DNA from: Cyanophora paradoxa CCMP329
Taxonomy: Eukaryota; Plantae; Glaucophyta
Assembly: GCA_004431415.1 (NCBI GenBank)
Contig: QPMI01000513.1
Location: 1 to 64,000, forward strand
Direction of reading: 5' to 3'
Length of the DNA stretch: 64,000 bases
Shown here: in pieces, positions 1 to 64,000 of the stretch
How the letters are laid out: every line of letters begins with the position of its first letter
How positions within the stretch are numbered: position 1 is the stretch's first letter
Translations under genes and position numbers: made by a program
The notes under the pieces: model-generated
Database searches by the model: none
What the model saw: only the letters and a program-made list of their open reading frames with translations
What the model was told of the DNA's origin: nothing

Positions 1-52
1 AAGTTCCAGCCCATTGACGGAAAAACCCATGACGGAATTGTGACGCGTCCGC
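1..52 (+). repeat. Direct repeat copy 1 (AAGTTCCAGCCCAT-GACGGAAAA-CCCATGACGGAA...CGCGTCCGC)
   Basis: Near-identical to 882-930; both contain an internal CCCATGACGGAA duplication and are followed by TCAGGT clusters. Confidence 0.8.
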
Positions 53-164
53 AACCTCCGCAACCTTTCAGGTAAATGTCAGGTAACTTCAGGTTAATTA
101 TTAAGCAAGCGCTAGCAAGCACTAGCTAGATATCACAGCTCTACCTTGCCCAAGTTGATGGTAT

Positions 165-797
165 CTAGCAAGGCCTGTCCTCCAAGTCTGCACCACCGCC
201 GCCTCCCAGCGCTAGCGCTAGCTCGATACCGCCTCCGGCCTTGATCTCCCTTGGCTCCAGCCACCTGAGAGGCTCAGGCCACCTCCTCCTGGTGAAGCCG
301 GTATCGTTGCTCTTGTCCAGCTTGAGGTAGCGGTAGGGCGCCGGCGCCGGCCAGTCCGGCCTGTGGCCGCTTGCCTCCTTGGCTATGTCCTTGGGCCTAC
401 GCGGACGCAGGTCGCCTTGGCCTTCGCCCTCTGCAGGGGGCCCAGCGCCTTGAACTTCGGTGCCTTGGTCGCCGGCAGGGCCTTGGGCTGGGGCTTCTGG
501 GGCTTCTGCGTCTTCACCGCCTTGGGCTTCGGCATCCTTGGCTGCTTCGATTTCGGCCATACTTCTTGCTCATAAATGAGAAAAGCGCCTCAAAGTCTGC
601 CTTTATCTCCTCCTTGGACCAGGATGTCATCTGATCCGGGTCACCTGAGAACGGCGCATCGAACGCCACGTGAGCGATTTGCAGGCCTGGGCAATCATTG
701 GCTCGGGCCATGCCAGCTCGATCAGCTGAAGGTAGATGTTGAGGGCCTTGTCGAGCTTGGCGCCCTGGGAGACCAGCTGGGAGATGGCGGGCTCCAT
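165..797 (-). CDS. Hypothetical viral protein, split by frameshifts
   Basis: ORF pieces 627-797 (MEPAISQL...), 514-630 and 165-560 are collinear. ATTTTCT motif about 19 nt upstream of the ATG at 797. Confidence 0.45.
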
Positions 798-881
798 GGT
801 GGGTAGACTAGCATCAGAAAATGGCGCCAAGTTCGAATCTATTTTTTTAACCGGGAGAGTTTGGGCCCGAGTCCCAGGTCC

Positions 882-930
882 AAGTTCCAGCCCATGACGG
901 AAAACCCATGACGGAATCTTTCGCGTCCGC
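882..930 (+). repeat. Direct repeat copy 2
   Basis: Matches 1-52. Confidence 0.8.
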
Positions 931-2009
931 GTCACTTCTCCCCCCCCCCTCAGGTGAGCGCTCACCTGAACCTCACCTGAACGGCCTCTATAAGCACGCG
1001 GCACGCGGCGTTCCCCTCCCACTCTCAATCTCTCTCAACGCAACCAGCAAGCAACAGGCCCTTGTTGCCCAGTTCTTCGTCGAGGAATACACCGTGCGCG
1101 TGATCGGCGAGCCCATTACCGCGAGGTGGAATTCTCAAAGGACGGCAAAGTAGACGACTGCAAAGACTGCCCCGGTAAGATCCTCCTCATGAAGCTCTCG
1201 ACGATGGCTTCTCCTTCACCCTGGTCTCCTGCGCCAAGACCCAACCGGACAGACGGCCTACATCGTGACCTTCTCCGCGGGCGCCTGAACTGCACGCATG
1301 TTCAAGTACCGAGTGCCTCGTTCTGCGCGGCGATCTCTCCCTCAGGCCGCTCCTCGCCTACACATTCTTTGAGGGTATCAGTGCAAACATCTGGGTCTTG
1401 CGGAGGCAGATGGGCTCCCCCCAGATGAAGTCGATCAGCTGCACCAGCAGTGCGGCTACCCTTTAGCCTTGACGATAGGATGATTTCCTTGATCTGATGC
1501 TCGTATCCCTCTGAAATTGAACGCGTGTTTCTGACTTCGTCTGAAGCTCACCTGACGCGGGGCCTTAAGAGGGGGCACGGGCCTCGGTTCCTCACACTTT
1601 AACCGTAAGCCAACGAGAGAATGTGCGCCCCCAAGTACTTCACCTGCTGCCTGACCTCGGCATCTTCGAGTACGAGGCCATGGAAGAGGATCTGGACGAG
1701 AACGGCGAGATCTGCTTCAACTACTGCAGGCTGCTGCGCAACATCTCGCTGGAGTGCCGCAAGGGCGACTGCTTCCAGCACATCATGCTCAATCCCGCCA
1801 AGACGAGATCACCCTGTACGCCGTCGCCTGCCCAGCGCCAGATTTAGACTCTCGATATTCGCGTAGCCGCGATCGAAGCCCTTCCCCCCCCAGTGAGACG
1901 AATTGAACACGTGTTTTACCTGAATCACCTGAGCGCTCAGCTGAAGTCAGGTGGGGCGCCCTTTAAATATTTTCTAGCGCTAGGCTATCGCACACTAAGC
2001 TCAGACAAC

Positions 2010-2791
2010 ATGGCCACCGTCCGCAACGCCAACGAGATCGACCCCGCCAAGCTCGCCTCGAGATCGACGCCACCGGCCGCATCAAGGCCAAGTACGACGG
2101 CCTGCAGGGCCTCATGATGTACGCGCCGCCCATGGTCACCATCAACCCCTGCATCAACACAGAGCAAGGCAAGGCGTGGAGCGACGAGAAGAAGGCCTTC
2201 GTCATGGAAGAAAACGGCGGATTCTACACGCTGGACCTCACCGATCTCAGCGCCGTCGACGGCCAGACGAACCCCGCCGCGGACGAGTTCCTCAAGCTGC
2301 TCGAGGCCCTGGACGCGAAATTCTGCGAGTTCGTGCAGCAGAACCAGGCCAAGCTCAAGGTCTCGCCCGGCCGCTCCCTCTCCAAGGACCAGATCTCGGT
2401 GCTGCAGACCCCCAGCGTGCGCATCAAGGTCGACAAGGAGTCGGGCCAGGCCTTCTACAAGTACCTCAACATGCGCATCCGCACCCAGACGATGGCGGGC
2501 AAGCGCAAGACCATCCCCGTCGTCGACATGTCCAACTACCTCATCACCGAGCGCGCCACCATCGGCACCGGCGACCTGGTGGCCGCCCTCGTCAAAATCG
2601 ACACCGCCTACGCCATCCCCGAGGGCAAGTTCGGCCTCAAGTGGTCCTTCCTCGCCGTGCAGCAGTGCAAGGTCGGCGCCTTTCGCTTCGCAGGCCGCAC
2701 GCCCGAGCTGGCCTTCAGGCCCTACGACAACGAGGCCAGCTTCGAGCCCTACCTAAACCCCGAGTCTATGTACACAGCCCCCATGCAGTAG
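2010..2791 (+). CDS. ssDNA-binding protein, T7 gp2.5-like/NCLDV OB-fold (N-terminus frameshifted)
   Basis: Starts MATVRNANEIDPAKL. Helix EFLKLLEALDAKFCEFV and C-terminal GDLVAALVKIDTAY...GKFGLKWSFLAVQ are typical of NCLDV SSB/DUF2738-like proteins. Confidence 0.65.
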
Positions 2792-2844
2792 CTCGGACGA
2801 ATAAATTGTGAATTTTTGGTGCAATTGATTACACGCGTTTACAC

Positions 2845-3648
2845 TCAAAGGCCGTTGAACTTGCCGCCCACCGCCTTGGGCTCCGCCGCCGTCGAGGCCG
2901 CCGCCTCCGTCACCTCCTTCATTACCTCCGGGTTCGCGTTCGCCGCGTGCACCGCCAGCACCGTCTGCACAAGGGCCATCCCCAGGCGCGCCTCGGGCCC
3001 CAGGGTCACGTAGCGCGAGTACTTGATCACCAGCTCCTCCAAAATCGGCTGCACCTGGTCCATCGAAGAGAGCGTCGCCTGCCCGAGCCCGTCGAGCTTC
3101 AGGCCGATCGGATCGTACGCCTTGTTCAGGTGCTCCAGCGAGTGCATGCCCGCGATCAGAAAGAGGCGCGCCGCCTCCAGCGAACCCCGCGTGCTCAGCT
3201 CGCGCTGAATCTCCTCGTACTCTTCCTTCAGCTCGTCCAGCGGCGTCGCCAGGCTCAGCTTCTTCGTGGACGTAAGCTCGCCCCCGAACGAGCGCCGGTA
3301 CTGCGCGATCTGCCGCAGAACCTGCTTCTTCTCGTCCACGTCCACCTGCGCCTCGTCCCGCGGCCGCTCCTGCAGGTCGATTCCCAGCGCCTTTTTCACG
3401 CTCTGCTCCTTTTTCTTCGTCATTTCGATGTGCTCCTGCACGCTGAAGCTCGCGCCCTTGCTCGGCGCCGTCGGCGGCACCGCGGGCCCGTCGCCCGGCA
3501 GCGCCATCCTGTCGGCCTTCGGCGCCTTCTCCCCCTTTTCCTTGCCCTCCTTCGCGGGGCGGCCCTTCTTCCGGGGCTGCGGGATTCCCACGGGGTTCGG
3601 CCCGTCCACGGCCAGCGCCTCGAAGCCAAGCATCGCCGAGGGGTCCAT
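2845..3648 (-). CDS. Conserved NCLDV-type protein (DUF5767-like)
   Basis: LEHLNKAYDPIGLKLDGLG...ILEELVIKY...GPEARL resembles the conserved NCLDV motif E.LN..FDP.GLKLDGWS...EL..KY...PE.KL. Confidence 0.6.
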   Translation of the reverse strand: MDPSAMLGFEALAVDGPNPVGIPQPRKKGRPAKEGKEKGEKAPKADRMALPGDGPAVPPTAPSKGASFSVQEHIEMTKKKEQSVKKALGIDLQERPRDEAQVDVDEKKQVLRQIAQYRRSFGGELTSTKKLSLATPLDELKEEYEEIQRELSTRGSLEAARLFLIAGMHSLEHLNKAYDPIGLKLDGLGQATLSSMDQVQPILEELVIKYSRYVTLGPEARLGMALVQTVLAVHAANANPEVMKEVTEAAASTAAEPKAVGGKFNGL

Positions 3649-3677
3649 CCTTTACGCCTGCCCCTTAGAAATATTTT

Positions 3678-4007
3678 TTACTCCGAGGTCAGCTCAACGA
3701 AGAGCTCGACGTACAGCCACAGCTTCTCGCGCAGCTCCGGCCCGCTGCCGTAGAAGAGCGAGCGCACGGCCGAGGCGTACTCCTGCGGCAGCCTCTCGAA
3801 AACCGAGTCGTCCTTCGCCTTGATTAATTCCGCCTCCGCGTTGATGTGCCTCCTGAACAGAACGATGACCGCCGTGGCCCCTATGCCGCGCAGCGACTGG
3901 ATCTGCGCCCGCACCCCGTGCTCCTTGGCCTCCGGCTCCAGCAGGTCGAGGAAGCGGCCCCAGCGCGCCTCGATCTGCTCGCCCAGCGTCGCCTCCGTCG
4001 CTGCCAT
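3678..4007 (-). CDS. Hypothetical protein
   Basis: 109-aa ORF in the gene string; TAATTTCT motif upstream. Confidence 0.6.
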   Translation of the reverse strand: MAATEATLGEQIEARWGRFLDLLEPEAKEHGVRAQIQSLRGIGATAVIVLFRRHINAEAELIKAKDDSVFERLPQEYASAVRSLFYGSGPELREKLWLYVELFVELTSE

Positions 4008-4029
4008 GTGCTCGCGTGGGCCTCAGAAA

Positions 4030-5152
4030 TTACTGACCGGGTCGGAGGGCCCGGGCTGCTAGGTCGTACATCTCCGCCTTCCGGGCGTTCGTTTCCGCGA
4101 GCATGGTAATCTGACTGTTCTCCGTGTTCCGGACGAGGGCCTGGAAGGCTGTCTGAATTGCAGTCTGCGATGCTTCGGACATACGGCCACCGTCCCTTTG
4201 CACGGAGCGCTTCCATGCGTCCTTTCTCGAACGGCGTGGCAAGCTGGTTGCTCTGCAGCGCAGGGAGCGGGTTGACGACGCGGGGCAGCAGGTTCTGGTC
4301 CGCGTAAGGCGTGGCCGTGGGCAGGGCCGGGCCGCGCGTCCCCGGCTGATCGAGGAGCATGGCCCCGAACGGATTGCCCCGGCTGAAGTCCACGTCGTTG
4401 CGCCCGTAGGGCTTGTTGACGGCGCTGCTGATGTTGGCCGTCTGCGCGTTGAACATGGGCGAGAGGTCGGGGGTGTAGCCCGCGCGCAGCCCCTGCGGGT
4501 TCGCAGCCGTCTGCCCGTAGCGACCGGCCGGCCCGAGCAGGTTCTCCTTCTCGATCTCTTCCATCGTCTTGATCCAGCCGCGCTCGCGCGCCCACTTCAT
4601 GACGAGATCGTCGTAGTTCATCGGGAAGAAAACCTTCTGGTATTTATCGAAGCGCTGAATTTCGATATCCTGCTCGATCATGTTCGTAATTCGCTCCAGC
4701 AGCTCGGGGTAATATTCCTCGAGCATTTTGGCGACGCCCGGCTGCTTCAGGTCGAAGGCCGTCATCGCCCACTGGTCGAAATCGCGAATCATGATTTCCT
4801 TCCGCAGGCTGAACGCGTTCTCCACATCCTCCTCGTTGATCGTGCGGCCGGGGTTCGCGTTCTGCAGCTGCTGTCGGATGCCCATGCGCATCAGCTTCTC
4901 CATCGAGGGCGTGTACTTCATCGCGGGCAGGGTCTTCGTTTCCCCCCCGCTGAGCCCCAGGCCCCGCGCCTTATCCTCGGGCGTGTAGATGTCCGCCTTC
5001 GTCCCATCTACGACGGGCACCTCGGGCATAATCGTGCCCGGAAGGAACTTGTTCACGATGCCGTCCATGTCGGCCTTCAGGTCGTTCTTCAGCGACTGGC
5101 GCTGCTTCTTAGAGCCCTCCCCAATGTCCATCATAGAGTGGCCCTTCGTCAT
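4030..5152 (-). CDS. Hypothetical virion-associated protein (probable frameshift near 4200)
   Basis: The long ORF joins the 4030-4242 frame, whose TAA overlaps the next gene's TAATTTCT motif. Lies directly downstream of the MCP. Confidence 0.55.
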
Positions 5153-5231
5153 CGCGCCTCGGTTAGGATCCCAGTGGGAAAATTTATTGGTTCACATCGG
5201 CCTACCAAGCACACCCTGGCTAACAAGCAAT

Positions 5232-6602
5232 CTAATGGAAGCGGCGGTAGGCGCCGCCGTTGGTGAAGGTGATCTCGTTGTAGTAGCGGCAGTAGATGTC
5301 GGCCACGGGCTTGTCCGTGCCGTAGGTCTTGAGCGTGGTGAGCGTGAGCTCGATGGTCTTGAAGGCGCCCATGTCGAGGCCGCCGAACATCTTGGTGTTG
5401 TCGGCCACGTCCGTGCCGAAGGGGAGCGAGTAGATGAACTCCGTCCCGAACTGGCCCACGTTGCGGGGCTGGATGTCGCTGCTGTGCCCGTCGTGGGTCG
5501 CAAGGGTCGTGGGGGCCGTGTCGTTGCCCGACCACGGGTGCGGGTGCAGCGCGTCGGCCACGTCGGCCGCTGCCGTCCCGTCCATCGAGGTCACGCCCCG
5601 CAGCAGCTCGAGGTGCTTGCGGGCGGGGGCGTGCGTGTGCTCCTTGTGCGCGATGGCCGTGCGCAAAAAGTGCGCGTCGTGGTTCGAGCTATCGAGCACC
5701 TTGATGTTGTCGCACTTCAGCTCGATCTTGTCGAGCGGGCGGAAGCGCCAGAAGTGCTCGCCGTTGTCGGTGTGCGGCTTGTCGCGCACCACGATGATCA
5801 GCTCGTAGCAGATTCCGGTGAAGGGCAGGCGGATGGCCTTGCCGGACTCGAACGAGACGTGGTAGTGCTGCACGTACTTGCCGGCCCACGTGAACGAGTT
5901 CGGGTGCAGCGCCAGCTCGCGCGAGTCGATGTGCACGTAGCGCAGGATGAGCTTGGTGTCCAGGCTGACGGTGCTCGTCAGGTTGGTGTTGGTGTGCAGG
6001 CCGCCGTCCACGTACGAGGCCGTGATCTCCTTCTGCGAGGCGTACGTGATCTGCAGCTTCATGTCGTTTCCGGAGCAGCGGAGCTTGTGGAGAGGCACGG
6101 CGAACTTTCGACCGTGGCCCGTCGCGATGCGAATCGGTATGTACAGCGTGTTCGAGGCCTTGCCCCGGCGGCGCAGCGGCTGGTGCGCCCAGAGGTTGTT
6201 CACCATGTCGACGTGCTGGACGACGGACTTGTCGTCCTCGAACTCGCCGTAGATGGCGTCGTAATGGCCGTCGTACTCGTGGATCAGCTGCGCGCCCACG
6301 AAGATCTTCACCTTCTTGAGCAGCACGTAGCCGGCCTTCGGGATGTAGAAGTGGTCCGCGTTCGTCAGCGCCGGCAGCGTCACCTTGAGCCAGGAGTCGT
6401 TGAACATCGGCGCCGAGTGCGGGATGACGATGTCGACGGTCTGGGCGAAGCTCACGCCCGACTGCACGGGGCTCACCTCGAGCACCTCGTCCACGAACGG
6501 CATCGCCGTGTCGAAGGTCTCGTGCACGTGCACCGACGCATCGGAGCTGCGCAGCGAGTGGTGCAGGGCGGTCGTGGGGGTGGAGATGAGCGCGGAAGCC
6601 AT
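5232..6602 (-). CDS. Major capsid protein, NCLDV-type double jelly-roll
   Basis: SFAQTVDIVIP...WLKVTLPAL...GYVLLKKVKIFVGAQLIHEYDG, LYIPI, and C-terminal GGLDM...IYCRYYNEITFTNGG match the NCLDV MCP pattern; 456 aa. Confidence 0.85.
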   Translation of the reverse strand: MASALISTPTTALHHSLRSSDASVHVHETFDTAMPFVDEVLEVSPVQSGVSFAQTVDIVIPHSAPMFNDSWLKVTLPALTNADHFYIPKAGYVLLKKVKIFVGAQLIHEYDGHYDAIYGEFEDDKSVVQHVDMVNNLWAHQPLRRRGKASNTLYIPIRIATGHGRKFAVPLHKLRCSGNDMKLQITYASQKEITASYVDGGLHTNTNLTSTVSLDTKLILRYVHIDSRELALHPNSFTWAGKYVQHYHVSFESGKAIRLPFTGICYELIIVVRDKPHTDNGEHFWRFRPLDKIELKCDNIKVLDSSNHDAHFLRTAIAHKEHTHAPARKHLELLRGVTSMDGTAAADVADALHPHPWSGNDTAPTTLATHDGHSSDIQPRNVGQFGTEFIYSLPFGTDVADNTKMFGGLDMGAFKTIELTLTTLKTYGTDKPVADIYCRYYNEITFTNGGAYRRFH

Positions 6603-6644
6603 GGTGGTTTAGGGGTGCGTTGAGAAAATTTTTTGGGTGGACGC

Positions 6645-6908
6645 CTACGTTATTAGAGGGCGCGTCCCCCGTCTCGCTAGGTCCGCGTCGTACGCCTTCT
6701 TGCGGAGTGCGTCCGTGATCGCAGACCAGTCGCGTGTGCCGTTAAGATAACCCAGGGCAAGTCCTTGGCCCAACATGAAGTAACGCTCTGGATCCAAGTT
6801 CATGAGTTGCTGGGCCCGCTCCTCTACGCGCCGCACACGCTCCATAAAGGGGCCCTTTGCCGCAGATCCGAGCGGGTCCGCTTCTCGCTCAGCTTCGAAG
6901 AATTTCAC
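6645..6908 (-). CDS. Small hypothetical protein
   Basis: 87-aa ORF overlapping the stop of its neighbour by 4 nt. Confidence 0.45.
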   Translation of the reverse strand: MKFFEAEREADPLGSAAKGPFMERVRRVEERAQQLMNLDPERYFMLGQGLALGYLNGTRDWSAITDALRKKAYDADLARRGTRPLIT

Positions 6909-7090
6909 GACATCCCGCCCAGGTCCGAAATATCACGGTGCTGCTCTGCTATCCGTGCCTGTGCCTTGTTGACTCCAGCTGCCTGGGCATGGGCTATCGA
7001 TGCCAGTTGGTTGTAATCGATTTCTTCTGCAAGGTATTTCGCAACGGCGGCGTCCCCTGCAGCGCGCGCGATTTCGGGCGATACGCTCAC
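6905..7090 (-). CDS. Small hypothetical protein
   Basis: 61-aa ORF coupled to its neighbours by 4-nt overlaps. Confidence 0.4.
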   Translation of the reverse strand: MSVSPEIARAAGDAAVAKYLAEEIDYNQLASIAHAQAAGVNKAQARIAEQHRDISDLGGMS

Positions 7091-8888
7091 AAGGAATCCC
7101 TCCGGCGAGCCCGATTGGCCGCGCGCTCCGCTTCCGTCTCCTCGTCCATGGGATCGTCTGGACTGGCTGGATTGCCTGGAGCACCGGAGCGAAGTTTCTT
7201 CAGCAGCCCCGCACGGCGAGCTTCTGTCGCCTCTTTCACCTTCTTGGCGGCCAGTTCAAGCGCATCGTTTACGTCCATGGTCGCATACCCGGGTCTCCGC
7301 CCCATATCCTTGTACGCGGCCCTGCGCTTGTCCATGGCTTCCTTCTCGCGCGGGGACGAGGGGGCGATTTCTATCCCCGCGTTTGCGAGTTGAGCCTGGA
7401 CGGCGACGGGCACCTGCTCGATCACGGCCCTTGCCGCTGCAACGGCCACCGCCTCGGCCGCCACCACCTCTGGCGGGCGCGAGGGCCCCGCCTGCGGCTC
7501 GGGTGGCGGCGGGGGCGGCGGTGGGGGTGGAAGCGGGGGCTGCTGCTCCGCTGGGGGCGCCGACGGCCGGGCCACCGTGTCCGGGGGCTGCGAGGGGCCG
7601 GGCTGCGGCTGCAGCGGTGGCGTCTTCGGCCCGGGGGGCGGAGGCGGCGGAGGCGGAGGCCCCGGAGGCGGGGCCCCCCCTTCGTCGTCGGAGTCTGACT
7701 CGATCATTTCGTCTCTGGGTTCCTTGGATGGCAGGGCCTTCTGAATGAGGGCCTCGCGCGCGCCCTTGCCCGCCTTGATTGCTCTGCCCATGGCCGCCTC
7801 CGGGAAACTGGCCTCGATGGCCTCGTTGTCCCCGTCCGTGATGCGCACCTTCTGCTCGCGGCGGGCCTTGATGTACTTTTCCTTGTCCATCCGCTTCTTC
7901 GCCCGCCGCCTCTCCCTGAGCACGTCGCGCTGGCGGCTCTCGTCCGGCCCCGGCCCCTCGCTGTCCGAGCTCGAGGGCGGCTCGGCCTGGGCGAAGGGCT
8001 GGCGCGTGTTGCGGTTCGCGTAGTCGGGGTCGTACCTCCCTCCGATCAGCTCCTCGGGCTTCTTGTTCTCGCGCGCGTAGATGCTCGTGGGCTTGAACTC
8101 CTCGCCGTTGATGATGTACTTGTAGTAGTAGTACGCGTCCTCGAGGTTCATCGGCCCCAGCGTCTCGAGGCGCTTCTTGCGCTTCAGGAATTCGGTGATC
8201 TGATCCTCCTTCGACTTGCAGAACTCCCGCACGCCCGGCAGCACCGTCAGGTTCTTGCCGTCCACGTCACAGGCGCCCGCCCCCTTGGCCTTCAGGTTCG
8301 CGGTGAAGGCCGACTGGCCCATCAGCCAGGCGCGGAAGCCCTCCTCGTACTCCTCGTCGAGGCTCGACTCCATCTGCTGGAACTTGTTGATGTAGTAGGC
8401 GTTGGCGATGGCCTGCGCCTCCACCTCGGCGAGCTTGTCCGATTGATCGCGCTCCTCGAACCGAATTTCCGGCGTGGCCCTCGCCAGCGCCGTCTTCATC
8501 AGCTGCTGAAAGTGTGCGTACTTGTCGCTCTCGAAGGGCGTGATGTGCGAGTCCCCGCCCCCCGGGATCGCGAGCACGTTGCGCGGCGCGAAACGCGAGG
8601 CGAGCCCCCTCATTTGCACTTCTTAGGAGCCGGCTTTGAAATTTTATCGGTCTTGGCCTTGTCTTCCTTCCCGTCCTTCTTCTCGGCCCCCTTCTTCCCC
8701 TGCTTCGTCGGGCGCATCGCCACGAATATTTCGCCGGGCGAGACGTCCTCGTACAGCGGCTTCGGTCCCTTAGGAAATTCGGGCGGGCCCTTCAGCTTCT
8801 CCTTCGCCTCCTTCACCTCCGCCTTGGTGGGCCGCTCCTGCCCGTTCGTGGGCGCCTTTTTCGCGGGCTTCTTCTGCGCCTCCGGCAT
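7087..8888 (-). CDS. Lys-rich N-terminus / Pro-rich hypothetical protein (ORFs 8610-8888 and 7087-8619 probably one gene)
   Basis: A single shift near 8620 joins KPAPKK to QMRGLASRF. TTTTTCT motif upstream of 8888. Poly-Pro tracts. Confidence 0.6.
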
Positions 8889-8890
8889 GT

Positions 8891-9229
8891 TTACCCATCA
8901 CCAGAAAAATATGGGTTGGCGCCCCCGTACGTCTCGGGGAACTGCCTCTCCCACCTGCGCATGGCCGCGTCCCTCTGGTCGTCGAAGCTACGGTAGGCCG
9001 CGGCCCTCTGCCCCATCACGATTTGCCAGAGCCGTGCACGGACCTCGTCCTGCAGTCTGTACACCCAATCGCGAATGTTCTCGACGATATCCGTCGGCAG
9101 CGTGGCCAACCCCGCCTTGATCTCGGGTACATCCGTGGGATCCTCTTCGAGCGTAAGCTTCTGCATGCGAGCGCGCAGCATCTCAATTTGCGTATCGATT
9201 GGGGCCCAATAAGGGATAGATCGAGACAT
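8891..9229 (-). CDS. Hypothetical protein
   Basis: 112-aa ORF with TTATTTCT upstream. Confidence 0.55.
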   Translation of the reverse strand: MSRSIPYWAPIDTQIEMLRARMQKLTLEEDPTDVPEIKAGLATLPTDIVENIRDWVYRLQDEVRARLWQIVMGQRAAAYRSFDDQRDAAMRRWERQFPETYGGANPYFSGDG

Positions 9230-9241
9230 CGGGGTACGGGG

Positions 9242-9505
9242 TCACTGAGAAATAACACTGGGTCGGAAGAGGAGGTACCCCACCAGGATCCCCGCTATAA
9301 TCCAGAGGGGCGACCAGTCGCGCTCCGCCGGCGCGCCCCCCGGCGTCACCATCAGCTGCCCCGCCCCGGGCCTGCGCAGGCCGTGCGTGCGGTGGTCCGC
9401 CCAGTGCGGGCGCGGGAACTGCTCCTGCGGCATGCGCTCGGGGTAGACGCCGTCGAATCGGTTCTGCATTTGGTACATGTCCCTATCGAACAGCAGGGAG
9501 GCCAT
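9242..9505 (-). CDS. Small membrane protein
   Basis: C-terminal hydrophobic segment PLWIIAGILVGYLLF. Confidence 0.6.
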   Translation of the reverse strand: MASLLFDRDMYQMQNRFDGVYPERMPQEQFPRPHWADHRTHGLRRPGAGQLMVTPGGAPAERDWSPLWIIAGILVGYLLFRPSVISQ

Positions 9506-9727
9506 TTCTCAATTTGGGGAGGGACTTAGAAATACTGCCCGTGAGCTCCCTGTCGCGGATCCTGCGAAAATCCGCGAAGAGCCCGCGCGCGCAGCGCCTG
9601 CAGACGAGGCGGGCCCGCCCGCCCACGCGCGCCACCGAGATCTCGTGGCCGAACTGCAGGTGGCCCGGGAAGCAGGTGGGGGGGTAGTCGCAGACGAAGC
9701 AGTGAACTGGGCAGTTGCGCCGCCGGA

Positions 9728-10123
9728 TCACATCTGAATTGCAATCGCGGGCTCGCTCGCCGCCTTCCTCGGCGCGCGCTGGCGCTTGGGCTGGGCCTCG
9801 AGCGGGCTCGGGTCGCCCTCCGCGGGGGCCGCCTTGGCCTTCTGCCGGGGCGCCGCGGGGGGCTTCGGGGCCGTAGGGGCTGCCGGTGCCTGGCTCGAGC
9901 CGGCGGCCGGGCCAGCGGCGTCGGTCACCTGCGGGCGCTGCGGCGGCGGGCTGGTCTCCCGGGCCCCCTCCTCGAGGACCCGGCGCATGAAGCGCGAGAC
10001 GCGGCCGCTGCATTGCGTGCAGGAGCCGACGGCCACCTGGCGGTTGTTCTTGCTGGTACGCACCTCGACGTTGGCGAGCTTGGTGTTGGAGCGGCACTTG
10101 AAGCAGTAGTGGGCGTGCTCCAT
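9728..10123 (-). CDS. DUF5679-like zinc-ribbon protein with basic low-complexity tail
   Basis: YCFKCR...KNNRQVAVGSCTQCSGRVSRF. Confidence 0.7.
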   Translation of the reverse strand: MEHAHYCFKCRSNTKLANVEVRTSKNNRQVAVGSCTQCSGRVSRFMRRVLEEGARETSPPPQRPQVTDAAGPAAGSSQAPAAPTAPKPPAAPRQKAKAAPAEGDPSPLEAQPKRQRAPRKAASEPAIAIQM

Positions 10124-10132
10124 GGGATCTAG

Positions 10133-10318
10133 CTACGGGTGTAGACAGCCTTCAGAAAAAAGTGCGTAGTAGCGGACGGCGCACCGGGCGCAGCAGACGT
10201 ACACGCCCGCCTTGAGCACCCAGCCGCGCTTGGTCTGGGGCAGGCGGCAGATTTCGCAGCAGAGGGGCCTCGGCTTACGGCATGACGATCCCATCTGCGG
10301 GCCCTCCAGAAATCGCAA
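10133..10318 (-). CDS. Small zinc-finger protein
   Basis: CEIC...CARC pairs. Confidence 0.4.
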   Translation of the reverse strand: MRFLEGPQMGSSCRKPRPLCCEICRLPQTKRGWVLKAGVYVCCARCAVRYYALFSEGCLHP

Positions 10319-10324
10319 CGGGAA

Positions 10325-10801
10325 TCACAGCGGATTGAGCGCGGCGTAGAGGGCGATCAGGTAGGCGTCGCAGAGGTCGTCGAGCTTGCCGTTTCGATCC
10401 GCGATGTCGGCGAGCTCGGCGGGTACGAGGTCGCGGCACTTGTCGACCGCGCCCCGCTTGCGCTCCTTGTAGCTCGGGTTCGAGATCTTGAAGAAGTGCT
10501 TGATGGCGCGCGGGCTCACGATCCGCGCACGCCCGTACAGCAGGGCGTGGAGCGTGCACTCGATGCAGCGATTGATTCCCGTCCTCTGGCCCTCGATCGC
10601 GATCTGGTCGGGAAGGCCGAAGGCGCTATGGCCGCGAGTAACCTCCACCAGGCGCGCCACAAGGCGGCCACAGCAGCGCGCAGACGGGAAGAGGGCGATC
10701 TTCTGCCAGTCGAGAATCTGGGATTCCTTTGTCTGCGGATCGAATTCGATGAGGCACCATGCGAAATTGATGACCCCCACATCCACGCCGAGGATCTTCA
10801 T
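10325..10801 (-). CDS. Holliday junction resolvase, poxvirus A22/RuvC family
   Basis: MKILGVDVGVINFAWC, IAIEGQ and KLDDLCDAYLIA give the D-E-D-D catalytic set. ATG at 10801 has ATTTTCT upstream. Confidence 0.9.
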   Translation of the reverse strand: MKILGVDVGVINFAWCLIEFDPQTKESQILDWQKIALFPSARCCGRLVARLVEVTRGHSAFGLPDQIAIEGQRTGINRCIECTLHALLYGRARIVSPRAIKHFFKISNPSYKERKRGAVDKCRDLVPAELADIADRNGKLDDLCDAYLIALYAALNPL

Positions 10802-10838
10802 CCCAGGGTCGCAAGAAAATCTGAATGAAGGGGGTAAT

Positions 10839-11906
10839 ATGGCCAAGGACCCCAAGAAGCCGAAGAAGCCGAAGGCGGCCAAGCCCCAGCCCGCCCAGCC
10901 CGCAGGCGCGGCCCCCGCGGCACCCGCCCCCGCCGGCCAGGCCTCGGGCTCGGGCTCGGGCACCGCCCCCGCCGCCGGCGCCAGCTGCGCCATGGGCATG
11001 ACAGAGGACGGCATGCAGCTCACGCCCGAGCAGGTCAACGCCTTCCTCGACAACTCGAAGACGGGCGGCATCGAGCGCATGGCCTGCCTGCCCGAACTTA
11101 AGTGGTTCGACGTGAACACCGTCAAGCCGACGCCACCGTCGTCTGCGTGGGCAAGCGGCGCACGGGCAAGTCCTTTTTCCTTCGCGATCTCATGTTCAAC
11201 CTCTCCGGCACCTTCCCGGGGGTATCGTAATCAGCCAGACCGATCGCCTGAACGGGTACTGGAAGCAGTACATCCCGCAGCGCTTCATCTGGCCCAAGTA
11301 CAACCCGGGGTGCTCTTCCATTTATTCAGGAGGCAGCAGGCGATCATGCAGCACAACAAGTCCGAAGACGTGCTCGCGGGAAAGGAGGATCCCGTCGACC
11401 CGCGATTTTTCGTGCTGCTCGACGACGTGATTTCCGACGCTCGGCTGCGGTACGACGAGGCCCTCAACGAGCTCTTCGTGGCGGGGCGCCACTACAAAAT
11501 CATGACCCTTATCACGACGCAGTATGCCAAGGGCATCAATCCCGTCCTGCGCTCCAATACTGATCTGGCTGTCATTTTCAAGTGCTCGCAGGCGATGCAG
11601 CGCGAGGCCCTCGCAAAGGAGTGGGGCGACATCATCTCCCAGCGCGCCTTCTACTACCTGCTCGACAAGTACACCCAGGACAACCACTGTCTCATCATCG
11701 ATTCTTCCAACAACTCTACGAACCCTCTGGACGTCCTTTACGTCTACAAGGCCGAGGAGCCGCCCCCCTTCCGCATCGGATCCAAGGAGTACTGGGAGGG
11801 CGAAACCGTCAACGGAGAAAATCTCGTGGGTCCGGACGACGGCACGGTGGACAAGACGCTCCTGGGCATGATAGATAATTTCAGGAAGCACCGCGGCCTC
11901 GCCTGA
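10839..11906 (+). CDS. A32-like genome packaging ATPase (three compensating single-base deletions at 11130-11310)
   Basis: Walker A VVCVGKRRTGKS lies in an alternative frame at about 11140-11175. Walker B FVLLDD, AGRHY and TTQY are in the main frame. Confidence 0.9.
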   Translation: MAKDPKKPKKPKAAKPQPAQPAGAAPAAPAPAGQASGSGSGTAPAAGASCAMGMTEDGMQLTPEQVNAFLDNSKTGGIERMACLPELKWFDVNTVKPTPPSSAWASGARASPFSFAISCSTSPAPSRGYRNQPDRSPERVLEAVHPAALHLAQVQPGVLFHLFRRQQAIMQHNKSEDVLAGKEDPVDPRFFVLLDDVISDARLRYDEALNELFVAGRHYKIMTLITTQYAKGINPVLRSNTDLAVIFKCSQAMQREALAKEWGDIISQRAFYYLLDKYTQDNHCLIIDSSNNSTNPLDVLYVYKAEEPPPFRIGSKEYWEGETVNGENLVGPDDGTVDKTLLGMIDNFRKHRGLA

Positions 11907-11932
11907 TTTTTTCTGAGGCTTCGTGCGTAAGC

Positions 11933-12283
11933 ATGTCGCCCAGCGCCCACATCGCCTCCGTCTTCCGCGTCGAGTCCATCGCCTACGACTGCCTCCTGGA
12001 GGCCAGCCTCGACCCCTCCTCGCCCTTCAACGACGGCGAGGTCAGCAGCGCCCTGGAGAGGATCTGCGACGCGCTGGGAATTAACTGGGAGCGCCTGACC
12101 GCGGAGGCGGCGGACGAGGCCGCGGCCGAGTCGCTGGGAAGCGAGGACACCAGCTCGGAGGAGATGACGGACGAGGAGGGAGACAGGGTTATTTACGTGC
12201 GCGACCCGGACGATTTTGCGACCTCGGAATCGGGCTCGGAGGAGGAGGCAGAGGAGACCGAGGACGAGGACTCCGACGCCTAG
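11933..12283 (+). CDS. Acidic hypothetical protein
   Basis: 116-aa ORF, E/D-rich tail, TTTTTTCT upstream. Confidence 0.55.
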   Translation: MSPSAHIASVFRVESIAYDCLLEASLDPSSPFNDGEVSSALERICDALGINWERLTAEAADEAAAESLGSEDTSSEEMTDEEGDRVIYVRDPDDFATSESGSEEEAEETEDEDSDA

Positions 12284-12318
12284 GCGCGCCCCTTAAAAAT
12301 TTCCGAGGCCCCAGGAAA

Positions 12319-12663
12319 ATGTCAAAGGTGCTCCTAGGGCTCTCCCAGGCTATCGTGCAGTACGCCCTCGGCCTGGCATCCGGCTCCCTCATCGACGCCG
12401 CCTTCTCCTCGCACGAAGGCGAAAACAGGACGGGCCACGCGGCCGAGCTCGCCGCGCAGGTCGCCGTCAACGGCCTCTCCCTCGGCCTGCTCTCGAAATA
12501 CGTGCTCACCCTCAAGTTTTTCGACGACGACCCCACGGGCGGAATTATGTTCATCCTCGGATTTACACACGGGCAGACGAACATGCTAATCAAGGCTACC
12601 AGCGCTAGCTTCGGAATCAAGCAGGCGCTCGAGCGGAAGGCCGCCGCGATCACTAAAGAGTAG
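12319..12663 (+). CDS. Putative membrane protein
   Basis: Several hydrophobic Gly-rich helices. Confidence 0.55.
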   Translation: MSKVLLGLSQAIVQYALGLASGSLIDAAFSSHEGENRTGHAAELAAQVAVNGLSLGLLSKYVLTLKFFDDDPTGGIMFILGFTHGQTNMLIKATSASFGIKQALERKAAAITKE

Positions 12664-13483
12664 GAAAGAAATGCCAGTCGTTGTACTCGCAGATCCTGTT
12701 CCAAATCGAATCTAACTCCGAGAGTTTCTGCCTGCTCTTGAGCAAGGGGAAAAAGGGGAGGTGCTGGGGCAAATCTAGCAGCACGAAAATCTGCCTGAAT
12801 ACGTAATTGTAGTTGAGCATGTTCTTCCTGCCCTGCGACTTGAACATGCTGAAGGGGACCTCCACCAGGGCGAACATCTCCTGCACCCGGTCCATATCCT
12901 CCGCGCTCATCGGAGGCGGGCGCTCGCCCGTGATGCGCCACTTGATCTGCGCCCAGCGCTCGATGTACTTCTGCTGCTTCAGAGCCCGGAGAACTTGGCG
13001 GATATTGTCTTTGCTCCACTCCTTCCCCGCCATGCGCCTCGCAATAGCTGCCAGCACGTCCTCGGGTACTGGAGAATCCTCCAGGCAGTGCTGCTTAAGT
13101 CGCTCGGAAACGTGGTACTTGCGCAGGTAGTTGCTGTGGAGCTCGCTGACAGCCAGGGGTTGATGGTCCGGATAATAAAAATCCAGGACCAGACCGCAGC
13201 TTTGGCAAACCAGATCCCCATCCAGGTGAACACCAACGAGGGCGGTAGAGCCGCAATTTCCGCAGGGGACAGCGGCTTCGCCTTGGGGGCCTTGCGTGCG
13301 GCGGTTGCGCTTGCGGGGGCGCTCTCCGGCCTTGAGGTAGGAGTTGGCGATGGCGGCGGCGGCGGCGGGGAACGGTGCCGGAGTGTCGAAGTCTGGGTCC
13401 CCCTCGTCGTGAAGGATGGCTCCGTAGCGCTGGATCTGCTCAAAGTTTCGGAGGAGGAGATCGATTTCGCCAGAGTCTGCCAT
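12653..13483 (-). CDS. Late transcription factor VLTF3 (poxvirus A2L-like)
   Basis: Zn ribbon CGNC...VCQSCG, YLRKYHVSE, RKNMLNYNYVFRQI, FPLLKSRQKL...DSIWNRIC...WHFFPTL. Confidence 0.93.
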   Translation of the reverse strand: MADSGEIDLLLRNFEQIQRYGAILHDEGDPDFDTPAPFPAAAAAIANSYLKAGERPRKRNRRTQGPQGEAAVPCGNCGSTALVGVHLDGDLVCQSCGLVLDFYYPDHQPLAVSELHSNYLRKYHVSERLKQHCLEDSPVPEDVLAAIARRMAGKEWSKDNIRQVLRALKQQKYIERWAQIKWRITGERPPPMSAEDMDRVQEMFALVEVPFSMFKSQGRKNMLNYNYVFRQIFVLLDLPQHLPFFPLLKSRQKLSELDSIWNRICEYNDWHFFPTL

Positions 13484-13714
13484 TCCTCCGAGTCCTCGTA
13501 CCGCAGCTGAGCGATTCCCTTGCAGAAGTGGCAAACGGGCTTCGCGCAATCGAGTGGGTCCCAGCCGCAGGTGAGCCCGCAGATGTGACAGAAGGCGTTG
13601 CTCAGGTGATTCATGTGAGGCTCAGGTGGTGCTCAGGTGAGGTGCGGACGTACCCCGGGGCCCCACGTGGAAGCTCACCCCAGCCTCGGAAAATTTTCTA
13701 GGCCTTGGTCTGAC

Positions 13715-14557
13715 ATGCTCAACCTCATCGCGAGGGGCGTAGCAGCAAACAGGCAAGCCCGGGCACCGAACCCGCACCTCCGCATGGACGCCTCCGGCCG
13801 CTCCCGGGTAGAGACTCACATCGTAGTGGGCAACATCAACGACAAGGTGCTGGCACCCGACAAGACGTGGTTCCAGAAGGTGCTGGACGCGGCGCCCGTG
13901 AGGAAACTGAACGGGGAGGATCGGCCGCAGCGCGAGTCGAATTTCATGATCACCATCCAGACCAACTACAAGCCGCGGAGCAGGGGAGAGGGCTCCAAGG
14001 TGCAGGACGCGTTTCACAGGGGGCTGGAGGCCCTCTTCTACGACGACAGGCAGCTGGCGCGGTGCATAAAGATGGGGGTGTACCCCGACAAGGCGAACCC
14101 CAAGGGCTTCGATTTCAAGTCCGACCAGTACGACACGCACGTGGAGAGGGGCAACGCGAACATCGGCATCGAGTACGGGCCGCGGTCGGGGCGGCTCCAC
14201 GCGCACATCCTGCTCACGCTGGTGCACTACTCGCGCGTGCAATTCGACGGCAAGCGGGCGTCGGATTTCCTCATCAAGTTCATGCAAACGGAGGGACAGG
14301 GCGGCCTGCCGAATTTCTACAAGGACGACTGGTTCGGGGAGGAGTACCAGAAGACGGCGGTGCGGCCGATACGGAGAAAGGACGCCCTCGGCATGCAGTG
14401 GACGGGCAAGGAGACGGGCTACAGGAAGCGAGAAACCGCCAGGCAGATGCACGTAGACGTAAAATTGCTGCCGCAGAGCAACCTTAAGGATCTGCTGCAG
14501 CTGTACATTACGAAGACGGTAGAGGCCCTCGAGACGGGCGCTGTAAAGCTCGTGTAA
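13715..14557 (+). CDS. HUH (rolling-circle Rep-like) endonuclease 1
   Basis: Motif I SNFMITIQTN, motif II IEYGPRSGRLHAHILL, motif III LQLYITK. AAAATTTTCT about 15 nt upstream of the ATG at 13715. Confidence 0.8.
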   Translation: MLNLIARGVAANRQARAPNPHLRMDASGRSRVETHIVVGNINDKVLAPDKTWFQKVLDAAPVRKLNGEDRPQRESNFMITIQTNYKPRSRGEGSKVQDAFHRGLEALFYDDRQLARCIKMGVYPDKANPKGFDFKSDQYDTHVERGNANIGIEYGPRSGRLHAHILLTLVHYSRVQFDGKRASDFLIKFMQTEGQGGLPNFYKDDWFGEEYQKTAVRPIRRKDALGMQWTGKETGYRKRETARQMHVDVKLLPQSNLKDLLQLYITKTVEALETGAVKLV

Positions 14558-14580
14558 ATTTTTTCTCGTGTCCAATAAAT

Positions 14581-16610
14581 ATGCCTCCGAAGCGCCGAGG
14601 CCGCAAGAAGAAGCCAGAGAGCTCGAGCGAGTCAGAGGAAGAGGAGCCCACGTCCCCGTCCTCCGAGTCGGAGGAAGAAGAGGAGGAAGAGGAAGAGGAG
14701 CCGGAGCCTAAGCCGAAGGGCAAGGGCAAGGGGAAGGGAAAGGGAAAGGCAAAGGGAAACGCGCCCGATACCGGCGTGGACGAGCTCGAGACGCCCGTCG
14801 TTGAGATTCCGAAGCGATACGTGCTGGTGCAGGGCGAGGATGGCATATTCCAGCAGCAGAAGAGCATATCCGATTACATCAAGCTCTCGGCCACCAAAGA
14901 AGTTCAGATGCTCCCATCGCTGCTCGATAAATCATACCACGAGCCCGCAACCCTCTGGAGCATCCACAGCGAAATCGAGTACGATAAACTCCCCGAGGAG
15001 CGACTGCGCGCCATACCGCGCACGTACCAGAGCGCGCAGAAATCGCCGCCGATCTGCTACCGCTGCCTTCGCCTCATGTACGAGGCCACGCCCGTGCCGA
15101 GCGCCAAGGGGGCCAACACGCCAGAGAAAATCGCCGCGAGGGAGGCAGCGCAGGCGAGGAAGGATGCCGTGTACGAAGAGTACATTGCAGTCATAGAGAA
15201 GGCAAACGCGTGGGCAGCCAAGCAAAACGGCAAGGGAAAGAAAAAGGGCCAGGAGCCGTACCCCCTCATCAAGGACAAGAAGCCGGCGCAGGTGCCCACG
15301 GTGTCGCCCAGAAACTCGTGGCTCTGCCAGAAGTGCGTCACGCTGCTCGGCAACAAGGGCCTGCTCGTGATCTTGGGCCTGCAGAGGCGAAAGAGGGGCG
15401 ACACGGCCACCGTCTCCAAGCAGACGCGCGACCACATGGTCGAGAGCGTGCTCGGCGGGCCGAAGCCAAAGACCACGAAAAAGGCAAAGGATACGGCCGC
15501 TGACTTCGGATCGTCCGTCATCGAGCCCAACTCCGCACAGTCGAAAATCAGAAAGGCGAAAATCGTGGCGCCGAGCATGGAAGATTTAATGGCAACCTTC
15601 GCGGACGCGCAAGAGGTGAAGCAGAACATAGAGAAGGCGAAAACGGGACTGCAGGCGGCGCAGGCAAACGGGCTGGAGGCGCTCGAGAAGGTGATCACGG
15701 AAATCAGCGAGACGGGGCGGTCGGTCTTCATCCTCAACAAAAAGAATCCCGACGGAAGCACGCGGTACGACATACGACAGGCGCGCCAGTCGCGCTACTG
15801 GGTGCTCTTCAACACACACAAGCGCCTGGGAGAGGCGCGAGAATTCGAGGCGGCGGCGCTGCGCGACAGCCTCGCAGAGGTGCTCTCGGACGCAGAATTC
15901 TACAAGTTCATCCGCTTCAATTTGAAGGAGGAGAACGGCAAGTACAAGGACGACACGTACGCCAACGCAATCATCGGAATTCGCGTGCAAGGGGGCGTGG
16001 AGGTGGGGCCGACGGACGGGGCGCTGCACGCCCACGTGCTGGTGACGATCGATCACATATCGAACCTGCAGGTGCTGTGGGCGAATTACGACTGGGTGGT
16101 GCTGCTCAAGGAGAAGGAGCCGGGCACCACGACGGTGTACGAGCGGCTGCACCAAATTCTGTCCGCGAAATTCACGGCGGCCGGGCAGCGCCTCGTAGAC
16201 CAGAAGAGGCAGAGGCAGGACCTCAGCCGAGCATCGATACGATGGTGGAAATTGCAGAGCTCGAGCGCATGCTGACGGAAGAGAAGATAGGCATGGGGAA
16301 AGATCCGCCCACCGTCCTTGCGTCGCTGATTCCGGAGGAAAATTACGCGAGCAAGCTGCAGGAGTACCTCTCGAAGACGCTGCCCGACAAGCAGAGGCGC
16401 GATTTACTGAAAGAGTGGTCGCACGCGCGAAACACGAACAACACCGACAACAACACGGACGGGTACCTCTTCACGATTTTCCAGGCGGACGCCGGCCAGG
16501 CGGACGACCCCCGCTTTGCGCCGCAGGCCGCGGAAATCGGCGATCTGAGGGCCAGGGGCCGAGGGCGCGGAAAGGGCAAGGGGCGCGGAAGGGGCAGGGG
16601 TAGCGGGTAA
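14581..16610 (+). CDS. HUH endonuclease 2 with acidic/KG-rich N-terminus, Zn finger and RG tail (frameshift near 16200)
   Basis: Motif I SRYWVLFNTH, motif II VEVGPTDGALHAHVLV, motif III LIPEENYASKLQEYLSK in the 16077-16610 frame, which aligns with LLPQSNLKDLLQLYITK of HUH1. Also CYRC...CQKC. Confidence 0.75.
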
Positions 16611-16631
16611 TTGTTCTGACGCGCCCGCAAG

Positions 16632-17024
16632 ATGTTCGAGGGGGCATGCACCCACTCGGACGTCATCACCGTAATCTGCGGCGCGCTCTTCCTGGTTTCC
16701 GAGCTCCTGGGCGGCACGGAGCGCGTGCGTCCCAACACCGTGCTGGGCGCCCTGAAGGCGGCGGCCCTGAGGGTCGTGCGTCGCGGCGAGCCCGAGCCCG
16801 AGCCCCCACCCGAGCAGCAGAGGCGCGAGAGCGTGCAGGCGATCGGCCCGCACCACGTGGACATCCAGATGACGCAGACCGGTACGCGTTTTTTTCTAGA
16901 GAACATGGGAAATGGAGACTCCCGCGACAACAGCCCCCAGCGCAGAGGCTCCGTCGTCCTGCCCCGGCAGCAGCAGCAACAGTACGAGCACCAGCACCAG
17001 CACAGCGTTCCCTTGGCTTCTTAG
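16632..17024 (+). CDS. Small membrane protein
   Basis: N-terminal hydrophobic VITVICGALFLVSELLG...PNTV; C-terminal extent uncertain. Confidence 0.5.
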   Translation: MFEGACTHSDVITVICGALFLVSELLGGTERVRPNTVLGALKAAALRVVRRGEPEPEPPPEQQRRESVQAIGPHHVDIQMTQTGTRFFLENMGNGDSRDNSPQRRGSVVLPRQQQQQYEHQHQHSVPLAS

Positions 17025-17283
17025 GACTTACGCGCGAAAGAAGCAGCAGCAGCCGAAGGAGCCGGCCGAAATGGCGGCTGACCTGGATCGGTGCACCCGC
17101 CGCGCCATCGCGAGCTACGCCAAGCGGGTCGAGCAGTACCACCCCCAGATGGCAGAGGACGCCAGGGCGTACGCGAAAAACCCCGCCGCGAGCCCGCCCG
17201 TGATGGCCGCCGTCATCGACCGGCTGCAGTGGGCGCTGCACGAGGAGGGGGAGCGGGTGAGGAATTTCTTCATGCCCAAGTAA
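16912..17283 (+). CDS. Hypothetical protein
   Basis: TTTTTTCT motif upstream; stop overlaps the next motif. Confidence 0.55.
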   Translation: METPATTAPSAEAPSSCPGSSSNSTSTSTSTAFPWLLRTYARKKQQQPKEPAEMAADLDRCTRRAIASYAKRVEQYHPQMAEDARAYAKNPAASPPVMAAVIDRLQWALHEEGERVRNFFMPK

Positions 17284-17305
17284 ATTTCTGAATGGGCCCT
17301 TAACA

Positions 17306-17494
17306 ATGTCGTCCATGCTCCCGAGCCTCGATGATATCACCAGCGATTCCCGCTACCTGGGCAGCCTGCTGACCCTCGGCGCGGTCGCCTACATGTCGCC
17401 CGCGCGCTACTACCTCGTGCGGATCCTCGCCGCGCAGTTCGCGGGCTACTACTTCGTGGGGCCCTACCTCCTCAACGGCCTGAGGAAGGCATAA
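17306..17494 (+). CDS. Small two-TM membrane protein
   Basis: Two hydrophobic segments; TAAATTTCT motif upstream. Confidence 0.6.
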   Translation: MSSMLPSLDDITSDSRYLGSLLTLGAVAYMSPARYYLVRILAAQFAGYYFVGPYLLNGLRKA

Positions 17495-17517
17495 TTTCTC
17501 AGGCCCCTTCCTAAATA

Positions 17518-17967
17518 ATGTCCTGCGTCAACCTCTACGTCCAGTCGAACGGAGAGACGCAGGATTCCGAGGGCTTCTGGCGCCTCAGGCTGAACCAGAT
17601 CCCCGCCGACATCGACACGCTGCAGATCAAGGGCTTCTACCTGGAGCTGGACACGACCGCGATTCCGGACCCCACCGCCGCGAAAACCGTCAACGTTCTG
17701 CTGATGGACGTGCCCGACTTGAACGTCACGACCATCTCGAACGTCAACACGTGCATCAACAAGGTCGTGATCCCGACGTGGGGCCACGACGGCCTCGAGA
17801 ACACCATCCTCTACTGGTTCGAGGTGCCCATGGCCGTGCGCCCCAACTACGTCGCGTACGACAAGTTCCAGGAGCTGCGCGTGCGCTTCACCGACATCAC
17901 GGGCGCCACCAAGAAGAACAACGCCTTCATCGTCAAGAACTTCGGCCTCTGGGCCTTTGCGAAATAG
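17518..17967 (+). CDS. Minor capsid (penton) protein, single jelly-roll
   Basis: VNLYVQS...WRLRL...LLMDVPDL...ELRVRFTDITG resembles the core of the two pentons in the PLV, without their insertion domain. Confidence 0.6.
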   Translation: MSCVNLYVQSNGETQDSEGFWRLRLNQIPADIDTLQIKGFYLELDTTAIPDPTAAKTVNVLLMDVPDLNVTTISNVNTCINKVVIPTWGHDGLENTILYWFEVPMAVRPNYVAYDKFQELRVRFTDITGATKKNNAFIVKNFGLWAFAK

Positions 17968-17987
17968 ATTTTCGCAGGCCCCCTTAA

Positions 17988-18464
17988 ATGCGCCTGATCA
18001 TATTTCCGCGGAAGGGCTCGGGTGTCAAGACGCGCACCTTTGCGGGCGTGCCAGGCTACCCCTCGCCCCTCACTTACAGAGTCGATCTTGTAACCGCCTC
18101 TGGTCCAATTAAATACGGGCTGCTGCACAGCCTCAGTCACATCCGTCTCGGCGAGAGCGCATGGCAGGACCTGGCCTTAATCGTAGAATTCGAGTACAGG
18201 GGGGTAGACACGCTCACGGGCGAGCACTTCTACAGGGTACGGGTAGCGAGGGAGGGGTACTCGCTGCCGAACGGCACGGGCGGGGAATACTGGGAGCCGA
18301 AAATACGCGACGCCTCCGAGGCCTACCGCTGGCTGCGCGACGAGCAGATCGTTGTCAGGCCCGATTACCCCTACGCCGACGTTTTCTGGCAGGTGCCGGC
18401 GGGCCAGTGGACGACGGGCGAGGTGAGCGGCAAGCTTAAGTGGACCTGGGAGGCGGAGCGCTAG
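17988..18464 (+). CDS. Hypothetical protein
   Basis: 158-aa ORF in the structural gene string with upstream motif. Confidence 0.6.
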   Translation: MRLIIFPRKGSGVKTRTFAGVPGYPSPLTYRVDLVTASGPIKYGLLHSLSHIRLGESAWQDLALIVEFEYRGVDTLTGEHFYRVRVAREGYSLPNGTGGEYWEPKIRDASEAYRWLRDEQIVVRPDYPYADVFWQVPAGQWTTGEVSGKLKWTWEAER

Positions 18465-18490
18465 TTAATTTTTCTCTCTCGCGAATAGAA

Positions 18491-21400
18491 ATGTCGATGC
18501 TTGCAGACCCCTGGCGCATGGCCATCCCGAATCCCGACGAGGTGCTGAACGGCGCCTTCGCGATAGACGGGAGCCTGAGCGTGAGGGGAATTTACGCGGA
18601 CGAGATTCGGCTGCGGCAGGGATCCACGTACAACGATTTCCTGACGACCATAGGCTCGCTGGCGGACTACGGGGACCTCACCGCAATTATCAAGGGGCTC
18701 TGGGGGGTCACGACCGAGACGGGCGTGGACTGGAACATTATTAAGAGGGCGGCCGACGTGAAAATCGCAAACTCCGTCACCGCAAAGGATGCCACCCTCA
18801 ACCTCGTAAAACTGACTCTAAAGGGCGCAGAGGGGGACGTGAGGCCCGGGTACAACGCCCTCGAGCGCATCGCGGGCCCATTGCGCCACATCTACTGGAG
18901 CCGACAGGCGCTGCCGAGCATGGAGCCCGAGCAGTACAGGCGCGACAGGGAGGAGTTTTTCGCGTGGTTCGACCACTTCAAGGTCAACATCCGCGCCCTG
19001 AGCGCCGACAGGACGGGCGAGACGCCGGAGACGACGGGCGGGGGCCGCATCCCAACGGCGCCCGACGTGCTCCCCGATCGCTCGGACTGGGCGAAGACGC
19101 AGAACTGGGCGCTGAAGGACCACTTCCACGACGAGAGGTACGCCCTCGTCAAGCACCCGCACGTGAAGGCCGACATCACGGACTGGGCGCACCGCCACCT
19201 GTACGACGACATCATCGGCGGGCCCAAGGTGCCGGGTGCGATTCCGGGTGGGGTACGGGTGGTGGAAGCACGGGAGGTGGGGTACAGGCACCGGGGGTGG
19301 GGTACAGGCACCGGGGGTGGGGTACAGGCACGGGGGCGGAGGGGGCTCCAGCGGCACGCCAGTGGGCGGGGGCGGGGCAGCAGCGGCTCGGGTGGCGGCG
19401 GCTCAGGCGGGGAGGGCATGGATAAGGTAGCAGGCCTCGCCACTTCAACGGCCATCTTCGGGGCGCCCTCATCGTAGGCGGCATCAAATACTACAAGGAT
19501 CGGAAGGGGTTCGTGAGGCAAATCGACGAGCTGAACGCGAGACCCCCCATTAAATTCGATACCGAGGACGCGCAGCGCGAGTACTACAAACTCGAGAACG
19601 AAAAGAAGCAATGGAGCGAGCTGAAAGACAAGGAAATGACAGAGGTCGCGGAGAAGAAGGCGGAAGCGAACAAGCTGATGACAGACGCGCAAAGGCAAGA
19701 AGAGAGCGCCCTCACGGCGCTAAGGTCGGCAGAGCGCCAGGTCGCGGAAGAGCGCACAAAAATGATACTCGATGCCGAGGAGGAGCTGAAGAGGATAAAC
19801 GAGCAAAGGGAAGCCGCCAAGGCGAAAAAGCTGCAGGAAATTGAAGCGCTGACCGCAGGCACCGAGCTGCTTGAGGCGCAGAGGAAAGAGATCGAGGATA
19901 GGAAGAAGAAATTGGAAAAGGAGGCAGAAACGAGAAGGCAGCTGCTGGAAGAGGAAGAGGAAACGAGGAGAAAGGCAGGAGAGCTGCAAACGGGGGCGGT
20001 GCAGGAGGCGAACAGGCTCCGGGAGGAAATCAAAAATTTAAAGGAGGCCGCCGAGCGCGCGGACGAGCAGTCGAAAAAATTCAAGGCCAACGCGGACGGG
20101 CTGGCACAGAGGCTGCTCAAGTACGCGGCCACCGCAGAGGCACGCTCGCCCATGGGGACGGCCGAGACGCAGACGACGCCGAGGCCCGATCCGAGGCCGG
20201 CCGCCGAGAGGCTGCCCTTCGCGCGGCTGGGTAGGAGCGACCAGGTGGAAGAGCTCATTGGCCTCACGCTCGAGGATCAGAGGGCCCTCTTCGACGCGTT
20301 AGAGCAGCGGCGCAGGGCGGACGAGGAGGCAGCTGCCAAGACAGAAGAGGAACGACTGAAGGCAATGCAAACTGCATCAGACGAGGAATTTGCACGGCTG
20401 GAGGAGCCGAAGGTAGCGGAGCGTAAGCAACGACTGGAGACGTTCAGGGGGGCGCAGATGGATTTTTACCGCTCGGAGCTCAAAAAACTCGCAGATGGAA
20501 AAGCATCAGGGGACAGGGTCCGCGCCATGGAAGAGAACATGCGCGACTTTAGCTACGTTATGGATCAGCTGACGGGAAGGGGTCAGAAAGACGCCGAAGA
20601 ACTGAGGAGAAAGATGGCCGATGAGAAGTGGAAAAACTTTGAGCGTCAGGCTGTTCAGAGGCCCATCAGCGATGCCATCTGGATAGCATACGGCGACGTG
20701 GAGGAGATGCACCGCGAACTGCGGACGGAAGTGAGCCTATGGCGGGGAGCCCTGGAATGGTCACTGTACCGGATGCAAAAGGGAAAGTTTGTGGCAGAGC
20801 TGCGAGCCAATCCGAAAACGGTGAGCATCGGCGCACAGAGCGCGTATGTCGGCATGGTCAATTACGTGGAGAAGCTGAGCAAGTTTTGGGAAAAGCGAAG
20901 AGCCGTCATTCCAGCGGAGGGGCTTGCACAGTACGACGCCATGGTGCGCGATCTGGAGGCCTTTAAACGTGAGCATCCACCCGCCAAATACAAGCTTTAC
21001 ATAGATACAACGGCGTTCATAGGCGATCTAAGGAAGAGAGGAGACGAGGCCAAGAGTCAGATCGAGGAGCGCTACAGAAAGGCCCAAGCGGACAAGGAGT
21101 ACGCAAACAGGGTGATCGAAGAGCGGAAGCAGCAAGCCAAGGAGAACGCGGCGAGACGCAACGCCGAGATAGAAGAGCAGAGGCGGAAGATCGCAGAGCG
21201 CAAGGCGGCAGAGGAAGAGGCAAGAAAGACCAAGGTAGAGACAGAGTACCAAGCATTGAAACGGGAGGCCAATCAACTGTTAAAAAGGAGGGGAAGGGCC
21301 TACGCCGACGAGGGCGCGGGCGTGGGCTCGGCCAGCCCGGACGATATCACGCTCGCGGAGAGGGACGACGTTTCCGTGGAGGAAATGCGCCCGGGCACAG

Positions 21401-23715
21401 CTCGCCTGCCCTCCGAGGGCGTATTCCAGACGCTCGACAGGCGCGTGATGGGCGACTCGGACGTTATTTTGCGCAACGCCCTGATGCCCTACGGCGACTG
21501 GAACCGCGCCACCGCCGACGCCCTCGCGGACTTCGACCTCGAGCGATTCACCACCAAAGAGCAGCGCGATGCCTTCCTGGGGCGCCCGAGGGCAAGGCGG
21601 CCCGGGGTGGCCAAGGAGGCCCTCAGCGCGGAGACCCTCTTCTCGGCGGCGGGTACGGCGAACAACGATGGCATGCCCTTTGGTGTGGCCGATCTCTTTC
21701 AGGGGGCGGGCATCGACCTGGTGGGCGCCGGCCTGGGGGGTACGGGCTCGCGGGTCGGCAGGCGACTGGGAGCGGGGGCGGCCGGCCTCGGGCTGACGGC
21801 GCTGGGCGGGCTGCTCTCGTCGTACCAAGCCCTGGAGAGCGGACAGATCACGCAAGCGCAGTTCATGGACAACTTCCGCGACAGCATGATCATGACGGTG
21901 GGCTCGTTTGGCATTCAGCAGGGGCTTACCTCAGGTCTCCAATTCCTGAAGCCCGGAATGAAAATCGGGTTCGTGGGCGGCATGGGCCTGTCGATTCTTG
22001 CAGGAATGATCGCGGGCGTCTTCGTGGACATCCTGAACAAGAGGGACGTGGGTACCATCATCAAAAACTTTTTCATGTACCCCATCAACTGGGCGGCCGA
22101 TACAATTCAGTTCATCGGTAAGATCGCGCAGGACATGGTCGAGTGGGGCATCGAGACCTTTGGCTCCGAGGCCGAGCAGCTGAGGATGCGGATTCGGCGA
22201 ATCGAGGGTGAGCTAGGCGACAATCCCATGGGCGTTTTTACCGGAAGGGGCGGCGACAACGGGGCAATGAGACTCATCATGGAGATCGAAATGCTGAAGA
22301 TGGATGCGGGAAACCAGAAGCAGCCCGAAAGCCTGCAGAAGTTCATCCACGCGCTCGACAACGCAATCAACGATTACCGTACCCCCAAGGACCAGAAGAC
22401 TCTGCTCGAAATCGATCGCGCGACGGTGCTCTACCTATCGCAGCTCACGGAAACAATGCAGGATGGGCTGCTGGCCCTGAACATCGGCCTAAAGCAGGTG
22501 ATGCTGGATCTGAAGGAAATGGTGACGGCGGAGGCCAAGAACAGGAAGCGCGTGTTAATTGCCGTCTACCAGGAGGGCCTCAACAGGATCAATCACATCG
22601 AGGCCCTAAGGCGCGAATTCGGCTCGGCCATCCGTCACTCGGGTGTCTCGTCCAACGGAGGGGCGCAGGTGGCCCGCCTGGCGGACGCCAACTCGCGCCT
22701 CGAGATTCCGGGTACCTTCCGCATGCAGGATTGGTGGGAGGCCGAGGCATTCAGGAACTACGGGGCCTTCATAGACAACGGGATTAATTCGCAGAGCCCC
22801 AAGGCCAACTGGCTGGTACCCAAGGCGTACGTCGATAAATTGATGGACAGGCCCGCGGCACCTTACACCAAGAAGATCGCCAAAGGCGTAGAGTACTGGG
22901 CACCCGAGCCAGGCCAGCCCGTGTTTGCATCGCAGAACTACGAGTGGCATATGGCGCCGGGGGCGAGCCAGGCCGTCAGCACCGTGGGCGTTGCCGTACC
23001 GCAGCTGGCGGCCGTGGCGCATACAGGAGAGTACCAAGATCTAAAAGGGAGGCCGATGATACCGACAATTCCAGCAACTTGGGCGTGGGGTAACATCACG
23101 GGGAAGCCGAGCACGTACCCCCACGCAGATCACCAGCACACCCTCTCCGAAATCAGCGACTGGACGGCCCCGGACTTGTCAGGCGTCACCGTGGACTGGG
23201 AAACTCAAGTTACGGGGAAGCCTCTCACCTTCCCCCCCTCGACTCACAGTCACAACGTGGACTGGGAGACTCAAGTTACGGGGAAGCCTCTCACCTTCCC
23301 CCCCTCTACGCACAGTCACACAGAGTACTCGCTCACCGGCCACGGGCACAGAAACGTGAACATGGACGCTTACATTCAACACGGCACTTTCTTTCACACG
23401 TACTCCGCGAACACGGCTTTCGATCTCAACACAACATACATTGTCACGTTCAACATGAGTTTCCCGGAAGCGTACGACGCAGGTGGTGGCTTGTTACCTG
23501 TATGGCCCCAGCCAGGGGGGAACCCACCGCCAAACGTAACAGTTACCCCATCCATAAAACTTGGAGTGGATGTCGACATGACAGTGAACGTCTACGACGT
23601 CACCTACACCGGATTTGTCGTCAGAGTGAGGTTCAGGCCCACGATGTCAGAAACGATCATCGAATCTAAACGGCTCACGATCTACTGGATGGCAGCGGGC
23701 AAGCTGCTTATGTAA
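18491..23715 (+). CDS. Giant structural protein (about 1,700 aa): fibre repeats, Gly linker, TM, long coiled coil, hydrophobic tape-measure-like region, C-terminal lectin-like fibre head
   Basis: ORFs 18440-19477 and 19513-23715 join through G-run shifts (...FGGALIVGGIKYYKDRKGFVRQID). Contains HPHVKADITDWAH, KPLTFPPSTHSH repeats and TGFVVR...IYWMAAG. Confidence 0.65.
19276..19336 (+). repeat. Three tandem copies of a ~20-bp unit GGTGGGGTACAGGCACCGGG (Gly/Thr linker)
   Basis: Directly visible. Probably 21-bp in-frame units with collapsed G runs. Confidence 0.8.
23191..23320 (+). repeat. Two tandem 66-bp units (VDWETQVTGKPLTFPPSTHSH)
   Basis: Units start at 23191 and 23257. Confidence 0.85.
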
Positions 23716-23739
23716 TCGATTTTCTGATGCAATCCAAAA

Positions 23740-24942
23740 ATGTCAGTTGCTGTTCCTTTGTTCACCTACGCTGCCAGCGTGAATCACAAGGGCGATCACA
23801 CGATCAAAGAGACCACCCTCGGCAACCAGGCCACCGAGACCCCCTACAACGCCACGGCTGTCCCCTTCTCCGAGGCCAACCTCGTGCGCGTCGGCGAGCT
23901 GCGCTGCGACAAGATGCGCACGCGGGAGGGCGGGTCGGCCGTGCCGGGGCGCGTGAGGACGCAGAGGCTGACCGTCACGAACGGGGCCTGGGACGGGAGC
24001 GGGTACACCACAAACACCCTGACGTTCAACAACGCAGATGGGGAGGCGAATGCGGCCTTGTACGTGCAGGGAGGGGGCGCTAACGTGGTCGGGGGATTGA
24101 GAGTCAACGGGGCTGCGACGGTTACCGGCGTCGTCAACGCAGCCTCGGAGCTCAACTCCCCTAACATAACCGGAACCGCTAATCTGTCCAATGCAACTAT
24201 CGGTGCGCCGTCATCCGTCGCAACTTCCGTCTTGAACGTTAAAAGCAAAGACGTCGGAAGCGGACAATGGGCAAGCCTGTGGTGGGATTTCGACAACCGA
24301 CACTACATGGGCGTGAAAAACTACAAAGCGGCCGATCAAGCCACCGTGACCATATGGAACGATACAGCGGCCTGCCCTTTCCTTGTTGCTGCCCTGGGGT
24401 CTACGACAGGTCGCTCCATCGCAGCCGGGGGCACTGTCAACACCGCAGGAAGCGATTACGCAGAGTACATGCTAAAGAAATCCAACGACTTTGCCTTCAA
24501 CAAGGGCGATATCTGTGGGGTGAACGGCTCAGGACTCCTAACCAATCAATTTACGGAGGCCGTCACTTTCGTGGTGAAGAGCACCAACCCATCCTTCGTA
24601 GGGGGCGATACCTGGGGCCAGTCCCTTGGAATGGCCCCCCTGAAGCCGGAAACGGACGACCCCACCGCCCTCGCAGCCTACGAAGCCGCCCGCGCCGCCT
24701 GGGAGTCAGCGGCAGAGGCGAATCGGCAGCTGGTCGATCGGATTGCATTCTGTGGACAGGTCCCCGTGAACGTCAGCGGTGGGGGCCCGGGAGATTACGT
24801 GGTACCCACCCCAGGACCCAACGGAGCAATCGCCGCCCAGGCCGTGGCCGCCCCATCCTTCGACCAGTACAGGGTCGCCGTCGGTAGAATCATTCGAGTC
24901 GTTTCAGATACGCAGGCGCTAATTATCGTGAAGGTTGTCTGA
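23740..24942 (+). CDS. Fibre/spike protein with C-terminal intramolecular-chaperone (peptidase G2/S74-like) domain
   Basis: GSDYAEYM...GDICGV...DRIAFCGQVPVNV...GDYVVP. N-terminus homologous to 52201-53163. Confidence 0.8.
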   Translation: MSVAVPLFTYAASVNHKGDHTIKETTLGNQATETPYNATAVPFSEANLVRVGELRCDKMRTREGGSAVPGRVRTQRLTVTNGAWDGSGYTTNTLTFNNADGEANAALYVQGGGANVVGGLRVNGAATVTGVVNAASELNSPNITGTANLSNATIGAPSSVATSVLNVKSKDVGSGQWASLWWDFDNRHYMGVKNYKAADQATVTIWNDTAACPFLVAALGSTTGRSIAAGGTVNTAGSDYAEYMLKKSNDFAFNKGDICGVNGSGLLTNQFTEAVTFVVKSTNPSFVGGDTWGQSLGMAPLKPETDDPTALAAYEAARAAWESAAEANRQLVDRIAFCGQVPVNVSGGGPGDYVVPTPGPNGAIAAQAVAAPSFDQYRVAVGRIIRVVSDTQALIIVKVV

Positions 24943-25000
24943 TGAGCGATTACCACACAAATACAATAATACCCTGATTGTTGTTCTTCCACATAAGATT

Positions 25001-27073
25001 TTACATGAGCGCGTGAACGGCACTGGCGTCCGTAATAAACGTGTTAAAGAAGAGCACATCGTCGACCCAGCCGTTCCAGAGGTTCGCGGGGGATGACTCG
25101 GTGACACCCGCTCCAATGCGCAGGGGATACTGCGTGTTTGGAGCGTAGCCGGCTGTCCTTGTTTCTACGGTTGAGCCCACGCGAATGGAGTGTGTCGTGC
25201 CATTGTACCCTACGGCAATCTTATACTGCGTACCTGCATTCGCTGCACTCGTTCCGAAATCAGCCCACGCAGAGCCATTGCCCGGGTAGGACAGAAACAC
25301 ACCATTGCTCCTGTACAACGAGTAGCCCGTGAACAGGCCGCGGGATGCTACAGGGGTCCAATAAGTTCCTGTTGTCGTAGCGGTGAAAAGGCAGGAGCAA
25401 AGTACCGAGTACGTCGAGGTATTGAGGGCTGCAGAGTAGGGAACTTGCAGATAATGGGAGCTGCCGATATCGAATGTCACCCGGCCACTCGTATAGCGAG
25501 GTTGCAAAGATGCTGTATCCTGGGTCGCGTGCCTCCCACCCCCCGTCTGATCGTACATTGTCTGAACAGTTGCTGTGTACCCCGTCACCCAAGTCGTGTA
25601 ACTTGTTCCAGACCGATCGTACGCAGAATTCAAGACGCCTGAATAGTCAGCGTACCAATCGGCGGTAATTCCATCGCTGCGACGCAGACGGAGCGTGGGT
25701 CCGACATAAGAGGGCCGAACCCTTCGGGTTGAGTATGCGGCCACCAGTGCATTCTTGGTGGCCGTTGAAATGGTGGCGCTGTCCATAAAACTGTCAATTG
25801 TCGTCGCAAAGGCACTGCTGGAGGCAGGCCCCTCCTCGCCAATCTGGTTAACGCCCTTGACGGTGTAAGTGTAGGTCGTCCCGAACGCGGTCGTCGCGTC
25901 CGAATAGGGGCTGCTGACGTCGTTCGCGAGAAAGACGCCGTCCCTGTAAATGTTGTAGGAGACGGTGACGCCCGTCGCCGGCGCCGACCAGGCAAGCACC
26001 ACTGGCTGGGCGGCCCCCGCCGTCGGAGTCGCGGTGAGCTCCGTGGGCGCCGCCGGATCCGTGGTGACGTACGTCACTATGCTCTTCAGTCCCTCCCCTC
26101 CCGAGTTCGTCGCGGAGACCTGGTACTCGTACCCCGTACCCCAGATCGTGGTCGCGTCGCTATAGGAGTTGGTCGCGGAGTCTGCGAGGTAGGCCCCGTC
26201 CCTGTAGATCTTGTACCCCGTCGCCCCCGTTGGCGCCGTCCAGCTGAGGCTGACGGGCTGCTCTATGTCGTCGGGCGCAGTCGCCGTCACGTTCGTGGGC
26301 GCGTTCGGCGGCGTCGTCCAGACCGGGAGCGGATCGGACTTTTCGTATTCGACCCCGCCCACGATGCCGGCCACCTGGTAGGAGTACTCCGTACCCCACG
26401 CAAGGGCAGTGCTATCGTCGATGTACGAGGTAGCTAGGGCGCTGCTTGCGAATCCGATAGGGGTGCCGTCTCTGTAAATTCGAATCGAGTCCGTGCCCTC
26501 CATGGCCACCCAATTGATTGTGACGACGATGGCGGGTTTCGGGAAGCCGGAAGACGCGGGGCCGCCCCCGGCAATAAAATCGCCGTAGGTCTGGGCCGTG
26601 GCGGTTGTGAGCGTGGTGTACGCCTCGATCTGAGGGTTGAAGCCGCTCAGGCCTTGGAAGAGAATGTAATTGCTTGTAGTGCCCTCGTGCGTGTAGAGAA
26701 GCGACTGTGCGTAGGTTGTGGGTGGGGCTTTGCCATCGGAGCCCGTGCTGCTGCTGCCCTGCTCGCGAACCGCGGCCACCCGGTAGAGACGTAGCTCGCC
26801 AAAATTAAAGGGCGTGTCCGTGTACGTGAGCGTGGGGGCGTTCACAGTGTTCACCAGCGTCCAGGTGCCATTGAGGCTCGTCGCCCTGTACACCTTGTAC
26901 TTGACGGCGTTGGTGACAGCACCCCAGTTCAGTCGAAATCCGTAGGTACCGCCCCCGTTGTTGAGCACGGAGCCCGATCGCACCTGGGGCCTGCCCACAG
27001 TGAGCGAGATCGGCTCCACGCCGTACTGCGGGGCCTGCACCACCTGTTTCTTCACGAATACGAAGCGTGGCAT
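25001..27073 (-). CDS. Fibronectin-III repeat protein with C-terminal concanavalin/LamG-like (arabinofuranosidase-B-like) domain
   Basis: Four Fn3-like units (W....A..Y.IYR.G...Y.D......Y.Y.V) followed by AAYSTRRVRPSYVGPTLRLRRS...MYDQTGGGRHATQ. Confidence 0.8.
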   Translation of the reverse strand: MPRFVFVKKQVVQAPQYGVEPISLTVGRPQVRSGSVLNNGGGTYGFRLNWGAVTNAVKYKVYRATSLNGTWTLVNTVNAPTLTYTDTPFNFGELRLYRVAAVREQGSSSTGSDGKAPPTTYAQSLLYTHEGTTSNYILFQGLSGFNPQIEAYTTLTTATAQTYGDFIAGGGPASSGFPKPAIVVTINWVAMEGTDSIRIYRDGTPIGFASSALATSYIDDSTALAWGTEYSYQVAGIVGGVEYEKSDPLPVWTTPPNAPTNVTATAPDDIEQPVSLSWTAPTGATGYKIYRDGAYLADSATNSYSDATTIWGTGYEYQVSATNSGGEGLKSIVTYVTTDPAAPTELTATPTAGAAQPVVLAWSAPATGVTVSYNIYRDGVFLANDVSSPYSDATTAFGTTYTYTVKGVNQIGEEGPASSSAFATTIDSFMDSATISTATKNALVAAYSTRRVRPSYVGPTLRLRRSDGITADWYADYSGVLNSAYDRSGTSYTTWVTGYTATVQTMYDQTGGGRHATQDTASLQPRYTSGRVTFDIGSSHYLQVPYSAALNTSTYSVLCSCLFTATTTGTYWTPVASRGLFTGYSLYRSNGVFLSYPGNGSAWADFGTSAANAGTQYKIAVGYNGTTHSIRVGSTVETRTAGYAPNTQYPLRIGAGVTESSPANLWNGWVDDVLFFNTFITDASAVHALM

Positions 27074-27112
27074 TTTCCTCTACGATCCGAAAAAATATCT
27101 GCCCCGGGGTAA

Positions 27113-27793
27113 ATGACTTCCAACTGGAACCAGACTCTCAAAGGTGATCTGGATGTTGGTACCAACGCCAAGGATTTCGCACGCATCTCCTCTGGCAGCT
27201 ACGTGGACGTCTTCCTGCAGAATCCCGTCGTGATTCAGGCCGTTCAGAACGCCTATGCCACGCCCAAGATTTACTCCTATCAGCTCTTCTTCGACCCTCT
27301 GAGCCTCAGCGCAGAGGTAATCGAGCTGCTGCACGAATCAGGACTCGTGAAAAAGGTGGCACCTGCCACGGCCACTGCCAACGTCTTGCGCTGTCTCGAG
27401 GTCAAGTTCAGGGAGACGGGGTACGGCCCCACCGTGAACCGGTACCCCAGTTCTTCGAATCTTCCGGGTACGGGAACTTACCAGATGAGGGGTACGCTCA
27501 AGGGCGACGTGCTCTTCACGAAATTCAATCCAAGTCCCGCGACCCTGGGGGCCCTCTACACGGGCGGCAACCCACGCGGCTCGACTCTACCCCGCTTCCC
27601 CTTCACCTTTTTCAGGTTCCAGGTCTTCCCCCTCTCCTACGCCGCCGACCAGCCCCACTTCAGCACGGGCGCCAGCCTCTGCGCGGAGCTGCGCGAGTGC
27701 TCGATTTCCTACGCGTACGGCACCGACTGGGACTCTGTGCCTGGGGCCCGCGTCATGAACATCGGTGGCGACATCACCCTCTTTCACGGATAA
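27113..27793 (+). CDS. Hypothetical protein, paralog A
   Basis: Shares QNPV, SGL.KK..P, LE.KF, NPR...PR..FT.F.F and G..L.AEL.E with 27817-28629. Confidence 0.7.
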   Translation: MTSNWNQTLKGDLDVGTNAKDFARISSGSYVDVFLQNPVVIQAVQNAYATPKIYSYQLFFDPLSLSAEVIELLHESGLVKKVAPATATANVLRCLEVKFRETGYGPTVNRYPSSSNLPGTGTYQMRGTLKGDVLFTKFNPSPATLGALYTGGNPRGSTLPRFPFTFFRFQVFPLSYAADQPHFSTGASLCAELRECSISYAYGTDWDSVPGARVMNIGGDITLFHG

Positions 27794-27816
27794 TCTTTCT
27801 CATTTGAGGTCGCAAA

Positions 27817-28629
27817 ATGCCGACCACCTCGGCCACCATCGTGAAGACCGTGTCTGCCGGCTCGATCGTCCCCGATTTCTACGGCAACGCTGGGAACGTG
27901 GCCAACGCAGGGACGGACAAGGTGGAGTGGGACGGAAACTACGCCACCCCGCTCACCGTGAGGGTCCAGAATCCCGTCATGTTGCGCGTCACCTCCAACG
28001 ATTTCGAGAATCCCGCCTCCTGCTCCGTGTACGTGTACTTTGACATCGACTCGGGCGTGAGCGCGGATGAGGCGGAGGCGCTCTGGCTCTCGGGCCTCCT
28101 GAAAAAGATAGAACCCTCTGTGCCTGATCGGCCCGCCATTCGCGTGCTCGAACTCAAGTTCACCGCTAACACCGCCCTCACTCGCAAATTTGCGAATGGT
28201 GCGAATCCGAACATCAAAACGCATTTAGATGGCGCCCTCATCGATGCCACACACAAGACCACGCAGGCCGTTCCCTTTGAGATGTACAACCTCTGGAAGA
28301 TGACCGCAAAGGAGATGATGACGAATGCCACCACGGGCGGCGCCTCGGGTACCGATTATTCATACGGCGCCTCGAATCCCCGTACCCAGGTCTGGCCCCG
28401 GCTCCTCTTCACGAAATTCACTTTCAAATTGTACAACAACATCGCCGGAATGCCTACCTCTGGAATGGTCGTGGGCTCTACCCTCATGGCCGAACTAATT
28501 GAGGCAGAGGCGGACTACACGATTGCGACTACCAACTCGACAGCGCCAGGCGCCGGAGCCGAAGTTTACGTGGCCTGGGAAACGGTCGGTCGCGAGTACG
28601 ACACCAAGATTCACACCACTAGCGTCTAG
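27817..28629 (+). CDS. Hypothetical protein, paralog B
   Basis: Shared motifs as for paralog A; TCTTTCT motif upstream. Confidence 0.7.
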   Translation: MPTTSATIVKTVSAGSIVPDFYGNAGNVANAGTDKVEWDGNYATPLTVRVQNPVMLRVTSNDFENPASCSVYVYFDIDSGVSADEAEALWLSGLLKKIEPSVPDRPAIRVLELKFTANTALTRKFANGANPNIKTHLDGALIDATHKTTQAVPFEMYNLWKMTAKEMMTNATTGGASGTDYSYGASNPRTQVWPRLLFTKFTFKLYNNIAGMPTSGMVVGSTLMAELIEAEADYTIATTNSTAPGAGAEVYVAWETVGREYDTKIHTTSV

Positions 28630-28984
28630 ACTGGCTAAGCTGCATTAGTGCCTGCGCCGCCTCCATCATCTCCGCAATCTCTTCGCTCTTCTCCCGCAGG
28701 CTTGTACCCTCCCTCTTCTTCTTCTGGATCTCCGACATCGATACCCAGCGCAGGTTTTCCCTCCTGTAGTCCAGCGGGTTGCCGTTGATGTGCTCCACGT
28801 ACAGTCCACGTGGCGGCTTCCCGAGGATGAGCTGGGAGAGGTAGTGCTTGCGCCTTCCAAATGTCTTCGTCACCCTGCCCCTGTCCAGTCGCCAGGGAAA
28901 CTCCATCGCACTCCGGGGTACGTCCGAGTTGACCAGGACGTTGTAGGGCAGGTCGCAGGAGTCGGTGCACTTGAGCAGGGCCAT
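28619..28984 (-). CDS. HNH homing-endonuclease-like protein
   Basis: VEHINGNPLDYRRENLRWVS, compared with canonical DHINGN.LDNR..NLR; the substitutions may inactivate it. Confidence 0.75.
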   Translation of the reverse strand: MALLKCTDSCDLPYNVLVNSDVPRSAMEFPWRLDRGRVTKTFGRRKHYLSQLILGKPPRGLYVEHINGNPLDYRRENLRWVSMSEIQKKKREGTSLREKSEEIAEMMEAAQALMQLSQSRR

Positions 28985-29016
28985 TTTGCCCTAGGCTCAG
29001 AAAATGTTCGACCGGG

Positions 29017-29117
29017 GACCTTGGACCTTGGTGCTCGGACCTTGGTGCTTGGTGCTTGGTGCTTGGTGCTTTGGAAGCGTTTCTCTCAGGACCCGGGCCC
29101 AGACTTTCTCCAGGATC
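29017..29117 (-). repeat. Inverted-repeat arm L: (CTTGGTG)n heptamer tract plus ~50-bp unique part
   Basis: Reverse complement matches 29416-29471 plus 54432-54475. Confidence 0.85.
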
Positions 29118-29156
29118 GGAAATTTGTCAGACAAGTCAGGTGAGTTTTTCTACGGA

Positions 29157-29235
29157 CTTTTTTACTCGTAGTCTTTTTTAGTCGTACCACCCCTCATACT
29201 CTTTTTTACTCGTAGTCTTTTTTACTCTTACGACT
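29157..29235 (+). repeat. Iteron-like direct repeats CTTTTTTA(C/G)TCGTA
   Basis: Four imperfect copies inside the IR-bounded non-coding spacer. Confidence 0.7.
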
Positions 29236-29415
29236 TCTCGTACCCTCTGTCTCTTGACATCTCGCTTGAAATCGCTCTCGAAAACTCTGTCGACATTTCA
29301 GACTCTACCTCTCTCGAAATCTCACCTGGAATGTCACCGGAAACGTCGTATGCAAAATGCAGTACCCCTTTCTAAGTCTGCCCGATGGTTAATGACTTGG
29401 CGCGGCAAACTCGCA

Positions 29416-29471
29416 GATCCAGAGAAAGTCTGGACCCAGACTCTGAGAGTAACGCTTCCAAAGCACCAAGC
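29416..29471 (+). repeat. Inverted-repeat arm R (first part; continues at 54426-54475 after the PLV)
   Basis: GATCCAGAGAAAGTCTGGACCCAGACTCTGAGAGTAACGCTTCCAAAGCACCAAGC is the imperfect reverse complement of 29061-29117. Confidence 0.85.
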
Positions 29472-30338
29472 GCTCGCTTGGGGGTAGCCCCCACCAATTG
29501 CGCGACCTTCCCGCGACCATTTTCAATAAGCACATTTTCAGCATCACGAATCTCAGTCACAAAATCACAAATTCGCACTGAGCCACATTGTATTTTTCAA
29601 ACATCTAACCCTTCCTTACTGAAACCAATCACGAAACCCTTTCATTCTTCATTTTTCTAATTCCTTACCATTCCCAGTAAGCCCTTTAACTTTCCCCGAT
29701 CTCTCAGTAAGGACAGTAAGACCCTCATTTTTACGAAATGTTCCCGATCGTTTCCGGACTGTTTTCAGTTACCCAAATTGAAAAATCAAGGTGAGCCCAC
29801 CAATTAAACAAGTGATCCCCACTTAAAGCAGTTAATATACTGTAACAATGGCAAGCAATCAAGTAAATTTACCTGAGAGTAAGCGGTGCAATGTTTGCGA
29901 TAAGGTAAAACCGGCATCGAGTTATGCATTGCAAAAGCGTAGCTCAGGGAATGTACTTTTGAATTGGAGATGCAAAGACTGCGACCGAGAGTATCACAAT
30001 TACCTTTATCATTGTGTGTTAAAAACGCGTCCGAAGATCGAAGTACAATCGAAGATATGCTCGCACTGCAAGATTGAGAAGCTTGCAAGTGAGTTTAATA
30101 AAAGACAAAGAACGAAGGATGGTCTCAACTACCAATGCCGAGAGTGTTATAGCAAAACACGTAAGAGTTAAACCGAATTTCATTTTATATTTTTTAAAGC
30201 AAGTTTGTGCATGAGCAAGCATGCCGAAAATGCCCACCTGCACAAACTTGCGAGATCAAGGTAAGCCCCACCGACAAAGTACGACGATAGACCACGTTAA
30301 AATAAACTCGCGCCCCGCCCACTATGCAAGATACATGC
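29472..30338 (+). repeat. Left terminal inverted repeat (867 bp)
   Basis: Reverse complement of 53557-54425; the only differences noticed are two C-run length changes. Confidence 0.97.
29848..30171 (+). CDS. TIR-encoded protein with two CxxC...CxxC zinc-binding repeats
   Basis: KRCNVC...CKDC and KICSHC...KDGLNYQCREC; identical copy at 53724-54047. Confidence 0.7.
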   Translation: MASNQVNLPESKRCNVCDKVKPASSYALQKRSSGNVLLNWRCKDCDREYHNYLYHCVLKTRPKIEVQSKICSHCKIEKLASEFNKRQRTKDGLNYQCRECYSKTRKS

Positions 30339-30388
30339 AAACAACATGCGAGATACATATATAAATTGTTTTTCTCTTCCTATAATAA

Positions 30389-31198
30389 ATGAAGACTCAC
30401 TTTTACCATAAATATACCGGCAACAAGTATAATGAAATGAATACGATCTATCCATATATCGATTTAGAAGGAATTAATAAAGTTATAGAACCGTTTTGTG
30501 GTTCAGGTGCTTGTAGTTTCTATCTTTGGGAAAAGCATAAAGACCGGTTTGATTATTATATGAATGATAACGACGAAACCCATACCCTTTTTTTGAATAC
30601 AATGAAAGACCCAGACAATAAAGTTAAACTCTTAGAGAGTCTTAAACAGTTCGAAGCAGTTAGCAATATAGAAGAGCACAAAGAAGTCTATAAGAAGTTT
30701 CTACAACATGATCGTAAAGATGCAATGGATTACTTAGCTCACCATTTCTATCTTCTTAAAAACAGCATTTTAAATGTTAAAACCCTCCGTGATTTCAAAA
30801 AACGAAACGTAAAGGTGAGTCCATATACAACTCTTAAAAATAAGATACCTTACGATGATTTCATAAAAGAAGTCAACCTATCCCATGGGGATTTTCGCGA
30901 TATCTTAGCGAAATATAGAGATGACGAAGCGGCTTTTATATTTCTCGATCCTCCATACGTAAACAGCAATAATGACTTTTACGAAAATGTAGAATTCGAT
31001 TTAGAAACCTTCTTTTTGGATTTGGAAGACCTATTTAAGACAGCGAAATGCAAGGTTATGATGGTTGTAAATGATGCTCTTTTAATGAAACTACTATTTA
31101 AACCCTATATTCGCCATACGTATGGCAAAGTGTATGGTATGACAAAAAAGAAAAGAAACCATCTCATTATGACTAACTATGAACTTGGTGAAAAATAG
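30389..31198 (+). CDS. DNA N6-adenine methyltransferase, Dam/D12 class
   Basis: Motif I IEPFCGSGA and motif IV FIFLDPPY. Confidence 0.92.
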   Translation: MKTHFYHKYTGNKYNEMNTIYPYIDLEGINKVIEPFCGSGACSFYLWEKHKDRFDYYMNDNDETHTLFLNTMKDPDNKVKLLESLKQFEAVSNIEEHKEVYKKFLQHDRKDAMDYLAHHFYLLKNSILNVKTLRDFKKRNVKVSPYTTLKNKIPYDDFIKEVNLSHGDFRDILAKYRDDEAAFIFLDPPYVNSNNDFYENVEFDLETFFLDLEDLFKTAKCKVMMVVNDALLMKLLFKPYIRHTYGKVYGMTKKKRNHLIMTNYELGEK

Positions 31199-31229
31199 AG
31201 TAATTAAAATATTTGTTAAATAATTAATA

Positions 31230-31622
31230 ATGGATTCCCGATACCGCGGCTACCACGTTATGCTCGACTATATAACCGACCCGTTTACTGAGTCCCCGGA
31301 GGCATGCGCCGAGTGGATCACAGCGAACCTATCGCAATATATCACAGATCGCAATATGCGCATCGTGCACCAGCACACATGCATTTTCGATGGCTCTATT
31401 TCCCCTCCCGGTTTCGCGATTGGCTTTCTATTAGATGAGTCGCATGCCACAGCTCACTCTTATAGCGACCAGGGGCTATTAGCGATCGATATCTTTACAT
31501 GCGGCTCAAATGCCGAAGCGAAGACAATGGGTATAGCACAGGACATTAACGATCTCATACAGGAAAGGCTGAAAGTGCGAAAGTGGGACTTACAGGTCGA
31601 GCAAAGGTTCCCAATTTCATAA
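31230..31622 (+). CDS. speD: S-adenosylmethionine decarboxylase proenzyme (prokaryotic class 1B type)
   Basis: LLDESHATAHSY self-cleavage ES site and AIDIFTCG. Confidence 0.9.
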   Translation: MDSRYRGYHVMLDYITDPFTESPEACAEWITANLSQYITDRNMRIVHQHTCIFDGSISPPGFAIGFLLDESHATAHSYSDQGLLAIDIFTCGSNAEAKTMGIAQDINDLIQERLKVRKWDLQVEQRFPIS

Positions 31623-31647
31623 AAAATGAAAAAAACGACAGATATAT

Positions 31648-31962
31648 TTAATGCTCCTTGATCGGAAACTTGCCCATTAGCGGGTGATCGAGACCCATGA
31701 CATACCAGGATTTCATAACGGGATCCCAGCGGGCTTTCTCAGCCTTCGCTTGATCCTTAAATTCATAAGGAATATCGAGGTAAACCTTCAAGTTTCTTTG
31801 ATACACTTGCTCATAGCTTAGAGTCTTGAACTGAGAGCATAGAGAGTGATCTTTCTTCGTGACATACCAGCATGAATTCTCACGATCCCACTTTCCACCG
31901 AGGGATTTCGCAACGTCTTTTTTATCAAACGGAATATCCACGAAATGCTTTTCACCCTCCAT
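31648..31962 (-). CDS. Tandem DUF5710-like domain protein
   Basis: Two copies of DIP(F/Y)..KD.AK....WD.....WYV. Confidence 0.75.
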   Translation of the reverse strand: MEGEKHFVDIPFDKKDVAKSLGGKWDRENSCWYVTKKDHSLCSQFKTLSYEQVYQRNLKVYLDIPYEFKDQAKAEKARWDPVMKSWYVMGLDHPLMGKFPIKEH

Positions 31963-32001
31963 CTCTTTTATATTTACCGGAGAAAATAATTTCGGGGTTT
32001 G

Positions 32002-33381
32002 TTATGAACGAGAAGACCGAAGAATGCGCGTAGTAGGGGCTGTGTAGCTTGCGCTCTGATTCTTGAATGATTTATACCACCGCTGACTGTTTACCTCTGA
32101 GAGCTTCTCAGTGCCGGCAATCGTTAATTTCGCGAGCTCTCTAAGCGCCCTCTTAGTCTTCTCCGCGCGATCTTCCAATAATGCGCCTTTCGGAACACTT
32201 GCGGCGACATCTATGCCTTCTTTTTGAACCTGCCGGATAGAAGCGGCTTCCATTTCGGCTGCTTTGATTGCGTTGCCTGATGGTTCCACCACAGCTTCGA
32301 CCTCTGTAATGATCTGCAATTCGTGCGGCTTAAAAAGCTTCGGCATTACGTTCCCCGCTGCATCTTGCACCTCTATCGCGTTTCCTCTCCTTCCCGCAAT
32401 TTTGTAGACCTCTCTGCTATACCTTTGTGTTGCTCCTTTATCAAACTTTGATCTCGGCAATAATACACGGACGTGGAGACCCGGCTTAAAGTCGCTGAAT
32501 ATATCCTTTACGATTGTGTTCTTCTTTGAAATAATAGCCGCTCGGATCCGCTCCATATCAGAAAGCTTAACATCTGCGGGTTTCATTCCTATGGTTCTGT
32601 GAATGGTGTTATTATAATTGAAAACGAAGTCGTCCAATTTGTCCATGAATCGAACTGTATTATAAGCGACACAGTAATTGTTTATCATCGTTTTTAAGGT
32701 CAAATGAAAGCGATTCATTATTCCAGAGAAGTGTGATCTCCGACCTGTTTAAAGCGGTGTTCTATTCCATTATTTTTAACGACCTCCTGAAACTCCTTCG
32801 CGATGAATTCCGAACCGTTATCTGTCTCCAATCGAATCATCGGAGCCGGGAGCTCTGTGAGCATCTCCGCAAAAGCGGCGGCAACACTTGCGCCCTCCTT
32901 ATTCTTTAACTTCTTGGCATATGCTTTTCGGCTTGTCATCTCGATGAGAGTAAGGACTGCAATGTAGCCGGAATTATAATTGCCATATGAGAGATAAAAG
33001 ATGAGATCCGCTTGATAGCACCACGGCGGGGCTGTGATGGGAATAAAAGCTGTTTGGGTCGGTGCTGGGGCTTCTTGTTGATCTGCATAAATTCTTGTTT
33101 CGCTGCGACATCTTGCACTTCTTTCAATGTGAGGCTCTTGTCCTCTTTTCTCAGCTCTTCGTACAATGCCGATGGGTTCTTAAAACCTGTCTTTGGGTCA
33201 TACATGCGGCGCACGATCTTAGAGGACGGGTTAGCAATGCTAAAAGGAACATCTCCTAATAAATTTGATTTTGCTTGGCGTTTTGTGATTTTTTGGGGAC
33301 TTGCTCAGTTTCAGGAACCGCGATAGGTAGTATGGTGGTCTCTGTCTCCTCGCCCGCTACCCTTCTAACGATCCGTGACAT
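32002..33381 (-). CDS. Retroviral-like (rve) integrase, three single-base frameshifts
   Basis: YDPKTGF N-domain; YQADL (D1), ETDNGSEF (D2), HTSL(G)IMNRFHLTLK, YNNTIHRTIGMKP and FDKG...YSREVY. Shifts at about 33290, 33040 and 32722 fall in short base runs. Confidence 0.88.
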
Positions 33382-33399
33382 TCTTCTAATTAAACCTGT

Positions 33400-36300
33400 T
33401 TATTTTTTGCTGCAATTGCACCCGTGATGCACGAGCTGGCAATTGTCTTTAAGATGTGGGCGCCTGTTGTTTATGCGATCCACGACGAGCTTGTAATTCG
33501 GATCTTGTGGCTCAGTCGGAATAGGAAGGGAACAGAGCGCACAGGCGCCCTTCTGTTGCTTCTTGCGCTCTAATATCCACTCCGGCGTAATATAATCCGC
33601 CTCATCGAAATCGCGCCCGGCACGCTGATCCTGGCATTTGTAACCGCGGATCTTCCCTTTCAGATACTCGATGTAGTCACTCTTTCCTTGGAACTTGTGA
33701 ATCGGTGTATAAATCAGCACAGTAGACAGATCGCGGTTACGAGTGAGCGCGGTATAGAACCATTCGCGAGTGGTATAGCGGAACGTAGCCTCACAAATGA
33801 CAATGCCCGAATCAAGTGTGAGACCTTGCGTTGAATGACCTGTTCCTGCATAAGGGAGAGAAAAATGTTCTAACATCGCGCACGGAACCTCAAACGTGAC
33901 ACCATCGAAAACGTCCGTTAATGTGACCATTTGCTTTGTGATTTTGGTGATTCGATAGGTGTAATTCGTGTATGCGTTTATAGACTCGCCCTCAGACCGC
34001 GAAATGCGTAGATACTTGCGGCAAACGACTTCCAAACCCTTGTAGAATTTGATGCCATTGACCTCTACGGTTGGGATATTTACTTTGCGTCTATCGTGCA
34101 TCAGTTTGTTGTAGGCTAAGGTCATTTCGTTTCTGTAAGCGATGCCAAAGTAGCCGTCGGGAATAGCGCTTAGATCATTAATTGTCGGCAACCCGTATTT
34201 CGAGATAATCTGTGCGGCTTCCAGTCCGTTCTCGAAGAGATCCTCTTTAATCGCCCGAATTAATTCACGGTCTGTCTCCTTCTTGTGCCGCTTGTTATTG
34301 CGTAGACTCAGAACGTTAGGGAACATACTCTGCACCGCGCGCTTATAGTAGCCCTTGCGATCAGAAACCGAGAGCTCGTCATTAATTGGTTCATTTTGAT
34401 AGGTGTCGCCATTAGCCAAATATTTGATATCCGGATAGCGATCGATAAACGACTTGATCTTAGCGAGATCTTTTACGGAATACGCGAATATCTCGTCGAA
34501 CATAATGTGACTGAACTCGGAGACGAACGCCCTCTGGTCTTTTTCGCTCATAGCCTCTTCGTAGGTCTGATCATTTGAGACACGGATCCCGAGAACATTA
34601 TATAAAGTACGAACGGTAATATTCTCGATTCCGCGGACTTTGAGAGAGTCCCTCAGCTCCGCGCACTGTTTGTTATAGGGGCAAATAACTAAGCAATTCG
34701 ACTTTTGAGATGCGAAACAGTTAATACCGAGTGTCGACTTTCCACTTCCGGGCATGTCAGCAAGGACAAGCATACGATTATGGAGCTTCGCAACCCAATT
34801 AAAGCACTCCGGATTAAATTCGTCCCTCAGCGAGAACCGGTTAATGAGTGTCTCGGGATCCTGAAATTCGAGAGTTACACCCCGCGGTGGGCGGAGTGCA
34901 TTCTCAGGGCATCTTTTCCCGGGAATATAGCTGAATTTGCCCATGTTCTCAAACGCATTTCGGTCGAACTCTTTCTTACTTGTCCATGAACCTTCGATAT
35001 ATAGGCAATCCGTTCTGATTCCGGCAACCTTGTGCCCGCGCGCTGTCAGGCGCTTGTATTGCGCAAACATATTAGCACGGTTGCGATCGTAAATATGAAA
35101 GTGGATAGGAAGGAATCCGTTAACGAGCTCGCGGTGGGAGCTGATCTTAACGAAATAGATGTGACCTTCGAATTCGCTAAGAGTTTTGACACGTTTCGAA
35201 TTCTTAGGATTGAAAGTAAACACCTCTACTGTTCCTCCGCATTCTTGGGCGAACCTCTCAGCCTCGGCACGGTTGTAGAACATTTTCGTGGATGTTTGCG
35301 AGTCTTGGAATTTGCCGAGCATTCCGATCTCTTTCACTAAAATGTGCTTCTTATCTGTGGTTTGAATGTCACTTGAAAGTACTTTCTTCATCTCCGAGAT
35401 CGACGTATTGGGCACCAAATGCGAAGGCTCCGCGACCGCGATAATCTCTATCTTGTCCTTTACGTCCGCCCAGTGCATGGAGAGAGTGTAGCCTGTCATG
35501 AAATTATAACAGCGACCACTCACGGAAAATGCGCGATCCAGAATAATTTCGATTCCATCAATCTTGCGAGACATGGCGGCATCATAATCTACATCCTCAT
35601 CGTCGGCGAAAGTCGCTTGCTCTCTCTCAAACGCAACGACACGCACGTAGTAGATCGCGTATTCGAGAATATCGCTTCCCGCTTTAAAGGGAACGAAGTC
35701 ATCAAACACATTGTATTTCGGAAGATATTGCATGCCTTTCAGTATCGAAGGGTAGCACTTCGCCATATCGACAGCTGTGTAGGTGGCTTTCGGGTTCGGC
35801 TTATAGAAAAAGCCACTTAGTGCGGATCGCTTGTAGTGCGTGAGAATTTCGCGCATGTTCGGGCTGTAATGTGAGATATTCGTCGCATTTAGAAGCGACT
35901 CCCGGAATCCCTTCCCGATTTCACAGACCTTATTATAATACTCCTCTGTTTCGAAATCTTGCTCAATAAAGTGGTCTGTTGTGCGTGGATCTTTGATAGA
36001 GAACATCGAGCCATTGGCTTTGAATGTGATGCTGTCGATCTGTTTCGATGGTGTTAGCTTCACAGCGGGCTCATATCGCATTTTCAGGAACGTAAATAGA
36101 AGACCTTCCAGACCTTCGCGCCCAGTATAAAGAATGCGGATGAAACTGCGCTCGTCGGGCGATAGTTTAAGTTGCGTGATCTTTAACAAATCCTTGGATG
36201 TGTGCGCGAAGATATCGTGAGTAAGACACGTCGGAATTTTATAGAGTGCTAACGAAGAGGTCGACTTAGGAACATGATTATCGAGCTCTTCGACCTCCAT

Positions 36301-37716
36301 CTTCGCCATGCGCATTTCGAGCGACTTGATGTTATCGTTGAATATATAGATGTGCTTGTTGTGAATCATAAAGTGAATATTGCGGGGAAAGATGTTTTTG
36401 TTAATTGATTCCGCCGCGAATTTGTGTATTAACTTTCCGTCGACATCAAAGACGCGGAAGCCTGTCTGAATTCTCTTACAGAATTTCTCGATATGGCGGA
36501 GGGTGAGAGCCAGAGAGTCGCCAGGTGTGCGTTCGCGACCGTGAAAGAATTTATAGAGACCGTCGTAGGACATAGTTAAGTCAGTATATCGCGGTTTTGG
36601 CGCGTCCTGACACTTCTTAATGGACGCTCCCCATGTGGAGATGATCATATCGTATCCGCAAGCGTTAGATGTAGATGATTTGGGAAGCTCAATAACATCT
36701 TCGAACTCAGACGCGTTTGGATTTAATGTGTAGTCTGTGAATTTGCTCATAATCGCGGTGCATCGCATGCTGTCCGTAAGCTCCTCATCCAGAAACGCAT
36801 AGCGATTGCCAGGGATAGCACCGGCTCCGTCATCTTCGACACCTTCGTCCCCATCGATCACGACCTCATGAACAGTTATAAAGGCATCATCGATACTGCC
36901 GCCAAGATCACCAAATATTAGGCTTAGTCTTTTCTGTTCCTCGGTTGGTGGTGTCTTATAGAAGAACATCTCGTATGCTTGTCCGAATGTTTCGAGATAT
37001 ATAGCCAATTCATCGTAGTTTTTGAGTAAATAGAAGATTGATTCGCTCTCATGCCAATCATGACGAACTTGACCCGGTCTAATTATAATTTGAGACATTC
37101 TATCCATTTTCGCCAGAGCAAAGCTTCGCAACACACTCACCGAAACTGTCTCTCTTATCTTGCGGTAGGTGACAAAGGTTCTGTCTGGCATATTTAATTC
37201 GGGAATTCCGGGAATAACAAATACCTCCGACGACCGAGCACCGGATCCAGGTCCCCATAGATTGAACGTAATTGTTGCGAGAGTTTCCGGATCGTATGCG
37301 GCGATTGGATCGAGAATAGTGCGTTTAATCGCATCCTCTACCGCTTTTAGTTTACCTCTCTGCTGCTTCGCTTCGAGTTTCGCTTCTTTCGCCCGTTTCT
37401 GTTCTTGCTTGCGATCGAAACGCTGTAAACGCTTAGCCTCTTGTTCTTTTTGCTTTTGCTTTTCTATATTAACTTGGGTGCGAGCGGCGCGCTTCTCTTT
37501 CCGCTCTGCCCTGCGGAAAACGCGGGGATTAATGATTCCATTCAGAGTGTCCCGAATGTCGATCAGCGTTTGGAGCTTGGGCTTCCGATTCATTGTGTTG
37601 TGCATCGCCCAATGCGCCTGTTCTTCGGTTAGCAAATCCTGACTCAATCCCTGCATAATGTATCCGATAATTTCGTCCCGAACATTGTTAGCGATTCTGT
37701 TGGTTGCGCGCGGCAT
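33400..37716 (-). CDS. Protein-primed family B DNA polymerase fused to SF1 (Pif1/RecD-like) helicase and C-terminal HNH
   Basis: PolB: AVDMAKCYPS, KHILVKEIGMLGK, IRTDCLY. Helicase: MPGSGKST, FDEIF, GDTYQ, HSTQGLT, YTALTR. HNH: CALC...DRINNRRPHLKDNCQLVHHGCN. Confidence 0.88.
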   Translation of the reverse strand: MPRATNRIANNVRDEIIGYIMQGLSQDLLTEEQAHWAMHNTMNRKPKLQTLIDIRDTLNGIINPRVFRRAERKEKRAARTQVNIEKQKQKEQEAKRLQRFDRKQEQKRAKEAKLEAKQQRGKLKAVEDAIKRTILDPIAAYDPETLATITFNLWGPGSGARSSEVFVIPGIPELNMPDRTFVTYRKIRETVSVSVLRSFALAKMDRMSQIIIRPGQVRHDWHESESIFYLLKNYDELAIYLETFGQAYEMFFYKTPPTEEQKRLSLIFGDLGGSIDDAFITVHEVVIDGDEGVEDDGAGAIPGNRYAFLDEELTDSMRCTAIMSKFTDYTLNPNASEFEDVIELPKSSTSNACGYDMIISTWGASIKKCQDAPKPRYTDLTMSYDGLYKFFHGRERTPGDSLALTLRHIEKFCKRIQTGFRVFDVDGKLIHKFAAESINKNIFPRNIHFMIHNKHIYIFNDNIKSLEMRMAKMEVEELDNHVPKSTSSLALYKIPTCLTHDIFAHTSKDLLKITQLKLSPDERSFIRILYTGREGLEGLLFTFLKMRYEPAVKLTPSKQIDSITFKANGSMFSIKDPRTTDHFIEQDFETEEYYNKVCEIGKGFRESLLNATNISHYSPNMREILTHYKRSALSGFFYKPNPKATYTAVDMAKCYPSILKGMQYLPKYNVFDDFVPFKAGSDILEYAIYYVRVVAFEREQATFADDEDVDYDAAMSRKIDGIEIILDRAFSVSGRCYNFMTGYTLSMHWADVKDKIEIIAVAEPSHLVPNTSISEMKKVLSSDIQTTDKKHILVKEIGMLGKFQDSQTSTKMFYNRAEAERFAQECGGTVEVFTFNPKNSKRVKTLSEFEGHIYFVKISSHRELVNGFLPIHFHIYDRNRANMFAQYKRLTARGHKVAGIRTDCLYIEGSWTSKKEFDRNAFENMGKFSYIPGKRCPENALRPPRGVTLEFQDPETLINRFSLRDEFNPECFNWVAKLHNRMLVLADMPGSGKSTLGINCFASQKSNCLVICPYNKQCAELRDSLKVRGIENITVRTLYNVLGIRVSNDQTYEEAMSEKDQRAFVSEFSHIMFDEIFAYSVKDLAKIKSFIDRYPDIKYLANGDTYQNEPINDELSVSDRKGYYKRAVQSMFPNVLSLRNNKRHKKETDRELIRAIKEDLFENGLEAAQIISKYGLPTINDLSAIPDGYFGIAYRNEMTLAYNKLMHDRRKVNIPTVEVNGIKFYKGLEVVCRKYLRISRSEGESINAYTNYTYRITKITKQMVTLTDVFDGVTFEVPCAMLEHFSLPYAGTGHSTQGLTLDSGIVICEATFRYTTREWFYTALTRNRDLSTVLIYTPIHKFQGKSDYIEYLKGKIRGYKCQDQRAGRDFDEADYITPEWILERKKQQKGACALCSLPIPTEPQDPNYKLVVDRINNRRPHLKDNCQLVHHGCNCSKK

Positions 37717-37885
37717 CTCTATTAGTTCTTTTAAAATAACCGGAGAAAATAATTTCGGCGCAATCTACCAAATTCTCCTTTTCATACCCTTGTCGCCAAT
37801 TCTTTAAGTGCTTTTTTGACGGATGCGGGGAATAAAAAGAGAGTTAAAAAATTAATCATTTTTTGCATCGTGCGGATACTTTCCG

Positions 37886-38299
37886 CTACGAAGTTTTTGC
37901 GTTCTCGACGACATGCTTTCGGGGTCTTCCAGCGGGCTTTTGCGGCTGGGGCTTCACCGGCGGATTCAGCTTTCGTTCCGCTCTTTTCCTTCGTTGGTAT
38001 TCACGTGCCTTCTCTCGGATTTTCTCCCGATACTCTTCATCGTCTTGGTATCGCTGCTGTTTACGAATTGCAATCTTTTGTAGCTGTTCCGGGGTGAATA
38101 TCGTAGCCTCTCCGGCGGCTAATCGCTCCTGTTTCTGTCTCTGATGCTTGTTTCGCTGCCGCTCGGCGTCTTTTTCGCGTTTTAATCTTAATCTCTCCGC
38201 CTTCTCCTCTTCTGAAATCACCTTTTTCGGTCGCCCGGGTCTGCGCTTTTCCTGCTGTGCCGCCATCGCCTCTTGGTTTGAAATCTTGGGTTTCGCCAT
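37886..38299 (-). CDS. Basic DNA-binding protein with two AT-hook-like motifs
   Basis: RRPGRPKK and AGRPRK flank an R/K/E/Q coiled coil; TATTTTCTCCGG upstream. Confidence 0.7.
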   Translation of the reverse strand: MAKPKISNQEAMAAQQEKRRPGRPKKVISEEEKAERLRLKREKDAERQRNKHQRQKQERLAAGEATIFTPEQLQKIAIRKQQRYQDDEEYREKIREKAREYQRRKRAERKLNPPVKPQPQKPAGRPRKHVVENAKTS

Positions 38300-38423
38300 T
38301 TACTATAACCGGAGAAAATAGTTTTTTGTCACTCTGTATTATTTCCCTTGCCCTTAAATACCTTTTACCGAAACCTTCAATTTTTGCCCTTGGCTCGATA
38401 CAAGCGCCACCGAAATTCACCGC

Positions 38424-38864
38424 TCAATAACCGTTCCAGACGGTTCTTTCTTGTTGCTGAGGATATACATAAGGTTGCTGAGGATAAACATAAGGGTTCG
38501 TTACATTTTCATCGTCGCCTAATGCCATTTGATCCAATCTATACATCGGATAAGGGGAGTCAGCGCGCAAATGACCTTCTACAAACTCAGGACATGAGCG
38601 CCTTCTAATATGCTCTACATGCACGTCCTCTATCTGAGCGGTTTCGATATTGGAACTCATAGCCGCGGTCACAGGCGAGGGCGATCGAGATCGTGGGTGG
38701 TTGTGATTGTCGCTGTGGTTAGAATATACAGAAAGGCGCCTACCTCCATTATCCTCGCCATCTGATATTTCGATTTCTACGGTTGTGTCACAGCATGGAC
38801 TGTGGCAATTAGACACGACATGAAGCTGAAACATCTCAATGCATTGTGTGATGAAATTCATCAA
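38424..38864 (-). CDS. Hypothetical protein
   Basis: 146-aa ORF with a PYVYPQQ duplication; TATTTTCT upstream. Confidence 0.5.
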   Translation of the reverse strand: MMNFITQCIEMFQLHVVSNCHSPCCDTTVEIEISDGEDNGGRRLSVYSNHSDNHNHPRSRSPSPVTAAMSSNIETAQIEDVHVEHIRRRSCPEFVEGHLRADSPYPMYRLDQMALGDDENVTNPYVYPQQPYVYPQQQERTVWNGY

Positions 38865-39065
38865 TCCTACAATTGGACAACGTATTAAATATGTGAGAAA
38901 ATAAAAGGGAATGAGGCTATTGCTTGCTCGTGTGTTTCCTTATGAGTTGGTCGATCTTATAATGCTGTTTACAGAACCCACATGCCCGTTTTGCAAGGGA
39001 GTCCACATAAAGACCCGCTCTAAATACGGGCGGGTTCAGCTTTGCCTTGCGGATATTCACAGTCA

Positions 39066-39749
39066 TTAGCGGATATGGCGTTTACCACCGAGCATTGCGG
39101 CATAATTCACGGGTGCGGTCGGCACAATATGTGCATATTGCGGGGCAACCGATTGCTGTCGAGTTACGGCTTGCGCATCTGTCTTTTCCTCCTTTTTAAT
39201 CTCCTCTACGTCAACTTTTTGCTTTAATCCGAGTTTGGAGATCTCTTTCTTCACGAGCCCCTTTAATTTCTTGCGTTCGTTATAATCTTGCATCCATTTC
39301 TCGTAGTTAGAGACTTTCGTTTCAAGGTCTCGCACTTTCTCTTCGAAGCTCATGACAACGTCGACAGGAACCGTGTGTTTTTGATAGGATCCGCGCTTTT
39401 TAAGCTCGGTTTCGGCGGCTTTCGGGACGTCTTGCGTTTTGTGTTGGCTTGCAACAACTTGCGCTTTTAGTACTTTGTCGGTTGCTTCATCAACAGAGCC
39501 GCCTCCAATCTGTGGTTTTACAGTAGCTAAATCGTCCATTTGGCGTTTACCGCTATCTTGGTTTCCCTTGTCCGCGGTGGCACTCGCAATAATCGCCTCT
39601 TGCTTGGCGACCTCCTCTGGCGAAGTGTCTATAAGATATTCGGGCATTTCGAGACCGCCACCCGACGTTAACCCAGACTCTTCAAGTCCGCGATTAGGAT
39701 TACCAGAAGCGACAGTTTGAATGGTTTGAGGCTTCTTTCGGTAGACCAT
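39066..39749 (-). CDS. Hypothetical coiled-coil protein
   Basis: 227-aa ORF directly downstream of the ATPase. Confidence 0.6.
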   Translation of the reverse strand: MVYRKKPQTIQTVASGNPNRGLEESGLTSGGGLEMPEYLIDTSPEEVAKQEAIIASATADKGNQDSGKRQMDDLATVKPQIGGGSVDEATDKVLKAQVVASQHKTQDVPKAAETELKKRGSYQKHTVPVDVVMSFEEKVRDLETKVSNYEKWMQDYNERKKLKGLVKKEISKLGLKQKVDVEEIKKEEKTDAQAVTRQQSVAPQYAHIVPTAPVNYAAMLGGKRHIR

Positions 39750-39751
39750 GA

Positions 39752-40618
39752 TTATCTTCTCTTACATTTGATTAACATTTTCTTTTTCTTAGGCGAAATT
39801 TGCGAAAGTTTGGGGATACCTTCAAGCTCACGCTCAAATTTGGATAAAGTTTTGCATACAGTTGTCGAATCTTTGACAGGCGGCGGTTTTGATGCTTGCT
39901 CTTCTTGTTGTTTGCGCTTCTTTTCTTCAAAAGCCGCCCGCTTGTGGAATTTAGTAAACGGATGTTCATCGATCATATCGGCTTTTTCGACCCACCATCG
40001 CACAGAATACCCCGTATTATCGTGAATGATCGCTTGGTAGCTATGACAGAATTCTTGGAACATGCGCTTGAAACTCTCTTTATCCATGTTCCCGAACTCT
40101 TCGTGATATGCTTCAAACTCTCGCATGTTTGACCAGCTTAGGAATATGATATACTCCGCATTGCTGCGAATGATCGTTGAAAGCTTTGTTAGTTTCTGCG
40201 ATATTAGAGCCACGGAACAAAACGTATGACGACCTTGCGCCATCAATTTATTTAGCAAATGATCGCGCGAAAGATCGATAGTTCCGGACTCCAAACAATC
40301 GTCGAGCACGATGAGAATATTCTTTGGTTTCTTACCCGCAATGATGGCTTTTTTGCGGGCTTCTATGATCGACTCTACATATTCCGGTTTCCAGGTGTCA
40401 TGCACTTCGTCTGTAATTTGTCCCCAGAAACCGTTGAAACTCGTTGGACAAAAGACCAGAACGTATGAGATCTGGTCTTCGAGTTCTTTGATCAGCCACT
40501 TTAAGAATACCGATTTACCACAATTGGTTTTCGCCAATAGGAGAAATCGTGCGGGAAGTTTCACCCTCTGTTTCGGGTTCCATTCTTCGAGATCTATGGG
40601 CGTCGTCCCTTTTTGCAT
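39752..40618 (-). CDS. A32-like packaging ATPase (PLV)
   Basis: Walker A AKTNCGKS, Walker B LIVLDDC, QGRH, ISQ, IRSNA. Probable start MQKG at 40618 after TATTTTTCT. Confidence 0.92.
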   Translation of the reverse strand: MQKGTTPIDLEEWNPKQRVKLPARFLLLAKTNCGKSVFLKWLIKELEDQISYVLVFCPTSFNGFWGQITDEVHDTWKPEYVESIIEARKKAIIAGKKPKNILIVLDDCLESGTIDLSRDHLLNKLMAQGRHTFCSVALISQKLTKLSTIIRSNAEYIIFLSWSNMREFEAYHEEFGNMDKESFKRMFQEFCHSYQAIIHDNTGYSVRWWVEKADMIDEHPFTKFHKRAAFEEKKRKQQEEQASKPPPVKDSTTVCKTLSKFERELEGIPKLSQISPKKKKMLIKCKRR

Positions 40619-40676
40619 TCTTTCACTATAAAAACAATAGAAAAATAAGACTGACTGTGGTAATCGCACGAATTCC

Positions 40677-41990
40677 TCATGAAGATACTCTGCGAATACC
40701 ATCAGCTCCGATTATCATGATATTGTGAGCGAGGGCAATGCACTGAATTTGCATCTTCTGATAAGCGGCACCCGCATACCACTCCTCATTACCGACTCCA
40801 CCGGCTGTGACACCATTGAATTCGAAGACCAGATCGAACGCCGATGTGCCTGTGGCATCGATGTAGCCCGTGTTCTCTTGGTTGAGAAGCGACGCCTTTC
40901 CGTTTCCAGCACCGAAGTAAATGCCAGTGAGAGCGGGGTAGCTTGTGCTCTCGGTAAAGATCGCCGAATTATATTTATCTTGAAGTTCGGTCGCGGCAAT
41001 CATGAGAGGAAGCGAAGTATTCGAGTAAAGGCGGTTATTGTTGAGTTCCACATAGAAGTTCACAGCGTTGGTTCGGAGTGCACGAGGAGCCAGAACCGAG
41101 AGAGTTCCGTTGTTCACCTTCGTCTTCGCGTTTTGGCGCACAGAGAATACGAGAGTGTGGATGAGACCCGCACCTGTGAGTTGCGAGAGATTGACTCGCG
41201 AACCGGAGGCGGTCGGCTGGAAATCTGTGTGTAGGAAACCGATTTCGTTGTAGGGGATCGCGATGCCAGTCGATTTAACACGGGCAATGGTCTCAGATAC
41301 AACCGCCTCATCGGCATTTACGACCTTGCAGATAATGCGGGGTTTCAGCACTTGAAGGGAAGCACCACTGTTTACGACCGAAATATTGCCAACATTGTTT
41401 ACATCCTCAATGATACCATCACCAATCGCCTTGAATTCGATTTCGACCACGATCTCAGAGTTCAGAGCGCAAAGTGGGAACATCGCCTTCTCGAAAGGAG
41501 AGGGTAAATCGATTTCGTAGGTTCCACCGACAGTGTTACCAGCGGTTCCGACAAGACCACCCACATAGCGAAGTTTCTTATCGAGTTCGCCCTGTTCGGT
41601 CATCAGTAGAAAATACTGAGTGACGAAATCCTCTGGGACAACGTAGCGGAATGAAGCGTGAGAGATTTCGATGCGCTTAATCAGCGATCCAATAACGCGA
41701 AGGTAGCCAGTGGTTGCAGCAACCCCATTCGTAAGATCAGTGAGGGTGATTGGGTTAAGATCGAGTTGCAGCGCGAGACCATTCAGGAAATGGTAGCGGG
41801 GGATTTTGAAGACAACTCGGTTGCCGAGAGCGCTGGGTGGCTCAGTGTCGGGGGCGACCAGAACTCGAAGTGGCTTAGTGCCAGAGGACGTTCCAATGAC
41901 CAGCGACTTGTTTAGGAAATAATCCTTGTAGTCATCGGTGGTGAGCATAGATTTCAGCGTTGGGCGCTGGAATTGGCTGTTAGTCTCCAT
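40677..41990 (-). CDS. Major capsid protein (PLV-type double jelly-roll)
   Basis: 437 aa, beta-rich, VVFKIP...SLIKRIEI...FPL.AL...I.VEIEF pattern; lies between the ATPase and the pentons. Confidence 0.75.
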   Translation of the reverse strand: METNSQFQRPTLKSMLTTDDYKDYFLNKSLVIGTSSGTKPLRVLVAPDTEPPSALGNRVVFKIPRYHFLNGLALQLDLNPITLTDLTNGVAATTGYLRVIGSLIKRIEISHASFRYVVPEDFVTQYFLLMTEQGELDKKLRYVGGLVGTAGNTVGGTYEIDLPSPFEKAMFPLCALNSEIVVEIEFKAIGDGIIEDVNNVGNISVVNSGASLQVLKPRIICKVVNADEAVVSETIARVKSTGIAIPYNEIGFLHTDFQPTASGSRVNLSQLTGAGLIHTLVFSVRQNAKTKVNNGTLSVLAPRALRTNAVNFYVELNNNRLYSNTSLPLMIAATELQDKYNSAIFTESTSYPALTGIYFGAGNGKASLLNQENTGYIDATGTSAFDLVFEFNGVTAGGVGNEEWYAGAAYQKMQIQCIALAHNIMIIGADGIRRVSS

Positions 41991-42037
41991 GAGCGTTTCT
42001 TCTCTTATCTTTGGGATCAGAAAATAATTTAAAGGGC

Positions 42038-42964
42038 TTAGTAGAAATTCATTTCGGGCGGTGCGTCGTAGGTTTCGATCTCAAAAGTGAAATAATGCGC
42101 CCAAACCCCGAAATCTAAGAGAGCGCCATCATGGTCGATGAGTTTAATCGTCAAGCGGTCGAACGATTTTAATTCGCGGAATTCTCGAATGAGAGGCACC
42201 GTAGTGGACGTGTCGAAGTGGTAGATATCACCATGTTCGAGTTCCTGTGGGATTGGAATGCGCATGAAATAACCATCGACGTGCTTGTTGACTGAGCGAA
42301 TAAACGGCGCAAATTCGTCAATATATAGCCAGATCATCGCCGCCGGGGTCTCATCTCCACGAGTATAGCCGCGAATGCGCCGATTGAGTGTCACAGTTCC
42401 CGTCCCAGGATTGAATACAAGGAATGTATCGCTTGCAAAAGGGGTAAATGTCTCGTAAACATATAGTTGAATTTCTTTGAAACCGAATATTGCGAGTTTC
42501 TTAGCGATTGCTTTGCGGTTACTGGATTTTCTGAGTGTGGCTTCGGAAGCCTGAGAGAACTTGAACCAAAAGTTACTATCACTGAAAAACTCATAGATCT
42601 TTGAAGTAGTATTATAGCGGCATTTAATATATTTTCCACCGAAATCTGAAAGGCGAGCTGCTTCGAGTCTTTCTGTGACTTTTGCGGCAAGGTCGTCTTT
42701 GGTGTAAAATCCTTTGGGAATTGTGATGGTCACGAATCCGGAATCCGAAGCTGTGACCGAGAAATAGAGTTCCATGCGCTCGATGGTTGCACCAGTGGCG
42801 TCTATATCGTTTGTCACGGTCGAAAGAACATTGGGAACCGTTGCCTGCACCAGGCGCACCGATTTTACGTTGTCATAGCGACGGGGTAATGTCACTACAT
42901 ACTGGTTTGGCTGAGTAAACTCCTCATCGCGATCATCGCTCGAAAAGCTCAGGTATTCTTTCAT
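42038..42964 (-). CDS. Minor capsid (penton) protein 1
   Basis: SFSSDDRD...YVVTLPRRYDNVKSVRL...VPN, IPKGFY, LYIDEF, LTIKLIDHDG...FTFEIE. Confidence 0.8.
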   Translation of the reverse strand: MKEYLSFSSDDRDEEFTQPNQYVVTLPRRYDNVKSVRLVQATVPNVLSTVTNDIDATGATIERMELYFSVTASDSGFVTITIPKGFYTKDDLAAKVTERLEAARLSDFGGKYIKCRYNTTSKIYEFFSDSNFWFKFSQASEATLRKSSNRKAIAKKLAIFGFKEIQLYVYETFTPFASDTFLVFNPGTGTVTLNRRIRGYTRGDETPAAMIWLYIDEFAPFIRSVNKHVDGYFMRIPIPQELEHGDIYHFDTSTTVPLIREFRELKSFDRLTIKLIDHDGALLDFGVWAHYFTFEIETYDAPPEMNFY

Positions 42965-42980
42965 CTTACTATAATAGATT

Positions 42981-43826
42981 ATGAAAAGAATAACAATAAA
43001 TTGCGACAGTAGAGACCTTGAAAACGGCGTGCTGCATTTGAAAACGCGCCTTAATAATGTTCGACGATTTCGTGTGCTATCCGCTGAGATTCCAAATAGC
43101 TCTTATGTTGTTCCGCCCGATCAGACAATAACTATAACGCTTCTAAACGAAGAGCCCACAGTAATCCCCGCATCCAAAATGATAGCACCGATTCCCAGCG
43201 TAAACGATTATTATTACGTCGATGCTGATAACGAACGATACCCAAAAGAGAGAGCTCTAAACAGTGATGCTTTACTTGGATTTGCGGGCGGTTCTTTTGA
43301 TCCGCTCGGTCTCTTCCCGGTTTCCTATTCTCTCGCTCTGTCTACGAACCGCTTCGTGTTCTCATCTCCGAATAGCCCTTTTACATTAGAGTCCTCAGAC
43401 CAGGAGTTCTGTGACTGTCTCGGCATAGAACCCGGAGTGGTTTACGCCAGCACACCAGAACCAGTGCCGGTTCCACTCAGAGATTACCCCAGTCGCTACG
43501 CGATTATATGCCCGAAAATGGTCGACTTTAATGCAATTCCATATATTTACCTTGATATCGAAGAGCTCCGCCCGTTTACCAAATTCGCAGCGGTTACTGG
43601 GAGACAGAACAATTTCGACGACTCCTATCTATTGCGAATTCAGATGAACTCGGACTTTGGTAGATATTCCTTTTACCACGAACCGAGCGCAAGCATCCCT
43701 TTCGTAAATGTCACATCGCAACTCGATTTAGATCGTCTCACAATTTCGCTTCGAAAATGGCGGGGATCTGTTGCAGATATAAACGGTCTCTCATACTCGT
43801 TCCAGCTCGAAGTGATCACCGATTAA
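42981..43826 (+). CDS. Minor capsid (penton) protein 2
   Basis: INCDSRD...NVRRFRVLSAEIPNS, YIYLDIEEL, LTISLR...DING..YSFQLEV. Confidence 0.8.
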   Translation: MKRITINCDSRDLENGVLHLKTRLNNVRRFRVLSAEIPNSSYVVPPDQTITITLLNEEPTVIPASKMIAPIPSVNDYYYVDADNERYPKERALNSDALLGFAGGSFDPLGLFPVSYSLALSTNRFVFSSPNSPFTLESSDQEFCDCLGIEPGVVYASTPEPVPVPLRDYPSRYAIICPKMVDFNAIPYIYLDIEELRPFTKFAAVTGRQNNFDDSYLLRIQMNSDFGRYSFYHEPSASIPFVNVTSQLDLDRLTISLRKWRGSVADINGLSYSFQLEVITD

Positions 43827-43832
43827 GCGCTG

Positions 43833-45326
43833 TCACACGTAGTAGCCCTCGAAATCTATTCGGCATGCCGAAGCTACATTCGTAGTAAGCACCCAGATTA
43901 CGAGGGTTCTCACAGATCTCGGGTTCGCTAAGAAATGTTCGTCGGGTTCTACACTTCCGGCTATTTGATTTGCATTGGTAAACACTCTCGTCGCGCCGGC
44001 TTCTGTGTATGTGACAAGCGCCGAAACTCCCGGAGTTAATTGGTAATCGATTTCAAACGTTTTAATGTAGTTTCCATTTGCAGCCGGCTTCATTTTTATA
44101 GAGGAAAGCATAAACAGACGCGGAAAATCAATGCGTAAATAATTGCCTCCCGACCTACTACCTTGCGGCGGGTTGGTAAATCCCACCCACCCCGTAGCAT
44201 TTGACCAGCGGGCATCAGAAGCTGTGCCAAATTCCGCAATAAAGGCGCTATTATCGAGCGGCACCCAGTTAGACTCCGGGGGTGCGCTTACATCTGTGCA
44301 CCCGGACAGATTAATTATGGGAACATCGCCCTCTGAGATATTCATCGTCAGCACTGAATACATCGCATTAAAATACGTTTGCTGTGCGGAAACAAAGGCG
44401 AGCGCTTCCGTTTCCAAATATTGCAGGTGCGTCGTTGTGGTTGTATCGAGGGTCATTTTATCTTTCGGTAAAGGAACGCTCAGCTTATAGTAGCGATCGT
44501 AATTCTGATCATCGTTTCTGGGTAAAAGTTCCAGTAGCTTTACGTGGGCGTTTAGATCGCTCGACTCTAAGAACATGCTGAGAATTGGCGATCCTGTGGC
44601 GCTTAGCATCCATTGCACGATCCCCCAATTTTTCATGGTGTCATACGAATATCCCGCGGTTGCTTTATCGGCGTCTTGGACGTGACCCGCCGTAATCGAG
44701 ACCACGATAAGCTCCTCCTCGCAAGAGTTTCCGAATAAAGTGCGGGCAAATGTGTAGCCGCAAACCCCGGGCGAATTATTTCCACTCATGCAACCATCGA
44801 TTAAACAATATGTTCTTCCGGCGACTGTGACTTGTTTCGGCTCGAAATAGGTCGGAGCAGCCGAGGTAGCCCTTGCAGCATCGCGCACAAGCATCCCATT
44901 AATATCTTCATCGTTGCTTGAAATAAAAACGGGGGACATTAAGACCGTGTCGAACGCAGTTACTATGGTGGGTTTGTAGAGATCCGCCATGGTCGCTGAG
45001 CCGCAGAGTTCCAGAGCCACAGCTTCTAAGTTAGTTGCTTCGTACTTTGGGCGCTGTACAATCGATGTAAGCACTCGTGGATTCGCGAAAATCAGCGGTA
45101 GTTTCGCTTTGTAGAGCGCGAGAATATCAGTGGCAGTATATTTAGGGGCGCCATCGGTTCCCTTGATATTCAATAGGAGCGCGATTAATCCACCTGTGGA
45201 TGTTCCCGCAAAGCAGTCGAATAGCTGTTGGATTCGTTTACCGGTTTGGGCTTCAATCTGTGCCAGTATAGCAGCCTCGATTATTCCACGCGACCCTCCA
45301 CCACTCAGACATAAAACGGTCTTCAT
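43833..45326 (-). CDS. Patatin-like phospholipase fused to F5/8 type C (discoidin) domain
   Basis: LSGGGSRG, GTSTG, ATSAAPTYF, IDGC; C-terminal YLRIDF...YIKTFEIDY...CRIDFEG. Confidence 0.88.
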   Translation of the reverse strand: MKTVLCLSGGGSRGIIEAAILAQIEAQTGKRIQQLFDCFAGTSTGGLIALLLNIKGTDGAPKYTATDILALYKAKLPLIFANPRVLTSIVQRPKYEATNLEAVALELCGSATMADLYKPTIVTAFDTVLMSPVFISSNDEDINGMLVRDAARATSAAPTYFEPKQVTVAGRTYCLIDGCMSGNNSPGVCGYTFARTLFGNSCEEELIVVSITAGHVQDADKATAGYSYDTMKNWGIVQWMLSATGSPILSMFLESSDLNAHVKLLELLPRNDDQNYDRYYKLSVPLPKDKMTLDTTTTTHLQYLETEALAFVSAQQTYFNAMYSVLTMNISEGDVPIINLSGCTDVSAPPESNWVPLDNSAFIAEFGTASDARWSNATGWVGFTNPPQGSRSGGNYLRIDFPRLFMLSSIKMKPAANGNYIKTFEIDYQLTPGVSALVTYTEAGATRVFTNANQIAGSVEPDEHFLANPRSVRTLVIWVLTTNVASACRIDFEGYYV

Positions 45327-45369
45327 TATCTTATATACTTCTTATATATCTTCTTTGTTTATAAAGAGG

Positions 45370-48300
45370 ATGTCGTTCCTGAATCCGCGACCAGACGCAC
45401 GAGTTATTAATTCGACCACTCAGATAGAGGACACTGATCAGGTAAACACTGAAATTCGCGGGTCTCTGAAAATAAACTTCAATGCAGACCGCGAAGATCC
45501 AGTCAGTGGAACACCGAGCAGACCCGCAGCTTTGCAGTTAATGAACGTCGAGAAAGGGGATCATAAACTTGGAATCGACTTTTTACTTGATGATAACGAA
45601 CGAAACAGAGTCGCCAGCATTCAGGCAACCCGCCAGCTACCGAAAACGGTGCGATATAATCGTAGGAACATCCCGAAAGCATTCGATAGAGGTCGCTTAA
45701 ACTTCTTCATTCAAGATGAGAGCGGTTTCCAAAATGCAGCTATGAGAATCGTGGATAATAGCACACTTATAGCGGGAGTATCCACACGGAAAACAAAGGT
45801 AGAGGTCGTCCATGATCTCTCAGCAGGTAATCTAACGACGAGTAACATTACAGCAAGTAACATCACTACGGATACCCTAAATGTAAACTCGCTTAACTCC
45901 GAGTCGTTTTTCGCCACCAATGTCGCAACCTGTAACCTAAACATCGAATCCTTTGTGATTCAGAAGAGCGAATCGGTTCCCCAGATAACAGAGGGTGTTT
46001 TCACATTAGACCCCGCGAAACCGACCTTAGAAATTGTCGAAAATGGGAACGTTGTGGATATAATTGGCGCCAATGCTCCGAATGTGAGATCCTTAGCACT
46101 TGATAAAACGACTATATCATTTGCAGAGGAGATTCCGGCTTTTACCACAGAGAAACAGGCACTGAGAACAGATCATGTTTACATTACCAGAGACAATATA
46201 AACGATCTTTTAGGCAAGGACATCGTAAAGGCGTTTTTGGAGTTCGAGAGGAGCAAGAACACCAAAGATTCCAGCCAGGATGGAACCCTCACGACCCACA
46301 CTACTGAAATCGCGGCTTTGCAATCCGAAATTAATGCTCTGTTTGCAGCAGATGGAGCGCTTGCAATTACCTTAGCCCATATTCTATCGAAAAGGAACAT
46401 TTACCCCGCGACTGATAACACATACCGGGTTGGTTTATCGAATCTGAGATGGTCAGAGGTGCATGGAGTTTCCATGTTTGCCTCCAATTTAATCCTTCCA
46501 TTTAATCACTCACTCCGACCCAATCAGATTCTCACCAGTGATAATGCACTGATCAGCTACACTGACTTTAATAGTAACCTTTCCCGCTCGGTTTCGCAAA
46601 CTGAGACCTACACTGTCGAGGGATACCCTCAGCAGCTCGCAAATGGGGTCTATGTCGCTTATGTAGGCAAACCTACATATACATTCACTTGGGATCAGTT
46701 GGGTGTCACAGGTTTCGAGACGAATATACCCACTGTTTCATTGGTGGATCACACTACTTATTATAATCCTATCTATAACAATAATGAATCTAATAAAGCA
46801 TTTATCCAAAATGTCACCTCCACAGGGTTTCAGGTTTCGTTTGTCATTAACGAGACATACAATTTACTTATCATCCGAAACAACTCATTGAGTTCCGAAG
46901 CTACTATAAGTTTCACTCTTAACATCAATTATATCACCCCTGAATTCGATAGCGAACCCAGAGTAAAGGTTTACCGAGATTTACAAGGTAGCAATATCGT
47001 GCCCTTCTCACAGAATTTCGATCTTGGTGCGAATTCTTTAAGGTGGAACACAGTTTATTCTTTGAGTGCAAACACCTGTAATATTGTAGTCGCAGGTTCA
47101 TCGGCTACTATTGGAGATCTGACCGCGCCTTTTAGAAAGGAGTATCTTAAAGAGCTGTATATAACAAAGTCTGATTTACCAGATGCTATTTCGTTGGTAC
47201 TCTCCCCCACTCCCAGCATATCCTACCACAATGTGAAAGACACAAGTAATGTAGTGCAGAGTGGAAGCAAAGTATTCCAGGCATCCGAGATATCAGCAAC
47301 AACATATAGATATCTTGCAGGGGTTCCAGCGAATTTTAATTTTACATTTGAGACACCATTTGTCTCTCCTCCTACTATTGAAATAACTGACACGAATTTG
47401 TATGTGGTCAATGATGGGTCAGCTACATCACTTCAAAATGCACCAGCCGGCTACTCCCCGTTTGTTGCAACTAACATAACAACCACCGGCTTCACACTTG
47501 TCGGAAATGCAACAGTGACATATGCTCTGTCAGGGTATCCTGTTGGGTTGTATTTTTCGAAATTTAATCTCTCTGTTATCCCAGCAGTGTCCCTTGCTCC
47601 TCCCTTTACTATCAGTTGGAAGGCAACAGGAACTATTCCGCGATTTGACCCCGAAGATCGATTAAAAATACGGTATCCTCTCGATGTTACCGACATTCAT
47701 ACTACGAGAATAAATGGGCAGAATTTCGTATTTAATGGAACCAATGCGACTCTGATCGATAATCGAGTTACAAATAATTACTTTTTCGATTCTCGATATA
47801 TTAATACTTGCAACATTGTCATACAGAACACGTTTGAGAATCGCAGTAAGACCTTAACAGTCACCTTGCCCACTCACTCGAATGTCTCAGATGGATTTCA
47901 CTATTACCTGTTCAATCGCAATTACACCTCTTATATTCCATATCCTTCTGAGACTGTGAACATGAGCTATCCCAGAGTCACCTTAACATCGACCAATGCT
48001 GACTTCTTTGGATCCACAGACTTCATGAGAGACTTCTTTTATTTTACATCCTCCACAGATGGTCTCTTAGTTTATTACTCTTACAAATATGAGTCAATTG
48101 CTACCCAAATCGAAAGCCACCCAAACACTGATGTGATCACAGCAGGCGATAAGAAATATATAAAAACCGCTTCCCCATGGGTGTGCACTGTCCGGCTTGA
48201 TGACAGATACACTCCTAACCTAAATAACATTGGATTGCACTCGACATGCAATATTTATGTGCAAGGTGCGATTTCGGCTACCAAATATTTTGAGGGTGGA

Positions 48301-48942
48301 AATTGTGATACAGGACATAGGTTGCTATCGCGAAATGGACTCTTTGAGTCATTCAGTGGGACGGCTCTACCGCCCTTTATCAGGGACACAGTCTATGATA
48401 CCACATGCAATATTTGGGTGTGTCGATCTGTGAGCAATCCACCTGTGACACAGGAATTATACAAGTATCTCGCAGATACCTATGGTGCAATCTCAGGATC
48501 CTCCACAGGAAATCCAGCGACGGCTCCCATCGTGTTTGCGAATGCATACACAGCGCCAACATCATTAGCAGGGTCGACAGAGCCGCCACCAAATGATCCA
48601 AATCCGAACCAGCCTAACCCAGATCCCGATTCACAAGATCCCCCTACAACTAATCCAGATCCAAACACACCACCTAATAATCCCACGAATCCTACAAATC
48701 CAGTCGGGGCACCGGGAACAGATCCAGGAACGTTAGTGCTTATGATTCTCTTGCCGATTCTCGGTGCTCTTGGGCTTGTGCTTGCATACAAATTCCGAGC
48801 TTTGTGTTGTGCATGCATAGACAGAACCATTGCAGGAGCAGGTAATAAATACTCCACACCAGAGCTTAATGTGACCCAAACAGCCGAAGGAGATGTGGGC
48901 TTAGAGGTGAGATCAGCCGAGGGCATGGTCTTAGTGTTGTGA
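45370..48942 (+). CDS. Large fibre-like structural protein with Pro/Asn linker and C-terminal TM helix
   Basis: Start MSFLNPRP. Repeated P....(Y/F).(V/L)G...LRW..V modules, T.TGF lectin-like units, PNPNQPNPDP linker and LVLMILLPILGALGLVLAY. May extend to 49093 through a frameshift. Confidence 0.7.
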   Translation: MSFLNPRPDARVINSTTQIEDTDQVNTEIRGSLKINFNADREDPVSGTPSRPAALQLMNVEKGDHKLGIDFLLDDNERNRVASIQATRQLPKTVRYNRRNIPKAFDRGRLNFFIQDESGFQNAAMRIVDNSTLIAGVSTRKTKVEVVHDLSAGNLTTSNITASNITTDTLNVNSLNSESFFATNVATCNLNIESFVIQKSESVPQITEGVFTLDPAKPTLEIVENGNVVDIIGANAPNVRSLALDKTTISFAEEIPAFTTEKQALRTDHVYITRDNINDLLGKDIVKAFLEFERSKNTKDSSQDGTLTTHTTEIAALQSEINALFAADGALAITLAHILSKRNIYPATDNTYRVGLSNLRWSEVHGVSMFASNLILPFNHSLRPNQILTSDNALISYTDFNSNLSRSVSQTETYTVEGYPQQLANGVYVAYVGKPTYTFTWDQLGVTGFETNIPTVSLVDHTTYYNPIYNNNESNKAFIQNVTSTGFQVSFVINETYNLLIIRNNSLSSEATISFTLNINYITPEFDSEPRVKVYRDLQGSNIVPFSQNFDLGANSLRWNTVYSLSANTCNIVVAGSSATIGDLTAPFRKEYLKELYITKSDLPDAISLVLSPTPSISYHNVKDTSNVVQSGSKVFQASEISATTYRYLAGVPANFNFTFETPFVSPPTIEITDTNLYVVNDGSATSLQNAPAGYSPFVATNITTTGFTLVGNATVTYALSGYPVGLYFSKFNLSVIPAVSLAPPFTISWKATGTIPRFDPEDRLKIRYPLDVTDIHTTRINGQNFVFNGTNATLIDNRVTNNYFFDSRYINTCNIVIQNTFENRSKTLTVTLPTHSNVSDGFHYYLFNRNYTSYIPYPSETVNMSYPRVTLTSTNADFFGSTDFMRDFFYFTSSTDGLLVYYSYKYESIATQIESHPNTDVITAGDKKYIKTASPWVCTVRLDDRYTPNLNNIGLHSTCNIYVQGAISATKYFEGGNCDTGHRLLSRNGLFESFSGTALPPFIRDTVYDTTCNIWVCRSVSNPPVTQELYKYLADTYGAISGSSTGNPATAPIVFANAYTAPTSLAGSTEPPPNDPNPNQPNPDPDSQDPPTTNPDPNTPPNNPTNPTNPVGAPGTDPGTLVLMILLPILGALGLVLAYKFRALCCACIDRTIAGAGNKYSTPELNVTQTAEGDVGLEVRSAEGMVLVL

Positions 48943-49130
48943 GGACTGACCGACCACCAGCAAATAGGGCAGCACCCAAAAAATCACGAGCACAAGAATT
49001 GGCAGAGCAAACGATGAACAATGATAGAGACTTTATGGCGGAAATGGCACAGCGAGAAGGGAGAATATATGAACATGTTCCAAACGTTATGTAACAACCT
49101 TAATTTTGTAGTATTCCATAATAGAGTATA

Positions 49131-52100
49131 ATGACTGAACCCATAGTAGAAACGACAATAAAGAATGCGGTATTGGATAATAATTTTATATAACCCATGC
49201 CAATATACCCAGTGAATCCAATGACCTGATAGTAGATCTAAAAGGGTATGTGATGGGAGCTATGGCTTCCAACCTGTGGAATGACATTTTTGGTTACGAG
49301 TTTGGTCACATATATGACATAGCAAATGGGATTGGCTATGTGGATGCAATGGCGGGAACAGTCTTTCGAAATCTAAATTGCAACTGTGTGGGTGGGTGGA
49401 TGTTTCAGATCTGTTCAAACGTCGATCCTACTATTGATCCAGCTACTGTGACCTTTGATTGCAATCTATTCGCCCCTAAAACCATTTTCTCCATCACTTG
49501 CAATCTCGTTAATTCGGATGTGCCCATAATAGCACCTGTAATAGGTGCATCAAATATGTATATCCAAAGAAACCCGGTCGTGCATACAGGTGCCGAATTT
49601 ATATTGGGCGACAACACCCCAATTAGTCGAATCGAACTACCCAATTCTCACAAGCATTTGTGGGAACATATCACCAATGCCCCATTAACCTATCCACCCA
49701 GTTCTCACGAGCATTTGTGGGAGCATATCACCAATCGACCATTAACCTTCCCACCTGATCCACACACTCATGATTACTTGTCTCTCAAAGGTGGTGTTAT
49801 TTCATCTAATCTTACAATTGCATCAAACCTTACAGTTACAAGTAATATTTATAGCAGTAACATTTATGCAAGTAACATTTACAGCAGTAACCTATGGGCA
49901 AGTAATATTAATGGAAGTAATGTAATAGTCGATTATCTCACTGTGAAGATTGAAGCAAACCTACCAAATCACCCGACATCGAATGTTGTTTTAGATTGGT
50001 TAGCAAAGCAAAAACACACAAAAGCAGATATTACAGATTTCGCCCATAAGCATTTATGGGAAGATATCACAAATCCCCCATCGACCTTCCCACCGGGAAA
50101 ACACACTCATGATTATTCAGAGATTACCAATAGTAACCACAGGCACCCATGGGAGGAAATAGATGAGCAGCCAGTTTTTGCGCAATTGAATGCAATCGGA
50201 AATGTTTTTAATGGGGTCACACTTTACCAATCGATTAATACACCTGAAAGGCTATTTTTGAATGATCATTATGTTAGTCTGAATGGGTCGTTTACAGGTG
50301 AAACAGGCACACCGATGGTGGGAACTCTTGCTGTAAGATTACCCAGGGATCCAATCGTAAACGGAGTGTATAGTGGCGATTTCAATGTAGGAGTAAATGA
50401 TACTTTCCCCAGTATCTATGTTACGAATTATCACCCAGGAGAAATAGGACAAGAAGCGGATTTTTCAGCAGCAATTCAAGTAAATGTAACGGATCAAAGC
50501 GCATATGATGGAGCAAGACCTAAGATTGTGTTCACAAGGGAGAAAGTTGTAAACTATCTTCCTGTTGTGGGACAACCCACAGATGATCACGGAAAATGCG
50601 AGATTGCATGGATTAAAACAACAACAGGTGGCGCCTTAGAAGTCAATCAGAGAATGGCGGCGAAAAACTTACACAATACAACCCTTTCAGGTGTGGTAAC
50701 AGATGATTACCTCCAAAGCAAAAACTATGTAGATGATACAGAACTTGCAGCAATTCTTGAAGATTATGTTACAGATACCGAATTAACGTCGGCTCTTGGG
50801 AATTATCTACCTCTTACAGGTGGGACTCTTACAGGTGATGTGCACGCCCCGAATTTCTTTGTCGACACTCCACATGATCAAACATTTCCTGTTGTCCACC
50901 TTGGTGCTGAATATGTATTAGATCCAAACACTCCAATAAGTCGACTCGAATTACCCAATGTTCACAAGCATTTTTGGGAGCATATTGTTAATCCCCCATC
51001 GACCTATCCACCTGATTCACACGATCATGATTATTTACCACTAACAGGTGGAACTGTGGCAGGTGATGTGCATGCTTCTAATTTCTTTGTTACTACTCCG
51101 AATGATCAAACATTTCCTGTTGTCCACCTTGGTGCTGAATATGTATTAGATCCAAACACCCCAATCAGCCGCCTCGAATTACCCACGAATTTCACCTTTA
51201 ATCTCGTGGATGAGTTCCCTAACAGTCAAAGTCTCATGTATTTCACCTCTGAAAATCGCCTTTCGGGTGCATTCTCACCAATTGAGCTGTCTATACCAAA
51301 GCAAAAGGTGAGCTACAAGGAGCTTACAGATGTGCCGACGGGATTCAGTGGGAAGTGGAGTGATATCATTCAGAAGCCGACTTGGAGTAGTGTAGCATAC
51401 ACAGGAAATTACTATGATCTTGTAAATCCTCCCGATTTCACAAGCTATATACCTCGTTGGATTGATCAAGGTGTAATTATATCAGAATCTACACTTCCTT
51501 TCAATGGGACATGGGATAGGTTATTTACTAAGCCGAATTTGCATGCTGTTGCCACAAGTGGAAATTATGATGATCTGATAAACACTCCAAACCTACATGC
51601 TGTGGCTACAAGTGGAAATTATGATGATCTGATAAACACACCAAACCTACATGCTGTGGCTACAAGTGGAAATTATGATGATCTGATAAACACACCAAAC
51701 CTACATGCTGTGGCTACAAGTGGAAATTATGATGATCTGATAAACACACCTACTTCGCCACCTACTCACAATCACAGCATCGAGTTGCTCACGAATTTCG
51801 GTAGCTATGTAAATGCAAATGCATATGTGCAACAGGGGACAGCGGATGTAGTTATACCTAATCAAGTTTATACAGTAGGGCAAGTGTTTACAGCATCAGG
51901 AACCGTTACGTTTTCTACCCCATATTATAGTGATCCAATAGTTAATGCTACTCTCGAAAACAGTATTATTTTAACGAGTGTCGATTTCACCAATAGCATA
52001 TATATCTCCGCTGAATTTGTGAGTGGGAACCGTGTTGGTTTCAAAAATAAATTCACCTGGATTGCTATATTTACTTGTTATTCGGCGATCAATTATACGA

Positions 52101-52180
52101 ATGTGCCACAAAACGAAAGAACGCTTAAACTCCATTGGATTGCTGTCGGACCTCTCCAAAACAATAATATTCTCACGTAA
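49131..52180 (+). CDS. Large fibre protein with His-rich repeats (frameshift near 49185)
   Basis: ATG at 49131 joins the 49250 ORF through a T-run. Contains HKHLWEHITN.P.T.PP repeats, YLPLTGGT, VATSGNYDDL repeats and C-terminal LHWIAVG. Confidence 0.78.
51533..51750 (+). repeat. Four tandem 54-bp units (PNLHAVATSGNYDDLINT)
   Basis: Units start at 51533, 51587, 51641 and 51695. Confidence 0.92.
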
Positions 52181-52200
52181 TAATAAAGAACAATCAAAAG

Positions 52201-53163
52201 ATGTCGACTGTGTTCACGCCTGTGTTTTCCTTATCAGCCAGTGCTGTCCATAACGTGCAACACACTGTATATGATCTAAACGAGTCATTCCCTTCGACTG
52301 AGACAGCGAAAACCGATTCTTTTAATGAAAACACGATACTCAGAGTCAAAGAACTCAGAGCCGACAAGGCCGGTGGAATCGTTAAAGCTACTGAACTGAT
52401 CGTATCGAATCGACCCGCAATATCTTCGGGGCTGGTCACCAAAGATAATCTATATGAAGGTCAAGCGGATTATAAAACAGCTTTCGATCCGGCTGATAGG
52501 AAATCAGCGGCTTTTCAAGTTTACAGTGGCGGGGCATGGATCGGGACTGGACTGAGTGTGAATGGGAATGCGACGATTACTGGAAGCCTTACGGCTGGAT
52601 CATTTGGGACAGTTAAAACGACCACTATTGATTCTGGGGCGAACTCTGATTTGTTGATTAAACGAAATGGAGTTGCAATGGCGACAGTAACTTCAACAGG
52701 TTTGACAGTCAATAGTGGAACAAATATGGGTTATCTTTCTCTTCCAAATCATCCAAGTTTCATGGTTTATGGAGTTGCCTATTCAACAGGTAGCACAGCA
52801 ACTACCTCATATGTCAACTATCCTACTGTGGCTTTTAATATTGGAAACAATTTCAGTGTAGCTTCTGGTGCAACCCCCGCAAGGTTTACAGCTCCTGTAA
52901 GCGGAATCTATCTATTTAAGTTTTCAGTTTATCCATCAACACCTGCTGGAACGTGGGCTATGTTCTTTCGTGTAAATGGAAGCACAAACTATTACAATCA
53001 GTCCATTCAGAATCAAGGCACCCTTGCTCATATGGAAGCGGTGCTTATGATAAAACTGAATGCAACAGATTACGTATCACCATTCCTAGGACATACAACA
53101 GGTGTTACGCAATTGACATATGATTTTAACTGTTTCCAAGGTGTTCTTCTTCATGCTACCTAA
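52201..53163 (+). CDS. Fibre protein with C-terminal C1q/TNF-like head
   Basis: PSFMVY...FNIGNNFS...RFTAPVSGIYLF...LNATDYV...FQGVLL. N-terminus homologous to 23740-24942. Confidence 0.82.
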   Translation: MSTVFTPVFSLSASAVHNVQHTVYDLNESFPSTETAKTDSFNENTILRVKELRADKAGGIVKATELIVSNRPAISSGLVTKDNLYEGQADYKTAFDPADRKSAAFQVYSGGAWIGTGLSVNGNATITGSLTAGSFGTVKTTTIDSGANSDLLIKRNGVAMATVTSTGLTVNSGTNMGYLSLPNHPSFMVYGVAYSTGSTATTSYVNYPTVAFNIGNNFSVASGATPARFTAPVSGIYLFKFSVYPSTPAGTWAMFFRVNGSTNYYNQSIQNQGTLAHMEAVLMIKLNATDYVSPFLGHTTGVTQLTYDFNCFQGVLLHAT

Positions 53164-53197
53164 AAATTTAATCTCCTGTTCATTTAAAAGCCAAACA

Positions 53198-53461
53198 ATG
53201 TCAACTACACTCTCGGTTGCAATTTCAAATGCTGAATTACTTGGACTCGAATACTGTGCTTACTCTGTTCAGGAATGGTTAGATAATGCTGTTCATAATA
53301 GGGCGAGAATCGCGATTGATGAGATTGTGGACAAAGAAGTTAAATCGTGTATTTCCGCTGGAATTCCGATTCCACTCACAAAGGAAGCGATTGTAGAGCA
53401 AGCATTTAATCGGGGGACTGTTCGAAAGGCAAGCGAAATTCCTGTGAGCGCTCCTATGTAA
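53198..53461 (+). CDS. Small phage-like fibre-associated protein
   Basis: LEYCA..VQEWLDNAVHNRARIAIDEIV resembles small proteins I recall next to C1q-fibre genes in aquatic phages (recall, not searched). Confidence 0.6.
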   Translation: MSTTLSVAISNAELLGLEYCAYSVQEWLDNAVHNRARIAIDEIVDKEVKSCISAGIPIPLTKEAIVEQAFNRGTVRKASEIPVSAPM

Positions 53462-53556
53462 AGAATTCGAATTCGAAGAATGAGAGAGGCGCAGCCAAGG
53501 CAGCTTGTCTGACGACTGGGTTTATTGTTATTTTTCATAGATCATGCATAAGAAAG

Positions 53557-54425
53557 GCATGTATCTTGCATAGTGGGCGGGGCGCGAGTTTATTTTAACG
53601 TGGTCTATCGTCGTACTTTGTCGGTGGGGCTTACCTTGATCTCGCAAGTTTGTGCAGGTGGGCATTTTCGGCATGCTTGCTCATGCACAAACTTGCTTTA
53701 AAAAATATAAAATGAAATTCGGTTTAACTCTTACGTGTTTTGCTATAACACTCTCGGCATTGGTAGTTGAGACCATCCTTCGTTCTTTGTCTTTTATTAA
53801 ACTCACTTGCAAGCTTCTCAATCTTGCAGTGCGAGCATATCTTCGATTGTACTTCGATCTTCGGACGCGTTTTTAACACACAATGATAAAGGTAATTGTG
53901 ATACTCTCGGTCGCAGTCTTTGCATCTCCAATTCAAAAGTACATTCCCTGAGCTACGCTTTTGCAATGCATAACTCGATGCCGGTTTTACCTTATCGCAA
54001 ACATTGCACCGCTTACTCTCAGGTAAATTTACTTGATTGCTTGCCATTGTTACAGTATATTAACTGCTTTAAGTGGGGATCACTTGTTTAATTGGTGGGG
54101 CTCACCTTGATTTTTCAATTTGGGTAACTGAAAACAGTCCGGAAACGATCGGGAACATTTCGTAAAAATGAGGGTCTTACTGTCCTTACTGAGAGATCGG
54201 GGGAAAGTTAAAGGGCTTACTGGGAATGGTAAGGAATTAGAAAAATGAAGAATGAAAGGGTTTCGTGATTGGTTTCAGTAAGGAAGGGTTAGATGTTTGA
54301 AAAATACAATGTGGCTCAGTGCGAATTTGTGATTTTGTGACTGAGATTCGTGATGCTGAAAATGTGCTTATTGAAAATGGTCGCGGGAAGGTCGCGCAAT
54401 TGGTGGGGGCTACCCCCAAGCGAGC
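53557..54425 (-). repeat. Right terminal inverted repeat (869 bp)
   Basis: Reverse complement of 29472-30338. Confidence 0.97.
53724..54047 (-). CDS. TIR-encoded zinc-binding protein (copy 2)
   Basis: Identical to 29848-30171. Confidence 0.7.
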   Translation of the reverse strand: MASNQVNLPESKRCNVCDKVKPASSYALQKRSSGNVLLNWRCKDCDREYHNYLYHCVLKTRPKIEVQSKICSHCKIEKLASEFNKRQRTKDGLNYQCRECYSKTRKS

Positions 54426-54475
54426 CCAAGCCCCAAGCCCCAAGCACCAAGCCCCAAGGTCCGAGCACCAAGGTC
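54426..54475 (+). repeat. Remainder of IR arm R: (MCCAAGC)n...CCAAGGTCCGAGCACCAAGGTC
   Basis: Reverse complement of 29024-29070. Confidence 0.85.
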
Positions 54476-54533
54476 AAGTAAAAATAGTCGGCCAATTTTT
54501 ACAAGTATGTACAATGGAATGACGCAATACTAT

Positions 54534-55585
54534 TTACAGCATCTCAAAGTCAGAGTCATCGTCATCGGAAACCAAGTCAATCGGGGCCTCGGGCGCCGAC
54601 TTAAGGGGAATGCGGGGAAGGGCCTGCGCTGCCTGCACTAAGTCCTGCCGCTCCTGCTCGCGCTGCGCCGCCAAGGCCGCTGCCGCCTCTGCCTCGCGCC
54701 GCTGCTGAGCCTCGACGCGCGCCTTGAGCTCGGCTGCCTCCTTCTTCTTGCGCTCGGCAATCTTGGCCAGCGTCATCTCGCGACGAAGAAGGCGCTCGTG
54801 ACGCAACTTGCGTCGGAGTTCGGCCATTTCGCGCTTGGCGATGATGCGCTTCTCAATGGTCTTGACGTGCTGAGTCAGGCGCTTGGTGTAGTGTGACGTC
54901 ACGCGAGAACGGGCAATGCCAGCGCCGATCTTCAAGTCTTTTTCGTGTTCCTTGGCGGGATTCTTGACTCGCTCGGAGTTGTCGGTGAATGACGTGGTCT
55001 CCATGAACTTCTTCTTGACGATTGACTTGGTCTTGATAATGCGGCGCTTGCGAGTCGGGTTTTCGTTGTCGCCTTCAGAGTCGGAAGAGGACTCAGAGTC
55101 GTATTGAATCGGCACGTCAAAGTCGATAAAGTCGTTGATGTCAGACTCGGCGTCAGAGGCCTCGGACTCGGCGTCATCGACTGGCTCGGGAGCGGGCTCG
55201 GCGACGGGCTGAGGGGCAGATGACGACGATGACGGAGGGGGAAATTCGTGAAGACTTGAGGGGATAGGCCCAGGCGAGCGTCTCGGCGGCAGACTCGGCG
55301 AAAAGCTTGGGTCGCCCCAGCCAGTGGGAGTCTTGACCCAGCCGGGGACGGGGGCACGTCGACGGGCTCGGGCTTGGGCTCGGGCTTGGGTTGCTTGGAC
55401 TTGGGCAGAAGGGAGGATACAAAGTTGAGGTTGATGGTATGGAAGCCTTCTCCGCTGTGAGCTTGGTAGAGGTACCCCAGCTTGCGGGCACGCTTCTCCA
55501 TTTCACGGGTAGGCCAATCGCGGGACTTAGCCCACATCTCACGGGCCTTGGCAAGGTCCTCGACAAGCTCAGAGGGAATCGACAT
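54534..55585 (-). CDS. Hypothetical protein of the outer virus (low-complexity middle, coiled-coil C-terminus; frameshifted)
   Basis: MSIPSELVEDL... and ...PIQYDSESSS...IDLVSDDDDSDFEML pieces are collinear and GC-rich like the outer virus. Confidence 0.5.
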
Positions 55586-55982
55586 CTGCGCAAAGGGAAG
55601 AGAGATCAGCAAAGGCAAAACGTGAGGTGACTGTGAGAGCGGACTTGTGAAAATTCGGAGAGGCAGGGTTTCCTTGGGCTGAGAGAGGCGGCGAACCCGT
55701 TGTAAGAGTGAGCCAAAATGGCGGCGGACCACGGTTTTGTTGCCGATTTTTTTCGCGGTCTAGTTCGCAACGGAAAACGTTGCCAACTGGCCTGAAAAAA
55801 GCCAAATTTGGCCTTTTCTTACGTTTCTCCCCCCTTCCTTCGCTGCAAACTGGACCTAAAAAAATGTTGGGCCGAAGGAAATCTCACGGAAAAAGTCCCT
55901 TCTCCCCCCTGTTTTGCTGCAAACTGGACCGCAAAAAAGTTGGACCGAAGCCCCCCTACCCCGCTGAGCGGCCTGACGGAAA

Positions 55983-56534
55983 TCACTCGAGTGCGTCCGC
56001 CGAAGGTCGAGTCTCGGGGTTGGGTGTACCCCCGTCCAGAAACTCATCTGAGGTCCACAGATTTTTCCCCAGCCGTGTCAGGTATGCCAAAACGGCCGCC
56101 TTATCCGGAAGATAATTCTCAGTCAGCAGCCGTTGAAAGGCGTTACGAAATCGCATGACAACCTCCTCTGGATTCATATCCTTTATGAACGCCATGAACT
56201 GCGAATTTTTTGCAAGCTCCTCCGCTGCAACGGTGTCCGTATTGGGGAATGCTATTGGATACGGGAAATATCCTCGTGGAACCTCAGCAAGGTTGCTGCC
56301 TTGTGTCGACTTCACTAGGAGAGGTGCGGCGTAGCCAGTCATGGATTGCTTCACGCCGAGCCCGTTGTGGCTGAAATCGTACCGTTGGCGGGCCAGGCTT
56401 CCTGTGAGCTCTTGCTCCATGCGCCCAATAAATGAGCGATCGTATGCTGCGCGCTTTCGATCGTATGAGGCTTCGACATTATCGCGTGTTGTGTCGACTA
56501 TCCTCTTCCGACGGTCCACTGTCCAACTGGTCAT
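55983..56534 (-). CDS. Hypothetical protein of the outer virus
   Basis: ATG MTSWTVDR at 56534 with AAAATTTTCG upstream. Confidence 0.6.
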   Translation of the reverse strand: MTSWTVDRRKRIVDTTRDNVEASYDRKRAAYDRSFIGRMEQELTGSLARQRYDFSHNGLGVKQSMTGYAAPLLVKSTQGSNLAEVPRGYFPYPIAFPNTDTVAAEELAKNSQFMAFIKDMNPEEVVMRFRNAFQRLLTENYLPDKAAVLAYLTRLGKNLWTSDEFLDGGTPNPETRPSADALE

Positions 56535-56571
56535 TTGAGCTTTCCCCTCCCTCCGAAAATTTCCCCGCTTT

Positions 56572-56650
56572 TGGGTCCAGACTCTGATTCCAACTCTTCC
56601 CAAGCCCCAAGCACCAAGCACCAAGCATCAAGCACCAAGGTCCTAGGTCC
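56572..56650 (+). repeat. Third copy of the IR arm (TGGGTCCAGACTCTGA...(CCAAGCA)n CCAAGGTCC)
   Basis: Same orientation as arm R. Confidence 0.8.
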
Positions 56651-56792
56651 CATTTTTCTCCCATTTTGACTCGAGATTCAGACCAAGTCCAAATCCGGAC
56701 CACGGATTCGAACCCTCGTTTTCGATCGATTTCACGCGTGAAAAACGCACTTTTCGGCCTTTTCGCATTTATTTTCTCTACCCCGGCCCAAA

Positions 56793-56930
56793 ATGGACCC
56801 CCTCCCCGAAATCGCGATCGAAAATGGTCGCGATCGTCTCGTTTTCGCGATCGTCGTGATCGGAATCGTCATCGCGATCGTCGCGATCATGGTGATCACC
56901 AGCCTCGTCTACGGTACCCCCCAGCTGTGA
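56793..56930 (+). CDS. 45-aa single-TM microprotein
   Basis: MDPLPEIAIENGRDRLVFAIVVIGIVIAIVAIMVITSLVYGTPQL; TTATTTTCT motif about 15 nt upstream. Below the ORF-track cutoff. Confidence 0.55.
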   Translation: MDPLPEIAIENGRDRLVFAIVVIGIVIAIVAIMVITSLVYGTPQL

Positions 56931-57085
56931 CCCGGAGGTTATAAGAACCTCCGCAATCCAAGCGTCACTTCCGAGTCTCGAGCTCTCGGAGTTGCCTTTT
57001 CGCGTTTGGCCCATTGTTGGCCCTCATATATAAGTATTTACATAAGCGGTTCGAGTAATTTGAGTAATAAATATAATTAAGCAGC

Positions 57086-60000
57086 TTACTCCTCGACATC
57101 TTTCAGCCGTTTTTCTCCCGTGTCAATTTCAGACTTGACGCGAGTCGCTTGATCGATACTGTACGAAGCCGTTGAACCGGAACTCTCCGATTCCTGAACA
57201 AAACCCTCTTCAAGCAGCCGTCTGATGATGTCAGAGTTCGAATTTGAAGCTGGTTGAACATCGGCATCGGGCATCTCTTCATCATCGTCGTCGTTCTCGA
57301 GCCCCGGATCCGGAGGCCCAGCGGCACCTGATGAGACTGCAGCCGCATTATTGGTCGCGATAGGCTCTTGAGCCATTTCAGAATCGAGATTCCCGTCTTG
57401 TATATTCTGTGCGCGCGATGAGAGGGAATGTATGTTTCTGAGATATGAAGTTCTTGCGTTAATAAAAAAAACGTTGTTTACCACAGCAATCTGATTCATA
57501 CAATCCGCGAGATCCTCGTCAGTCGGAGTAGGAACACCATCGGGGAACATGCTCGAGTTCAAGAGTTGGCTAATCGTTGTGGATTTCCCGACCGACGCGT
57601 AACTGCGCATGCGCAGAAGTTTCAATCAATACCTAAAACGACTCTTCATGCCAAGCCGTTGACGAATTCGAACCCGCAGAAGAGAACAGTCGAGGATGGT
57701 GTGCGTTTTGAGGACGCTTTGATTGAATTGAATTTGGTTTGAATCATTCCAAGTTGCTTTTCTGCCTGGACGAGGAAAGAATCTGCGCAGCGCGCGCGTC
57801 AGATATATATATGCACGCGCACGCAAACATTTGAACGTTTGAGATACCGTGGCTGCGGTCGAGCTCGAATCCCTGCGCATCGGCTGCTGCAGGTTGCGCT
57901 GCGGCTGTATACGTATCCGGCACCTTGGCGGCGAGGAACGATTCCTCCCGCAGGTAACCCGAGAGCGTGTCACCGAAAGCGTCCACTATGCTTGCAAGCT
58001 TGGTATCAGCATTGACATCGCGAGAATGTTCAGCTGAATCTGAAGCCTCCTGTGACTTCGCGTTTCTTGTAATTGCTGCTGCAGCAGTCGATGTTGCTTT
58101 GGTGTGAGGCTGTTGTGAAGCTGATATGGATGCGCGCGTAATTTGCAACGATTAATCTCGGGCCTCCCAAGGATTGGAATTTGCAGACCTAGACTCTTAC
58201 CTCCGGAGGGCATGCTTGTTGAAGAGCTGGACAGGTCGCGATTCCGTGGAAACGATGCCTGATGCAAAATGAAGGAGTCACGTGCAAGTACTGCCGATCT
58301 AGACGAGGGATCCGGAAATAATCACGTACCACTTCGAGTCTTTTGACTCCCCGGCGGGAGTACATCACTGCAAAGCGATCCGGTAGACTCTCGACCTGTG
58401 CGGTCCAGCAATTAAATAAGGACCAGCCGAGCGCTGTACTAATAGATGTACACAACCGAATTCGCACCATCAAGTGCGCGTTCTTCCCATCATCCGAGAA
58501 CCCGACGCGGAATCCATGGCGCAGTTCTGGGCGAGAGGTAAGGAGGCGCCGGCTAGACACGCCGGCAGGGGGCGTATGGAAAATTAGGAGGAATTCGAAT
58601 CCGCAGCTGGGCGGACCAACGTGCTGGCCATACTCTTCGACCTTTGCAATTTCCGGGAGCCCGCAGAATTCGTTGTAGGCGAGCTCTGTCGTCTTAAAGT
58701 CTTTGTATCGACTCCCGTTCTGCACGAAATAACAGTAAAACAAAACTCAGGATCGGAGAAATTGGAGACAATCCAAACGAATGTTATTGACATTAAAATA
58801 TTGCGGCTGCCCATGGCCATGTCAACACGTGCACGTGTACCTTCCTAATGAGTCGGAAGATGAAGTTGAGCAAAGAGCGCGAAACGGGATGAGTGGGCGA
58901 TGGTTTCCACTTCTTCTGGAAAAAGTGCGGGTTTGGGTTCTCAGCTCTGTTCAAAATCTCCATCGCAGTGACTCCAAGTCCCCATCTTTACGCGAAGAGC
59001 CGGTTTGTTTGAGAATTTCGTACAGCAGCAAGCCGGGAAATATTTAATGCATATGCTTACAGATCCAGCTGTTGCGGGTGCTCGATGCGGAGGTGCGAAT
59101 CTGTGCCTGAGGCGAGGAGGGGGTCCATGTAGGCCTCGTTGGCGATCCGTGTCACTGCCGTCAGCCGAGGCACGTCCCGCCCGCTGTCCTTTGAGCCAGG
59201 AGGGAGGTGCTTCGCAATTCCAAAATCAATGAGATACAGCCCGCCATCCTTGCTATCGATCATGACATTCGACGGCTGTATAAGAGAAATCGATAATAAT
59301 TATAATCAGGATTCGGAAATTATAATTGTATAACAAGAGCGTACGGTGATGTCCCTGTGAATGACGTCCATCCCGTGGGTGTACCTCAGGATCTCGAGGC
59401 CCTGCTGGAGGAAGCGCCGGGCGAACGCCTCCCGGTCCTGCAGCTCCGGGCGCTCGTCGGGGTCCGGAGAGTCCAGCAGCTGCTGAATGGACAGCCCCTC
59501 AACGCACTGCACACGAGAGTAAATATATTAATGGGGGCCACTGTGCGCTCGAGCACCTAGGAATAATAAGAAAATATGGCAGACCTCGATGACGAAGAGA
59601 GGGGTGGCGGGTCCTGTGCCGGAGCCAGCAGCTGCAGGCGCGCAGCCGTAGCTTGCGTACAAGCGAGGAATTCGAGCGAGCTGCAGACGCCGAAGGTGGC
59701 CTGCCTCGGCCTTGAAGTAGTCCTCGAAGCGCTTCGTATCCTGCTGGGATTCGTCTGCAACGCGAAAGATCTTGACCGCGAAGCAGCGTGGAGTCGGCTC
59801 CGACTGCAATTTGCCAACCGCTCTGTACACCTTGCTGGAATACAGAATTTCAACACATCAGAACTCGAGATTTGCGGTCTCATTATCACTTAACGCACCC
59901 AAAGTAGCCACGACCTAGCTCGTTCACCAGGTAGCCCTCCCACGCGTCGTTGCCGGCAGCAGCTGGGATCTTGACTAGCAGCGGACTGCCACACTTGCAA

Positions 60001-60089
60001 CTCCTCGCTCCCGACGCCATCGTCACGTGAGGAGGCTTGTTCACAGCAGAGCATTTCGCACAGAACAGCGAATCCTCCGGCGGCTGCAT
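57086..60089 (-). CDS. Host Ser/Thr protein kinase gene, multi-exon (boundaries approximate)
   Basis: Splicing GT-AG introns 59835-59898, 59507-59584 and 59276-59344 yields LGRGYFGKVYR...AVKIF...VIECVEG...HRDITPSNVM...LIDFGIAK. The 3' exons are not resolved. Confidence 0.75.
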
Positions 60090-60993
60090 GTGGATGTTGG
60101 CGGCAAAGTGTAATCAGCTTAGAATGAAATCAAGCTCGTAATTATAAGAGAAAGAAAAGCCACTGCACCGGTGACCGAAAGCCGCTGAGAAGATAATCTG
60201 TACTGCCCCAATCCAGCGAAAGCCGTGGCTTGAACTTCGCATCTTCACGCACAGATGCGTTGATTTCGAAACAAAAATTCGAATATTAATATTGATTATA
60301 ATCAAGCTGCTCTCACGCACCACCGACGTTCAGCTTCAGCTCGCGGACTTTGCCGGCAGAGCAAGTTATCTCCGAGAAGCCGTATTGAGCGAGAGTCATC
60401 GCTGCACGGTCATTTGGGCCGTTTTGAAATAGCCGAAAAGCGTTTGGCGCAAGTTCTGGCGGAATCTCGACCGTGATCTCCGTGCTTCGTTGTCTCACAC
60501 TTCGGAACACAGCACTTGAACTCCTTATGAGCTGCGCTCGGTGTATGAATTGCGCTGATCGACGACGAGAGCTCACATGTACAAGACGAACCAATGCAGC
60601 GCTGAGCAGAGCAACGGCAGAGCACAGGTCTACCACACCGATGTTGCTGTCGATGTGTGCGGTCACTTGCACTTGCGGACCCGATCGTGCATCTCCAAAA
60701 TCGGGATGGGGGGTCGGTGAACAGTTCAGCCGGTCTCGCAGTTCTTGAACTTGCAGGTACCCCCAGCCGTCATCAGAGCCAAGGAAGGCTGTGTGAATGC
60801 GATTCAGGCTACGCGTGCATGGGGAGGCTGCCGAATAATTGCATGCAAATTCGAACCGGAAGGGATAATGCCCGAAAATACGCCTGGAAGCTTTAATGCA
60901 CTGAAAAGCTCCTTTGCACTCTTAATCGTGCAAATCGGCTGCAGCTCACCGTGCTGCATCAAGTGATCATGAAGACCATGCACATGATCAAGG

Positions 60994-62400
60994 TTAAGCT
61001 GAAAGACGGTGCGCAGACAACATATGCATGTATGAGCGCACCCGTATGCAGGAGGCCAGAAGCTTTCGGAGTGCGGCCCCCGCGTGATCAGTGAAGCTTG
61101 CGAACTCCCCTGTGCCCGAGTGGAGACGCTCGGCCAGCCCGAGCGCATCCGGGCTGTCCATCGCGACTTCGACGGCATCGCCGACCAGCATCGAGACCGC
61201 AACGAGAGCAGTGCAGTAGATATCGAAGCGGGGACTCATCGCCAAGTGCTGATTTGCAGACAGCGCATGAGCGCGATATAACAGAAATCGACAGCGAGTT
61301 GGATAGAAGGAGAGTCGGTGCGCACAGGATCACGGGGGACGAGGCTTGCATTGAACCCGCACGGCACAAGGGGGACTTCACCGTGAGCGTGTGGGTTCAA
61401 GGACCTCCGGAACGCCAGACCGAAATCGTCCAACATGAACCTTGCCACGCGTTTCGTCGTCAATAATCAACCGCGATTGCGCAGGTGCTGGCAGCACACT
61501 CACTGCGGGTAGCTGTATTCTGCCTCTGCCCTCGCAACAAGGACGTTCTCGCATGTAATATCGAAGTGCACGAGCTGCGCATCCTCGTGGACTGCAGTGA
61601 GAATGAGCGACATCTGCGAAATGCACGCGCATGAGAAAAATGACTCGTAGAAGTCTGAATTTTCGATTGATTAATTTAATTTTGGACTGGGGCAGCTGCG
61701 CGTGCAGCAATGTTTCTGATGACCTGCTCAAGAAACGAGACGACATGGGGAACGGGAAAGGCAGCGCCGTGATTTCTCTGCATTTGTGCTTTGATGCTGT
61801 GCGTTTTCAATCAAAAGGTCAGGAAACGTATCGTAGTTTATAGATATCGATAATGATCGATATGTACATGTATCTGGAGCGAGCATGAACAGATCTAGAT
61901 CACGAACCTTTCTCCCGCACAGAGCGTCTTTGCGATTGCAAACGGAGCCCTTTTAAGCTCTGAGTGGTCCAAGAGGGCGGCGACGCCATAGAGTCGGAGT
62001 CTCGCTGCCAGTTTGAGAGCCCGATATTCGGCGTTCCAGGATGCGCCCCCGACTCTGCAGGAGCACAGAGAATGACCGAGTGAGTGCGGCTAGCAGAAGG
62101 CATAAAAGCTGCAGAACTAGAAGAGAGACTCACGCTTTAAACACTTTCATGGCCACTGGGTTCCACTGGACCTCGGGGCGGTTGCTGCAGCAGAGAGCGC
62201 GGAAGACGCGGCCGGCCGCGCCCTCGCCGAGCGGCCGCTCGAGGGCGTACCGCCGCTCGGGCTGCAGGAGGTGCTGGAGGTCGGGCGGGATCTGCACGGC
62301 GAGCTGCTGCTGCGGCTGCGGCGTGATGATCTCGAGCGGCTGGAGGACGCCGGGCACGAGAAGGGGCGCCCCGCACGGCGCGGGGCAGCTCCCGGGCTGG
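60994..62400 (-). CDS. Second host protein kinase (or kinase pseudogene), multi-exon
   Basis: YALERPLGEGAAGRVFRA...VAMKVFK followed by a GTGAGT donor; LDDFGLA and PRFDIYC fragments downstream. Frames are disrupted. Confidence 0.55.
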
Positions 62401-63594
62401 AAGAGGCCATCGTGGTCGCACTGCTGGAACCAGGTGCAGGTCGGACAGCACCGTCTGTGTACGCGCGCGCCGTGTTACGTATACGCATATACTATATCTA
62501 CGCTATACGTATATATGCGATCGCGCAAACGCTATGGCTAGCACTCCACTTATTATTCGGAATTGGTAGGTCCATAAGACTCCATATCTAACTAAGTACA
62601 TATGAACGCACCCGCGCCCGCCGACTGTGTTTGCCATCATGTGCACAGTGCACTGATCGCGAGTCGCGATCGGCTGGTCGATTCGCGGCCTGCGCGCGCG
62701 CATATGGAAAAAGTCAATTGCAAGATCGATATCGATATCATGGATTGGGGATCTGAACTTTGTTGTTTTAATGATAACAATATTAATGCACATATGCGTA
62801 TACGTATGCATAAGGTATCGATCATGAGCTGCAATCTAAGCTTGGCTGCAACTCGCGATCGAACGTATACGTATACATGTACATATGCATTCGCATGGTA
62901 CGTTTCGGTACCGGTATAAGCACGTACGGTTCAATATTAATGATCGCGACCGTGCGTGCAGGCGCTCCCACGCGTTCCTGTTTGCAGATGATATCGATAT
63001 CCGATGTCGATCGGACTCCGAGACCCGGGATCGGAGCGCGCAGCTCGGCTATGCTGCCTGGCCGACGATATCAATCAGATGATCGCTGAGACCGATCGAT
63101 CGGCCGCTCCCGATCCTCAGTTGCTAGAAGCGCTCGGGCGCTGGCTGGCTCGGCGGCTGCACCGCTGGATGATCGGCTGGATGATCGCTTCAGCGAGCGT
63201 ACGCAGTGAGCACTAAGCCCAGCTGCAGCGCTACTGCGCGCGGGCCAGTCTGCGGCGCTATAAGCCTTGAAGGCGCCCCGGGCCCCGCGCGCGAGGGCCG
63301 CGACGTTGACCGACTGCGCTAGCCTAGTACTAGGCTAGTAGCGCTGCGCATTCAGTAAGCTGCTGATGCCATGATCATGATGATGATCGGATATCGATGG
63401 GACTCATCGCCATGGGAGATGACCGCACTGCGCTGCTCTGCGCATGCTCATTGCCAGCTCATCGCATCCGGAAGCCGTATAGAAGCGTACCCGGGGCAAG
63501 CCACGTGCGCCAATTTCAACAAGATCTTTGCAACTGAATCGAGGATGCATGAATAGCAAATTGCCTGGACGCATGAATCGCAAATTAAATGAGC

Positions 63595-63882
63595 CAGGCC
63601 CCCGTCGCGCCGGGCCCGCGCCGCGGGGCCAGCCCCCGCGGCTGGCCCCCGGGCCCCGGCCCTGCCAGGCTGCCCGGGGCCCGGGCTGCCCGGGCGGCCG
63701 GGCCTGCCCCGGCCCCCGATTCCGCGAACCCCACCGGCGCCGGGCCCGGGGGCGCGGCCCGCGCGCCGGCCGGCGGCGGCCCGGCGCCCCGGCCACCGGC
63801 TCGGGGCCGGCCCCGGGCCGGGCCCGGCCCGGCCCCGGCCCCCGCCGCCCCCGGACCGGCCCGGGCCGGGGCCGGGCGGCCG
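63595..63882. repeat. Extremely GC-rich low-complexity tract (CCGGG/CCCGG)
   Basis: Almost entirely G and C. Confidence 0.7.
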
Positions 63883-64000
63883 ATAGCGGAGATCTAGAGC
63901 TTGAGGCGCTTGCAGTTTCGAGCGCAGGCCTTCTTGCATTCTAATTGCGTTCGACCTTAGGGGCTACCTACATATAGCTCCGACTGGCGACCGGCCGTCA

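Follow-up and report, generated by a model that had tools for sequence, protein, structure and literature searches.

The late genes of mimiviruses and of the virophage zamilon are preceded by the consensus W8-T[AC]T-N4-W5-RTAKA, as given in the methods of PMC11464507, and the late promoters of CroV and ChlorV, as well as those of mavirus and type 4 EMALEs, are described in passages of PMC8547959, PMC5294985 and PMC13196603 as an AT-flanked TCTA. Poxvirus late promoters consist of a T-rich core, a spacer of 5-7 nt and TAAAT (PMC5294985, promoter passage), and a polinton-like virus (PLV) and a nucleocytovirus with a common promoter motif are reported in a section of 10.1101/2022.07.28.501842 on Gezel-14T/PgVV. 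Mriyaviruses are without RNA polymerase and proposed to be nuclear (PMC11253617, in part); a word search in the searchable part of that paper gave 0 occurrences of "promoter". They have been proposed as the deepest nucleocytovirus branch, with VLTF3 present and RNA polymerase absent, and we found no mriyavirus promoter in the literature searched. In yaravirus, described as lytic with a factory in the nuclear region, no motif is enriched in intergenic regions.

We analysed a stretch of 64,000 nt (the window) of Cyanophora paradoxa CCMP329, in which a short motif, box 1, stands upstream of genes of two unrelated nested elements. Our main reading, to which we give a probability of about 0.5, is that the boxes of the two viruses are dialects of one nucleocytovirus late promoter, that of the outer virus read by its own VLTF3 together with host RNA polymerase II, and that of the PLV tuned to a giant-virus helper. 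No giant virus is known to us to infect this alga.

Gene content of the outer and inner elements

From gene content and neighbourhood, the outer element is classed as an endogenous gamadvirus-like mriyavirus; the inner element is identified as a PLV from its terminal inverted repeats (TIRs), target-site duplication, rve integrase (frameshifted in the assembly) and A32.

1..29471, no strand: outer element, left part; GC about 0.6; left end outside the view, may leave the window
54426..57050, no strand: right-hand part of the outer element, with an approximate right border; 56534 and 56793 have box 1 upstream
5232..6602, minus: outer MCP; Capsid_N E 3e-8
12653..13483, minus: outer VLTF3, candidate reader of box 1; Pox_VLTF3 E 2e-24, TFIIB zinc ribbon E 3e-7
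29472..54425, no strand: inserted PLV, 24.95 kb; GC about 0.45; A32, rve, MTase and patatin by Pfam
29472-30338 and 53557-54425, inverted pair: PLV TIRs
29466..29471, plus: 6-bp target-site duplication, left copy
54426..54431, plus: 6-bp target-site duplication, right copy
40677..41990, minus: likely PLV MCP; Atlas look-alikes at 0.98, with Capsid_N in 12-18% of members
33400..37716, minus: likely PLV family-B polymerase and SF1 helicase fusion; weak SF1 matches

CCAAGCA repeats run on across the PLV insertion, from the left to the right outer part. In the outer element Pfam recognised MCP, RuvC, VLTF3, DUF5767 and DUF5679, and the gene neighbourhood is common to the gamadvirus-like loci L001-L018; the A32 ATPase, frameshifted in the assembly, shares 43-56% identity with relatives over most of its pieces. 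A single family from the relatives matches two adjacent ORFs with HxH motifs (E 2e-14 and 3e-7); from this motif we take them to be HUH proteins, for which Pfam gave no match. No DNA or RNA polymerase was found among the outer ORFs scanned, in an element that may extend left of the window. The 'Gamadviridae' of Mriyaviricetes, in the part of PMC11253617 that describes them, are alike in MCP, A32, VLTF3, RuvC, short and long HUH, an ssb-like gene and, for the part of the outer element in view, the lack of polymerase; unlike in them, VLTF2, SF3 helicase and PD-(D/E)XK nuclease were not found in the about 32 kb of the outer element visible in the window, against a full size of 35-45 kb in that group.

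The outer VLTF3 has a putative cyclin-type helical domain, with weak fold matches (Z 5.7-6.7, all under 8; rmsd 3-4 over about 90 residues) in which cyclins, Orc6 and TFIIB score equally; Foldseek returned nothing at E<=0.001 (best E 0.17). VLTF3 paralogs are numerous in the host, with 12 members in one cluster. No relative was found in viral_contigs, whether the query was the outer MCP, the PLV MCP (single and aligned), the VLTF3 alignment or the PLV ATPase.

A virophage (Lavidaviridae) or a group 1 Maverick was rejected for the inner element, no cysteine maturation protease family being found among the PLV ORFs scanned. Its likely MCP, which gave no match in Pfam, in the PDB or in a profile comparison with the outer MCP, has only 6 homologs and a predicted model with pLDDT 32. 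The polymerase assignment presumes that the motifs visible in the translation of 33400..37716 are polymerase-like. The PLV has no recognisable transcription gene, and no RNA polymerase of either virus was found in the window. A tandem fibre-like gene pair is common to both viruses (34% over 145 aa, E 2e-12; E 1e-10), and in three runs the ends of the PLV are joined to different flanks, so the PLV family sits elsewhere too.

Box 1 upstream of genes of both viruses

The first-pass annotation had placed the 8-mer WWTTTTCT about 13-30 nt before 24 listed start codons. All 24 are ATGs on the expected strand; the literal 8-mer fits just 12 of them, and WWTTTCT, the better form, is found in the 50 nt before 22, with a degenerate box 1 alone at the other two (16632 and 27817). 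Measured distances to the ATG are 12-34 nt. An overlap with the previous stop, said to be frequent, amounts to a stop-like triplet at 5 of 30 outer starts. The TATTTTCTCCGGT extension is present, as claimed, before 31962, 37716 and 38299; two copies of this type are 91% alike over 32 nt and hence probably duplicated. Box 1 also precedes 2010, 9505, 10123 and 38861, starts absent from the earlier listing, as was the second box. The outer sites are as follows.

816..822, minus: box 1 before 797
1969..1975, plus: box 1 before 2010 (ssb-like gene)
3667..3673, minus: box 1 before 3648 (DUF5767)
4025..4031, minus: box 1 before 4007
5177..5183, minus: variant (TCC) before 5152
6610..6629, minus: upstream of the outer MCP, box 1 (6623-6629) with TA at +12
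8637..8643, minus: variant (TCA) before 8613
8903..8909, minus: box 1 before 8888
9248..9254, minus: box 1 before 9229
9528..9534, minus: box 1 before 9505
10154..10160, minus: box 1 before 10123 (DUF5679)
10814..10820, minus: box 1 before 10801 (RuvC)
10816..10822, plus: variant before 10839 (A32 ATPase), back to back with the RuvC box, overlapping
11908..11914, plus: box 1 before 11933
12298..12304, plus: variant (TCC) before 12319
13693..13699, plus: box 1 before 13715 (HUH)
14560..14566, plus: box 1 before 14581 (long HUH)
16611..16617, plus: variant before 16632, degenerate
17283..17289, plus: box 1 before 17306
17493..17499, plus: box 1 before 17518
17968..17974, plus: variant (TCG) before 17988
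18469..18475, plus: box 1 before 18491
23719..23725, plus: box 1 before 23740
27088..27100, no strand: back-to-back variants before 27073 (minus) and 27113 (plus)
27790..27796, plus: weak variant before 27817, degenerate
28999..29005, minus: box 1 before 28984 (HNH)
56554..56560, minus: variant (TCG) before 56534
56771..56777, plus: box 1 before 56793 (45-aa hydrophobic ORF)
13602..13640, minus: copies of a second motif, TCACCTGA, upstream of VLTF3; further copies at 641, 950-980, 1548, 1925 and 29136-29143

Compared with dinucleotide shuffles of the same 50-nt upstream windows, WWTTTCT is found at 19 of 30 outer starts (0.94+-0.94 in shuffles) and at 7 of 18 PLV starts (1.3+-1.0), with p<=0.0003 for each. 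These curated starts were not selected blind to the motif; 560, 2114, 16242, 16912, 19636, 32718 and 32939 were left out as frameshift artefacts, and 33205 and 49253 were exchanged for upstream ATGs. Motif-blind ORF sets carried box 1 at 12/33 (outer), 6/21 (PLV) and 0/17 (flank), and a further such set at 13/26 against 0.6. When the longer ATPase start was used and three TCCGGT copies were counted once, the PLV signal was 4/16 against 1.2 (p=0.019). Relaxed box 1, picked after inspection of the sequences, marks 29/30 outer starts (shuffle 5.8+-2.0) and 12/18 PLV starts (6.5+-1.7). The sole curated outer start of the 30 without box 1 is that of VLTF3, unlike in the relatives L001 and L004, where VLTF3 has it. 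TCACCTGA occurs 9 times in the outer element, where 1.1 are expected, and 0 times in the PLV.

On the antisense strand box 1 was found at 1/31 (outer) and 1/17 (PLV). Other ATGs with box 1 10-35 nt upstream were rare as well (outer 7/611, PLV 5/801, right flank 1/219); the host comparison is a small sample, 7 kb of right flank only. We regard it as highly improbable that box 1 serves as a splice or trans-splice acceptor or that it merely reflects an AT island at gene ends: intergenic gaps are short and an AG follows within 8 nt at 11/19 outer sites, but 7 of the 19, the MCP included, have no AG before the ATG, 0/7 PLV sites have one within 8 nt, and shuffles that keep composition give about 1 match.

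Box 1 is likely a lineage-wide mriyavirus late promoter, apparently undescribed, because it also stands upstream of genes in distant gamadvirus-like contigs. Matrices trained on the outer virus, the PLV (17 regions) or the relatives (49 dereplicated upstream regions of 18 gamadvirus-like loci) were scored on the other sets; L019 (23% GC, 1.4 kb), too short and not gamadvirus-like, was left out of motif counts. The outer-trained matrix gave z=6.2 on the relatives' upstream regions and z=2.8 on those of the PLV, and WWWTTCT occurs in 10/49 of the former against 1.4. The relatives-trained matrix was weak (outer virus z=2.4, PLV z=0.3), and the PLV-trained matrix scored z=0.2 on the outer virus. 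Motif learning by EM on the 17 PLV regions alone did not settle on box 1.

Identity of VLTF3 to that of the box-1-bearing loci is only 36-42%, and their hosts probably differ from this alga. Conservation of box 1 over this distance argues against a host core-promoter or initiator element copied by both viruses and read by host polymerase II with no viral factor involved, as do its scarcity in the small flank sample and the match of the PLV form to a cytoplasmic giant-virus consensus (see below). In favour of such an element, neither virus encodes an RNA polymerase within the window, both are in one nucleus, and pyrimidine-rich TCT initiators occur in animals; we consider it improbable.

A two-part layout in two dialects

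Box 1 opens a two-part element, with a TA downstream as box 2.

30369..30387, plus: PLV box 1 and TA at +11 before the methyltransferase (30389)
31967..31991, minus: two-part site of the PLV, upstream of 31962; differs from the published mimivirus late motif by 1 mismatch
37730..37754, minus: PLV two-part site before the polymerase (37716); 2 mismatches to that motif
38299..38323, minus: PLV two-part site before 38299; 2 mismatches
38896..38902, minus: PLV box 1 before 38861; TA at +12
40625..40649, minus: two-part site of the PLV, upstream of ATPase start 40618; 2 mismatches
42019..42025, minus: upstream of the PLV MCP, box 1 with TA at +12; AT block poor; 5 mismatches
42953..42993, no strand: PLV back-to-back variants before 42981 (plus) and 42964 (minus); TA at +11 each
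45345..45351, plus: PLV variant before 45370; TA at +11
52163..52187, plus: PLV two-part site before 52201; 1 mismatch
53168..53174, plus: PLV variant before 53198; TA at +11

In the PLV, TA stands exactly at +11/+12 after TCT in 10/12 sites (shuffle 3.3), and in 8/10 of those with the ATG at least 16 nt away (1.3). In the outer virus it falls at +10..+14, a window chosen after inspection, in 17/29 sites (6.9) and in 12/16 with a distant ATG (3.3). The modal spacer is 10-11 in the outer virus and 10 in the PLV; with mismatches allowed, the PLV fits a spacer of 7 as well as 4, so only the anchored count sets the spacing. At +5..+9 the PLV has an AT fraction of 0.93 and the outer virus one of 0.32. 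There are thus two dialects, the PLV's AT-rich with fixed spacing and the outer one GC-filled with loose spacing. Box 2 is not enriched in the gamadvirus-like relatives (L001 4/11 vs 3.9, L004 3/7 vs 2.4). The extended PLV pattern had one match, antisense within a phage helicase gene, which was dismissed as chance; reused as an AT-richer control, this phage gave W4TCT-N10-TA at 0/17.

The consensus W8-T[AC]T-N4-W5-RTAKA is found at <=2 mismatches in 5/18 PLV upstream regions (shuffle 0.44), and 6 of its 8 matches in the whole window precede PLV starts; at <=3 mismatches it is found in 0/30 outer regions, which outer GC alone may explain. PLV sites match the Megamimivirinae-type late promoter in both boxes, and outer sites, having box 1 and a loose TA only, miss the full AT-rich consensus. 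The PLV is like Megamimivirinae, zamilon and Sputnik in the AT run, the TCT, the GC-richer short spacer, the AT block, the TA at +11/+12 and a distance of at most 40 nt to the ATG; its polymerase and packaging genes both carry sites. Its last position is usually A, not the G/T of the Megamimivirinae consensus, and the bearer is a PLV with an rve integrase and no protease found among its scanned ORFs, unlike the virophages zamilon and Sputnik.

CroV and mavirus share with this locus a TCT core after an AT run and a late-type motif in an endogenous small virus. Unlike in their TCTA, TCT can be followed here by G, C or A, and the conserved A of the mriyavirus sits one step further on; TCTA itself occurs at 4/19 outer and 1/9 PLV starts (first site per start), the outer sites being GC-rich downstream. 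Poxvirus late promoters resemble the element in layout only, with a T-rich block, a spacer and TAA(A) near the start codon; the spacer and leader are longer here, and the block ends in TCT. Gezel-14T has an early AAAATTGA motif and a known helper, unlike this PLV, whose motif is late-type and whose helper we infer.

A single giant-virus helper serving both viruses, the mriyavirus itself being virophage-like, would account for the two-part layout in both and the RNA polymerase in neither. However, the mriyavirus retains its own VLTF3, its sites match the giant-virus consensus poorly, and yaravirus is described as lytic with its factory in the nuclear region; we judge such a helper very improbable.

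Candidate readers of the motif

Box 1, a spacer of about 10 nt and TA would together constitute a nucleocytovirus late promoter, the promoter role and late timing being suggested by resemblance, with the TA, or a position close to it, as the presumed start of transcription. Inheritance is the likely origin of this promoter in the outer mriyavirus, whose own VLTF3, the putative binder, likely reads it together with host RNA polymerase II. The PLV has a stricter, AT-rich form that, in the manner of virophages, is likely tuned to a presumed giant-virus helper. Sharing would then reflect deep conservation of one core among VLTF3-encoding viruses and their parasites rather than a link specific to this pair.

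The first-pass annotation had proposed a viral late promoter read by the same factor in both viruses. Strand and position bias, the distant loci and the CroV/mimivirus shape speak for the promoter; the dialects and the other PLV flanks speak against the same-factor functional link. As for its two candidate helpers, a giant virus fits the PLV better, and the outer VLTF3 fits less well, though it is possible. Since CroV, mimiviruses and gamadvirus-like loci share the core, the partner cannot be named from the motif.

The PLV might instead be a satellite of the 35-45 kb polymerase-less mriyavirus, with VLTF3 from endogenous copies steering host polymerase II to PLV boxes and no giant virus needed. 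Box 1 is identical and modal spacing alike in the two, the outer-trained matrix recognises PLV sites, the host has many VLTF3 paralogs, the fibre-like gene pair suggests past gene exchange, and the PLV sits inside a mriyavirus. Yet the dialects differ at +5..+9, TCACCTGA is absent from the PLV, nesting is not obligatory given the PLV ends in other flanks, and the widely shared core names no partner; this arrangement is possible but doubtful. If true, the PLV would relate to a dwarf nuclear helper much as a virophage does, with fibre genes exchanged, and the nucleocytovirus late promoter would be older than the viral RNA polymerase.

Under the main reading, the conserved late-type box could provide a small culturable system for VLTF3 recognition and host polymerase II recruitment, and the two-box form of the PLV a search image for its helper. 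A shared TCT-type motif by itself cannot pair a small virus with its helper, as the core occurs in several lineages.

Contigs from three runs guessed to be RNA cover outer genes, among them the MCP (X1, X5) and VLTF3 (X1, X5, X11), which is a hint only. Contig ends were rejected as start sites: the X1 MCP contig stops near the TA box, and other contigs pass through motifs. Cover in 30 bins each was 3, 14 and 2 for the PLV interior versus 27, 22 and 27 for the outer stretch, a contrast not counted as evidence since the runs were picked via the outer stretch. The X5 cover of the PLV interior consists of short contigs at depth 2-6.

Two nested viral elements

The window holds a GC-rich element, extending from 1 to ~57050, that is broken by an AT-richer one:

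29472-54425, inner element, with terminal inverted repeats (TIRs) of ~870 bp, flanked by a 6-bp target-site duplication

The inner element is a polinton-like virus (PLV) with an A32 ATPase gene, an rve integrase gene broken by a frameshift, and genes for a methyltransferase and a patatin; it likely also encodes a pPolB-SF1 fusion and a major capsid protein (MCP). Neither a protease nor a transcription factor was recognised among its genes. Both TIRs contain an identical 107-aa Cys-rich ORF (29848-30171 and 53724-54047) and repeated AGCCCCACC words, and an S-adenosylmethionine decarboxylase gene (31230-31622) adjoins that of an adenine methyltransferase (30389-31198). The outer element, a gamadvirus-like mriyavirus, has genes for a nucleocytovirus-type MCP, RuvC, A32 and VLTF3, for two HUH-motif proteins and for one ssb-like protein, which is the set that PMC11253617 gives for 'Gamadviridae'. 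VLTF2, helicase and PD-(D/E)XK genes were not found inside the window, whose left edge may cut the outer element; the left end of the element is out of view, as are its helicase and VLTF2 genes. At this edge a start cassette is repeated 879 nt apart (1-160 and 880-930).

In EukProt, Cyanophora paradoxa has many copies of MCP and VLTF3 proteins near-identical to those of the outer element, and the same proteome contains a second, divergent PLV MCP family (P0026). Mriyavirus-like regions in a glaucophyte assembly are already mentioned in 10.1101/2025.04.19.649669. Both element families look multi-copy in sequencing run X15, PLV ends connect to other flanks in runs X1, X5 and X11, and contigs from X1 and X15 suggest other copies of the outer virus without the PLV insert. 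The insert sits within one arm of a structure of inverted CCAAGCA repeats in the outer virus (29015-29110, 29422-29471, 54426-54475, 56572-56650), possibly an origin or terminus. On the minus strand at 59200-59560, part of a kinase-like host gene was read by eye, interrupted by short AT-rich gaps that resemble introns.

A candidate promoter with a common core

The upstream sequences of the two viruses point to a real, two-part promoter candidate of late type with a core common to both: an AT run ending in TCT before the start codon (box 1) and a TA ~10 nt farther on (box 2). The first-pass annotation had given the shared word as WWTTTTCT; that form precedes only 12 of its 24 listed starts, and the shorter WWTTTCT, which precedes 22, replaces it. 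In curated start sets, chosen with the motif in sight, WWTTTCT lies within 50 nt upstream of 19 of 30 outer genes and 7 of 18 PLV genes (0.94 and 1.3, respectively, after dinucleotide shuffling of those windows). Motif-blind ORF sets gave 12/33 for the outer virus and 6/21 for the PLV, and another blind set gave 13/26 against 0.6. By shuffles and blind sets alike, the motif is therefore enriched over the AT background of the PLV, and its presence in both viruses is borne out, with a thinner PLV signal (4/16, p=0.019) in a conservative set that counts TCCGGT duplicates once and uses the longer ATPase start. The motif is strand-specific and rare before other ATGs (7/611 outer, 5/801 PLV, 1/219 flank). 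We rejected a splice acceptor reading of box 1, because AG is absent before the ATG in 7 of 19 outer sites. A candidate promoter cassette of the PLV, with CCGG as its spacer, recurs ahead of the polymerase gene and two small genes, probably by duplication (31964-31995, 37727-37758 and 38296-38327).

Anchored on TCT, TA falls at exactly +11/+12 in 10 of 12 PLV sites, with the ATG 13-34 nt off, and at +10 to +14 in 17 of 29 outer sites, a range picked after inspection. W4TCT-N10-TA precedes 9 of 18 PLV starts (0.5 expected; 6/16 against 0.5 in the conservative set) and none of 17 in an AT-richer phage control. According to PMC11464507, the late motif of mimivirus, also used by zamilon, is W8-T[AC]T-N4-W5-RTAKA. 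This consensus matches 5 of 18 PLV regions at ≤2 mismatches (0.44 in shuffles) and 10 at ≤3 (2.3), but none of 30 outer regions at ≤3. Once mismatches are allowed, a spacer of 7 suits the PLV regions as well as the 4 of the consensus; the PLV MCP site is a poor fit.

A VLTF3 scan of metagenome contigs yielded 19 loci (L001-L019), 18 of which were taken as gamadvirus-like, mostly by common gene neighbourhood, many being closely related to one another. A matrix trained on the outer virus only (consensus aWTTTTCTgA) scored z=6.2 on 49 dereplicated upstream regions of these relatives and z=2.8 on PLV regions, and WWWTTCT occurs in 10 of the 49 (1.4 expected; 5 antisense). The reverse test was weak, the relatives' matrix giving z=2.4 on the outer virus and z=0.3 on the PLV. 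Box 1 is likely to be lineage-wide among gamadvirus-like viruses. It is absent before the genes at L001 2879-3883 and L004 450-1439, which we take, from gene order and a sequence motif (Pfam gave no match), to be the likely VLTF2 genes. Among relatives, box 2 shows no enrichment in L001 or L004, and stands out only in L012 (3/4 sites).

Possible readers of the candidate promoter

Late factors would bind box 1, VLTF3 being the candidate; it has a TFIIB-type zinc ribbon (Pfam) and weak cyclin-fold matches. If the poxvirus TAAAT (PMC5294985) is a guide, the transcription start would lie close to the TA. In the mriyavirus, box 1 recognition and initiation would proceed via host polymerase II; PMC11253617 describes mriyaviruses as having no RNA polymerase and proposes use of the nucleus. 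The PLV would instead be transcribed through a giant-virus helper, by virophage-style mimicry. This helper is our first choice because the PLV lacks a factor like VLTF3 and carries a form of the motif that is nearer the giant-virus consensus, and we give the overall reading a probability of about one half.

The second choice, rather doubtful, is that the mriyavirus itself is the helper; it is kept alive by a fibre-like gene pair common to both viruses and by their similar modal box spacing. These homologous tandem pairs lie at 19636-24942 in the outer virus and 49253-53163 in the PLV (E 1e-10, 2e-12), and reflect either mriyavirus-PLV gene exchange or a common donor. That the motif is a host element is improbable, and that one common helper serves both viruses slightly more so. 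The sharing is likely deep conservation plus mimicry, in preference to a link specific to this pair.

That a small virus shares its promoter with a nucleocytovirus is of an already known kind: virophages and some PLVs have promoter motifs in common with their helpers (PMC11464507, PMC8547959, 10.1101/2022.07.28.501842). The motif logos published for other EMALE types and for Halocafeteria elements may already show the two-part form. No mriyavirus promoter was found in the mainly open-access literature searched; the word 'promoter' occurs 0 times in the mriyavirus-defining paper (PMC11253617), and yaravirus intergenic regions showed no enriched motif.

The VLTF3 exception

Under a relaxed definition, box 1 is found before 29 of 30 outer starts (5.8 in shuffles). 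The exception is VLTF3, which sits after a cluster of another word:

641, 950-980, 1548, 1925-1953, 13602-13640 and 29136-29143, TCACCTGA repeats (E-box-like)

The outer virus has 9 copies of TCACCTGA against 1.1 expected; there are none in the PLV or in L001-L019. Three clusters, before VLTF3 and outer genes of the 1000-2800 block, have a TATA-like word ~10-25 nt downstream, and the repeats may form an early promoter that host factors recognise. The two candidate promoter classes of the outer virus would fit an early/late split, which is not general, since VLTF3 in the relatives has box 1. A Cys-rich reading frame (12979-13614) begins 131 nt ahead of the VLTF3 start and runs into that gene in a different frame; the overlapping frame is also present in a paralog gene model (EukProt entry P0024).

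What the first reader, a model, noticed from the sequence alone, without database searches (positions are those of the whole stretch)
13715..16610. Two tandem HUH rolling-circle endonucleases in an endogenised NCLDV-like virus with no visible integrase
Seen: both ORFs have Rep motifs I, II (E.G...G.LHAH) and III (Y..K). The second adds an acidic/KG N-terminus, a Zn finger and an RG tail. They sit beside VLTF3, A22 RuvC, A32 ATPase, SSB and an NCLDV-type MCP. Established: HUH + VLTF3 + RuvC + SSB without PolB typifies mriyaviruses, which are proposed to use rolling-circle replication. Inference: one paralog may initiate replication while the other resolves or integrates the genome (as AAV Rep or Helitron/replitron transposases do), explaining endogenisation without a DDE or tyrosine integrase.
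Basis: partly seen in the sequence, partly recalled or inferred. Interest (0 to 1): 0.82.

Follow-up and report, generated by a model that had tools for sequence, protein, structure and literature searches.

The report
Integrase-less dwarf virus, twin nicking enzymes
The two neighbouring genes are the already published twin DNA-nicking genes of dwarf relatives of giant viruses, likely used to copy the viral genome, here in a virus family present in dozens of near-identical copies in an alga's genome; how it inserts remains unproven, as no integrase is in the visible part but its left end lies outside the window.

Summary
Real, but the pair is known. 13715-14557 and 14581-16610 are HUH and HUH_long of 'Gamadviridae' (Mriyaviricetes; Yutin 2024): catalytic E/H/H/Y/K conserved, same order in 9 of 9 viral contigs. 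The long gene is split in the window, most likely by an assembly error; its N-terminus is about 390 aa, against 1,300-1,900 aa in gamadviruses. Host: the glaucophyte Cyanophora paradoxa; gene models on at least 34 contigs, many 95-99% identical. A 25-kb polinton-like virus with its own rve integrase, 869-bp inverted repeats and a 6-bp duplication is nested inside the element. The element resumes after it and meets single-copy host DNA at about 57032 in 4 of 4 runs, after a hairpin-rich end with no sign of a long terminal repeat. No integrase, helicase or polymerase was found in the 32 kb held, but the left end is outside the window. Best reading: both enzymes serve rolling-circle replication. 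HUH-driven integration stays open (about 0.3) against host repair, an unseen integrase, or a borrowed one. New member of a known kind, with a testable open question.

The parts
13715..14557 (+). Short HUH endonuclease (280 aa), mriyavirus HUH
   Evidence: Motifs conserved; AlphaFold pLDDT 78; IS200-type transposase Z 6.9, TrwC relaxase Z 5.9
14581..16610 (+). HUH_long paralog (676 aa in sister copies): acidic/basic N-terminus, 4-Cys motif, C-terminal HUH domain, RG tail; split near 16207 in the window
12653..13483 (-). VLTF3 late transcription factor
   Evidence: PF04947 E 2e-24; 33-40% to gamadvirus loci
10839..11906 (+). Packaging ATPase (frame broken in the window; Walker A in another frame near 11150)
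   Evidence: 45-49% to 3 of 3 gamadvirus records
10325..10795 (-). A22/RuvC-like resolvase
   Evidence: PF04848 E 3e-7; 2 of 3 gamadvirus records
5232..6602 (-). Major capsid protein, NCLDV type, divergent
   Evidence: PF16903 E 3e-8; no match in 3 gamadvirus records, 2 of which hold a capsid gene
2010..2791 (+). SSB-like gene shared with gamadviruses (the SSB label is inferred from the paper's gene set; no fold test here)
   Evidence: 33-36% to 3 of 3 gamadvirus records; no PDB sequence match
2845..3648 (-). DUF5767 protein conserved in gamadviruses
28619..28984 (-). HNH endonuclease
   Evidence: PF13392 E 3e-8
29472..54425 (.). Nested polinton-like virus (24,954 bp, 44% GC) with 869-bp terminal inverted repeats and a 6-bp target duplication (29466-29471 and 54426-54431)
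32002..33304 (-). rve integrase of the nested virus (in three frames in the window)
   Evidence: PF00665 E 2.3e-14
54432..57032 (.). Right arm of the mriyavirus-like element, resuming after the nested virus
   Evidence: Multicopy depth like the left part; shared CCAAGC-type arrays
56933..56953 (.). Perfect 8-bp stem, 5-nt loop, 79 nt before the junction; candidate origin or end signal
   Evidence: 10 of 1000 shuffles of the last 130 nt do as well; end region folding z -3.7
57027..57033 (.). Right junction with single-copy host DNA (last base shared with other copies at or before 57032; reads CA then TATATA)
   Evidence: Single-copy contig starts at 57003 in 4 of 4 runs
59057..59857 (-). Host protein-kinase-like gene split by introns (flank marker)
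   Evidence: weak Pkinase hits, E 3e-4 and 0.02; single-copy depth

Best explanation
These are the paired HUH endonuclease genes of a gamadvirus-like mriyavirus that sits in tens of copies in the Cyanophora paradoxa genome, and both enzymes likely serve rolling-circle replication of the viral genome rather than integration as a dedicated job. Shown: two paralogous HUH domains with intact metal-binding and tyrosine motifs, conserved as an ordered pair; a multicopy family; a right junction with host DNA. Inferred mechanism: each protein has one catalytic tyrosine, so the pair would supply the two tyrosines that single Y2 initiators use (recalled, phiX174 A type). One nicks the origin and stays bound to the 5' end while host polymerase displaces the strand; the other, with its Zn-type motif and basic tails, would bind the origin and cut and seal the unit-length strand. 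SSB would coat the displaced strand and RuvC would resolve branched products. Insertion into the host is likely a by-product of these nicked, protein-linked ends, either by the same strand-transfer chemistry or by host repair.
For: Published description of HUH plus HUH_long as adjacent gamadvirus genes (PMC11253617). Same order and strand in 9 of 9 IMG/VR contigs, and adjacent gene numbers on 14 of 14 host contigs that name both genes. The long paralog groups with gamadvirus HUH_long, 96/88 (0.86). Catalytic residues conserved and kept in 14 of 15 short and 13 of 17 long gene models. No polymerase found in the part held. No tyrosine recombinase or rve in 3 gamadvirus records searched, which keep the pair anyway.
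Against: No activity, origin or nick site is shown; the split of roles is analogy only. Structure support is middling: best HUH-family Z 6.9, tied with an unrelated adenovirus protein at 7.1, and no Foldseek hit at E <= 0.001. A local duplication is not formally rejected (p-AU 0.063). No helicase was found in the 32 kb held. The capsid protein did not match gamadvirus records and the short HUH falls outside the gamadvirus short clade, so family membership is loose. Tens of young copies are more than pure accident would suggest.
Confidence: 0.6

Rival explanations
1. One HUH paralog is a true integrase or transposase: it cuts at a fixed end and transfers the viral strand into AT-rich host DNA, as IS200/IS605, IS91, Helitron and Replitron enzymes do, and this made the many copies.
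For: Gene models on at least 34 contigs, short HUH 94.6-99.6% and main long type 99.5-99.7% identical. Depth ratios of 63, 43 and 29 to single-copy flank in three runs. Sharp right junction in 4 of 4 runs, in a non-coding, hairpin-rich end. Terminal depth about equal to internal depth, so no sign of a long terminal repeat. No integrase in 244 frames. Y1 transposases recur among structural matches.
Against: Only one junction of one copy is known; the data cannot tell a fixed terminus from a random break (a continuing contig would share only 30 bases). The pair is conserved in viral contigs with no sign of integration. Six such hairpins occur in the 32 kb held. Depth is not copy number. The structural likeness to Y1 transposases is expected of any minimal HUH domain.
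Confidence: 0.3
2. The element integrates with a conventional integrase, either encoded in the unseen left arm or supplied in trans by the rve integrase of the co-resident polinton-like virus family.
For: About 32 kb are held against 35-45 kb for mriyaviruses, and the helicase is also missing from view. Mriyavirus-like groups carry rve (57-62%) or tyrosine recombinase (60%) genes (bioRxiv 10.64898/2026.06.19.733378). The end reads CA followed by six shared bases, which fits an rve-type 3' end plus a 6-bp target (the CA rule is recalled). An rve-bearing virus sits inside this copy.
Against: The same preprint says integration genes are absent in mriyaviruses proper; none was found in 3 gamadvirus records. 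No long inverted repeat is evident at the end. The nested virus ends in GC, not CA, so its integrase uses different ends.
Confidence: 0.3
3. Insertions are accidental: host end-joining captured viral DNA during nuclear replication, and copies then multiplied by repeated infection, concatemer capture or host duplication.
For: This is the published default for Nucleocytoviricota inserts lacking mobility genes (bioRxiv 10.1101/2025.04.19.649669, section 11). Two HUH_long subtypes (67-70% identical) recombine with two short subtypes, as repeated infection would give.
Against: The junction lies in a non-coding structured stretch rather than inside a gene; copies look complete and intact; tens of near-identical copies would need a very high accident rate.
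Confidence: 0.3

Closest known systems
'Gamadviridae' (Mriyaviricetes) HUH and HUH_long, e.g. Pleurochrysis sp. endemic virus 2 genes 11 and 10 (Yutin et al. 2024, PMC11253617)
   Same: Adjacent short HUH and long protein with a C-terminal HUH domain, both predicted active; VLTF3, ATPase, RuvC, SSB-like gene, NCLDV-type capsid protein; no polymerase in view.
   Different: HUH_long is 676 aa with a 4-Cys motif and RG tail, against about 1,600-2,100-aa frames in the nine viral contigs; gene order is rearranged; the capsid protein is divergent; freshwater glaucophyte host; tens of integrated copies.
Endogenous Mriyaviricetes regions in a Glaucocystophyceae assembly (bioRxiv 10.1101/2025.04.19.649669) and Phaglo-G in Phaeocystis (bioRxiv 10.1101/2022.07.28.501842)
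   Same: Integrated dwarf NCLDV-like viruses of about 61% GC in algal genomes; the glaucophyte report may concern this very family.
   Different: The passages read give no termini, copy number, HUH analysis or integration mechanism.
HUH transposons: IS200/IS605 TnpA, IS91, Helitrons, Replitrons (PMC10288648)
   Same: Single-tyrosine HUH chemistry; hairpins near ends; no long terminal inverted repeats; Y1 transposases among the structural matches.
   Different: Those elements are small and non-viral; no fixed ends, target rule or transposition is shown here.
Polinton-like viruses with rve integrase, including Cyanophora PLVs (PMC12220804)
   Same: Describes the nested 25-kb element: terminal inverted repeats, 6-bp duplication, rve, A32 ATPase.
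   Different: It is a separate virus inserted into the mriyavirus, not part of it.

Membership tests
HUH endonuclease superfamily | HUH metal-binding motif on a beta strand | tested here: met
   H162/H164 invariant in 93 sequences, on strand 161-171; H483/H485 in the long paralog
HUH endonuclease superfamily | Catalytic Tyr motif (YxxK) on a C-terminal helix | tested here: met
   Y264/K267 on helix 257-266; Y596/K599 on helix 589-598
HUH endonuclease superfamily | RRM/ferredoxin-like Rep fold | tested here: inconclusive
   Fold type fits and HUH proteins rank high (2ec2 Z 6.9, rmsd 4.2, 121 aligned; TrwC 5.9; TraI 5.2), but unrelated ferredoxin folds score alike
HUH endonuclease superfamily | ssDNA nicking and joining activity | not testable with these tools
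   Needs biochemistry
Mriyaviricetes | MCP, ATPase, VLTF3, RuvC, HUH | tested here: met
Mriyaviricetes | No DNA or RNA polymerase | tested here: inconclusive
   None in 244 frames over the 32 kb held; left arm unseen
Mriyaviricetes | SF2 or SF3 helicase (55 of 60 genomes) | tested here: inconclusive
   No Pfam hit or Walker A candidate besides the ATPase; left arm unseen
Mriyaviricetes | 35-45 kb genome | tested here: inconclusive
   At least 32,072 bp held
Mriyaviricetes | Placement in MCP/ATPase phylogeny | not tested
   No MCP or ATPase tree was built; ATPase 45-49% to gamadvirus records, MCP unmatched
'Gamadviridae' | Duplicated HUH (HUH plus HUH_long) | tested here: met
   Same order as 9 of 9 viral contigs; long with long 96/88
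'Gamadviridae' | Family-specific genes (SSB/PEV_26 and others) | tested here: inconclusive
   SSB-like gene, DUF5767 and the 3881-5152 gene are shared; the other PEV genes, VLTF2 and PDDEXK were not identified
HUH transposon (Helitron/Replitron/IS91-like) | Fixed ends shared by copies, with a target rule and no or atypical target duplication | not testable with these tools
   One right junction only; no host genome held
Polinton-like virus (nested element) | Terminal inverted repeats, target duplication, rve integrase, A32 ATPase | tested here: met

The most novel reading that the evidence does not exclude
A 35-45 kb relative of giant viruses has colonised a glaucophyte genome in tens of intact copies by using one of its two HUH enzymes as an integrase, a 'viral Helitron'. 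It would be the first member of Nucleocytoviricota shown to integrate by single-strand transfer, and it is itself a landing site for a polinton-like virus.
Probability: 0.27. Interest if true: 0.85.

Novelty: new member of a known kind. Interest (0 to 1): 0.45.

Why it matters
The twin genes themselves are in print. What matters is the setting. Mriyaviruses are reported to lack integration genes, yet this family stands in tens of near-identical, catalytically intact copies in a cultured alga with public long-read data. Aligning the two ends of these copies would directly decide how such viruses enter genomes, an open question, and a compact 676-aa HUH_long makes the biochemistry of the pair tractable. 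A polinton-like virus nested in a mriyavirus also suggests a possible parasite-helper relation between two small nuclear DNA viruses.

Tried and rejected
No whole genome is held, so the left end and other copies' flanks could not be read. Pfam knows neither HUH protein; a PDB sequence search gave nothing useful. ESM Atlas: weak lead only for the short protein (a REP_ORF2-G2P cluster at 0.91, family on 24% of members, low recognition) and no hit for the HUH_long N-terminus. No close relatives in viral contigs (HUH, capsid, VLTF3, 17-base end pattern) or JGI metagenomes. A search for fused gene models reaching left of position 1 returned one 247-aa model with no new gene. A heterodimer prediction of the two HUH domains gave no verdict. 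No run is on record as RNA; one guessed-RNA run has low-depth contigs over parts of both genes, not used as evidence. Stems of 8 bp or more lie within 500 nt of 5 of 8 gamadvirus contig ends (one of 20 bp in L008), but these need not be genome ends and the test is loose. A VIA search of the HUH_long model was not run. The first IQ-TREE run did not finish. Rejected: the long gene is a pseudogene (reads and sister copies say otherwise); the low-GC region is host DNA (it is a nested virus); the element ends at about 29 kb (it resumes at 54432); the junction is an assembly chimera (4 of 4 runs span it).

Full report
1. The observation. The window holds a 280-aa ORF at 13715-14557 and, 23 bases later, a second gene at 14581-16610, both on the + strand. 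They are paralogs over the HUH core (26% identity, 108 aa, E 3e-8). A profile-free HMMER search of 1.84 billion representatives gave 151 relatives at E <= 0.001 (150 listed), in a short class of about 170-300 aa and a long class of about 1,500-1,900 aa matched at the C-terminus. I aligned the window protein, 3 close relatives and 89 of those rows, chosen by length and leaving out most long proteins and fragments: E153, H162, H164 and H171 are invariant, Y264 and K267 at least 90% conserved. A 75-row alignment on the long paralog gives E474, H483, H485, Y596, K599. AlphaFold models the short protein at pLDDT 78 as an RRM-like sheet with the histidines on one strand and the tyrosine on a late helix; the HUH domain of the long protein is confident, its N-terminus mostly not. 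Structure searches are supportive but not decisive: the Sulfolobus IS200-type transposase 2ec2 scores Z 6.9 (rmsd 4.2, 121 aligned, tyrosine helix included), TrwC 5.9 and TraI 5.2, but adenovirus 4djb ties at 7.1; Foldseek lists ISDra2, IS608 and IS200 transposases only at E 0.02-0.15. The assignment rests on motifs plus fold type.

2. One correction. In the window the long gene is split: motif III and the RG tail are in another frame. The single contig covering 16207 in each of 3 DNA runs has one more base, as at many other homopolymer runs in this window, and 676-aa copies exist in the same host (P0059, P0215, P0220). An assembly error is the likely cause; contigs can drop rare variants, so a private lesion is not fully excluded.

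3. What it is. Yutin et al. [quoted passage not shown] I fetched 9 viral contigs with a gamadvirus-type HUH_long alignment: 9 of 9 have the short HUH directly upstream of the long one on the same strand, as here. In a 37-row tree (182 columns) the window-type long proteins group with gamadvirus HUH_long at 96/88; forcing them together with the window-type short proteins costs 10.4 log units, p-AU 0.063, so a local duplication is disfavoured, not rejected, and both branches are long (FastTree on 141 of 150 rows gave the same pairing at 0.86). A distant short and a distant long relative each come from an 8,181-base Logan contig, probably the same one. Shared with gamadviruses are VLTF3 (33-40%), ATPase (45-49%, 3 of 3 records), the SSB-like gene (33-36%, 3 of 3), RuvC (27-29%, 2 of 3) and DUF5767. 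The capsid protein hits Pfam Capsid_N but none of 3 records, 2 of which hold a capsid gene. I therefore call it a divergent gamadvirus-like mriyavirus; I built no capsid tree.

4. Host and copy number. Accessions name Cyanophora paradoxa. From the gene names shown, the short gene is on 26 contigs, the long on 22, either on 34; on 14 of 14 contigs with both, the numbers are consecutive. Motifs II and III are kept in 14 of 15 short and 13 of 17 long models (3 lack motif III, the window's among them; 1 is a short-gene fragment). Ten short copies are 94.6-99.6% identical to the window's; four long copies are 99.5-99.7% identical to P0059 and four of a second type 67-70%. Contig depth over the element is 63, 43 and 29 times the flank in three runs; the tool warns that this is not a copy number, so I say only 'tens'. 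Mriyavirus regions in a glaucophyte assembly are already reported, and Nucleocytoviricota inserts without mobility genes are there read as mainly accidental (bioRxiv 10.1101/2025.04.19.649669; passages and section 11; its supplements were not seen and may hold more on this family).

5. GC falls from 61% to 44% at 29.5 kb. 29472-54425 is bounded by 869-bp inverted repeats (99.8%) and a 6-bp duplication, CCAAGC, and encodes an rve integrase (E 2.3e-14), an A32 ATPase and a 1,438-aa protein with an SF1 helicase end and polymerase-like motifs (the motifs are recalled, not confirmed by Pfam). It is a polinton-like virus inserted into a short repeat array of the mriyavirus. The mriyavirus resumes at 54432 at multicopy depth and drops to a single-copy contig that starts at 57003 in 4 of 4 runs and runs on through an intron-split kinase-like gene. 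With 31-base words this puts the last base shared with other copies at or before 57032. The last 460 bases are non-coding and fold better than shuffles (z -3.7), with a perfect 8-bp stem at 56933-56953 (10 of 1000 shuffles; but 6 such stems in the 32 kb held). The two end variants listed sum to 72 and 41 times the flank, like internal depth, so there is no sign of a long terminal repeat. At position 1 the sequence is still viral (the upstream motif of 882-930 recurs at 1-52), so the left end is outside the window. No integrase, recombinase, helicase or polymerase family was found in 244 stop-to-stop frames of 70 aa or more covering the mriyavirus part and its edges; Pfam also misses the HUH proteins, so this is not proof.

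6. How it most likely works. Because the ordered pair is kept in viral contigs in which I found no integrase (0 of 3 records searched for tyrosine recombinase and rve; 6 of 9 loci were not searchable), its main job is most simply replication. I commit to a division of labour at the origin: two single-tyrosine enzymes standing in for one two-tyrosine initiator, one nicking and one terminating, with host polymerase, viral SSB and RuvC (inference; about 0.6 for both serving replication, lower for the exact split). The route into the host genome is a separate question and is unresolved, about evenly shared: HUH strand transfer (0.3), a conventional integrase unseen on the left or borrowed (0.3), host repair with later spread (0.3). 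The junction reads CA then TATATA, which fits both an AT-rich HUH target and an rve-type end with a 6-bp target. A 2026 preprint notes that integration genes are absent in mriyaviruses but common in their nearest relatives (10.64898/2026.06.19.733378; passages). Replitrons show that HUH enzymes can transpose in algae (PMC10288648; passages).

7. Novelty. The tandem HUH pair is known, and so is the presence of mriyavirus regions and of polinton-like viruses in this host group (PMC12220804; passages). In nine literature searches and the passages read (also 10.1101/2022.07.28.501842 and PMC13768754; term searches in PMC10120064 and PMC12480563 returned nothing) I found no proposal or test of HUH-mediated integration of mriyaviruses, no description of their integrated ends, and no polinton-like virus nested in one; subscription papers are not covered. 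Verdict: new member of a known kind, interest 0.45, with a bolder reading (integration by single-strand transfer) at about 0.27 that one alignment of element ends would settle.

Noticed in passing
window 29472-54425: A complete-looking polinton-like virus is nested in the mriyavirus, in a CCAAGC-type repeat array; its own terminus also contains CCAAGC. Possible targeting of mriyavirus copies, or a virophage-like relation between the two.
   Followed up: partly
window 29010-29471 with 54432-54475: Two arms of about 100 bp in inverted orientation flank a 311-bp spacer with repeated CTTTTTTACTCGTAGT-type units; a third array lies at 56572-56650. Candidate origin or promoter module.
   Followed up: partly
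window 14581-16610 and P0060, P0223, P0225, P0226: Two HUH_long subtypes coexist in the host (N-terminus 59%, HUH domain 80% identical) and pair with either short-HUH subtype, suggesting recombination among copies.
   Followed up: partly
window 56002-56573: A 183-aa ORF region at only 1.4-1.9 times single-copy depth inside the multicopy right arm; most copies have other sequence here.
   Followed up: no
window 24216-25907: The tail-fibre-like and fn3 gene region has about a tenth of the family depth: a variable receptor-binding cassette.
   Followed up: no
window 28633-29096: One run has a contig that goes back 464 bases here, implying a tandem HNH cassette in some copies.
   Followed up: no
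window 33400-37716: 1,438-aa protein of the nested virus with polymerase-like motifs fused to an SF1 helicase.
   Followed up: no
window 30389-31622 and 43833-45326: The nested virus carries a D12 adenine methyltransferase, an S-adenosylmethionine decarboxylase and a patatin-like phospholipase.
   Followed up: no
L008, last 80 bases: A perfect 20-bp stem lies 77 nt from the end of this gamadvirus contig.
   Followed up: no
window 1-2100, 11100-11280, 19278-19459, 55236-55349: Many single-base homopolymer errors break viral genes in the assembly; apparent pseudogenes in this window should not be taken at face value.
   Followed up: partly

Follow-up and report, generated by a model that had tools for sequence, protein, structure and literature searches.

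The window analyzed here, a 64,000-nucleotide stretch of DNA, contains two viral elements with unrelated capsid proteins, a Mriyavirus-like element (hereafter, the left element) and a Polinton-like virus (PLV), that encode fibers with a homologous N-terminal base and unrelated heads. The reading that we favor, with a probability of about 70%, is that these are phage-style modular fibers built on a new anchor family common to two virus groups, shaped by an old exchange between these groups and by turnover of the heads. For the question of how PLVs and Mriyaviruses recognize their hosts, the genes described here offer candidate attachment proteins with a natural allelic series.

Two viral elements in one window

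The left element encodes an NCLDV-type double jelly-roll major capsid protein (MCP; 5232-6602) that matches the Pfam Capsid_N model above the cut-off (E=3.4e-8), along with VLTF3 (E=2e-24), Pox_A22 (RuvC; E=3e-7) and an A32 ATPase that is similar to the A32 ATPase of the PLV (E=2e-7) and is frameshifted, with the Walker A motif in another frame. Short and long HUH ORFs (13715-14557 and 14581-16610) contain HAH motifs and are homologous to each other (z=12.6), with no Pfam match. The penton candidate (17518-17967) yields an all-beta model (pLDDT 54) with no match in BFVD or the PDB at E<=0.001. Helicase, VLTF2 and DNA polymerase had no Pfam match among the scanned left-element ORFs, and no close relative of the MCP was found in IMG/VR. 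According to the main text of PMC11253617, the 'Gamadviridae' of the Mriyaviricetes (NCLDV-like dwarf viruses) encode an MCP, A32 ATPase, VLTF3, RuvC and adjacent short and long HUH genes; the features given there for the class also include a helicase, VLTF2, no DNA polymerase and a 35-45 kb genome. The left element resembles this group in the MCP, A32 ATPase, VLTF3, RuvC and the HUH pair, a likeness by gene content.

Among the genes of the PLV, the A32 ATPase is recognized by Pfam (E=1.8e-10), and DUF5901 gives a weak match (E=0.0015) to a protein with a paralogue (z=11.8). The frameshifted rve-type integrase (32002-33205) was read from its motifs and the MCP candidate (40677-41990) was chosen by size and position, neither having a Pfam match. 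In its length of 24.95 kb, its terminal inverted repeats, its integrase and its 6-bp target duplication, the element agrees with the 15-40 kb PLV type. An empty-site contig is present for this insertion, which apparently lies within a repeat of the left element. Each of the two families has multiple copies in this one organism. The MCPs of the two viruses show no similarity (z=-0.6), nor do the penton candidates (149 aa versus 308 and 281 aa; z of 1.6 and -0.1); the ATPases align at 23%.

Table 1. Viral elements and fiber-locus features in the window
Feature	Coordinates	Strand	Remarks
Mriyavirus-like endogenous element, GC ~60%	2114..29471	.	span as assigned, ends provisional
Large left-element upstream gene, two ORFs (18491-19477, 19636-23715): charged helical-type region, phage-type fiber repeats, variable C-terminal tip	18491..23715	+	
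Shared fiber base, left-element copy, ~residues 1-134	23740..24140	+	BLASTP, shuffle test; 84-98% identical among element copies
Left-element variable head: short shaft and Peptidase_G2-like chaperone domain	24141..24942	+	Atlas; other heads in P0002, P0003, P0032, P0041
Convergent FN3-repeat gene	25001..27073	-	C-terminal part within same low-depth zone as left fiber head
Polinton-like virus, GC ~44%, 24.95 kb, TIRs ~870 bp	29472..54425	.	CCAAGC target-site duplication 29466-29471, 54426-54431
Large PLV upstream fiber-repeat gene	49253..52180	+	repeats matching phage tail PHROGs
Shared fiber base, PLV copy	52201..52602	+	BLASTP; trimer interface predicted at residues 41-73 and 104-135
PLV fiber head: short shaft and C1q, likely variable	52603..53163	+	Pfam C1q; contig depth
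Small conserved ORF 3' of PLV fiber, no family match	53120..53461	+	its 3' part borders variable stretch

A shared fiber base

Both fiber ORFs lie where the first-pass annotation placed them (23740-24942 and 52201-53163), and the common N-terminal anchor that it claimed is borne out. BLASTP aligned residues 2-136 of one fiber with 3-134 of the other at 34% identity (E=2e-12), the N-terminal match spanning 145 aa at 34% identity; the local alignment score of 144 was reached by none of 1000 shuffles (mean 31; z=21). Each half of the match is significant alone (z=13.5 and z=9.7), the distal one (AAL.V.GG...GL.V.G) resembling what we take to be a generic fiber repeat. The two heads showed no relatedness in the shuffle test (z=0.8). 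Apart from the ATPase, the base is the sole non-repeat link between the gene sets of the two viruses. No DNA similarity between the two base genes was detected with blastn, and the GC3 of each base (0.84 in the left element, 0.41 in the PLV) fits the codon use of its own virus; the heads are lower in GC3 than their own bases (0.67 vs 0.84 and 0.28 vs 0.41).

The PLV base is predicted to form a homotrimer (ipSAE 0.81 vs 0.00 for the best of 3 controls), with at least 69% of the contacts agreeing among runs and pLDDT of 53 or more, which is low; passing the mark may reflect likeness to solved beta-fibers. In the calibration, done on two copies, this mark was passed by 21 of the 30 solved homo-pairs and by none of the 23 single chains; the monomer model of the base has a pLDDT of 38. 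Residues 1-40 lie outside the predicted interface, and the invariants of the seven base sequences, H17, H21, E34 and F41, are within or beside this free N-terminal arm. The arm is likely, judging from these models, to be the docking part of the fiber; it would attach to the capsid vertex, and the heads would bind receptors on the host surface. The fiber of adenoviruses is likewise a trimer with a free N-terminal arm, a shaft and a terminal head; the proteins described here resemble it in the predicted trimer, arm, shaft and head, and their binding to a penton is putative.

Distribution and phylogeny of the base domain

A full pass of a two-sequence HMMER profile without a word index over 1.84 billion representatives yielded 9 matches, of which 5 belong to left-element copies and 4 are environmental. 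A seven-sequence profile added no further lineage among 7990 scored candidates, and a single-sequence search with residues 1-150 of the PLV fiber found no match among 314 candidates of 176-560 aa. The domain was absent from IMG/VR, JGI contigs, prokaryote genomes, phage records and PHROGs as searched; all scores in the ESM Atlas search with the base were under 0.9, and the left fiber had no significant match by sequence in the PDB. One phage locus (L001) was dropped as a candidate relative because its 29% identity falls in an unrelated ORF. Because the searches were seeded with only two to seven sequences and the pattern scans have low sensitivity, the true range of the domain may exceed what these matches show.

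In the phylogenetic tree, the PLV base groups with P0025 (support 95/93), apart from the seven left-element copies (100/98), and the four environmental relatives occupy at least three branches. The PLV base is 56% identical to an environmental protein compared to 40% to the neighboring left-element base. The first-pass annotation had named the finding that would tell against it, namely, that the domain is widespread among unrelated protist viruses and that these two copies are not close relatives; the latter describes the tree and the identities, and the former does not describe 9 matches among 1.84 billion.

Turnover of the heads

The head of the PLV fiber is a C1q domain, as annotated (PF00386, 32.4 bits vs a gathering score of 23.7). 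The autocleaving chaperone proposed for the left fiber is Peptidase_G2-like by the ESM Atlas (features 0.95, 182 of 256 in common, cluster 100% PF11962), with no match by Pfam hmmscan; the DYAEY motif is presumably linked with the Peptidase_G2 catalytic site. Copies of the left element combine a base that is 84-98% identical with at least five different heads: the Peptidase_G2-like one, three divergent C1q domains and one of no recognized type. These heads accompany capsid proteins that are 93-98% identical. All the switches occur at residue ~125-135; the fibers P0002, P0003, P0032 and P0041 are 70-100% identical to the window fiber and then 50% or less past residue 120. By gene-model numbers, P0002, P0003, P0008 and P0032 are a few genes away from conserved genes of the same element.

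Contig depth, which does not equal copy number, is low over the left fiber head (24304-24967), and in the PLV a single low-depth contig (52603-53322) is flanked by high depth in all three DNA runs. These contig patterns suggest that the PLV base likely carries differing heads among copies; head loss would give the same pattern. The first-pass annotation envisaged heads swapped between the two viruses, and this is not what we find: turnover is within the family, and pairwise identity among all six of the C1q heads under comparison is just 20-35%; the C1q head tree has no supported branch. Recombination between conserved flanks of copies that reside together or co-infect could replace the heads, and varied heads on one base probably alter cell attachment.

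Origin of the shared base

Sharing of fiber modules across the lineages, as previously claimed, is supported in the sense that it appears non-vertical: the bases are 34-40% identical while the MCPs and penton candidates are unlike, the ATPases align at only 23% and the domain is not widespread. Judging by these sequence comparisons, the base is likely common to both viruses via an old gene transfer; its age is indicated by the absence of DNA similarity, the virus-specific codon use and the greater closeness of the PLV base to an environmental protein. A recent exchange in this genome or at the nested locus, with heads swapped between both viruses, would fit the physical nesting of the two elements and the C1q-headed forms in both families. 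Nevertheless, there is no nucleotide similarity, codon amelioration is full and the PLV C1q head is no closer to the three left-element C1q heads (20-29%) than to environmental ones (23-30%); we therefore reject this scenario, largely refuted and highly improbable.

Conceivably, the base is a widespread, fast-evolving fiber base of protist DNA viruses, held independently by these two, its rarity being a search artefact. Compatible with this are the spread of the four environmental relatives over at least three branches, the identity of each window copy to an environmental relative (56%, 44%), which equals or exceeds its identity to the other window copy (40%), the occurrence in phages of both head types and of the upstream repeats, and the probable undersampling of glaucophyte-associated viruses. 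The full HMMER pass, however, gave only four non-host matches, and without a shared-host history it would be unexpected to meet two members of such a rare family at a distance of 28 kb in one genome, so that we regard this reading as unlikely. Rather doubtful, too, are cross-compatible anchors, whereby either fiber would fit either capsid, with phenotypic mixing or co-entry, the PLV being a parasite of the Mriyavirus-like virus. The invariant residues in or beside the arm, the location of the PLV within a repeat belonging to the Mriyavirus-like element and the multicopy state of both families in one organism speak for it; bases only 34-40% identical and penton candidates that differ in size and lack similarity speak against it. 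A virophage-like PLV that integrates into a Mriyavirus-sized genome, with a fiber socket fitting both capsids, a common pool of receptor-binding heads and mutual fiber carriage into the same cell, seems no less doubtful. The parasite reading is further weakened by a second PLV insertion with another flank (X18 loose ends at positions 29471 and 54416), so that PLV insertion is not confined to the Mriyavirus-like element.

Comparison with known systems

Phage receptor-binding proteins, as outlined in PMC8262889 and PMC10408124, are modular, with an N-terminal anchor that follows the virion scaffold and an exchangeable C-terminal module, the head, that moves. The fibers described here share with them the constant N-terminal module, the replaceable C-terminal module and phage-type heads (C1q, Peptidase_G2-like); in contrast to phages, the base is common to two tailless eukaryotic viruses with unrelated capsid proteins and has no phage-family match. 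In PLVs, large repeat-rich fiber genes with chaperone or lectin tips are among those presented in PMC12220804 and, for Gezel-14T Ltf, in 10.1101/2022.07.28.501842. Among the Glaucocystophyceae PLVs covered in PMC12220804 are some with patatin-discoidin fusions, and a single PLV of Cyanophora paradoxa combines PTR with H_lectin; the gene types of the present PLV fit these. Unlike the fibers in the portions of that source that were covered, the present PLV fiber has a C1q head (0 matches in 2 supplementary files). The same portions of that source present no Mriyaviruses, common anchor or within-family head cassette, unlike the present case.

Phaeocystis has a known endogenous NDDV (Phaglo-G), and neither 'fiber' nor 'tail' occurs in the main text of the Mriyaviricetes paper (PMC11253617). 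Unlike the described Mriyaviricetes, the left element exists in multiple copies in what is likely a glaucophyte host, has three variable tips and apparently houses a nested PLV; no earlier report of a multicopy Mriyavirus-like element in such a host was found in the literature searched, mostly main texts. The common base points to a passage of structural modules, within one host, between two viruses whose capsid proteins are unrelated. Given a constant base with at least five heads, and a host with many sequenced runs, receptor specificity is directly testable.

Genes upstream of the fibers

The genes immediately upstream of the two fibers were also claimed to be related. The quoted motifs are present, but the likeness is limited to short repeats and a weak terminal domain, and whole-gene homology is rejected. 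The best HSP of the pair is 48 aa, and the short repeats also match phage tail PHROGs; the similarity of the terminal domains (z=3.7) was reached by 8 of 1000 shuffles, and ~1100 aa of the left protein have no counterpart in the PLV protein. The KADITDWAHRHL motif sits in the ORF 18491-19477, outside 19636-23715; indels in G-runs at 19249-19318 and the fused gene model P0004 indicate that the two ORFs probably represent a single gene that is disrupted in the window copy. In other copies, the PLV upstream gene may be joined to 45370-48942 as one gene, with indels at 48995-49183. At the tip of the left upstream gene, the stretch 23375-23698 has diverged at the same length among contigs.

The two viral elements

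Two viral elements of unlike base composition lie in the window. The left element encodes a Nucleocytoviricota-type MCP, RuvC and VLTF3 (family profile scan), an A32 ATPase that is frameshifted in the window copy, and short and long ORFs with an HUH motif, side by side. The accessible text of PMC11253617 gives MCP, RuvC, VLTF3, A32 ATPase and HUH as the Mriyavirus gene set and the HUH pair as a trait of the 'Gamadviridae'; the left element agrees with this gene set, a likeness of gene content alone. The EukProt accessions of Cyanophora paradoxa include near-identical left-element proteins (the MCP cluster has 14 members), so this glaucophyte alga is, judging from sequence, the likely host; the MCPs of five copies are 93-98% identical to that of the window. 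The element is multicopy and endogenous (clusters of 14 MCP and 12 HUH gene models); no integrase was seen in 2114-29471. A pair of beta-rich paralogues (z=30), which match no known family and are conserved in many copies, possibly encodes further structural proteins. Several single-base frameshifts in the window copies of both elements, some in homopolymer runs, may be assembly errors or decay.

The right element is a polinton-like virus (PLV), as indicated by its terminal inverted repeats and genes for an A32 ATPase, two DUF5901-like paralogues, a patatin and a helicase, together with a disrupted integrase gene. Its replication gene weakly matches SF1 helicases; the N-terminal region of this gene product has no Pfam match, and its end, by sequence reading, is HNH-like. 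The repeat part with the cysteine-rich ORF is skipped or replaced in other PLV copies.

The PLV appears to be inserted in the larger, left element: a 6-bp target duplication (CCAAGC) flanks it, it breaks one arm of a recurring heptamer-repeat element, one assembled contig of X18, a DNA sequencing run, represents an empty site in that it links 29436-29465 directly to 54426, and the aligned-contig depth at 29186-29297 is at the high left-element level. PLV ends on another flank are also present in X18, so the window locus is not the sole insertion site. The four ORFs right of the PLV may continue the left element.

Features of the two elements
Feature	Positions	Remarks
Left element	to 29471	GC about 60%
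Frameshifts	10503-11906; 14581-16610; 18491-23715; 32002-33205	
Left upstream gene	18491-23715	diverged tip 23375-23698
Left fibre gene	23740-24942	
Low depth	24304-25631	
FN3-repeat gene	24968-27073	convergent
Paralogous ORFs	27113-27793; 27817-28629	
Heptamer repeats	29010-29112; 56560-56660	inverted; direct
CCAAGC	29466-29471; 54426-54431	
PLV	29472-54425	GC about 44%; terminal inverted repeats ~870 bp
Cysteine-rich ORF	29848-30171; 53724-54047	107 aa; one copy per terminal repeat
D12 adenine methyltransferase and S-adenosylmethionine decarboxylase	30389-31622	adjacent PLV genes
Replication gene	33400-37716	1438 aa
PLV upstream gene	49253-52180	
PLV fibre gene	52201-53163	
Four ORFs without family	54534-57610	around third heptamer-repeat copy

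An old and apparently rare shared fibre base

The first-pass annotation proposed that the two viruses carry homologous fibre genes with swapped heads. The common N-terminal anchor is borne out (34% identity over 145 aa): its alignment score was reached by 0 of 1000 shuffles, and each half is significant separately. All-against-all comparison of 29 left or flanking ORFs with 19 PLV ORFs yielded three kinds of links only, namely the ATPases (23%), the fibre anchor and short repeats of the upstream genes; neither the MCPs (z=-0.6) nor, in pairwise comparison, the penton candidates of the two elements are similar. The PLV head is indeed matched by Pfam as C1q; the left head, claimed to be an autocleaving chaperone, is Peptidase_G2-like by Atlas features but has no Pfam match. 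The upstream genes, held to be related, have in common short repeats that also match phage tail families and, at z=3.7, a weak domain at the terminus; they are repeat mosaics and are not homologous over their full length.

As far as the searched databases reveal, the anchor domain is rare. A two-sequence profile gave 9 matches at E<=0.001 among 1.84 billion representatives (hmmsearch); 5 of them belong to the host proteome and 4 are environmental, encoded on contigs of 1.3-3.3 kb, a result that argues against a widespread domain. A seven-sequence profile revealed no further lineage among 7990 candidates scored; no match came from IMG/VR, JGI or prokaryote genomes by pattern scanning, nor from phage records (tblastn) or PHROGs, searches that are all less sensitive than the profile search. 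The two copies are not each other's closest relatives: in the multiple alignment, the PLV anchor is nearer to the environmental relative P0025 (56%) than to the left anchor (40%), which is 44% identical to another, P0026. In a 12-row tree with long branches, P0025 and the PLV anchor form one group (95/93), from which the seven left-element copies are separate (100/98). Together with the lack of a blastn match between the elements and anchor GC3 values that agree with each virus (0.84 left, 0.41 PLV), these data indicate that the sharing is older than the present sequences. The observation thus stands, and its interpretation as module exchange between the lineages holds in part, for an old shared module but not for a recent swap.

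Turnover of heads

The left-element anchor motif occurs in 21 host gene models, many truncated or chimeric and one being the window's own protein. In full-length left-element fibres, a base 84-98% identical carries five heads: a G2-like head (window, P0001, P0008), three C1q heads 27-35% mutually identical (P0003, P0041/P0027, P0032) and a ~140-aa domain without family (P0002). Identity drops sharply at residues 120-140 in all four fibres with other heads, where homology to the PLV fibre also ends. By gene-model numbers these fibres share a neighbourhood, as on tig00021036 (MCP g17369, HUH g17377, g17380, fibre g17384). Aligned contigs show about tenfold lower depth around the head in 3 of 3 DNA runs and an equally long diverged stretch in place of the upstream gene's tip; both agree with head replacement among left-element copies. 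The low-depth C-terminal part of the FN3-repeat gene adjoins the fibre head, so joint replacement of the two tips, which lie tail to tail, is possible.

In the PLV, anchor bins have a depth of 3700-8700, the head is represented by one 717-720-nt contig (depth 92-202, 0-2 differences), and depth is restored at 53201, 3' of the head. Contig depth is no copy number and no alternative head was seen among the aligned contigs, so we infer, rather than observe, that PLV heads vary among copies. Identity of the PLV C1q head to left-element C1q heads (20-29%) does not exceed its identity to environmental ones (23-30%), which contradicts an exchange of heads between the two viruses; the apparent swap is head turnover inside families, not a recent transfer between them.

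Predicted fibre organization and known systems

Three copies of the PLV anchor are predicted to assemble as a trimer, with an ipSAE of 0.81 against 0.00 for the best of 3 controls, at least 69% of contacts reproduced between runs and a pLDDT of 53 or more, although this score could stem from likeness to solved fibres and the calibration, passed by 21 of 30 homo-pairs and 0 of 23 single chains, was on two copies only. Residues 41-73 and 104-135 make up the predicted interface. The stretch 1-40, in which H17, H21 and E34 are invariant, is not named in it and thus, albeit uncertain in the model, would be free for another partner. The fibre would accordingly consist of a putative arm docking to a putative penton, a predicted trimeric base and a replaceable head, receptor-binding or chaperone-bearing, with putative host binding; heads would be renewed through recombination between conserved flanks. 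The lower GC3 of heads than of anchors fits their later acquisition.

That the viruses form a virophage-like pair with cross-compatible fibres seems improbable. Judging by the accessible parts of these sources, phage-like fibres in PLVs, including that of Cyanophora paradoxa, have been reported (PMC12220804), and the Gezel-14T preprint (10.1101/2022.07.28.501842) describes phage-like PLV fibres and an endogenous NDDV; transfer between groups of PLVs is described as frequent, along with a continuum to Mriyaviruses (10.64898/2026.06.19.733378), and virus-virus exchange has been described in co-infected protists (10.64898/2026.07.28.741200). In the literature outside subscription journals and bioRxiv supplements, we found neither the anchor family nor the head series reported, nor an anchor common to a PLV and a Mriyavirus-like virus. 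The Cyanophora viral fibres resemble phage receptor-binding proteins, in which, as far as the available text of PMC8262889 and PMC10408124 goes, an anchor with an exchangeable head is an established architecture.

Follow-up and report, generated by a model that had tools for sequence, protein, structure and literature searches.

Mriyaviruses (Mriyaviricetes) are described with a gene set that includes a capsid protein, VLTF3 and an HUH endonuclease, with a doubled HUH gene in the proposed Gamadviridae, and HUH-dependent initiation of rolling-circle replication was proposed for them (PMC11253617). Genes for integration were reported absent from mriyaviruses (10.64898/2026.06.19.733378), and Phaglo-G was reported to have short tandem repeats on its flanks (10.1101/2022.07.28.501842). 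From a glaucophyte assembly, a region related to mriyaviruses has been published before (10.1101/2025.04.19.649669). In the pMV158 Rep origin 7-bp repeats lie beside the nick hairpin, together with 11-bp binding repeats (PMC10288648), and the AAV ITR holds the elements RBE and trs (PMC11760972). Within the main texts covered by our literature search, with subscription papers mostly outside it, no origin, cis-element or proviral end of a mriyavirus is described; the main text of PMC10120064 mentions neither Cyanophora nor dwarf viruses. The case for rolling-circle replication in mriyaviruses depends on a predicted enzyme, and the same texts describe no way in which these viruses enter genomes without an integrase.

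The outer virus and its HUH endonucleases

The window, i.e., the whole stretch of 64,000 nucleotides of Cyanophora paradoxa DNA that was analysed, held a GC-rich virus from position 1 to about 57030, a lower-GC insert within it (29472-54425) and intron-rich host DNA beyond. Without the insert, a polinton-like virus (PLV), 32,072 bp of the outer virus were seen, its left end lying outside the window; the mriyavirus criterion on genome size is 35-45 kb. The features are collected in Table 1. A double jelly-roll capsid protein as in Mriyaviricetes was encoded (Atlas matches of 0.98 to Nucleocytoviricota capsid clusters, with a recognition value below the tool's strong threshold), together with the VLTF3 of that class (Pox_VLTF3, E 2.4e-24), an HUH endonuclease with its motifs II and III and a DUF5767 gene (Pfam). 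For the A32 packaging ATPase a Walker A motif was visible in a broken frame at 10.5-11.9 kb, while the scanned frame had no Pfam match. No Pfam match to a helicase, RuvC, VLTF2, a DNA polymerase or an integrase was obtained for the outer-virus ORFs within the window (32,072 bp). Because capsid, VLTF3 and two HUH genes, beside a putative, frame-broken ATPase, match the described gene set, the outer virus looks like a mriyavirus that is multicopy in C. paradoxa, a likeness by gene set and not by placement in a tree. The doubled HUH gene suggests likeness, again not placement, to the proposed Gamadviridae.

The second, long HUH gene lies beside the short one in the layout of PEV2 genes 10 and 11, and the two adjacent products are related (BLASTP E 3e-8, 26 % over 108 aa). 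HAH and YxxK were present in all six aligned sequences. The structure model (pLDDT 56) matched the folds of TnpA (Z 7.5, rmsd 2.9, 104 aligned; a further match at 6.8), parvovirus NS1 (5.5) and SIRV1 ORF119 (5.1). Since all fold matches lie below Z 8, the HUH call rests on the motifs. Neither a sequence search for solved structures nor Foldseek against the PDB at E 0.001 gave a match. Foldseek against BFVD gave one strong unnamed match (793 aa, E 2.8e-9), a candidate only, which by its length could correspond to half of a long HUH protein of the PEV type.

The frame of gene X was broken by single-base indels in G runs that were not found in the read contigs, thus these breaks are likely assembly errors and the viral genes in the window may be more intact than they look. 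Further frame breaks occurred at 2010-2114, 10500-11900, 16250 and 32000-33300. Just before the start of gene X lie a pyrimidine tract and AG, like the end of a spliceosomal intron. Viral marker genes were present on at least 76 named contigs (gene X on 52, capsid on 27, HUH on 25). EukProt entries accounted for 15 of 17 HUH clusters, the largest labelled Cyanophora paradoxa, and entries with the same naming style for all 15 capsid clusters and all 29 gene X clusters. Among the viral, metagenome and genome contig collections no relatives outside the host were confirmed. Twenty-four heptamer matches in viral contigs were dropped, as the 50 bases on each side lacked the unique part of the arms described below. 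An unrelated viral contig (IMGVR_UViG_3300020201_000022) carried heptamer tracts in opposite orientations on both sides of a small gene, with no likeness to the arms.

Table 1. Position, strand and characteristics of features in the 64-kb window
Feature	Position	Strand	Characteristics
Major capsid protein, Nucleocytoviricota type	5232..6602	-	Capsid_N, E 3.4e-8
HUH endonuclease, short	13715..14557	+	HUH and YxxK motifs; fold nearest IS200/IS605 TnpA
HUH endonuclease, long	14581..16610	+	C-terminal HUH domain; frame change near 16250
Genes W and Y	27113..28629	+	left synteny markers
HNH endonuclease gene	28619..28984	-	start 30 bp outside L
Left arm (L)	29014..29117	-	eight heptamer-type units (CCAAG plus two bases, minus-strand reading); about 50-bp unique part on core side
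Core	29118..29415		298 bp, 55.7 % AT; plus strand pyrimidine-rich; no long ORF, no palindrome
TCAGGTG inverted pair flanking the iterons	29130..29335		29130-29148 and 29317-29335
Iterons	29157..29244	+	four 14-bp copies at 29157, 29173, 29201 and 29217; 44-bp tandem pair
Right arm (R1), inner part	29416..29471	+	last 6 bp (29466-29471) are the first target-duplication copy
Polinton-like virus	29472..54425		869-bp TIRs (99.8 %), rve integrase, A32 ATPase, methyltransferase, patatin, fibre-like genes
R1, outer heptamer tract and second target-duplication copy	54426..54475	+	
Hairpin just beyond R1, 3' of gene X	54478..54502		8-bp stem
Gene X	54534..55585	-	one gene of about 351 aa; breaks at single-base indels in G runs
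Optional low-copy cassette	55983..56543	-	183-aa ORF; depth 124-136 against thousands on either side
Third arm (R3)	56572..56651	+	oriented as R1; unique part of another type
Terminal 380 bp of outer virus	56652..57032		8-bp-stem hairpin 56933-56953; likely right end at 57026-57032, then single-copy host DNA

Structure of the non-coding region

An earlier note on this DNA had described imperfect inverted arms of about 100 bp, each composed of a heptamer tract and a unique part, and this description held. With the target duplication counted once, left (29014-29117) and right arm (29416-29471 plus 54432-54475) were identical in 93 of 105 aligned columns, the 10 gap positions being one heptamer and three single bases. 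The alignment score of 65 compares with a maximum of 32 among 2000 shuffles. In the unique parts 42 of 49 positions agreed, and the arm-to-arm DNA fold had a z of -7.0. Neither a direct repeat nor a target duplication was found at the arm tips.

The core ranked first in AT content among the 630 windows of 298 bp of the outer virus within the 64 kb. Compared with its own complement it scored 22, a value equalled by 346 of 500 shuffles, hence it is no palindrome. It contained no perfect stem of at least 8 bp with a short loop and no short hairpin with a recognisable nick motif. Four iterons had been claimed for the core; three of them (29157, 29173, 29201) fit the proposed pattern exactly, while the fourth (29217) has one mismatch. 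None of 300 shuffles gave more than two copies, so none reached three. Inside the tandem pair the iterons are spaced by 16 bp. Two copies of TCTCGAAA, also put forward as a signal, are a chance event, as 261 of 1000 shuffles hold some 8-mer twice. TCAGGTGA was present as claimed and has an inverted partner at 29317-29335, but the motif is not specific to the site: in the outer virus, where about 3.8 occurrences of TCAGGTG or its complement are expected, there were 13, of which 11 lay outside long ORFs. It is likely a viral promoter or autoregulatory motif. Intergenic clusters of it lie at 640-1950, including an inverted pair at 950-969, and at 13600-13640, shortly upstream of the HUH genes. 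On a rough ORF map the region is the largest non-coding gap of the outer virus (589 of about 5,100 non-coding bases). Rfam had no match anywhere in the 64-kb window. The hairpin just beyond R1 is possibly the transcript end signal of gene X. Repeated intergenic blocks were seen at 1-45 and 855-920 and at 55825-55950; the stretch 855-880 has a weak likeness to the unique part of the arms (score 30, near background).

The third arm and the probable right end of the provirus

Absent from the earlier note was a third arm, R3, with 66 of 80 positions identical to the left and 61 of 75 to the right arm. L and R1 agree at three diagnostic sites where R3 differs. The ORF of the cassette that adjoins R3 had no Pfam match, and other copies carry different DNA here (run X16); the HNH gene beside L may be a similar variable slot.

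Each junction region was compared with contigs from 4 of the 24 public sequencing runs listed, five different runs being used in total. Single viral contigs had depths of 3,900-5,100, and depths in the thousands persisted to bin 56953-57111. From 57003 on, one contig of 7.3 kb followed the window with zero differences at a depth of 73.5 (run X1) or 74.9 (X2), and 31-base words placed the last shared base at about 57032. Because the depth falls there from thousands to 74, the right end likely lies near 57030: the integrated outer virus would end at 57026-57032, about 380 bp past R3 and 2.6 kb past the inverted-repeat region. The ratio of viral to flanking depth was 55-90 and alike in both runs, a rough guide since depth does not equal copy number. 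R3 itself was rejected as the very end of the virus, with depth in the thousands for 380 bp further. Two short repeats which the terminal piece has in common with the region upstream of gene X fit a viral origin of this piece. Its hairpin (56933-56953) lies about 75 bp inside the border, and a TA run was seen at the border. A transposon spanning L to R3 was likewise rejected, as gene X, which would lie inside it, is again found beside gene Y in other copies, and in collinear order with HUH. No integrase was seen in the 32 kb of outer virus within the 64-kb window. Together with the sharp end this suggests an HUH-driven integration of the outer virus.

The region in other copies

Synteny was read from the gene numbers of the host annotation. 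Of 13 named contigs, 12 had genes Y and X at a distance of 1-3 gene models, and for the thirteenth no X was listed. HUH and X were 6-13 gene models apart on 15 of the 17 contigs with both, the exceptions being tig443 and tig57, and on 5 of 7 contigs capsid, HUH and X were collinear with the window. With these spacings a PLV would not fit, thus nearly all annotated copies have the interval at an internal place and free of the PLV. Two separate copies appear to be present on tig57. On EukProt tig00000443 gene X is placed beyond the capsid gene; this could be a head-to-tail tandem or a permuted copy, either one of interest for rolling-circle integration.

The comparison with other copies that the earlier note had called for found the region in their major lineage. 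This read lineage retains both 29157-29186 and 29297-29470; the stretch between the two has 126 letters where the window has 110, one iteron period more. Its depth was 3,200 in X1 and 3,661 in X2; it was also found in X15 and not listed for X4, hence in three of four runs. Past 29470 it continues with further heptamers and not with the PLV (X15). A host MITE dispersed in the genome, the other possibility raised in that note, is argued against, because the depth of the region (1,628-7,270 in X1 and X2) does not exceed that of the viral genes; in the bin of the left heptamer tract coverage came from the minor lineage only, so the depth argument is less well tested there. Differences and loose ends of read contigs were taken from among the matches listed and are part of the total variation.

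The unit CCAAGTC is absent from all three arms of the window. In other copies it was read on both sides of the region: on the left in X2, in a loose end before 29096, and on the right in X15, in a loose end that follows 29470. The last residues of P0059 (a gene Y model beside gene X) form a 7-residue repeat, present twice, for which CCAAGTC is the only possible coding unit; ahead of it stands NSSQV, where R1 of the window reads NASKA. This exon presumably belongs to R1 and not to R3, and the two arms of the second type were read in separate runs. L and R1 appear to change together across copies; should this co-change be real, complementarity is being maintained between L and R1 but not with R3. 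At 29096, inside the small GC palindrome of the left arm, two contigs change partner (record 6 of X1 ends, a contig of X2 begins), a possible recombination point.

The inserted polinton-like virus

The insert has the TIRs of an rve-type PLV, a 6-bp target duplication (CCAAGC at 29466-29471 and 54426-54431), an rve integrase gene (32002-33300, frameshifted, E 2.3e-14) and an A32 ATPase gene (Pox_A32, E 1.8e-10). ORF 40677-41990 had no Pfam match, and ORF 33400-37716 had weak helicase matches below the cut-off. The cargo (30389-31622, 43833-53163) comprised a D12 adenine methyltransferase, an S-adenosylmethionine decarboxylase and a patatin. Fibre-like, repeat-rich genes contained C1q domains and, by a weak Pfam match, an H-lectin domain; a Cyanophora PLV with an H-lectin fibre has already been noted (PMC12220804). 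A zinc-finger-like ORF was present in both TIRs.

As claimed in the earlier note, the PLV splits the right arm in its heptamer tract and spares all genes; one copy of CCAAGC lies on each side of it. The left junction is not a long-read artefact, because a short-read contig matched 29200-29500 without differences. In X1 this junction contig had a depth of 322, about 4.4 times that of the unique flank, and entered the PLV without a branch. The TIRs had depths of about 7,700-8,400, and PLV ends were also joined to two other, unrelated flanks (X15, X16). In the simplest reading there appears to have been one PLV insertion, after which the composite was copied about four times, either by viral mobility or by host duplication. 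The insertion itself is ordinary, apart from this sign of later copying.

A targeted insertion, with the heptamer tract recognised by the PLV as a means of riding on or disabling the outer virus, is highly improbable. PLV tip and target have CCCCAAGC in common, the site is gene-free, and PLVs are known parasites of Nucleocytoviricota (10.64898/2026.06.19.733378). However, the two other flanks are unrelated DNA, the TIR depth far exceeds the 322 at the junction, and the spacing of HUH and X leaves no PLV-sized gap in other annotated copies, tig443 and tig57 excepted. The region is therefore not supported as the target of the PLV. The multiplied look of the junction haplotype speaks against targeting or disabling, and its depth against the earlier idea of a block to the outer virus. 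Likely the PLV landed once by chance, without targeting. Its survival here needs no special cause, because this is the largest gene-free gap of the virus.

Function of the region

We tentatively read the region as a candidate internal HUH/Rep double-strand origin of a mriyavirus-like endogenous virus, with slightly less than an even chance of being right. Iterated sites and an AT-rich segment, as in HUH double-strand origins, were both found. The reading is supported by the arms and their fold, the iterons, the first rank in AT content, the size of the gap and two HUH genes in cis, further by the conservation in place and the apparent co-change of the arms. The HUH protein would bind the heptamer arrays on both arms, and the AT-rich iteron core would melt or load a second protein. 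By folding back or extrusion the complementary arms would expose a nick site in single-stranded form close to an arm, and the nick would start rolling-circle copying. The arms would stay alike within a lineage because they pair or because one is copied from the other, and R3, close to the integrated end, would be this binding array in a terminal role. The rve integrase of the PLV likely placed it once in the largest gene-free gap, and the composite was likely copied a few times later. Against an origin count the core without a short nick hairpin of recognisable motif, the TCAGGTG motif common to other viral intergenic regions, and the position of the region upstream of the HNH gene as well. 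Heptamer arrays alone do not define an origin, because R3 is without a core. The left 5-10 kb or so of the virus lie outside the window and may hold a better candidate. A strand-skew switch had been suggested as a check; the cumulative skews do not turn at the region, which is uninformative because skews are gene-driven here. A sigma-70 promoter scan is inapplicable to a nuclear virus.

The simple form of a junction of fused ends, the alternative in the earlier note, is not supported, as the core is no palindrome, the two flanks are different genes and the virus appears to end 2.6 kb rightward; a tip-to-tip palindrome between the arms was not found. The junction idea survives in an unfolded form, in which the provirus would integrate via its far ends and, once circularised, would be cut at the internal site, whose resolution would give both termini of the DNA that is packaged. 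Models for this are the cos site of lambda inside the prophage and an arm-loop-arm unit of the AAV type; poxvirus junctions and hairpin terminators are further comparisons. From inside outward, the arm order of unique stem, short-repeat array and altered last units resembles the loop, RBE array and trs of the AAV ITR. Hairpin copying would be expected to yield arms that co-vary, as these appear to do. The change of partner in two separate contigs falls at one and the same position (29096), and many mriyavirus contigs are circular (PMC11253617, PMC13768754). The 300-bp core without a palindrome does not fit, however, and no copy was seen ending at the site. Twelve of 13 contigs run through it, and there was no strand-change joint among the 7 joints listed, which also bears on an invertible core; these are contigs, not raw reads, and contigs cannot show molecule ends. 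We regard this reading as unlikely. No more probable is a wider scheme, in which a giant-virus relative would persist as an integrase-free HUH provirus: the internal arm-core-arm unit would be nicked and resolved AAV-like into packaged ends, the R3 array would direct a Helitron-like integration, the two HUH paralogues would divide these jobs, and the 25-kb PLV would ride in the origin and be copied along.

Quite unlikely is a block of transcription control, with the HNH promoter on the left, the 3' end signal of gene X on the right and repeats bound by a host or viral factor. The HNH start codon 30 bp from L, the TCAGGTG clusters in other intergenic regions, the hairpin after R1 and the position of R3 upstream of the optional gene would suit it. 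Yet L and R3 are oppositely oriented relative to the genes beside them, symmetric arms over 500 bp are more than one small gene needs, and the other intergenic regions are without heptamer arrays and iterons. A small non-autonomous transposon (MITE), inserted in an ancestor of the copies and fixed, with R3 as a remnant, is very unlikely. A non-coding element of about 500 bp with terminal inverted repeats and short internal repeats is what the region offers, and one contig has a left-type arm followed by different DNA (X16), but the arm tips lack the target duplication, the region is no deeper than the viral genes, and arms changing together are unexpected of a dead insert.

The region is a real feature and, judged by its sequence, a good candidate for an origin in a virus class without a described one. 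It also points to a more surprising matter, a sharp-ended multicopy provirus in which no integrase was seen. For both questions, that of the origin and that of entry, a direct test is within reach: the alga can be cultured, and the locus provides a defined substrate of 500 bp, its natural variants among dozens of copies, the two HUH genes and one end of the provirus.

Comparison with known systems

The pMV158 family of rolling-circle plasmids has an origin (nic and bind) with the same kind of 7-bp tandem repeats, longer iterons and an HUH Rep gene product (PMC10288648), whereas here two symmetric 100-bp arms enclose a 300-bp core in a nuclear dsDNA virus, and no short nick hairpin was found. 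The AAV ITR (RBE, trs) has the same arm-loop-arm order, a short-repeat array in each arm and a virus-encoded HUH nickase (PMC11760972). In contrast, the unit described here is internal in a provirus, its 300-bp loop is AT-rich and not self-complementary, and its repeats are heptamers, not tetramers. With the HUH transposons (Helitron, IS91, IS200/IS605, Replitron) the virus has in common collinear integrated copies, a hairpin near the end and an HUH fold nearest TnpA (Z 7.5 and 6.8), but it is a capsid-encoding virus of at least 32 kb, the left end, target site and any duplication of which lie outside the sequence seen. The PLV agrees with described rve-type PLVs with 6-bp duplications in TIRs, duplication and integrase (PMC12220804); it differs in being nested in a mriyavirus provirus, while that report describes retrotransposons nested in PLVs. 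Another near system is Mriyaviricetes and the proposed Gamadviridae (Pleurochrysis endemic viruses, Phaglo-G), with the same capsid type, VLTF3, adjacent short and long HUH genes and an endogenous state in an alga (PMC11253617). The long HUH protein has about 700 aa here versus about 1,570 in PEV2. Although no integration genes are reported for the class, the genes of the C. paradoxa virus occur on at least 76 named contigs, and one copy is sharp-ended.

Follow-up and report, generated by a model that had tools for sequence, protein, structure and literature searches.

The analysed window, a 64,000-nucleotide stretch of contig QPMI01000513.1 from the glaucophyte Cyanophora paradoxa CCMP329, contains a 24,954-bp Polinton-like virus (PLV; 29472-54425) nested in an endogenous virus whose gene set supports a mriyavirus-like assignment. 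Intact PLV ends, a 6-bp duplication, a split repeat arm, an rve integrase gene and the left junction are directly visible, as are the multi-copy state of both families and the location of other PLV ends in unrelated DNA. We consider chance, untargeted insertion of the multi-copy PLV into one of many mriyavirus-like copies to be the probable origin of this arrangement. Both families have already been touched on in print, the inner capsid gene by Bellas et al. 2023 (PMC10120064) and mriyavirus-related glaucophyte regions in a preprint (10.1101/2025.04.19.649669), and viruses nested within viruses have already been described.

Termini of the inner element and the split inverted repeat

The PLV is bounded by terminal inverted repeats (TIRs) of 867 bp (left, 29472-30338) and 869 bp (right, 53557-54425), the left one containing a 107-aa cysteine-rich open reading frame (ORF; 29848-30171). 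The TIRs are 99.77% identical and differ solely by two single-C homopolymer gaps, at both of which the short-read contigs of all four runs carry the extra C. The hexamer CCAAGC flanks the element on the forward strand at 29466-29471 and 54426-54431. To the right of the PLV, CCAAG units start at 54426, 54433, 54440, 54447 and 54454, and their 7-bp period is restored only by removing one CCAAGC, which identifies the hexamer as a true 6-bp target-site duplication (TSD); the alternative that CCAAGC is a mere tandem unit was rejected on this test. The nested element described in the first-pass annotation, with TIRs of ~868 bp and a CCAAGC duplication, is thus confirmed, and the TIRs and a TSD of the 5-6-bp class agree with PLV membership. 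The PLV terminus, whose final 16 bases are CTACCCCCAAGCGAGC, itself holds CCAAGC, so micro-homology may have aided insertion.

The outer virus carries a ~100-bp inverted repeat with an intact arm at 29016-29110. Both PLV flanks align to the reverse complement of this arm, the first half (29422-29471) at 44/50 positions and the second, which holds the 7-bp repeat tract (54432-54475), at 46/48, and the insertion therefore splits one arm of the repeat. A third copy of the tract lies close to where the outer virus ends on the right (56585-56651), and the remaining two CCAAGC tracts in the window are free of insertions. GC content is 44% inside the PLV, 61.5% in the left flank and 56% in the right flank. 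The right part of the outer virus (54534-56930) holds three ORFs (54534-55585, 55983-56534 and 56793-56930) with no family matches; we assign it to the outer virus because of the split repeat and an upstream motif, described below, that precedes two of the three right-flank starts with a score reached by 15 of 1000 shuffles. The earlier proposal that the two GC-rich flanks belong to one virus is borne out by these observations. Beyond an approximate border follows host-like DNA without viral families (57050-64000). The outer virus is at least 32 kb long, its left end lying beyond the window.

The left junction is reproduced with 0 differences in short-read contigs of three of four runs (29442-29500 in X1 and X5, 29330-29500 in X2), which come from three studies. 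That the window is an assembly chimera of two repeat families is accordingly very unlikely, even though it contains many homopolymer errors, the junction contigs enter the TIR by only 29 letters, below the 31-letter bridging threshold, and short-read support is confined to the left junction. Both the junction and the exact flank are missing from run X6, which has a hole over 29459-29464 and is not evidence of absence. A mis-join, moreover, would not give a period-restoring 6-bp duplication together with a split arm. On the left side, short-read contigs thus agree with the window letter for letter.

Gene content of the two viruses

The PLV begins with genes for a D12-class N6-adenine methyltransferase (30389-31198, forward; PF02086, E 2.8e-16), an S-adenosylmethionine decarboxylase-like protein (31230-31622, forward; PF02675, E 1.4e-11) and a DUF5710 protein (31648-31962, reverse; PF18974, E 4.2e-24). 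The rve integrase gene (32002-33304, reverse; PF00665, E 2.3e-14) is broken into three frames in the window. At one of the breaks the short-read contigs read differently, and this frameshift is therefore likely an assembly error; frameshifts were rejected as proof of decay, since short-read contigs, which mix copies, differ at several. The earlier description of the PLV as complete thus holds for its ends, and the broken integrase frame is probably an assembly error. A 1438-aa replication fusion (33400-37716, reverse; phrog_325, E 1.9e-13; phrog_1035, E 1.8e-9) combines pPolB-like motifs, an SF1 helicase and an endonuclease VII/HNH domain. Its helicase is identified by profile, and the pPolB-like part, which has no PolB profile match, was assigned by eye from motifs.

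The A32 packaging ATPase (39752-40702, reverse; PF04665, E 1.8e-10) and the major capsid protein (MCP; 40677-41990, reverse; 0.98 to capsid clusters) provide both the A32 ATPase and the double jelly-roll MCP by which PLVs are recognized. Among the PLV capsid clusters that Bellas et al. 2023 published for C. paradoxa, near-identical genes on two contigs are listed as MCP (PMC10120064, Table S2). Adjacent to it lies a paralogous pair of putative pentons (42038-43826; 42038-42964, reverse, and 42981-43826, forward) that match each other at E 1.5e-5. Penton profiles have no match in either virus, so of the MCP, ATPase and penton once ascribed to each virus, the first two are found in both and the third is not confirmed. 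A patatin-like phospholipase (43833-45326, reverse; PF01734, E 4.1e-22) and fibre-like genes (45370-53163, forward; 1190 aa, 975 aa and 320 aa, the last with C1q) complete the set. None of the 18 inner ORFs scanned encodes the capsid-maturation cysteine protease that marks Group 1 Maverick-Polintons and virophages, and a profile search of the PLV genes found no VLTF3.

Like the Tlr1-type PLVs (PMC12721341), the element has an rve integrase and a polymerase-like N-terminus followed by an SF1 helicase and a nuclease; unlike theirs, its nuclease is of the endonuclease VII/HNH rather than the GIY-YIG type, and its PolB is recognized by motif only. An H-lectin fibre is on record for a Cyanophora PLV, as is discoidin, either on its own or as a fusion with patatin, for glaucophyte and rhizarian PLVs (Bellas et al. 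2023; Bulzu et al. 2025, PMC12220804); the accessible parts of these papers contain no description of PLV insertion sites or nesting.

The outer virus encodes a DUF5767 protein (2845-3648, reverse; PF19071, E 2.7e-13; 22-member cluster), an MCP of Nucleocytoviricota type (5232-6602, reverse; PF16903, E 3.4e-8), a RuvC/A22 resolvase (10325-10801, reverse; PF04848, E 3.2e-7) and an A32-type ATPase (10839-11906, forward; Walker A at 11150). The ATPase matches its PLV counterpart at E 4.3e-5, and its weak profile match (E 0.14) is attributable to a frameshift near its P-loop in the window. A VLTF3 late transcription factor (12653-13483, reverse; PF04947, E 2.4e-24) precedes a putative HUH-like endonuclease (13715-14557, forward), assigned at motif level with no Pfam or PDB match; its LHAHI and YITK motifs are conserved in 5/5 aligned copies. 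A longer paralogue (14581-16275, forward; 26% identity, E 6e-6) has a C-terminal HUH-like domain (LHAHV). Fibre-like and fibronectin-III genes (19636-27073) and an HNH endonuclease (28619-28984, reverse; PF13392, E 2.8e-8) follow.

This gene set resembles that of the mriyavirus family 'Gamadviridae' (Pleurochrysis endemic viruses, Phaglo-G/NDDV; PMC11253617, 10.1101/2022.07.28.501842) in its MCP, A32 ATPase, VLTF3 and RuvC, in the adjacent short and long HUH-like proteins, and in its high GC content, endogenous state in an alga and lack of DNA and RNA polymerase genes within the window. It differs in its glaucophyte host, in the distant relationships of its MCP (best match beyond the host, E 6.5e-12) and in having neither a helicase nor VLTF2 within the 32 kb present. 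No helicase P-loop occurs in any of the six frames of this portion, whose left end lies outside the window, whereas 55 of 60 Mriyaviricetes genomes encode an SF2 or SF3 helicase; general Pfam profiles gave no match for VLTF2, a PDDEXK nuclease or Mriya_48/50/51. Sequence searches gave no named yaravirus or Pleurochrysis endemic virus as a match. The outer virus probably belongs to the same family as the Mriyaviricetes-related regions reported from a Glaucocystophyceae assembly (10.1101/2025.04.19.649669) and the 'GEVEs' of C. paradoxa (PMC12344493); the portions of these two texts available do not mention a nested PLV, and neither text uses the word 'nested'.

The inner and outer capsids have no profile similarity, which supports two unrelated capsid lineages, as first suggested. 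In structure searches with low-confidence models (pLDDT 35.5 and 32.4) the outer capsid has 62 NCLDV capsid matches (E ≤0.001) and the inner, with a model of too low quality to be used, has none.

Copy number, flanks and insertion preference

Sputnik-2 is a provirophage in Lentillevirus. Nesting in viral elements is common in Halocafeteria seosinensis, in which five PLVs and nine virophages are nested (10.64898/2026.07.28.741278). As in our window, complete elements with TIRs and TSDs lie there inside endogenous viruses, but the outer elements are PLVs or virophages rather than a relative of the Nucleocytoviricota.

Integrases of the rve type produce 5-6-bp duplications. The PLV's own retrovirus-type integrase would thus have made the insertion, without sequence targeting, and the first-pass proposal of rve-type integration with a 6-bp TSD agrees with both the gene and the duplicated CCAAGC. 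Integration without sequence specificity is also known from the provirophages EMALE and mavirus (PMC8547959). The landing site would have been a non-coding inverted repeat in one of many endogenous copies of the outer virus, and the PLV was probably retained because this DNA is dispensable to the alga.

We likewise considered that the PLV strictly targets the CCAAGC tract, which is a candidate outer-virus origin, and that insertion acts as a host defence. The exact splitting of the inverted repeat and the CCAAGC within the PLV end would fit such a mechanism, but we rejected it as largely refuted by the flank and depth data and now regard it as scarcely credible. If every PLV copy sat in a CCAAGC site, the junction would have ~50% of the TIR depth; it has 6.5% (X1) and 7.7% (X5). 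Other PLV termini are flanked by unrelated GC-rich sequence in one contig each of X1 and X5 (the same letters), two of X2 and four of X6, a small and biased sample restricted to contigs whose overlap with the TIR exceeds ~30 letters, some of them from TIR variants. These flanks were compared with the outer-virus portion inside the window, in which the X1/X5 flank has 0 matches at three mismatches. Also against targeting, neither of the other two tracts in the window holds an insertion. Defence by disabling the outer virus, as put forward at first pass, is implausible, since the outer MCP occurs on at least 26 contigs and a single copy would be disabled; VLTF3 or HUH genes lie 7-8 genes away on 13 of the 26.

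Empty-site copies of the outer virus had been named as a further check. A flank contig ending exactly at 29471 has a depth of 645 against 238 for the junction in X1 and 554 against 210 in X5, so that ~62% of the same-flank depth, which does not equal copy number, continues elsewhere than into the PLV; same-flank copies without the PLV thus appear to exist. Exact-flank and junction contigs wholly account for the depth across 29459-29464 (X1, X2), so the commoner arm variants (depth 2183, X1) do not visibly continue into a PLV end. Together with TIRs that are identical after homopolymer correction, the apparently empty same-flank copies point to a recent insertion. It may have disabled this outer copy in two ways, by breaking a hairpin that is possibly an origin for rolling-circle replication and by adding enough DNA to take the copy to 57 kb or more, compared with 35-45 kb for Mriyaviricetes genomes.

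Published PLV capsid matches number 366 in two clusters (272 and 94), one of which includes the inner MCP. Five of the six PLV contigs named in Table S2 of PMC10120064 lie outside the 48 contigs with outer-virus genes. With 25 outer copies (0.8% of 99.94 Mb), 10-20 PLVs would give one or more nestings with a probability of 0.08-0.15, and 94-366 PLVs with a probability of 0.53-0.95. Given at least 26 outer-MCP contigs and 366 PLV capsid matches, a single chance nesting is unsurprising. If the inner PLV's subfamily is considered by itself, for which depth suggests roughly 8-14 copies, the chance is only ~10-15%, so mild enrichment is possible. Neither the flanks nor the junction depth indicates preferential integration into the outer virus, and targeting is not upheld; the pattern is largely the one named at first pass as a sign of chance nesting.

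A shared upstream motif and its bearing on dependence

The motif WTTTCT precedes 18/29 outer and 7/17 PLV start codons, the latter including those of the MCP and the polymerase-helicase; it precedes 12/609 and 11/853 other ATGs of the outer virus and the PLV, respectively, and 2/101 AT-matched ATGs. These counts refer to viral ATGs, with start sites chosen by us and a regular expression fixed after both gene sets had been viewed. PLV upstream regions outscore 1000/1000 shuffles under a matrix trained on outer genes alone, and when three related PLV promoters are collapsed the motif remains at 5/15 (2/2000 shuffles). We propose WTTTCT as a new, predicted promoter motif common to both viruses. 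Two PLV fibre-like genes also have modules in common with outer-virus fibres, in the same order, which suggests a history of co-infection. The two families thus share more than the place of insertion.

These similarities could be read as signs of a virophage-like parasite that uses the outer VLTF3 via the common promoter, replicates alongside its helper and occasionally integrates into it. VLTF3 is missing from the PLV's own gene set, a promoter shared with the helper is a marker of dependence for EMALE and mavirus (PMC8547959), and promoter match determines virophage reactivation in Cafeteria. We nevertheless find this reading doubtful. The data do not support targeting, a host core-promoter element would account for the motif equally well, and the start sites and regular expression were of our choosing. 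Mriyaviruses, moreover, offer neither an RNA polymerase nor a factory (PMC11253617), unlike the cytoplasmic giant-virus helpers of EMALE and mavirus, which have their own RNA polymerase. The PLV also lacks the cysteine protease of EMALE and mavirus. It is equally doubtful that a mriyavirus has here its first virophage-like parasite, a PLV family marked by the helper's late-promoter motif, no VLTF3, fibre modules swapped with the helper and an ability to integrate into its origin hairpin, in a glaucophyte nucleus.

Somewhat less likely still, both families may respond to a third party, either a giant virus of glaucophytes or de-silencing, with the PLV favouring co-activated or repeat-rich viral DNA. 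The common motif is compatible with this, and published work describes C. paradoxa viral genes as clustered and methylated and PLVs of other algae as activated by giant viruses. No helper was found, however, and the data do not show viral DNA to be a favoured insertion target. Searches found no related loci in viral contigs, metagenomes or phage records, no match of the PLV TIR end in metagenome contigs, and no Rfam match. Our preferred reading of WTTTCT is that both viruses are transcribed in the nucleus by the host polymerase.

As a chance nesting, the locus is an example of protist genomes stacking viruses in viruses, in an alga that holds dozens of near-intact copies of both, and it implies that the outer family had already spread when the PLV was active. 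A common predicted promoter would let one virus borrow the gene-switching proteins of the other. If WTTTCT is a promoter read by VLTF3, parasitism of the virophage type would reach beyond giant cytoplasmic viruses and include a nuclear relative of 35-45 kb, and a testable mriyavirus promoter would be at hand in a cultured, haploid alga.

Insertion of the Polinton-like virus into a repeat arm

Between about 29.5 and 54.4 kb the GC content of the window drops from 57-70% to 36-51%. The Polinton-like virus (PLV) proper spans 29472-54425 (24,954 bp), with CCAAGC flanking both ends. Its terminal inverted repeats (TIRs) are 99.77% identical over 869 alignment columns; the only mismatches are two single-C gaps inside C runs, and both extra C's are present in contigs from all four short-read runs compared with the window (X1, X2, X5 and X6). 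The outer virus carries an inverted repeat of ~100 bp whose arms contain a tract of CCAAG units repeated every 7 bp. This spacing is found 3' of the PLV and is regained once one CCAAGC is deleted, so the duplication is genuine. In separate alignments, the intact arm (29016-29110) matches the final 50 bases left of the PLV at 44 positions and those to its right at 46 of 48. One arm of the outer inverted repeat is split by the PLV insertion. The right flank of the outer virus (54432 to ~56930) is assigned from this split arm, a third tract copy (56585-56651) and an upstream motif at two of three starts, without protein homology, as none of its three ORFs was found in the protein collection. These features bear out the first-pass annotation, which described a ~25-kb element with long TIRs and a CCAAGC duplication between two flanks of a single outer virus.

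Over half of the words from 25000-34900 are present in each of fourteen DNA runs. The left junction is exact in three: X1 and X5 each yield a contig of 59 letters (29442-29500), and in X2 a longer contig spans 29330-29500; none of them shows a difference. X6 has no left-junction contig. The contigs extend 29 letters into the TIR, slightly short of the 31-letter bridging rule, a shortfall to be expected at the start of a repeat. Because the runs possibly derive from the window's own strain, this left-side check addresses chimerism, not species-wide spread. Several sister PLV families with variant TIRs (29472-29570) occur in the same runs, their contigs showing 3-5 differences per 60 letters.

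Gene content of the two viruses

The PLV encodes an rve integrase, N6-adenine methyltransferase, AdoMet decarboxylase-like protein, DUF5710, A32 ATPase, patatin and C1q fibre. A 1438-aa protein matches SF1 helicase and endonuclease VII, preceded by polymerase-B-like motifs read by eye. The 437-aa protein scores 0.98 against capsid clusters (recognition 1863, under the tool's comfort line) and has one relative among 7,992 candidates scored; by-eye comparison shows it to be near-identical to confirmed major capsid proteins (MCPs) on two C. paradoxa contigs in PMC10120064 (Table S2). Two adjoining paralogues are penton candidates, although profile searches found no penton match. The integrase is split over three frames, likely an assembly error since all four runs have an extra base at one break (among 12 of 18 indels listed), though the short-read contigs mix copies.

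The outer virus encodes a Nucleocytoviricota-type MCP, RuvC, VLTF3, DUF5767, HNH and an A32-type ATPase frameshifted close to its P-loop. Each virus has its own MCP and ATPase, as first annotated; the penton also annotated for each lacks profile support in both. Two neighbouring HUH-like proteins, one short and one long (assigned by motif), agree with the 'Gamadviridae' layout in PMC11253617. No helicase P-loop was found in the part inside the window and the left end lies beyond it, so membership of Mriyaviricetes is likely rather than established. The inner and outer MCPs share no profile similarity.

All named members of clusters containing window proteins are labelled Cyanophora paradoxa, as are 15 of 15 outer MCP homologues. 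By these labels at least 48 contigs carry outer-virus genes and at least 26 the MCP, which on at least 13 lies 7-8 genes from VLTF3 or HUH. Many copies of the outer-virus genes carry host-gene annotations in EukProt; none of five PLV proteins sought is present among the labels, likely missed by GC-trained gene calling. The fibronectin-III region (24383-26068) has contig depth 10-20x below core outer genes, and contigs replace or skip blocks close to it, as a variable receptor-binding cassette differing among copies might. A 50-bp direct repeat (1-52 and 882-930; 88%) lies in a gene-poor stretch near the left edge of the outer virus. A frameshifted ORF without profile match (2010-2791) may correspond to the T7-like single-strand binding protein that gamadviruses carry, a guess from PMC11253617.

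A common upstream motif and fibre modules

A matrix built from 29 outer upstream regions has the consensus ATTTTCTGA, mostly 11-32 nt 5' of ATG, and scores 17 PLV upstream regions above 1000 of 1000 shuffles. WTTTCT stands before 18 of the 29 outer starts and 7 of the 17 in the PLV; among other ATGs it does so at 12/609 and 11/853, and among AT-matched ATGs at 2/101. Start codons were hand-picked, and the pattern was fixed after inspecting both sets. With three related promoters collapsed, the PLV count is 5/15, equalled by 2 of 2000 shuffles. WTTTCT(S)A is common to both viruses (1-29400 and 29472-54425), mostly 11-32 nt before starts, and three PLV copies (31964, 37727, 38296) lie in a longer 32-nt repeat. 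The sharing would be explained by any one of three things: a host core promoter, a late promoter read by VLTF3, or a giant-virus helper serving both viruses; transcriptional parasitism between the two viruses, a lead that the motif offers, seems unlikely. A second motif, TCACCTG (641-1930, 13569-13640, 29138, 29322, 55625), clusters 5' of outer genes, part of them without the first motif, and has no copies in 56950-64000; it is possibly an early promoter.

A repeated fibre module and the N-terminal part of the gene after it are common to the outer virus (19636-24942) and the PLV (49253-53163), arranged in the same order, which suggests gene exchange. The long fibres are identical at 25 of 48 residues and the next genes at 49 of 145.

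Probable chance nesting and the fate of the outer copy

Were every PLV copy inserted at a CCAAGC site, CCAAGC would stand immediately before half of the TIR ends; left-junction depth is 6.5% (X1) and 7.7% (X5) of TIR depth. Depth at 29456-29464 is exactly accounted for by listed contigs in X1, X2 and X6, so no further contig there joins tract to PLV end. Loose ends at the PLV terminus are unrelated GC-rich DNA in at least one contig each of X1 and X5, two of X2 and four of X6 (among 24 of 32 listed, some belonging to TIR variants); the flank seen in X1 and X5 does not occur in the window. Enrichment in outer-virus DNA, proposed as a check on targeting, did not emerge among these contigs.

The exact-flank contig stops at 29471 at 2.6-2.7x the junction's depth, which points to empty sibling outer copies, though contig depth is not copy number. 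With a single-copy junction, the outer family would number roughly 25-35 and the PLV subfamily 8-14. PMC10120064 lists 366 PLV-type MCP hits (272 + 94; Table S4) in a 99.94-Mb assembly. For 25 outer copies, the probability that one or more PLVs would be nested is 0.08-0.15 with 10-20 PLVs and 0.53-0.95 with 94-366. Of the six PLV contigs that Table S2 names, five lie outside the set of 48 outer-gene contigs; one also carries a divergent outer-type MCP.

Most likely the PLV integrase put the element in without sequence preference; EMALE integration is described as lacking sequence specificity. The PLV would then have been retained in viral DNA that is dispensable and probably methylated. In C. 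paradoxa, methylation is enriched at viral genes (PMC12344493) and the genome is likely haploid (PMC6704402). Within the PLV, the AdoMet decarboxylase-like gene (31230-31622) lies beside the DNA methyltransferase; speculatively, its product could deplete the methyl donor for host silencing.

The outer copy is probably crippled, given its broken hairpin arm and a combined length of at least 57 kb. That arm forms part of a strong hairpin (z -7.0, left part alone), and the hairpin could be a rolling-circle origin. Disabling, as first proposed, is probable; host defence was rejected, as one copy is lost among dozens. The nesting itself is confirmed; targeting and defence are not upheld.

Mriyavirus-related regions in a glaucophyte assembly are reported in 10.1101/2025.04.19.649669, whose figures or supplements may include this locus. 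The literature describes PLVs alongside yaravirus-like elements in Phaeocystis and nested PLVs and virophages in Halocafeteria; related work includes 10.64898/2026.06.19.733378, PMC12220804, 10.1101/2025.10.09.676808, PMC13768754 and PMC12721341. Neither a PLV inside a mriyavirus-like element nor a mriyavirus promoter was found in the titles and passages searched, which left most subscription papers and preprint supplements outside. We regard the PLV in a mriyavirus-like element as a new pairing within a known phenomenon, and as probably accidental.
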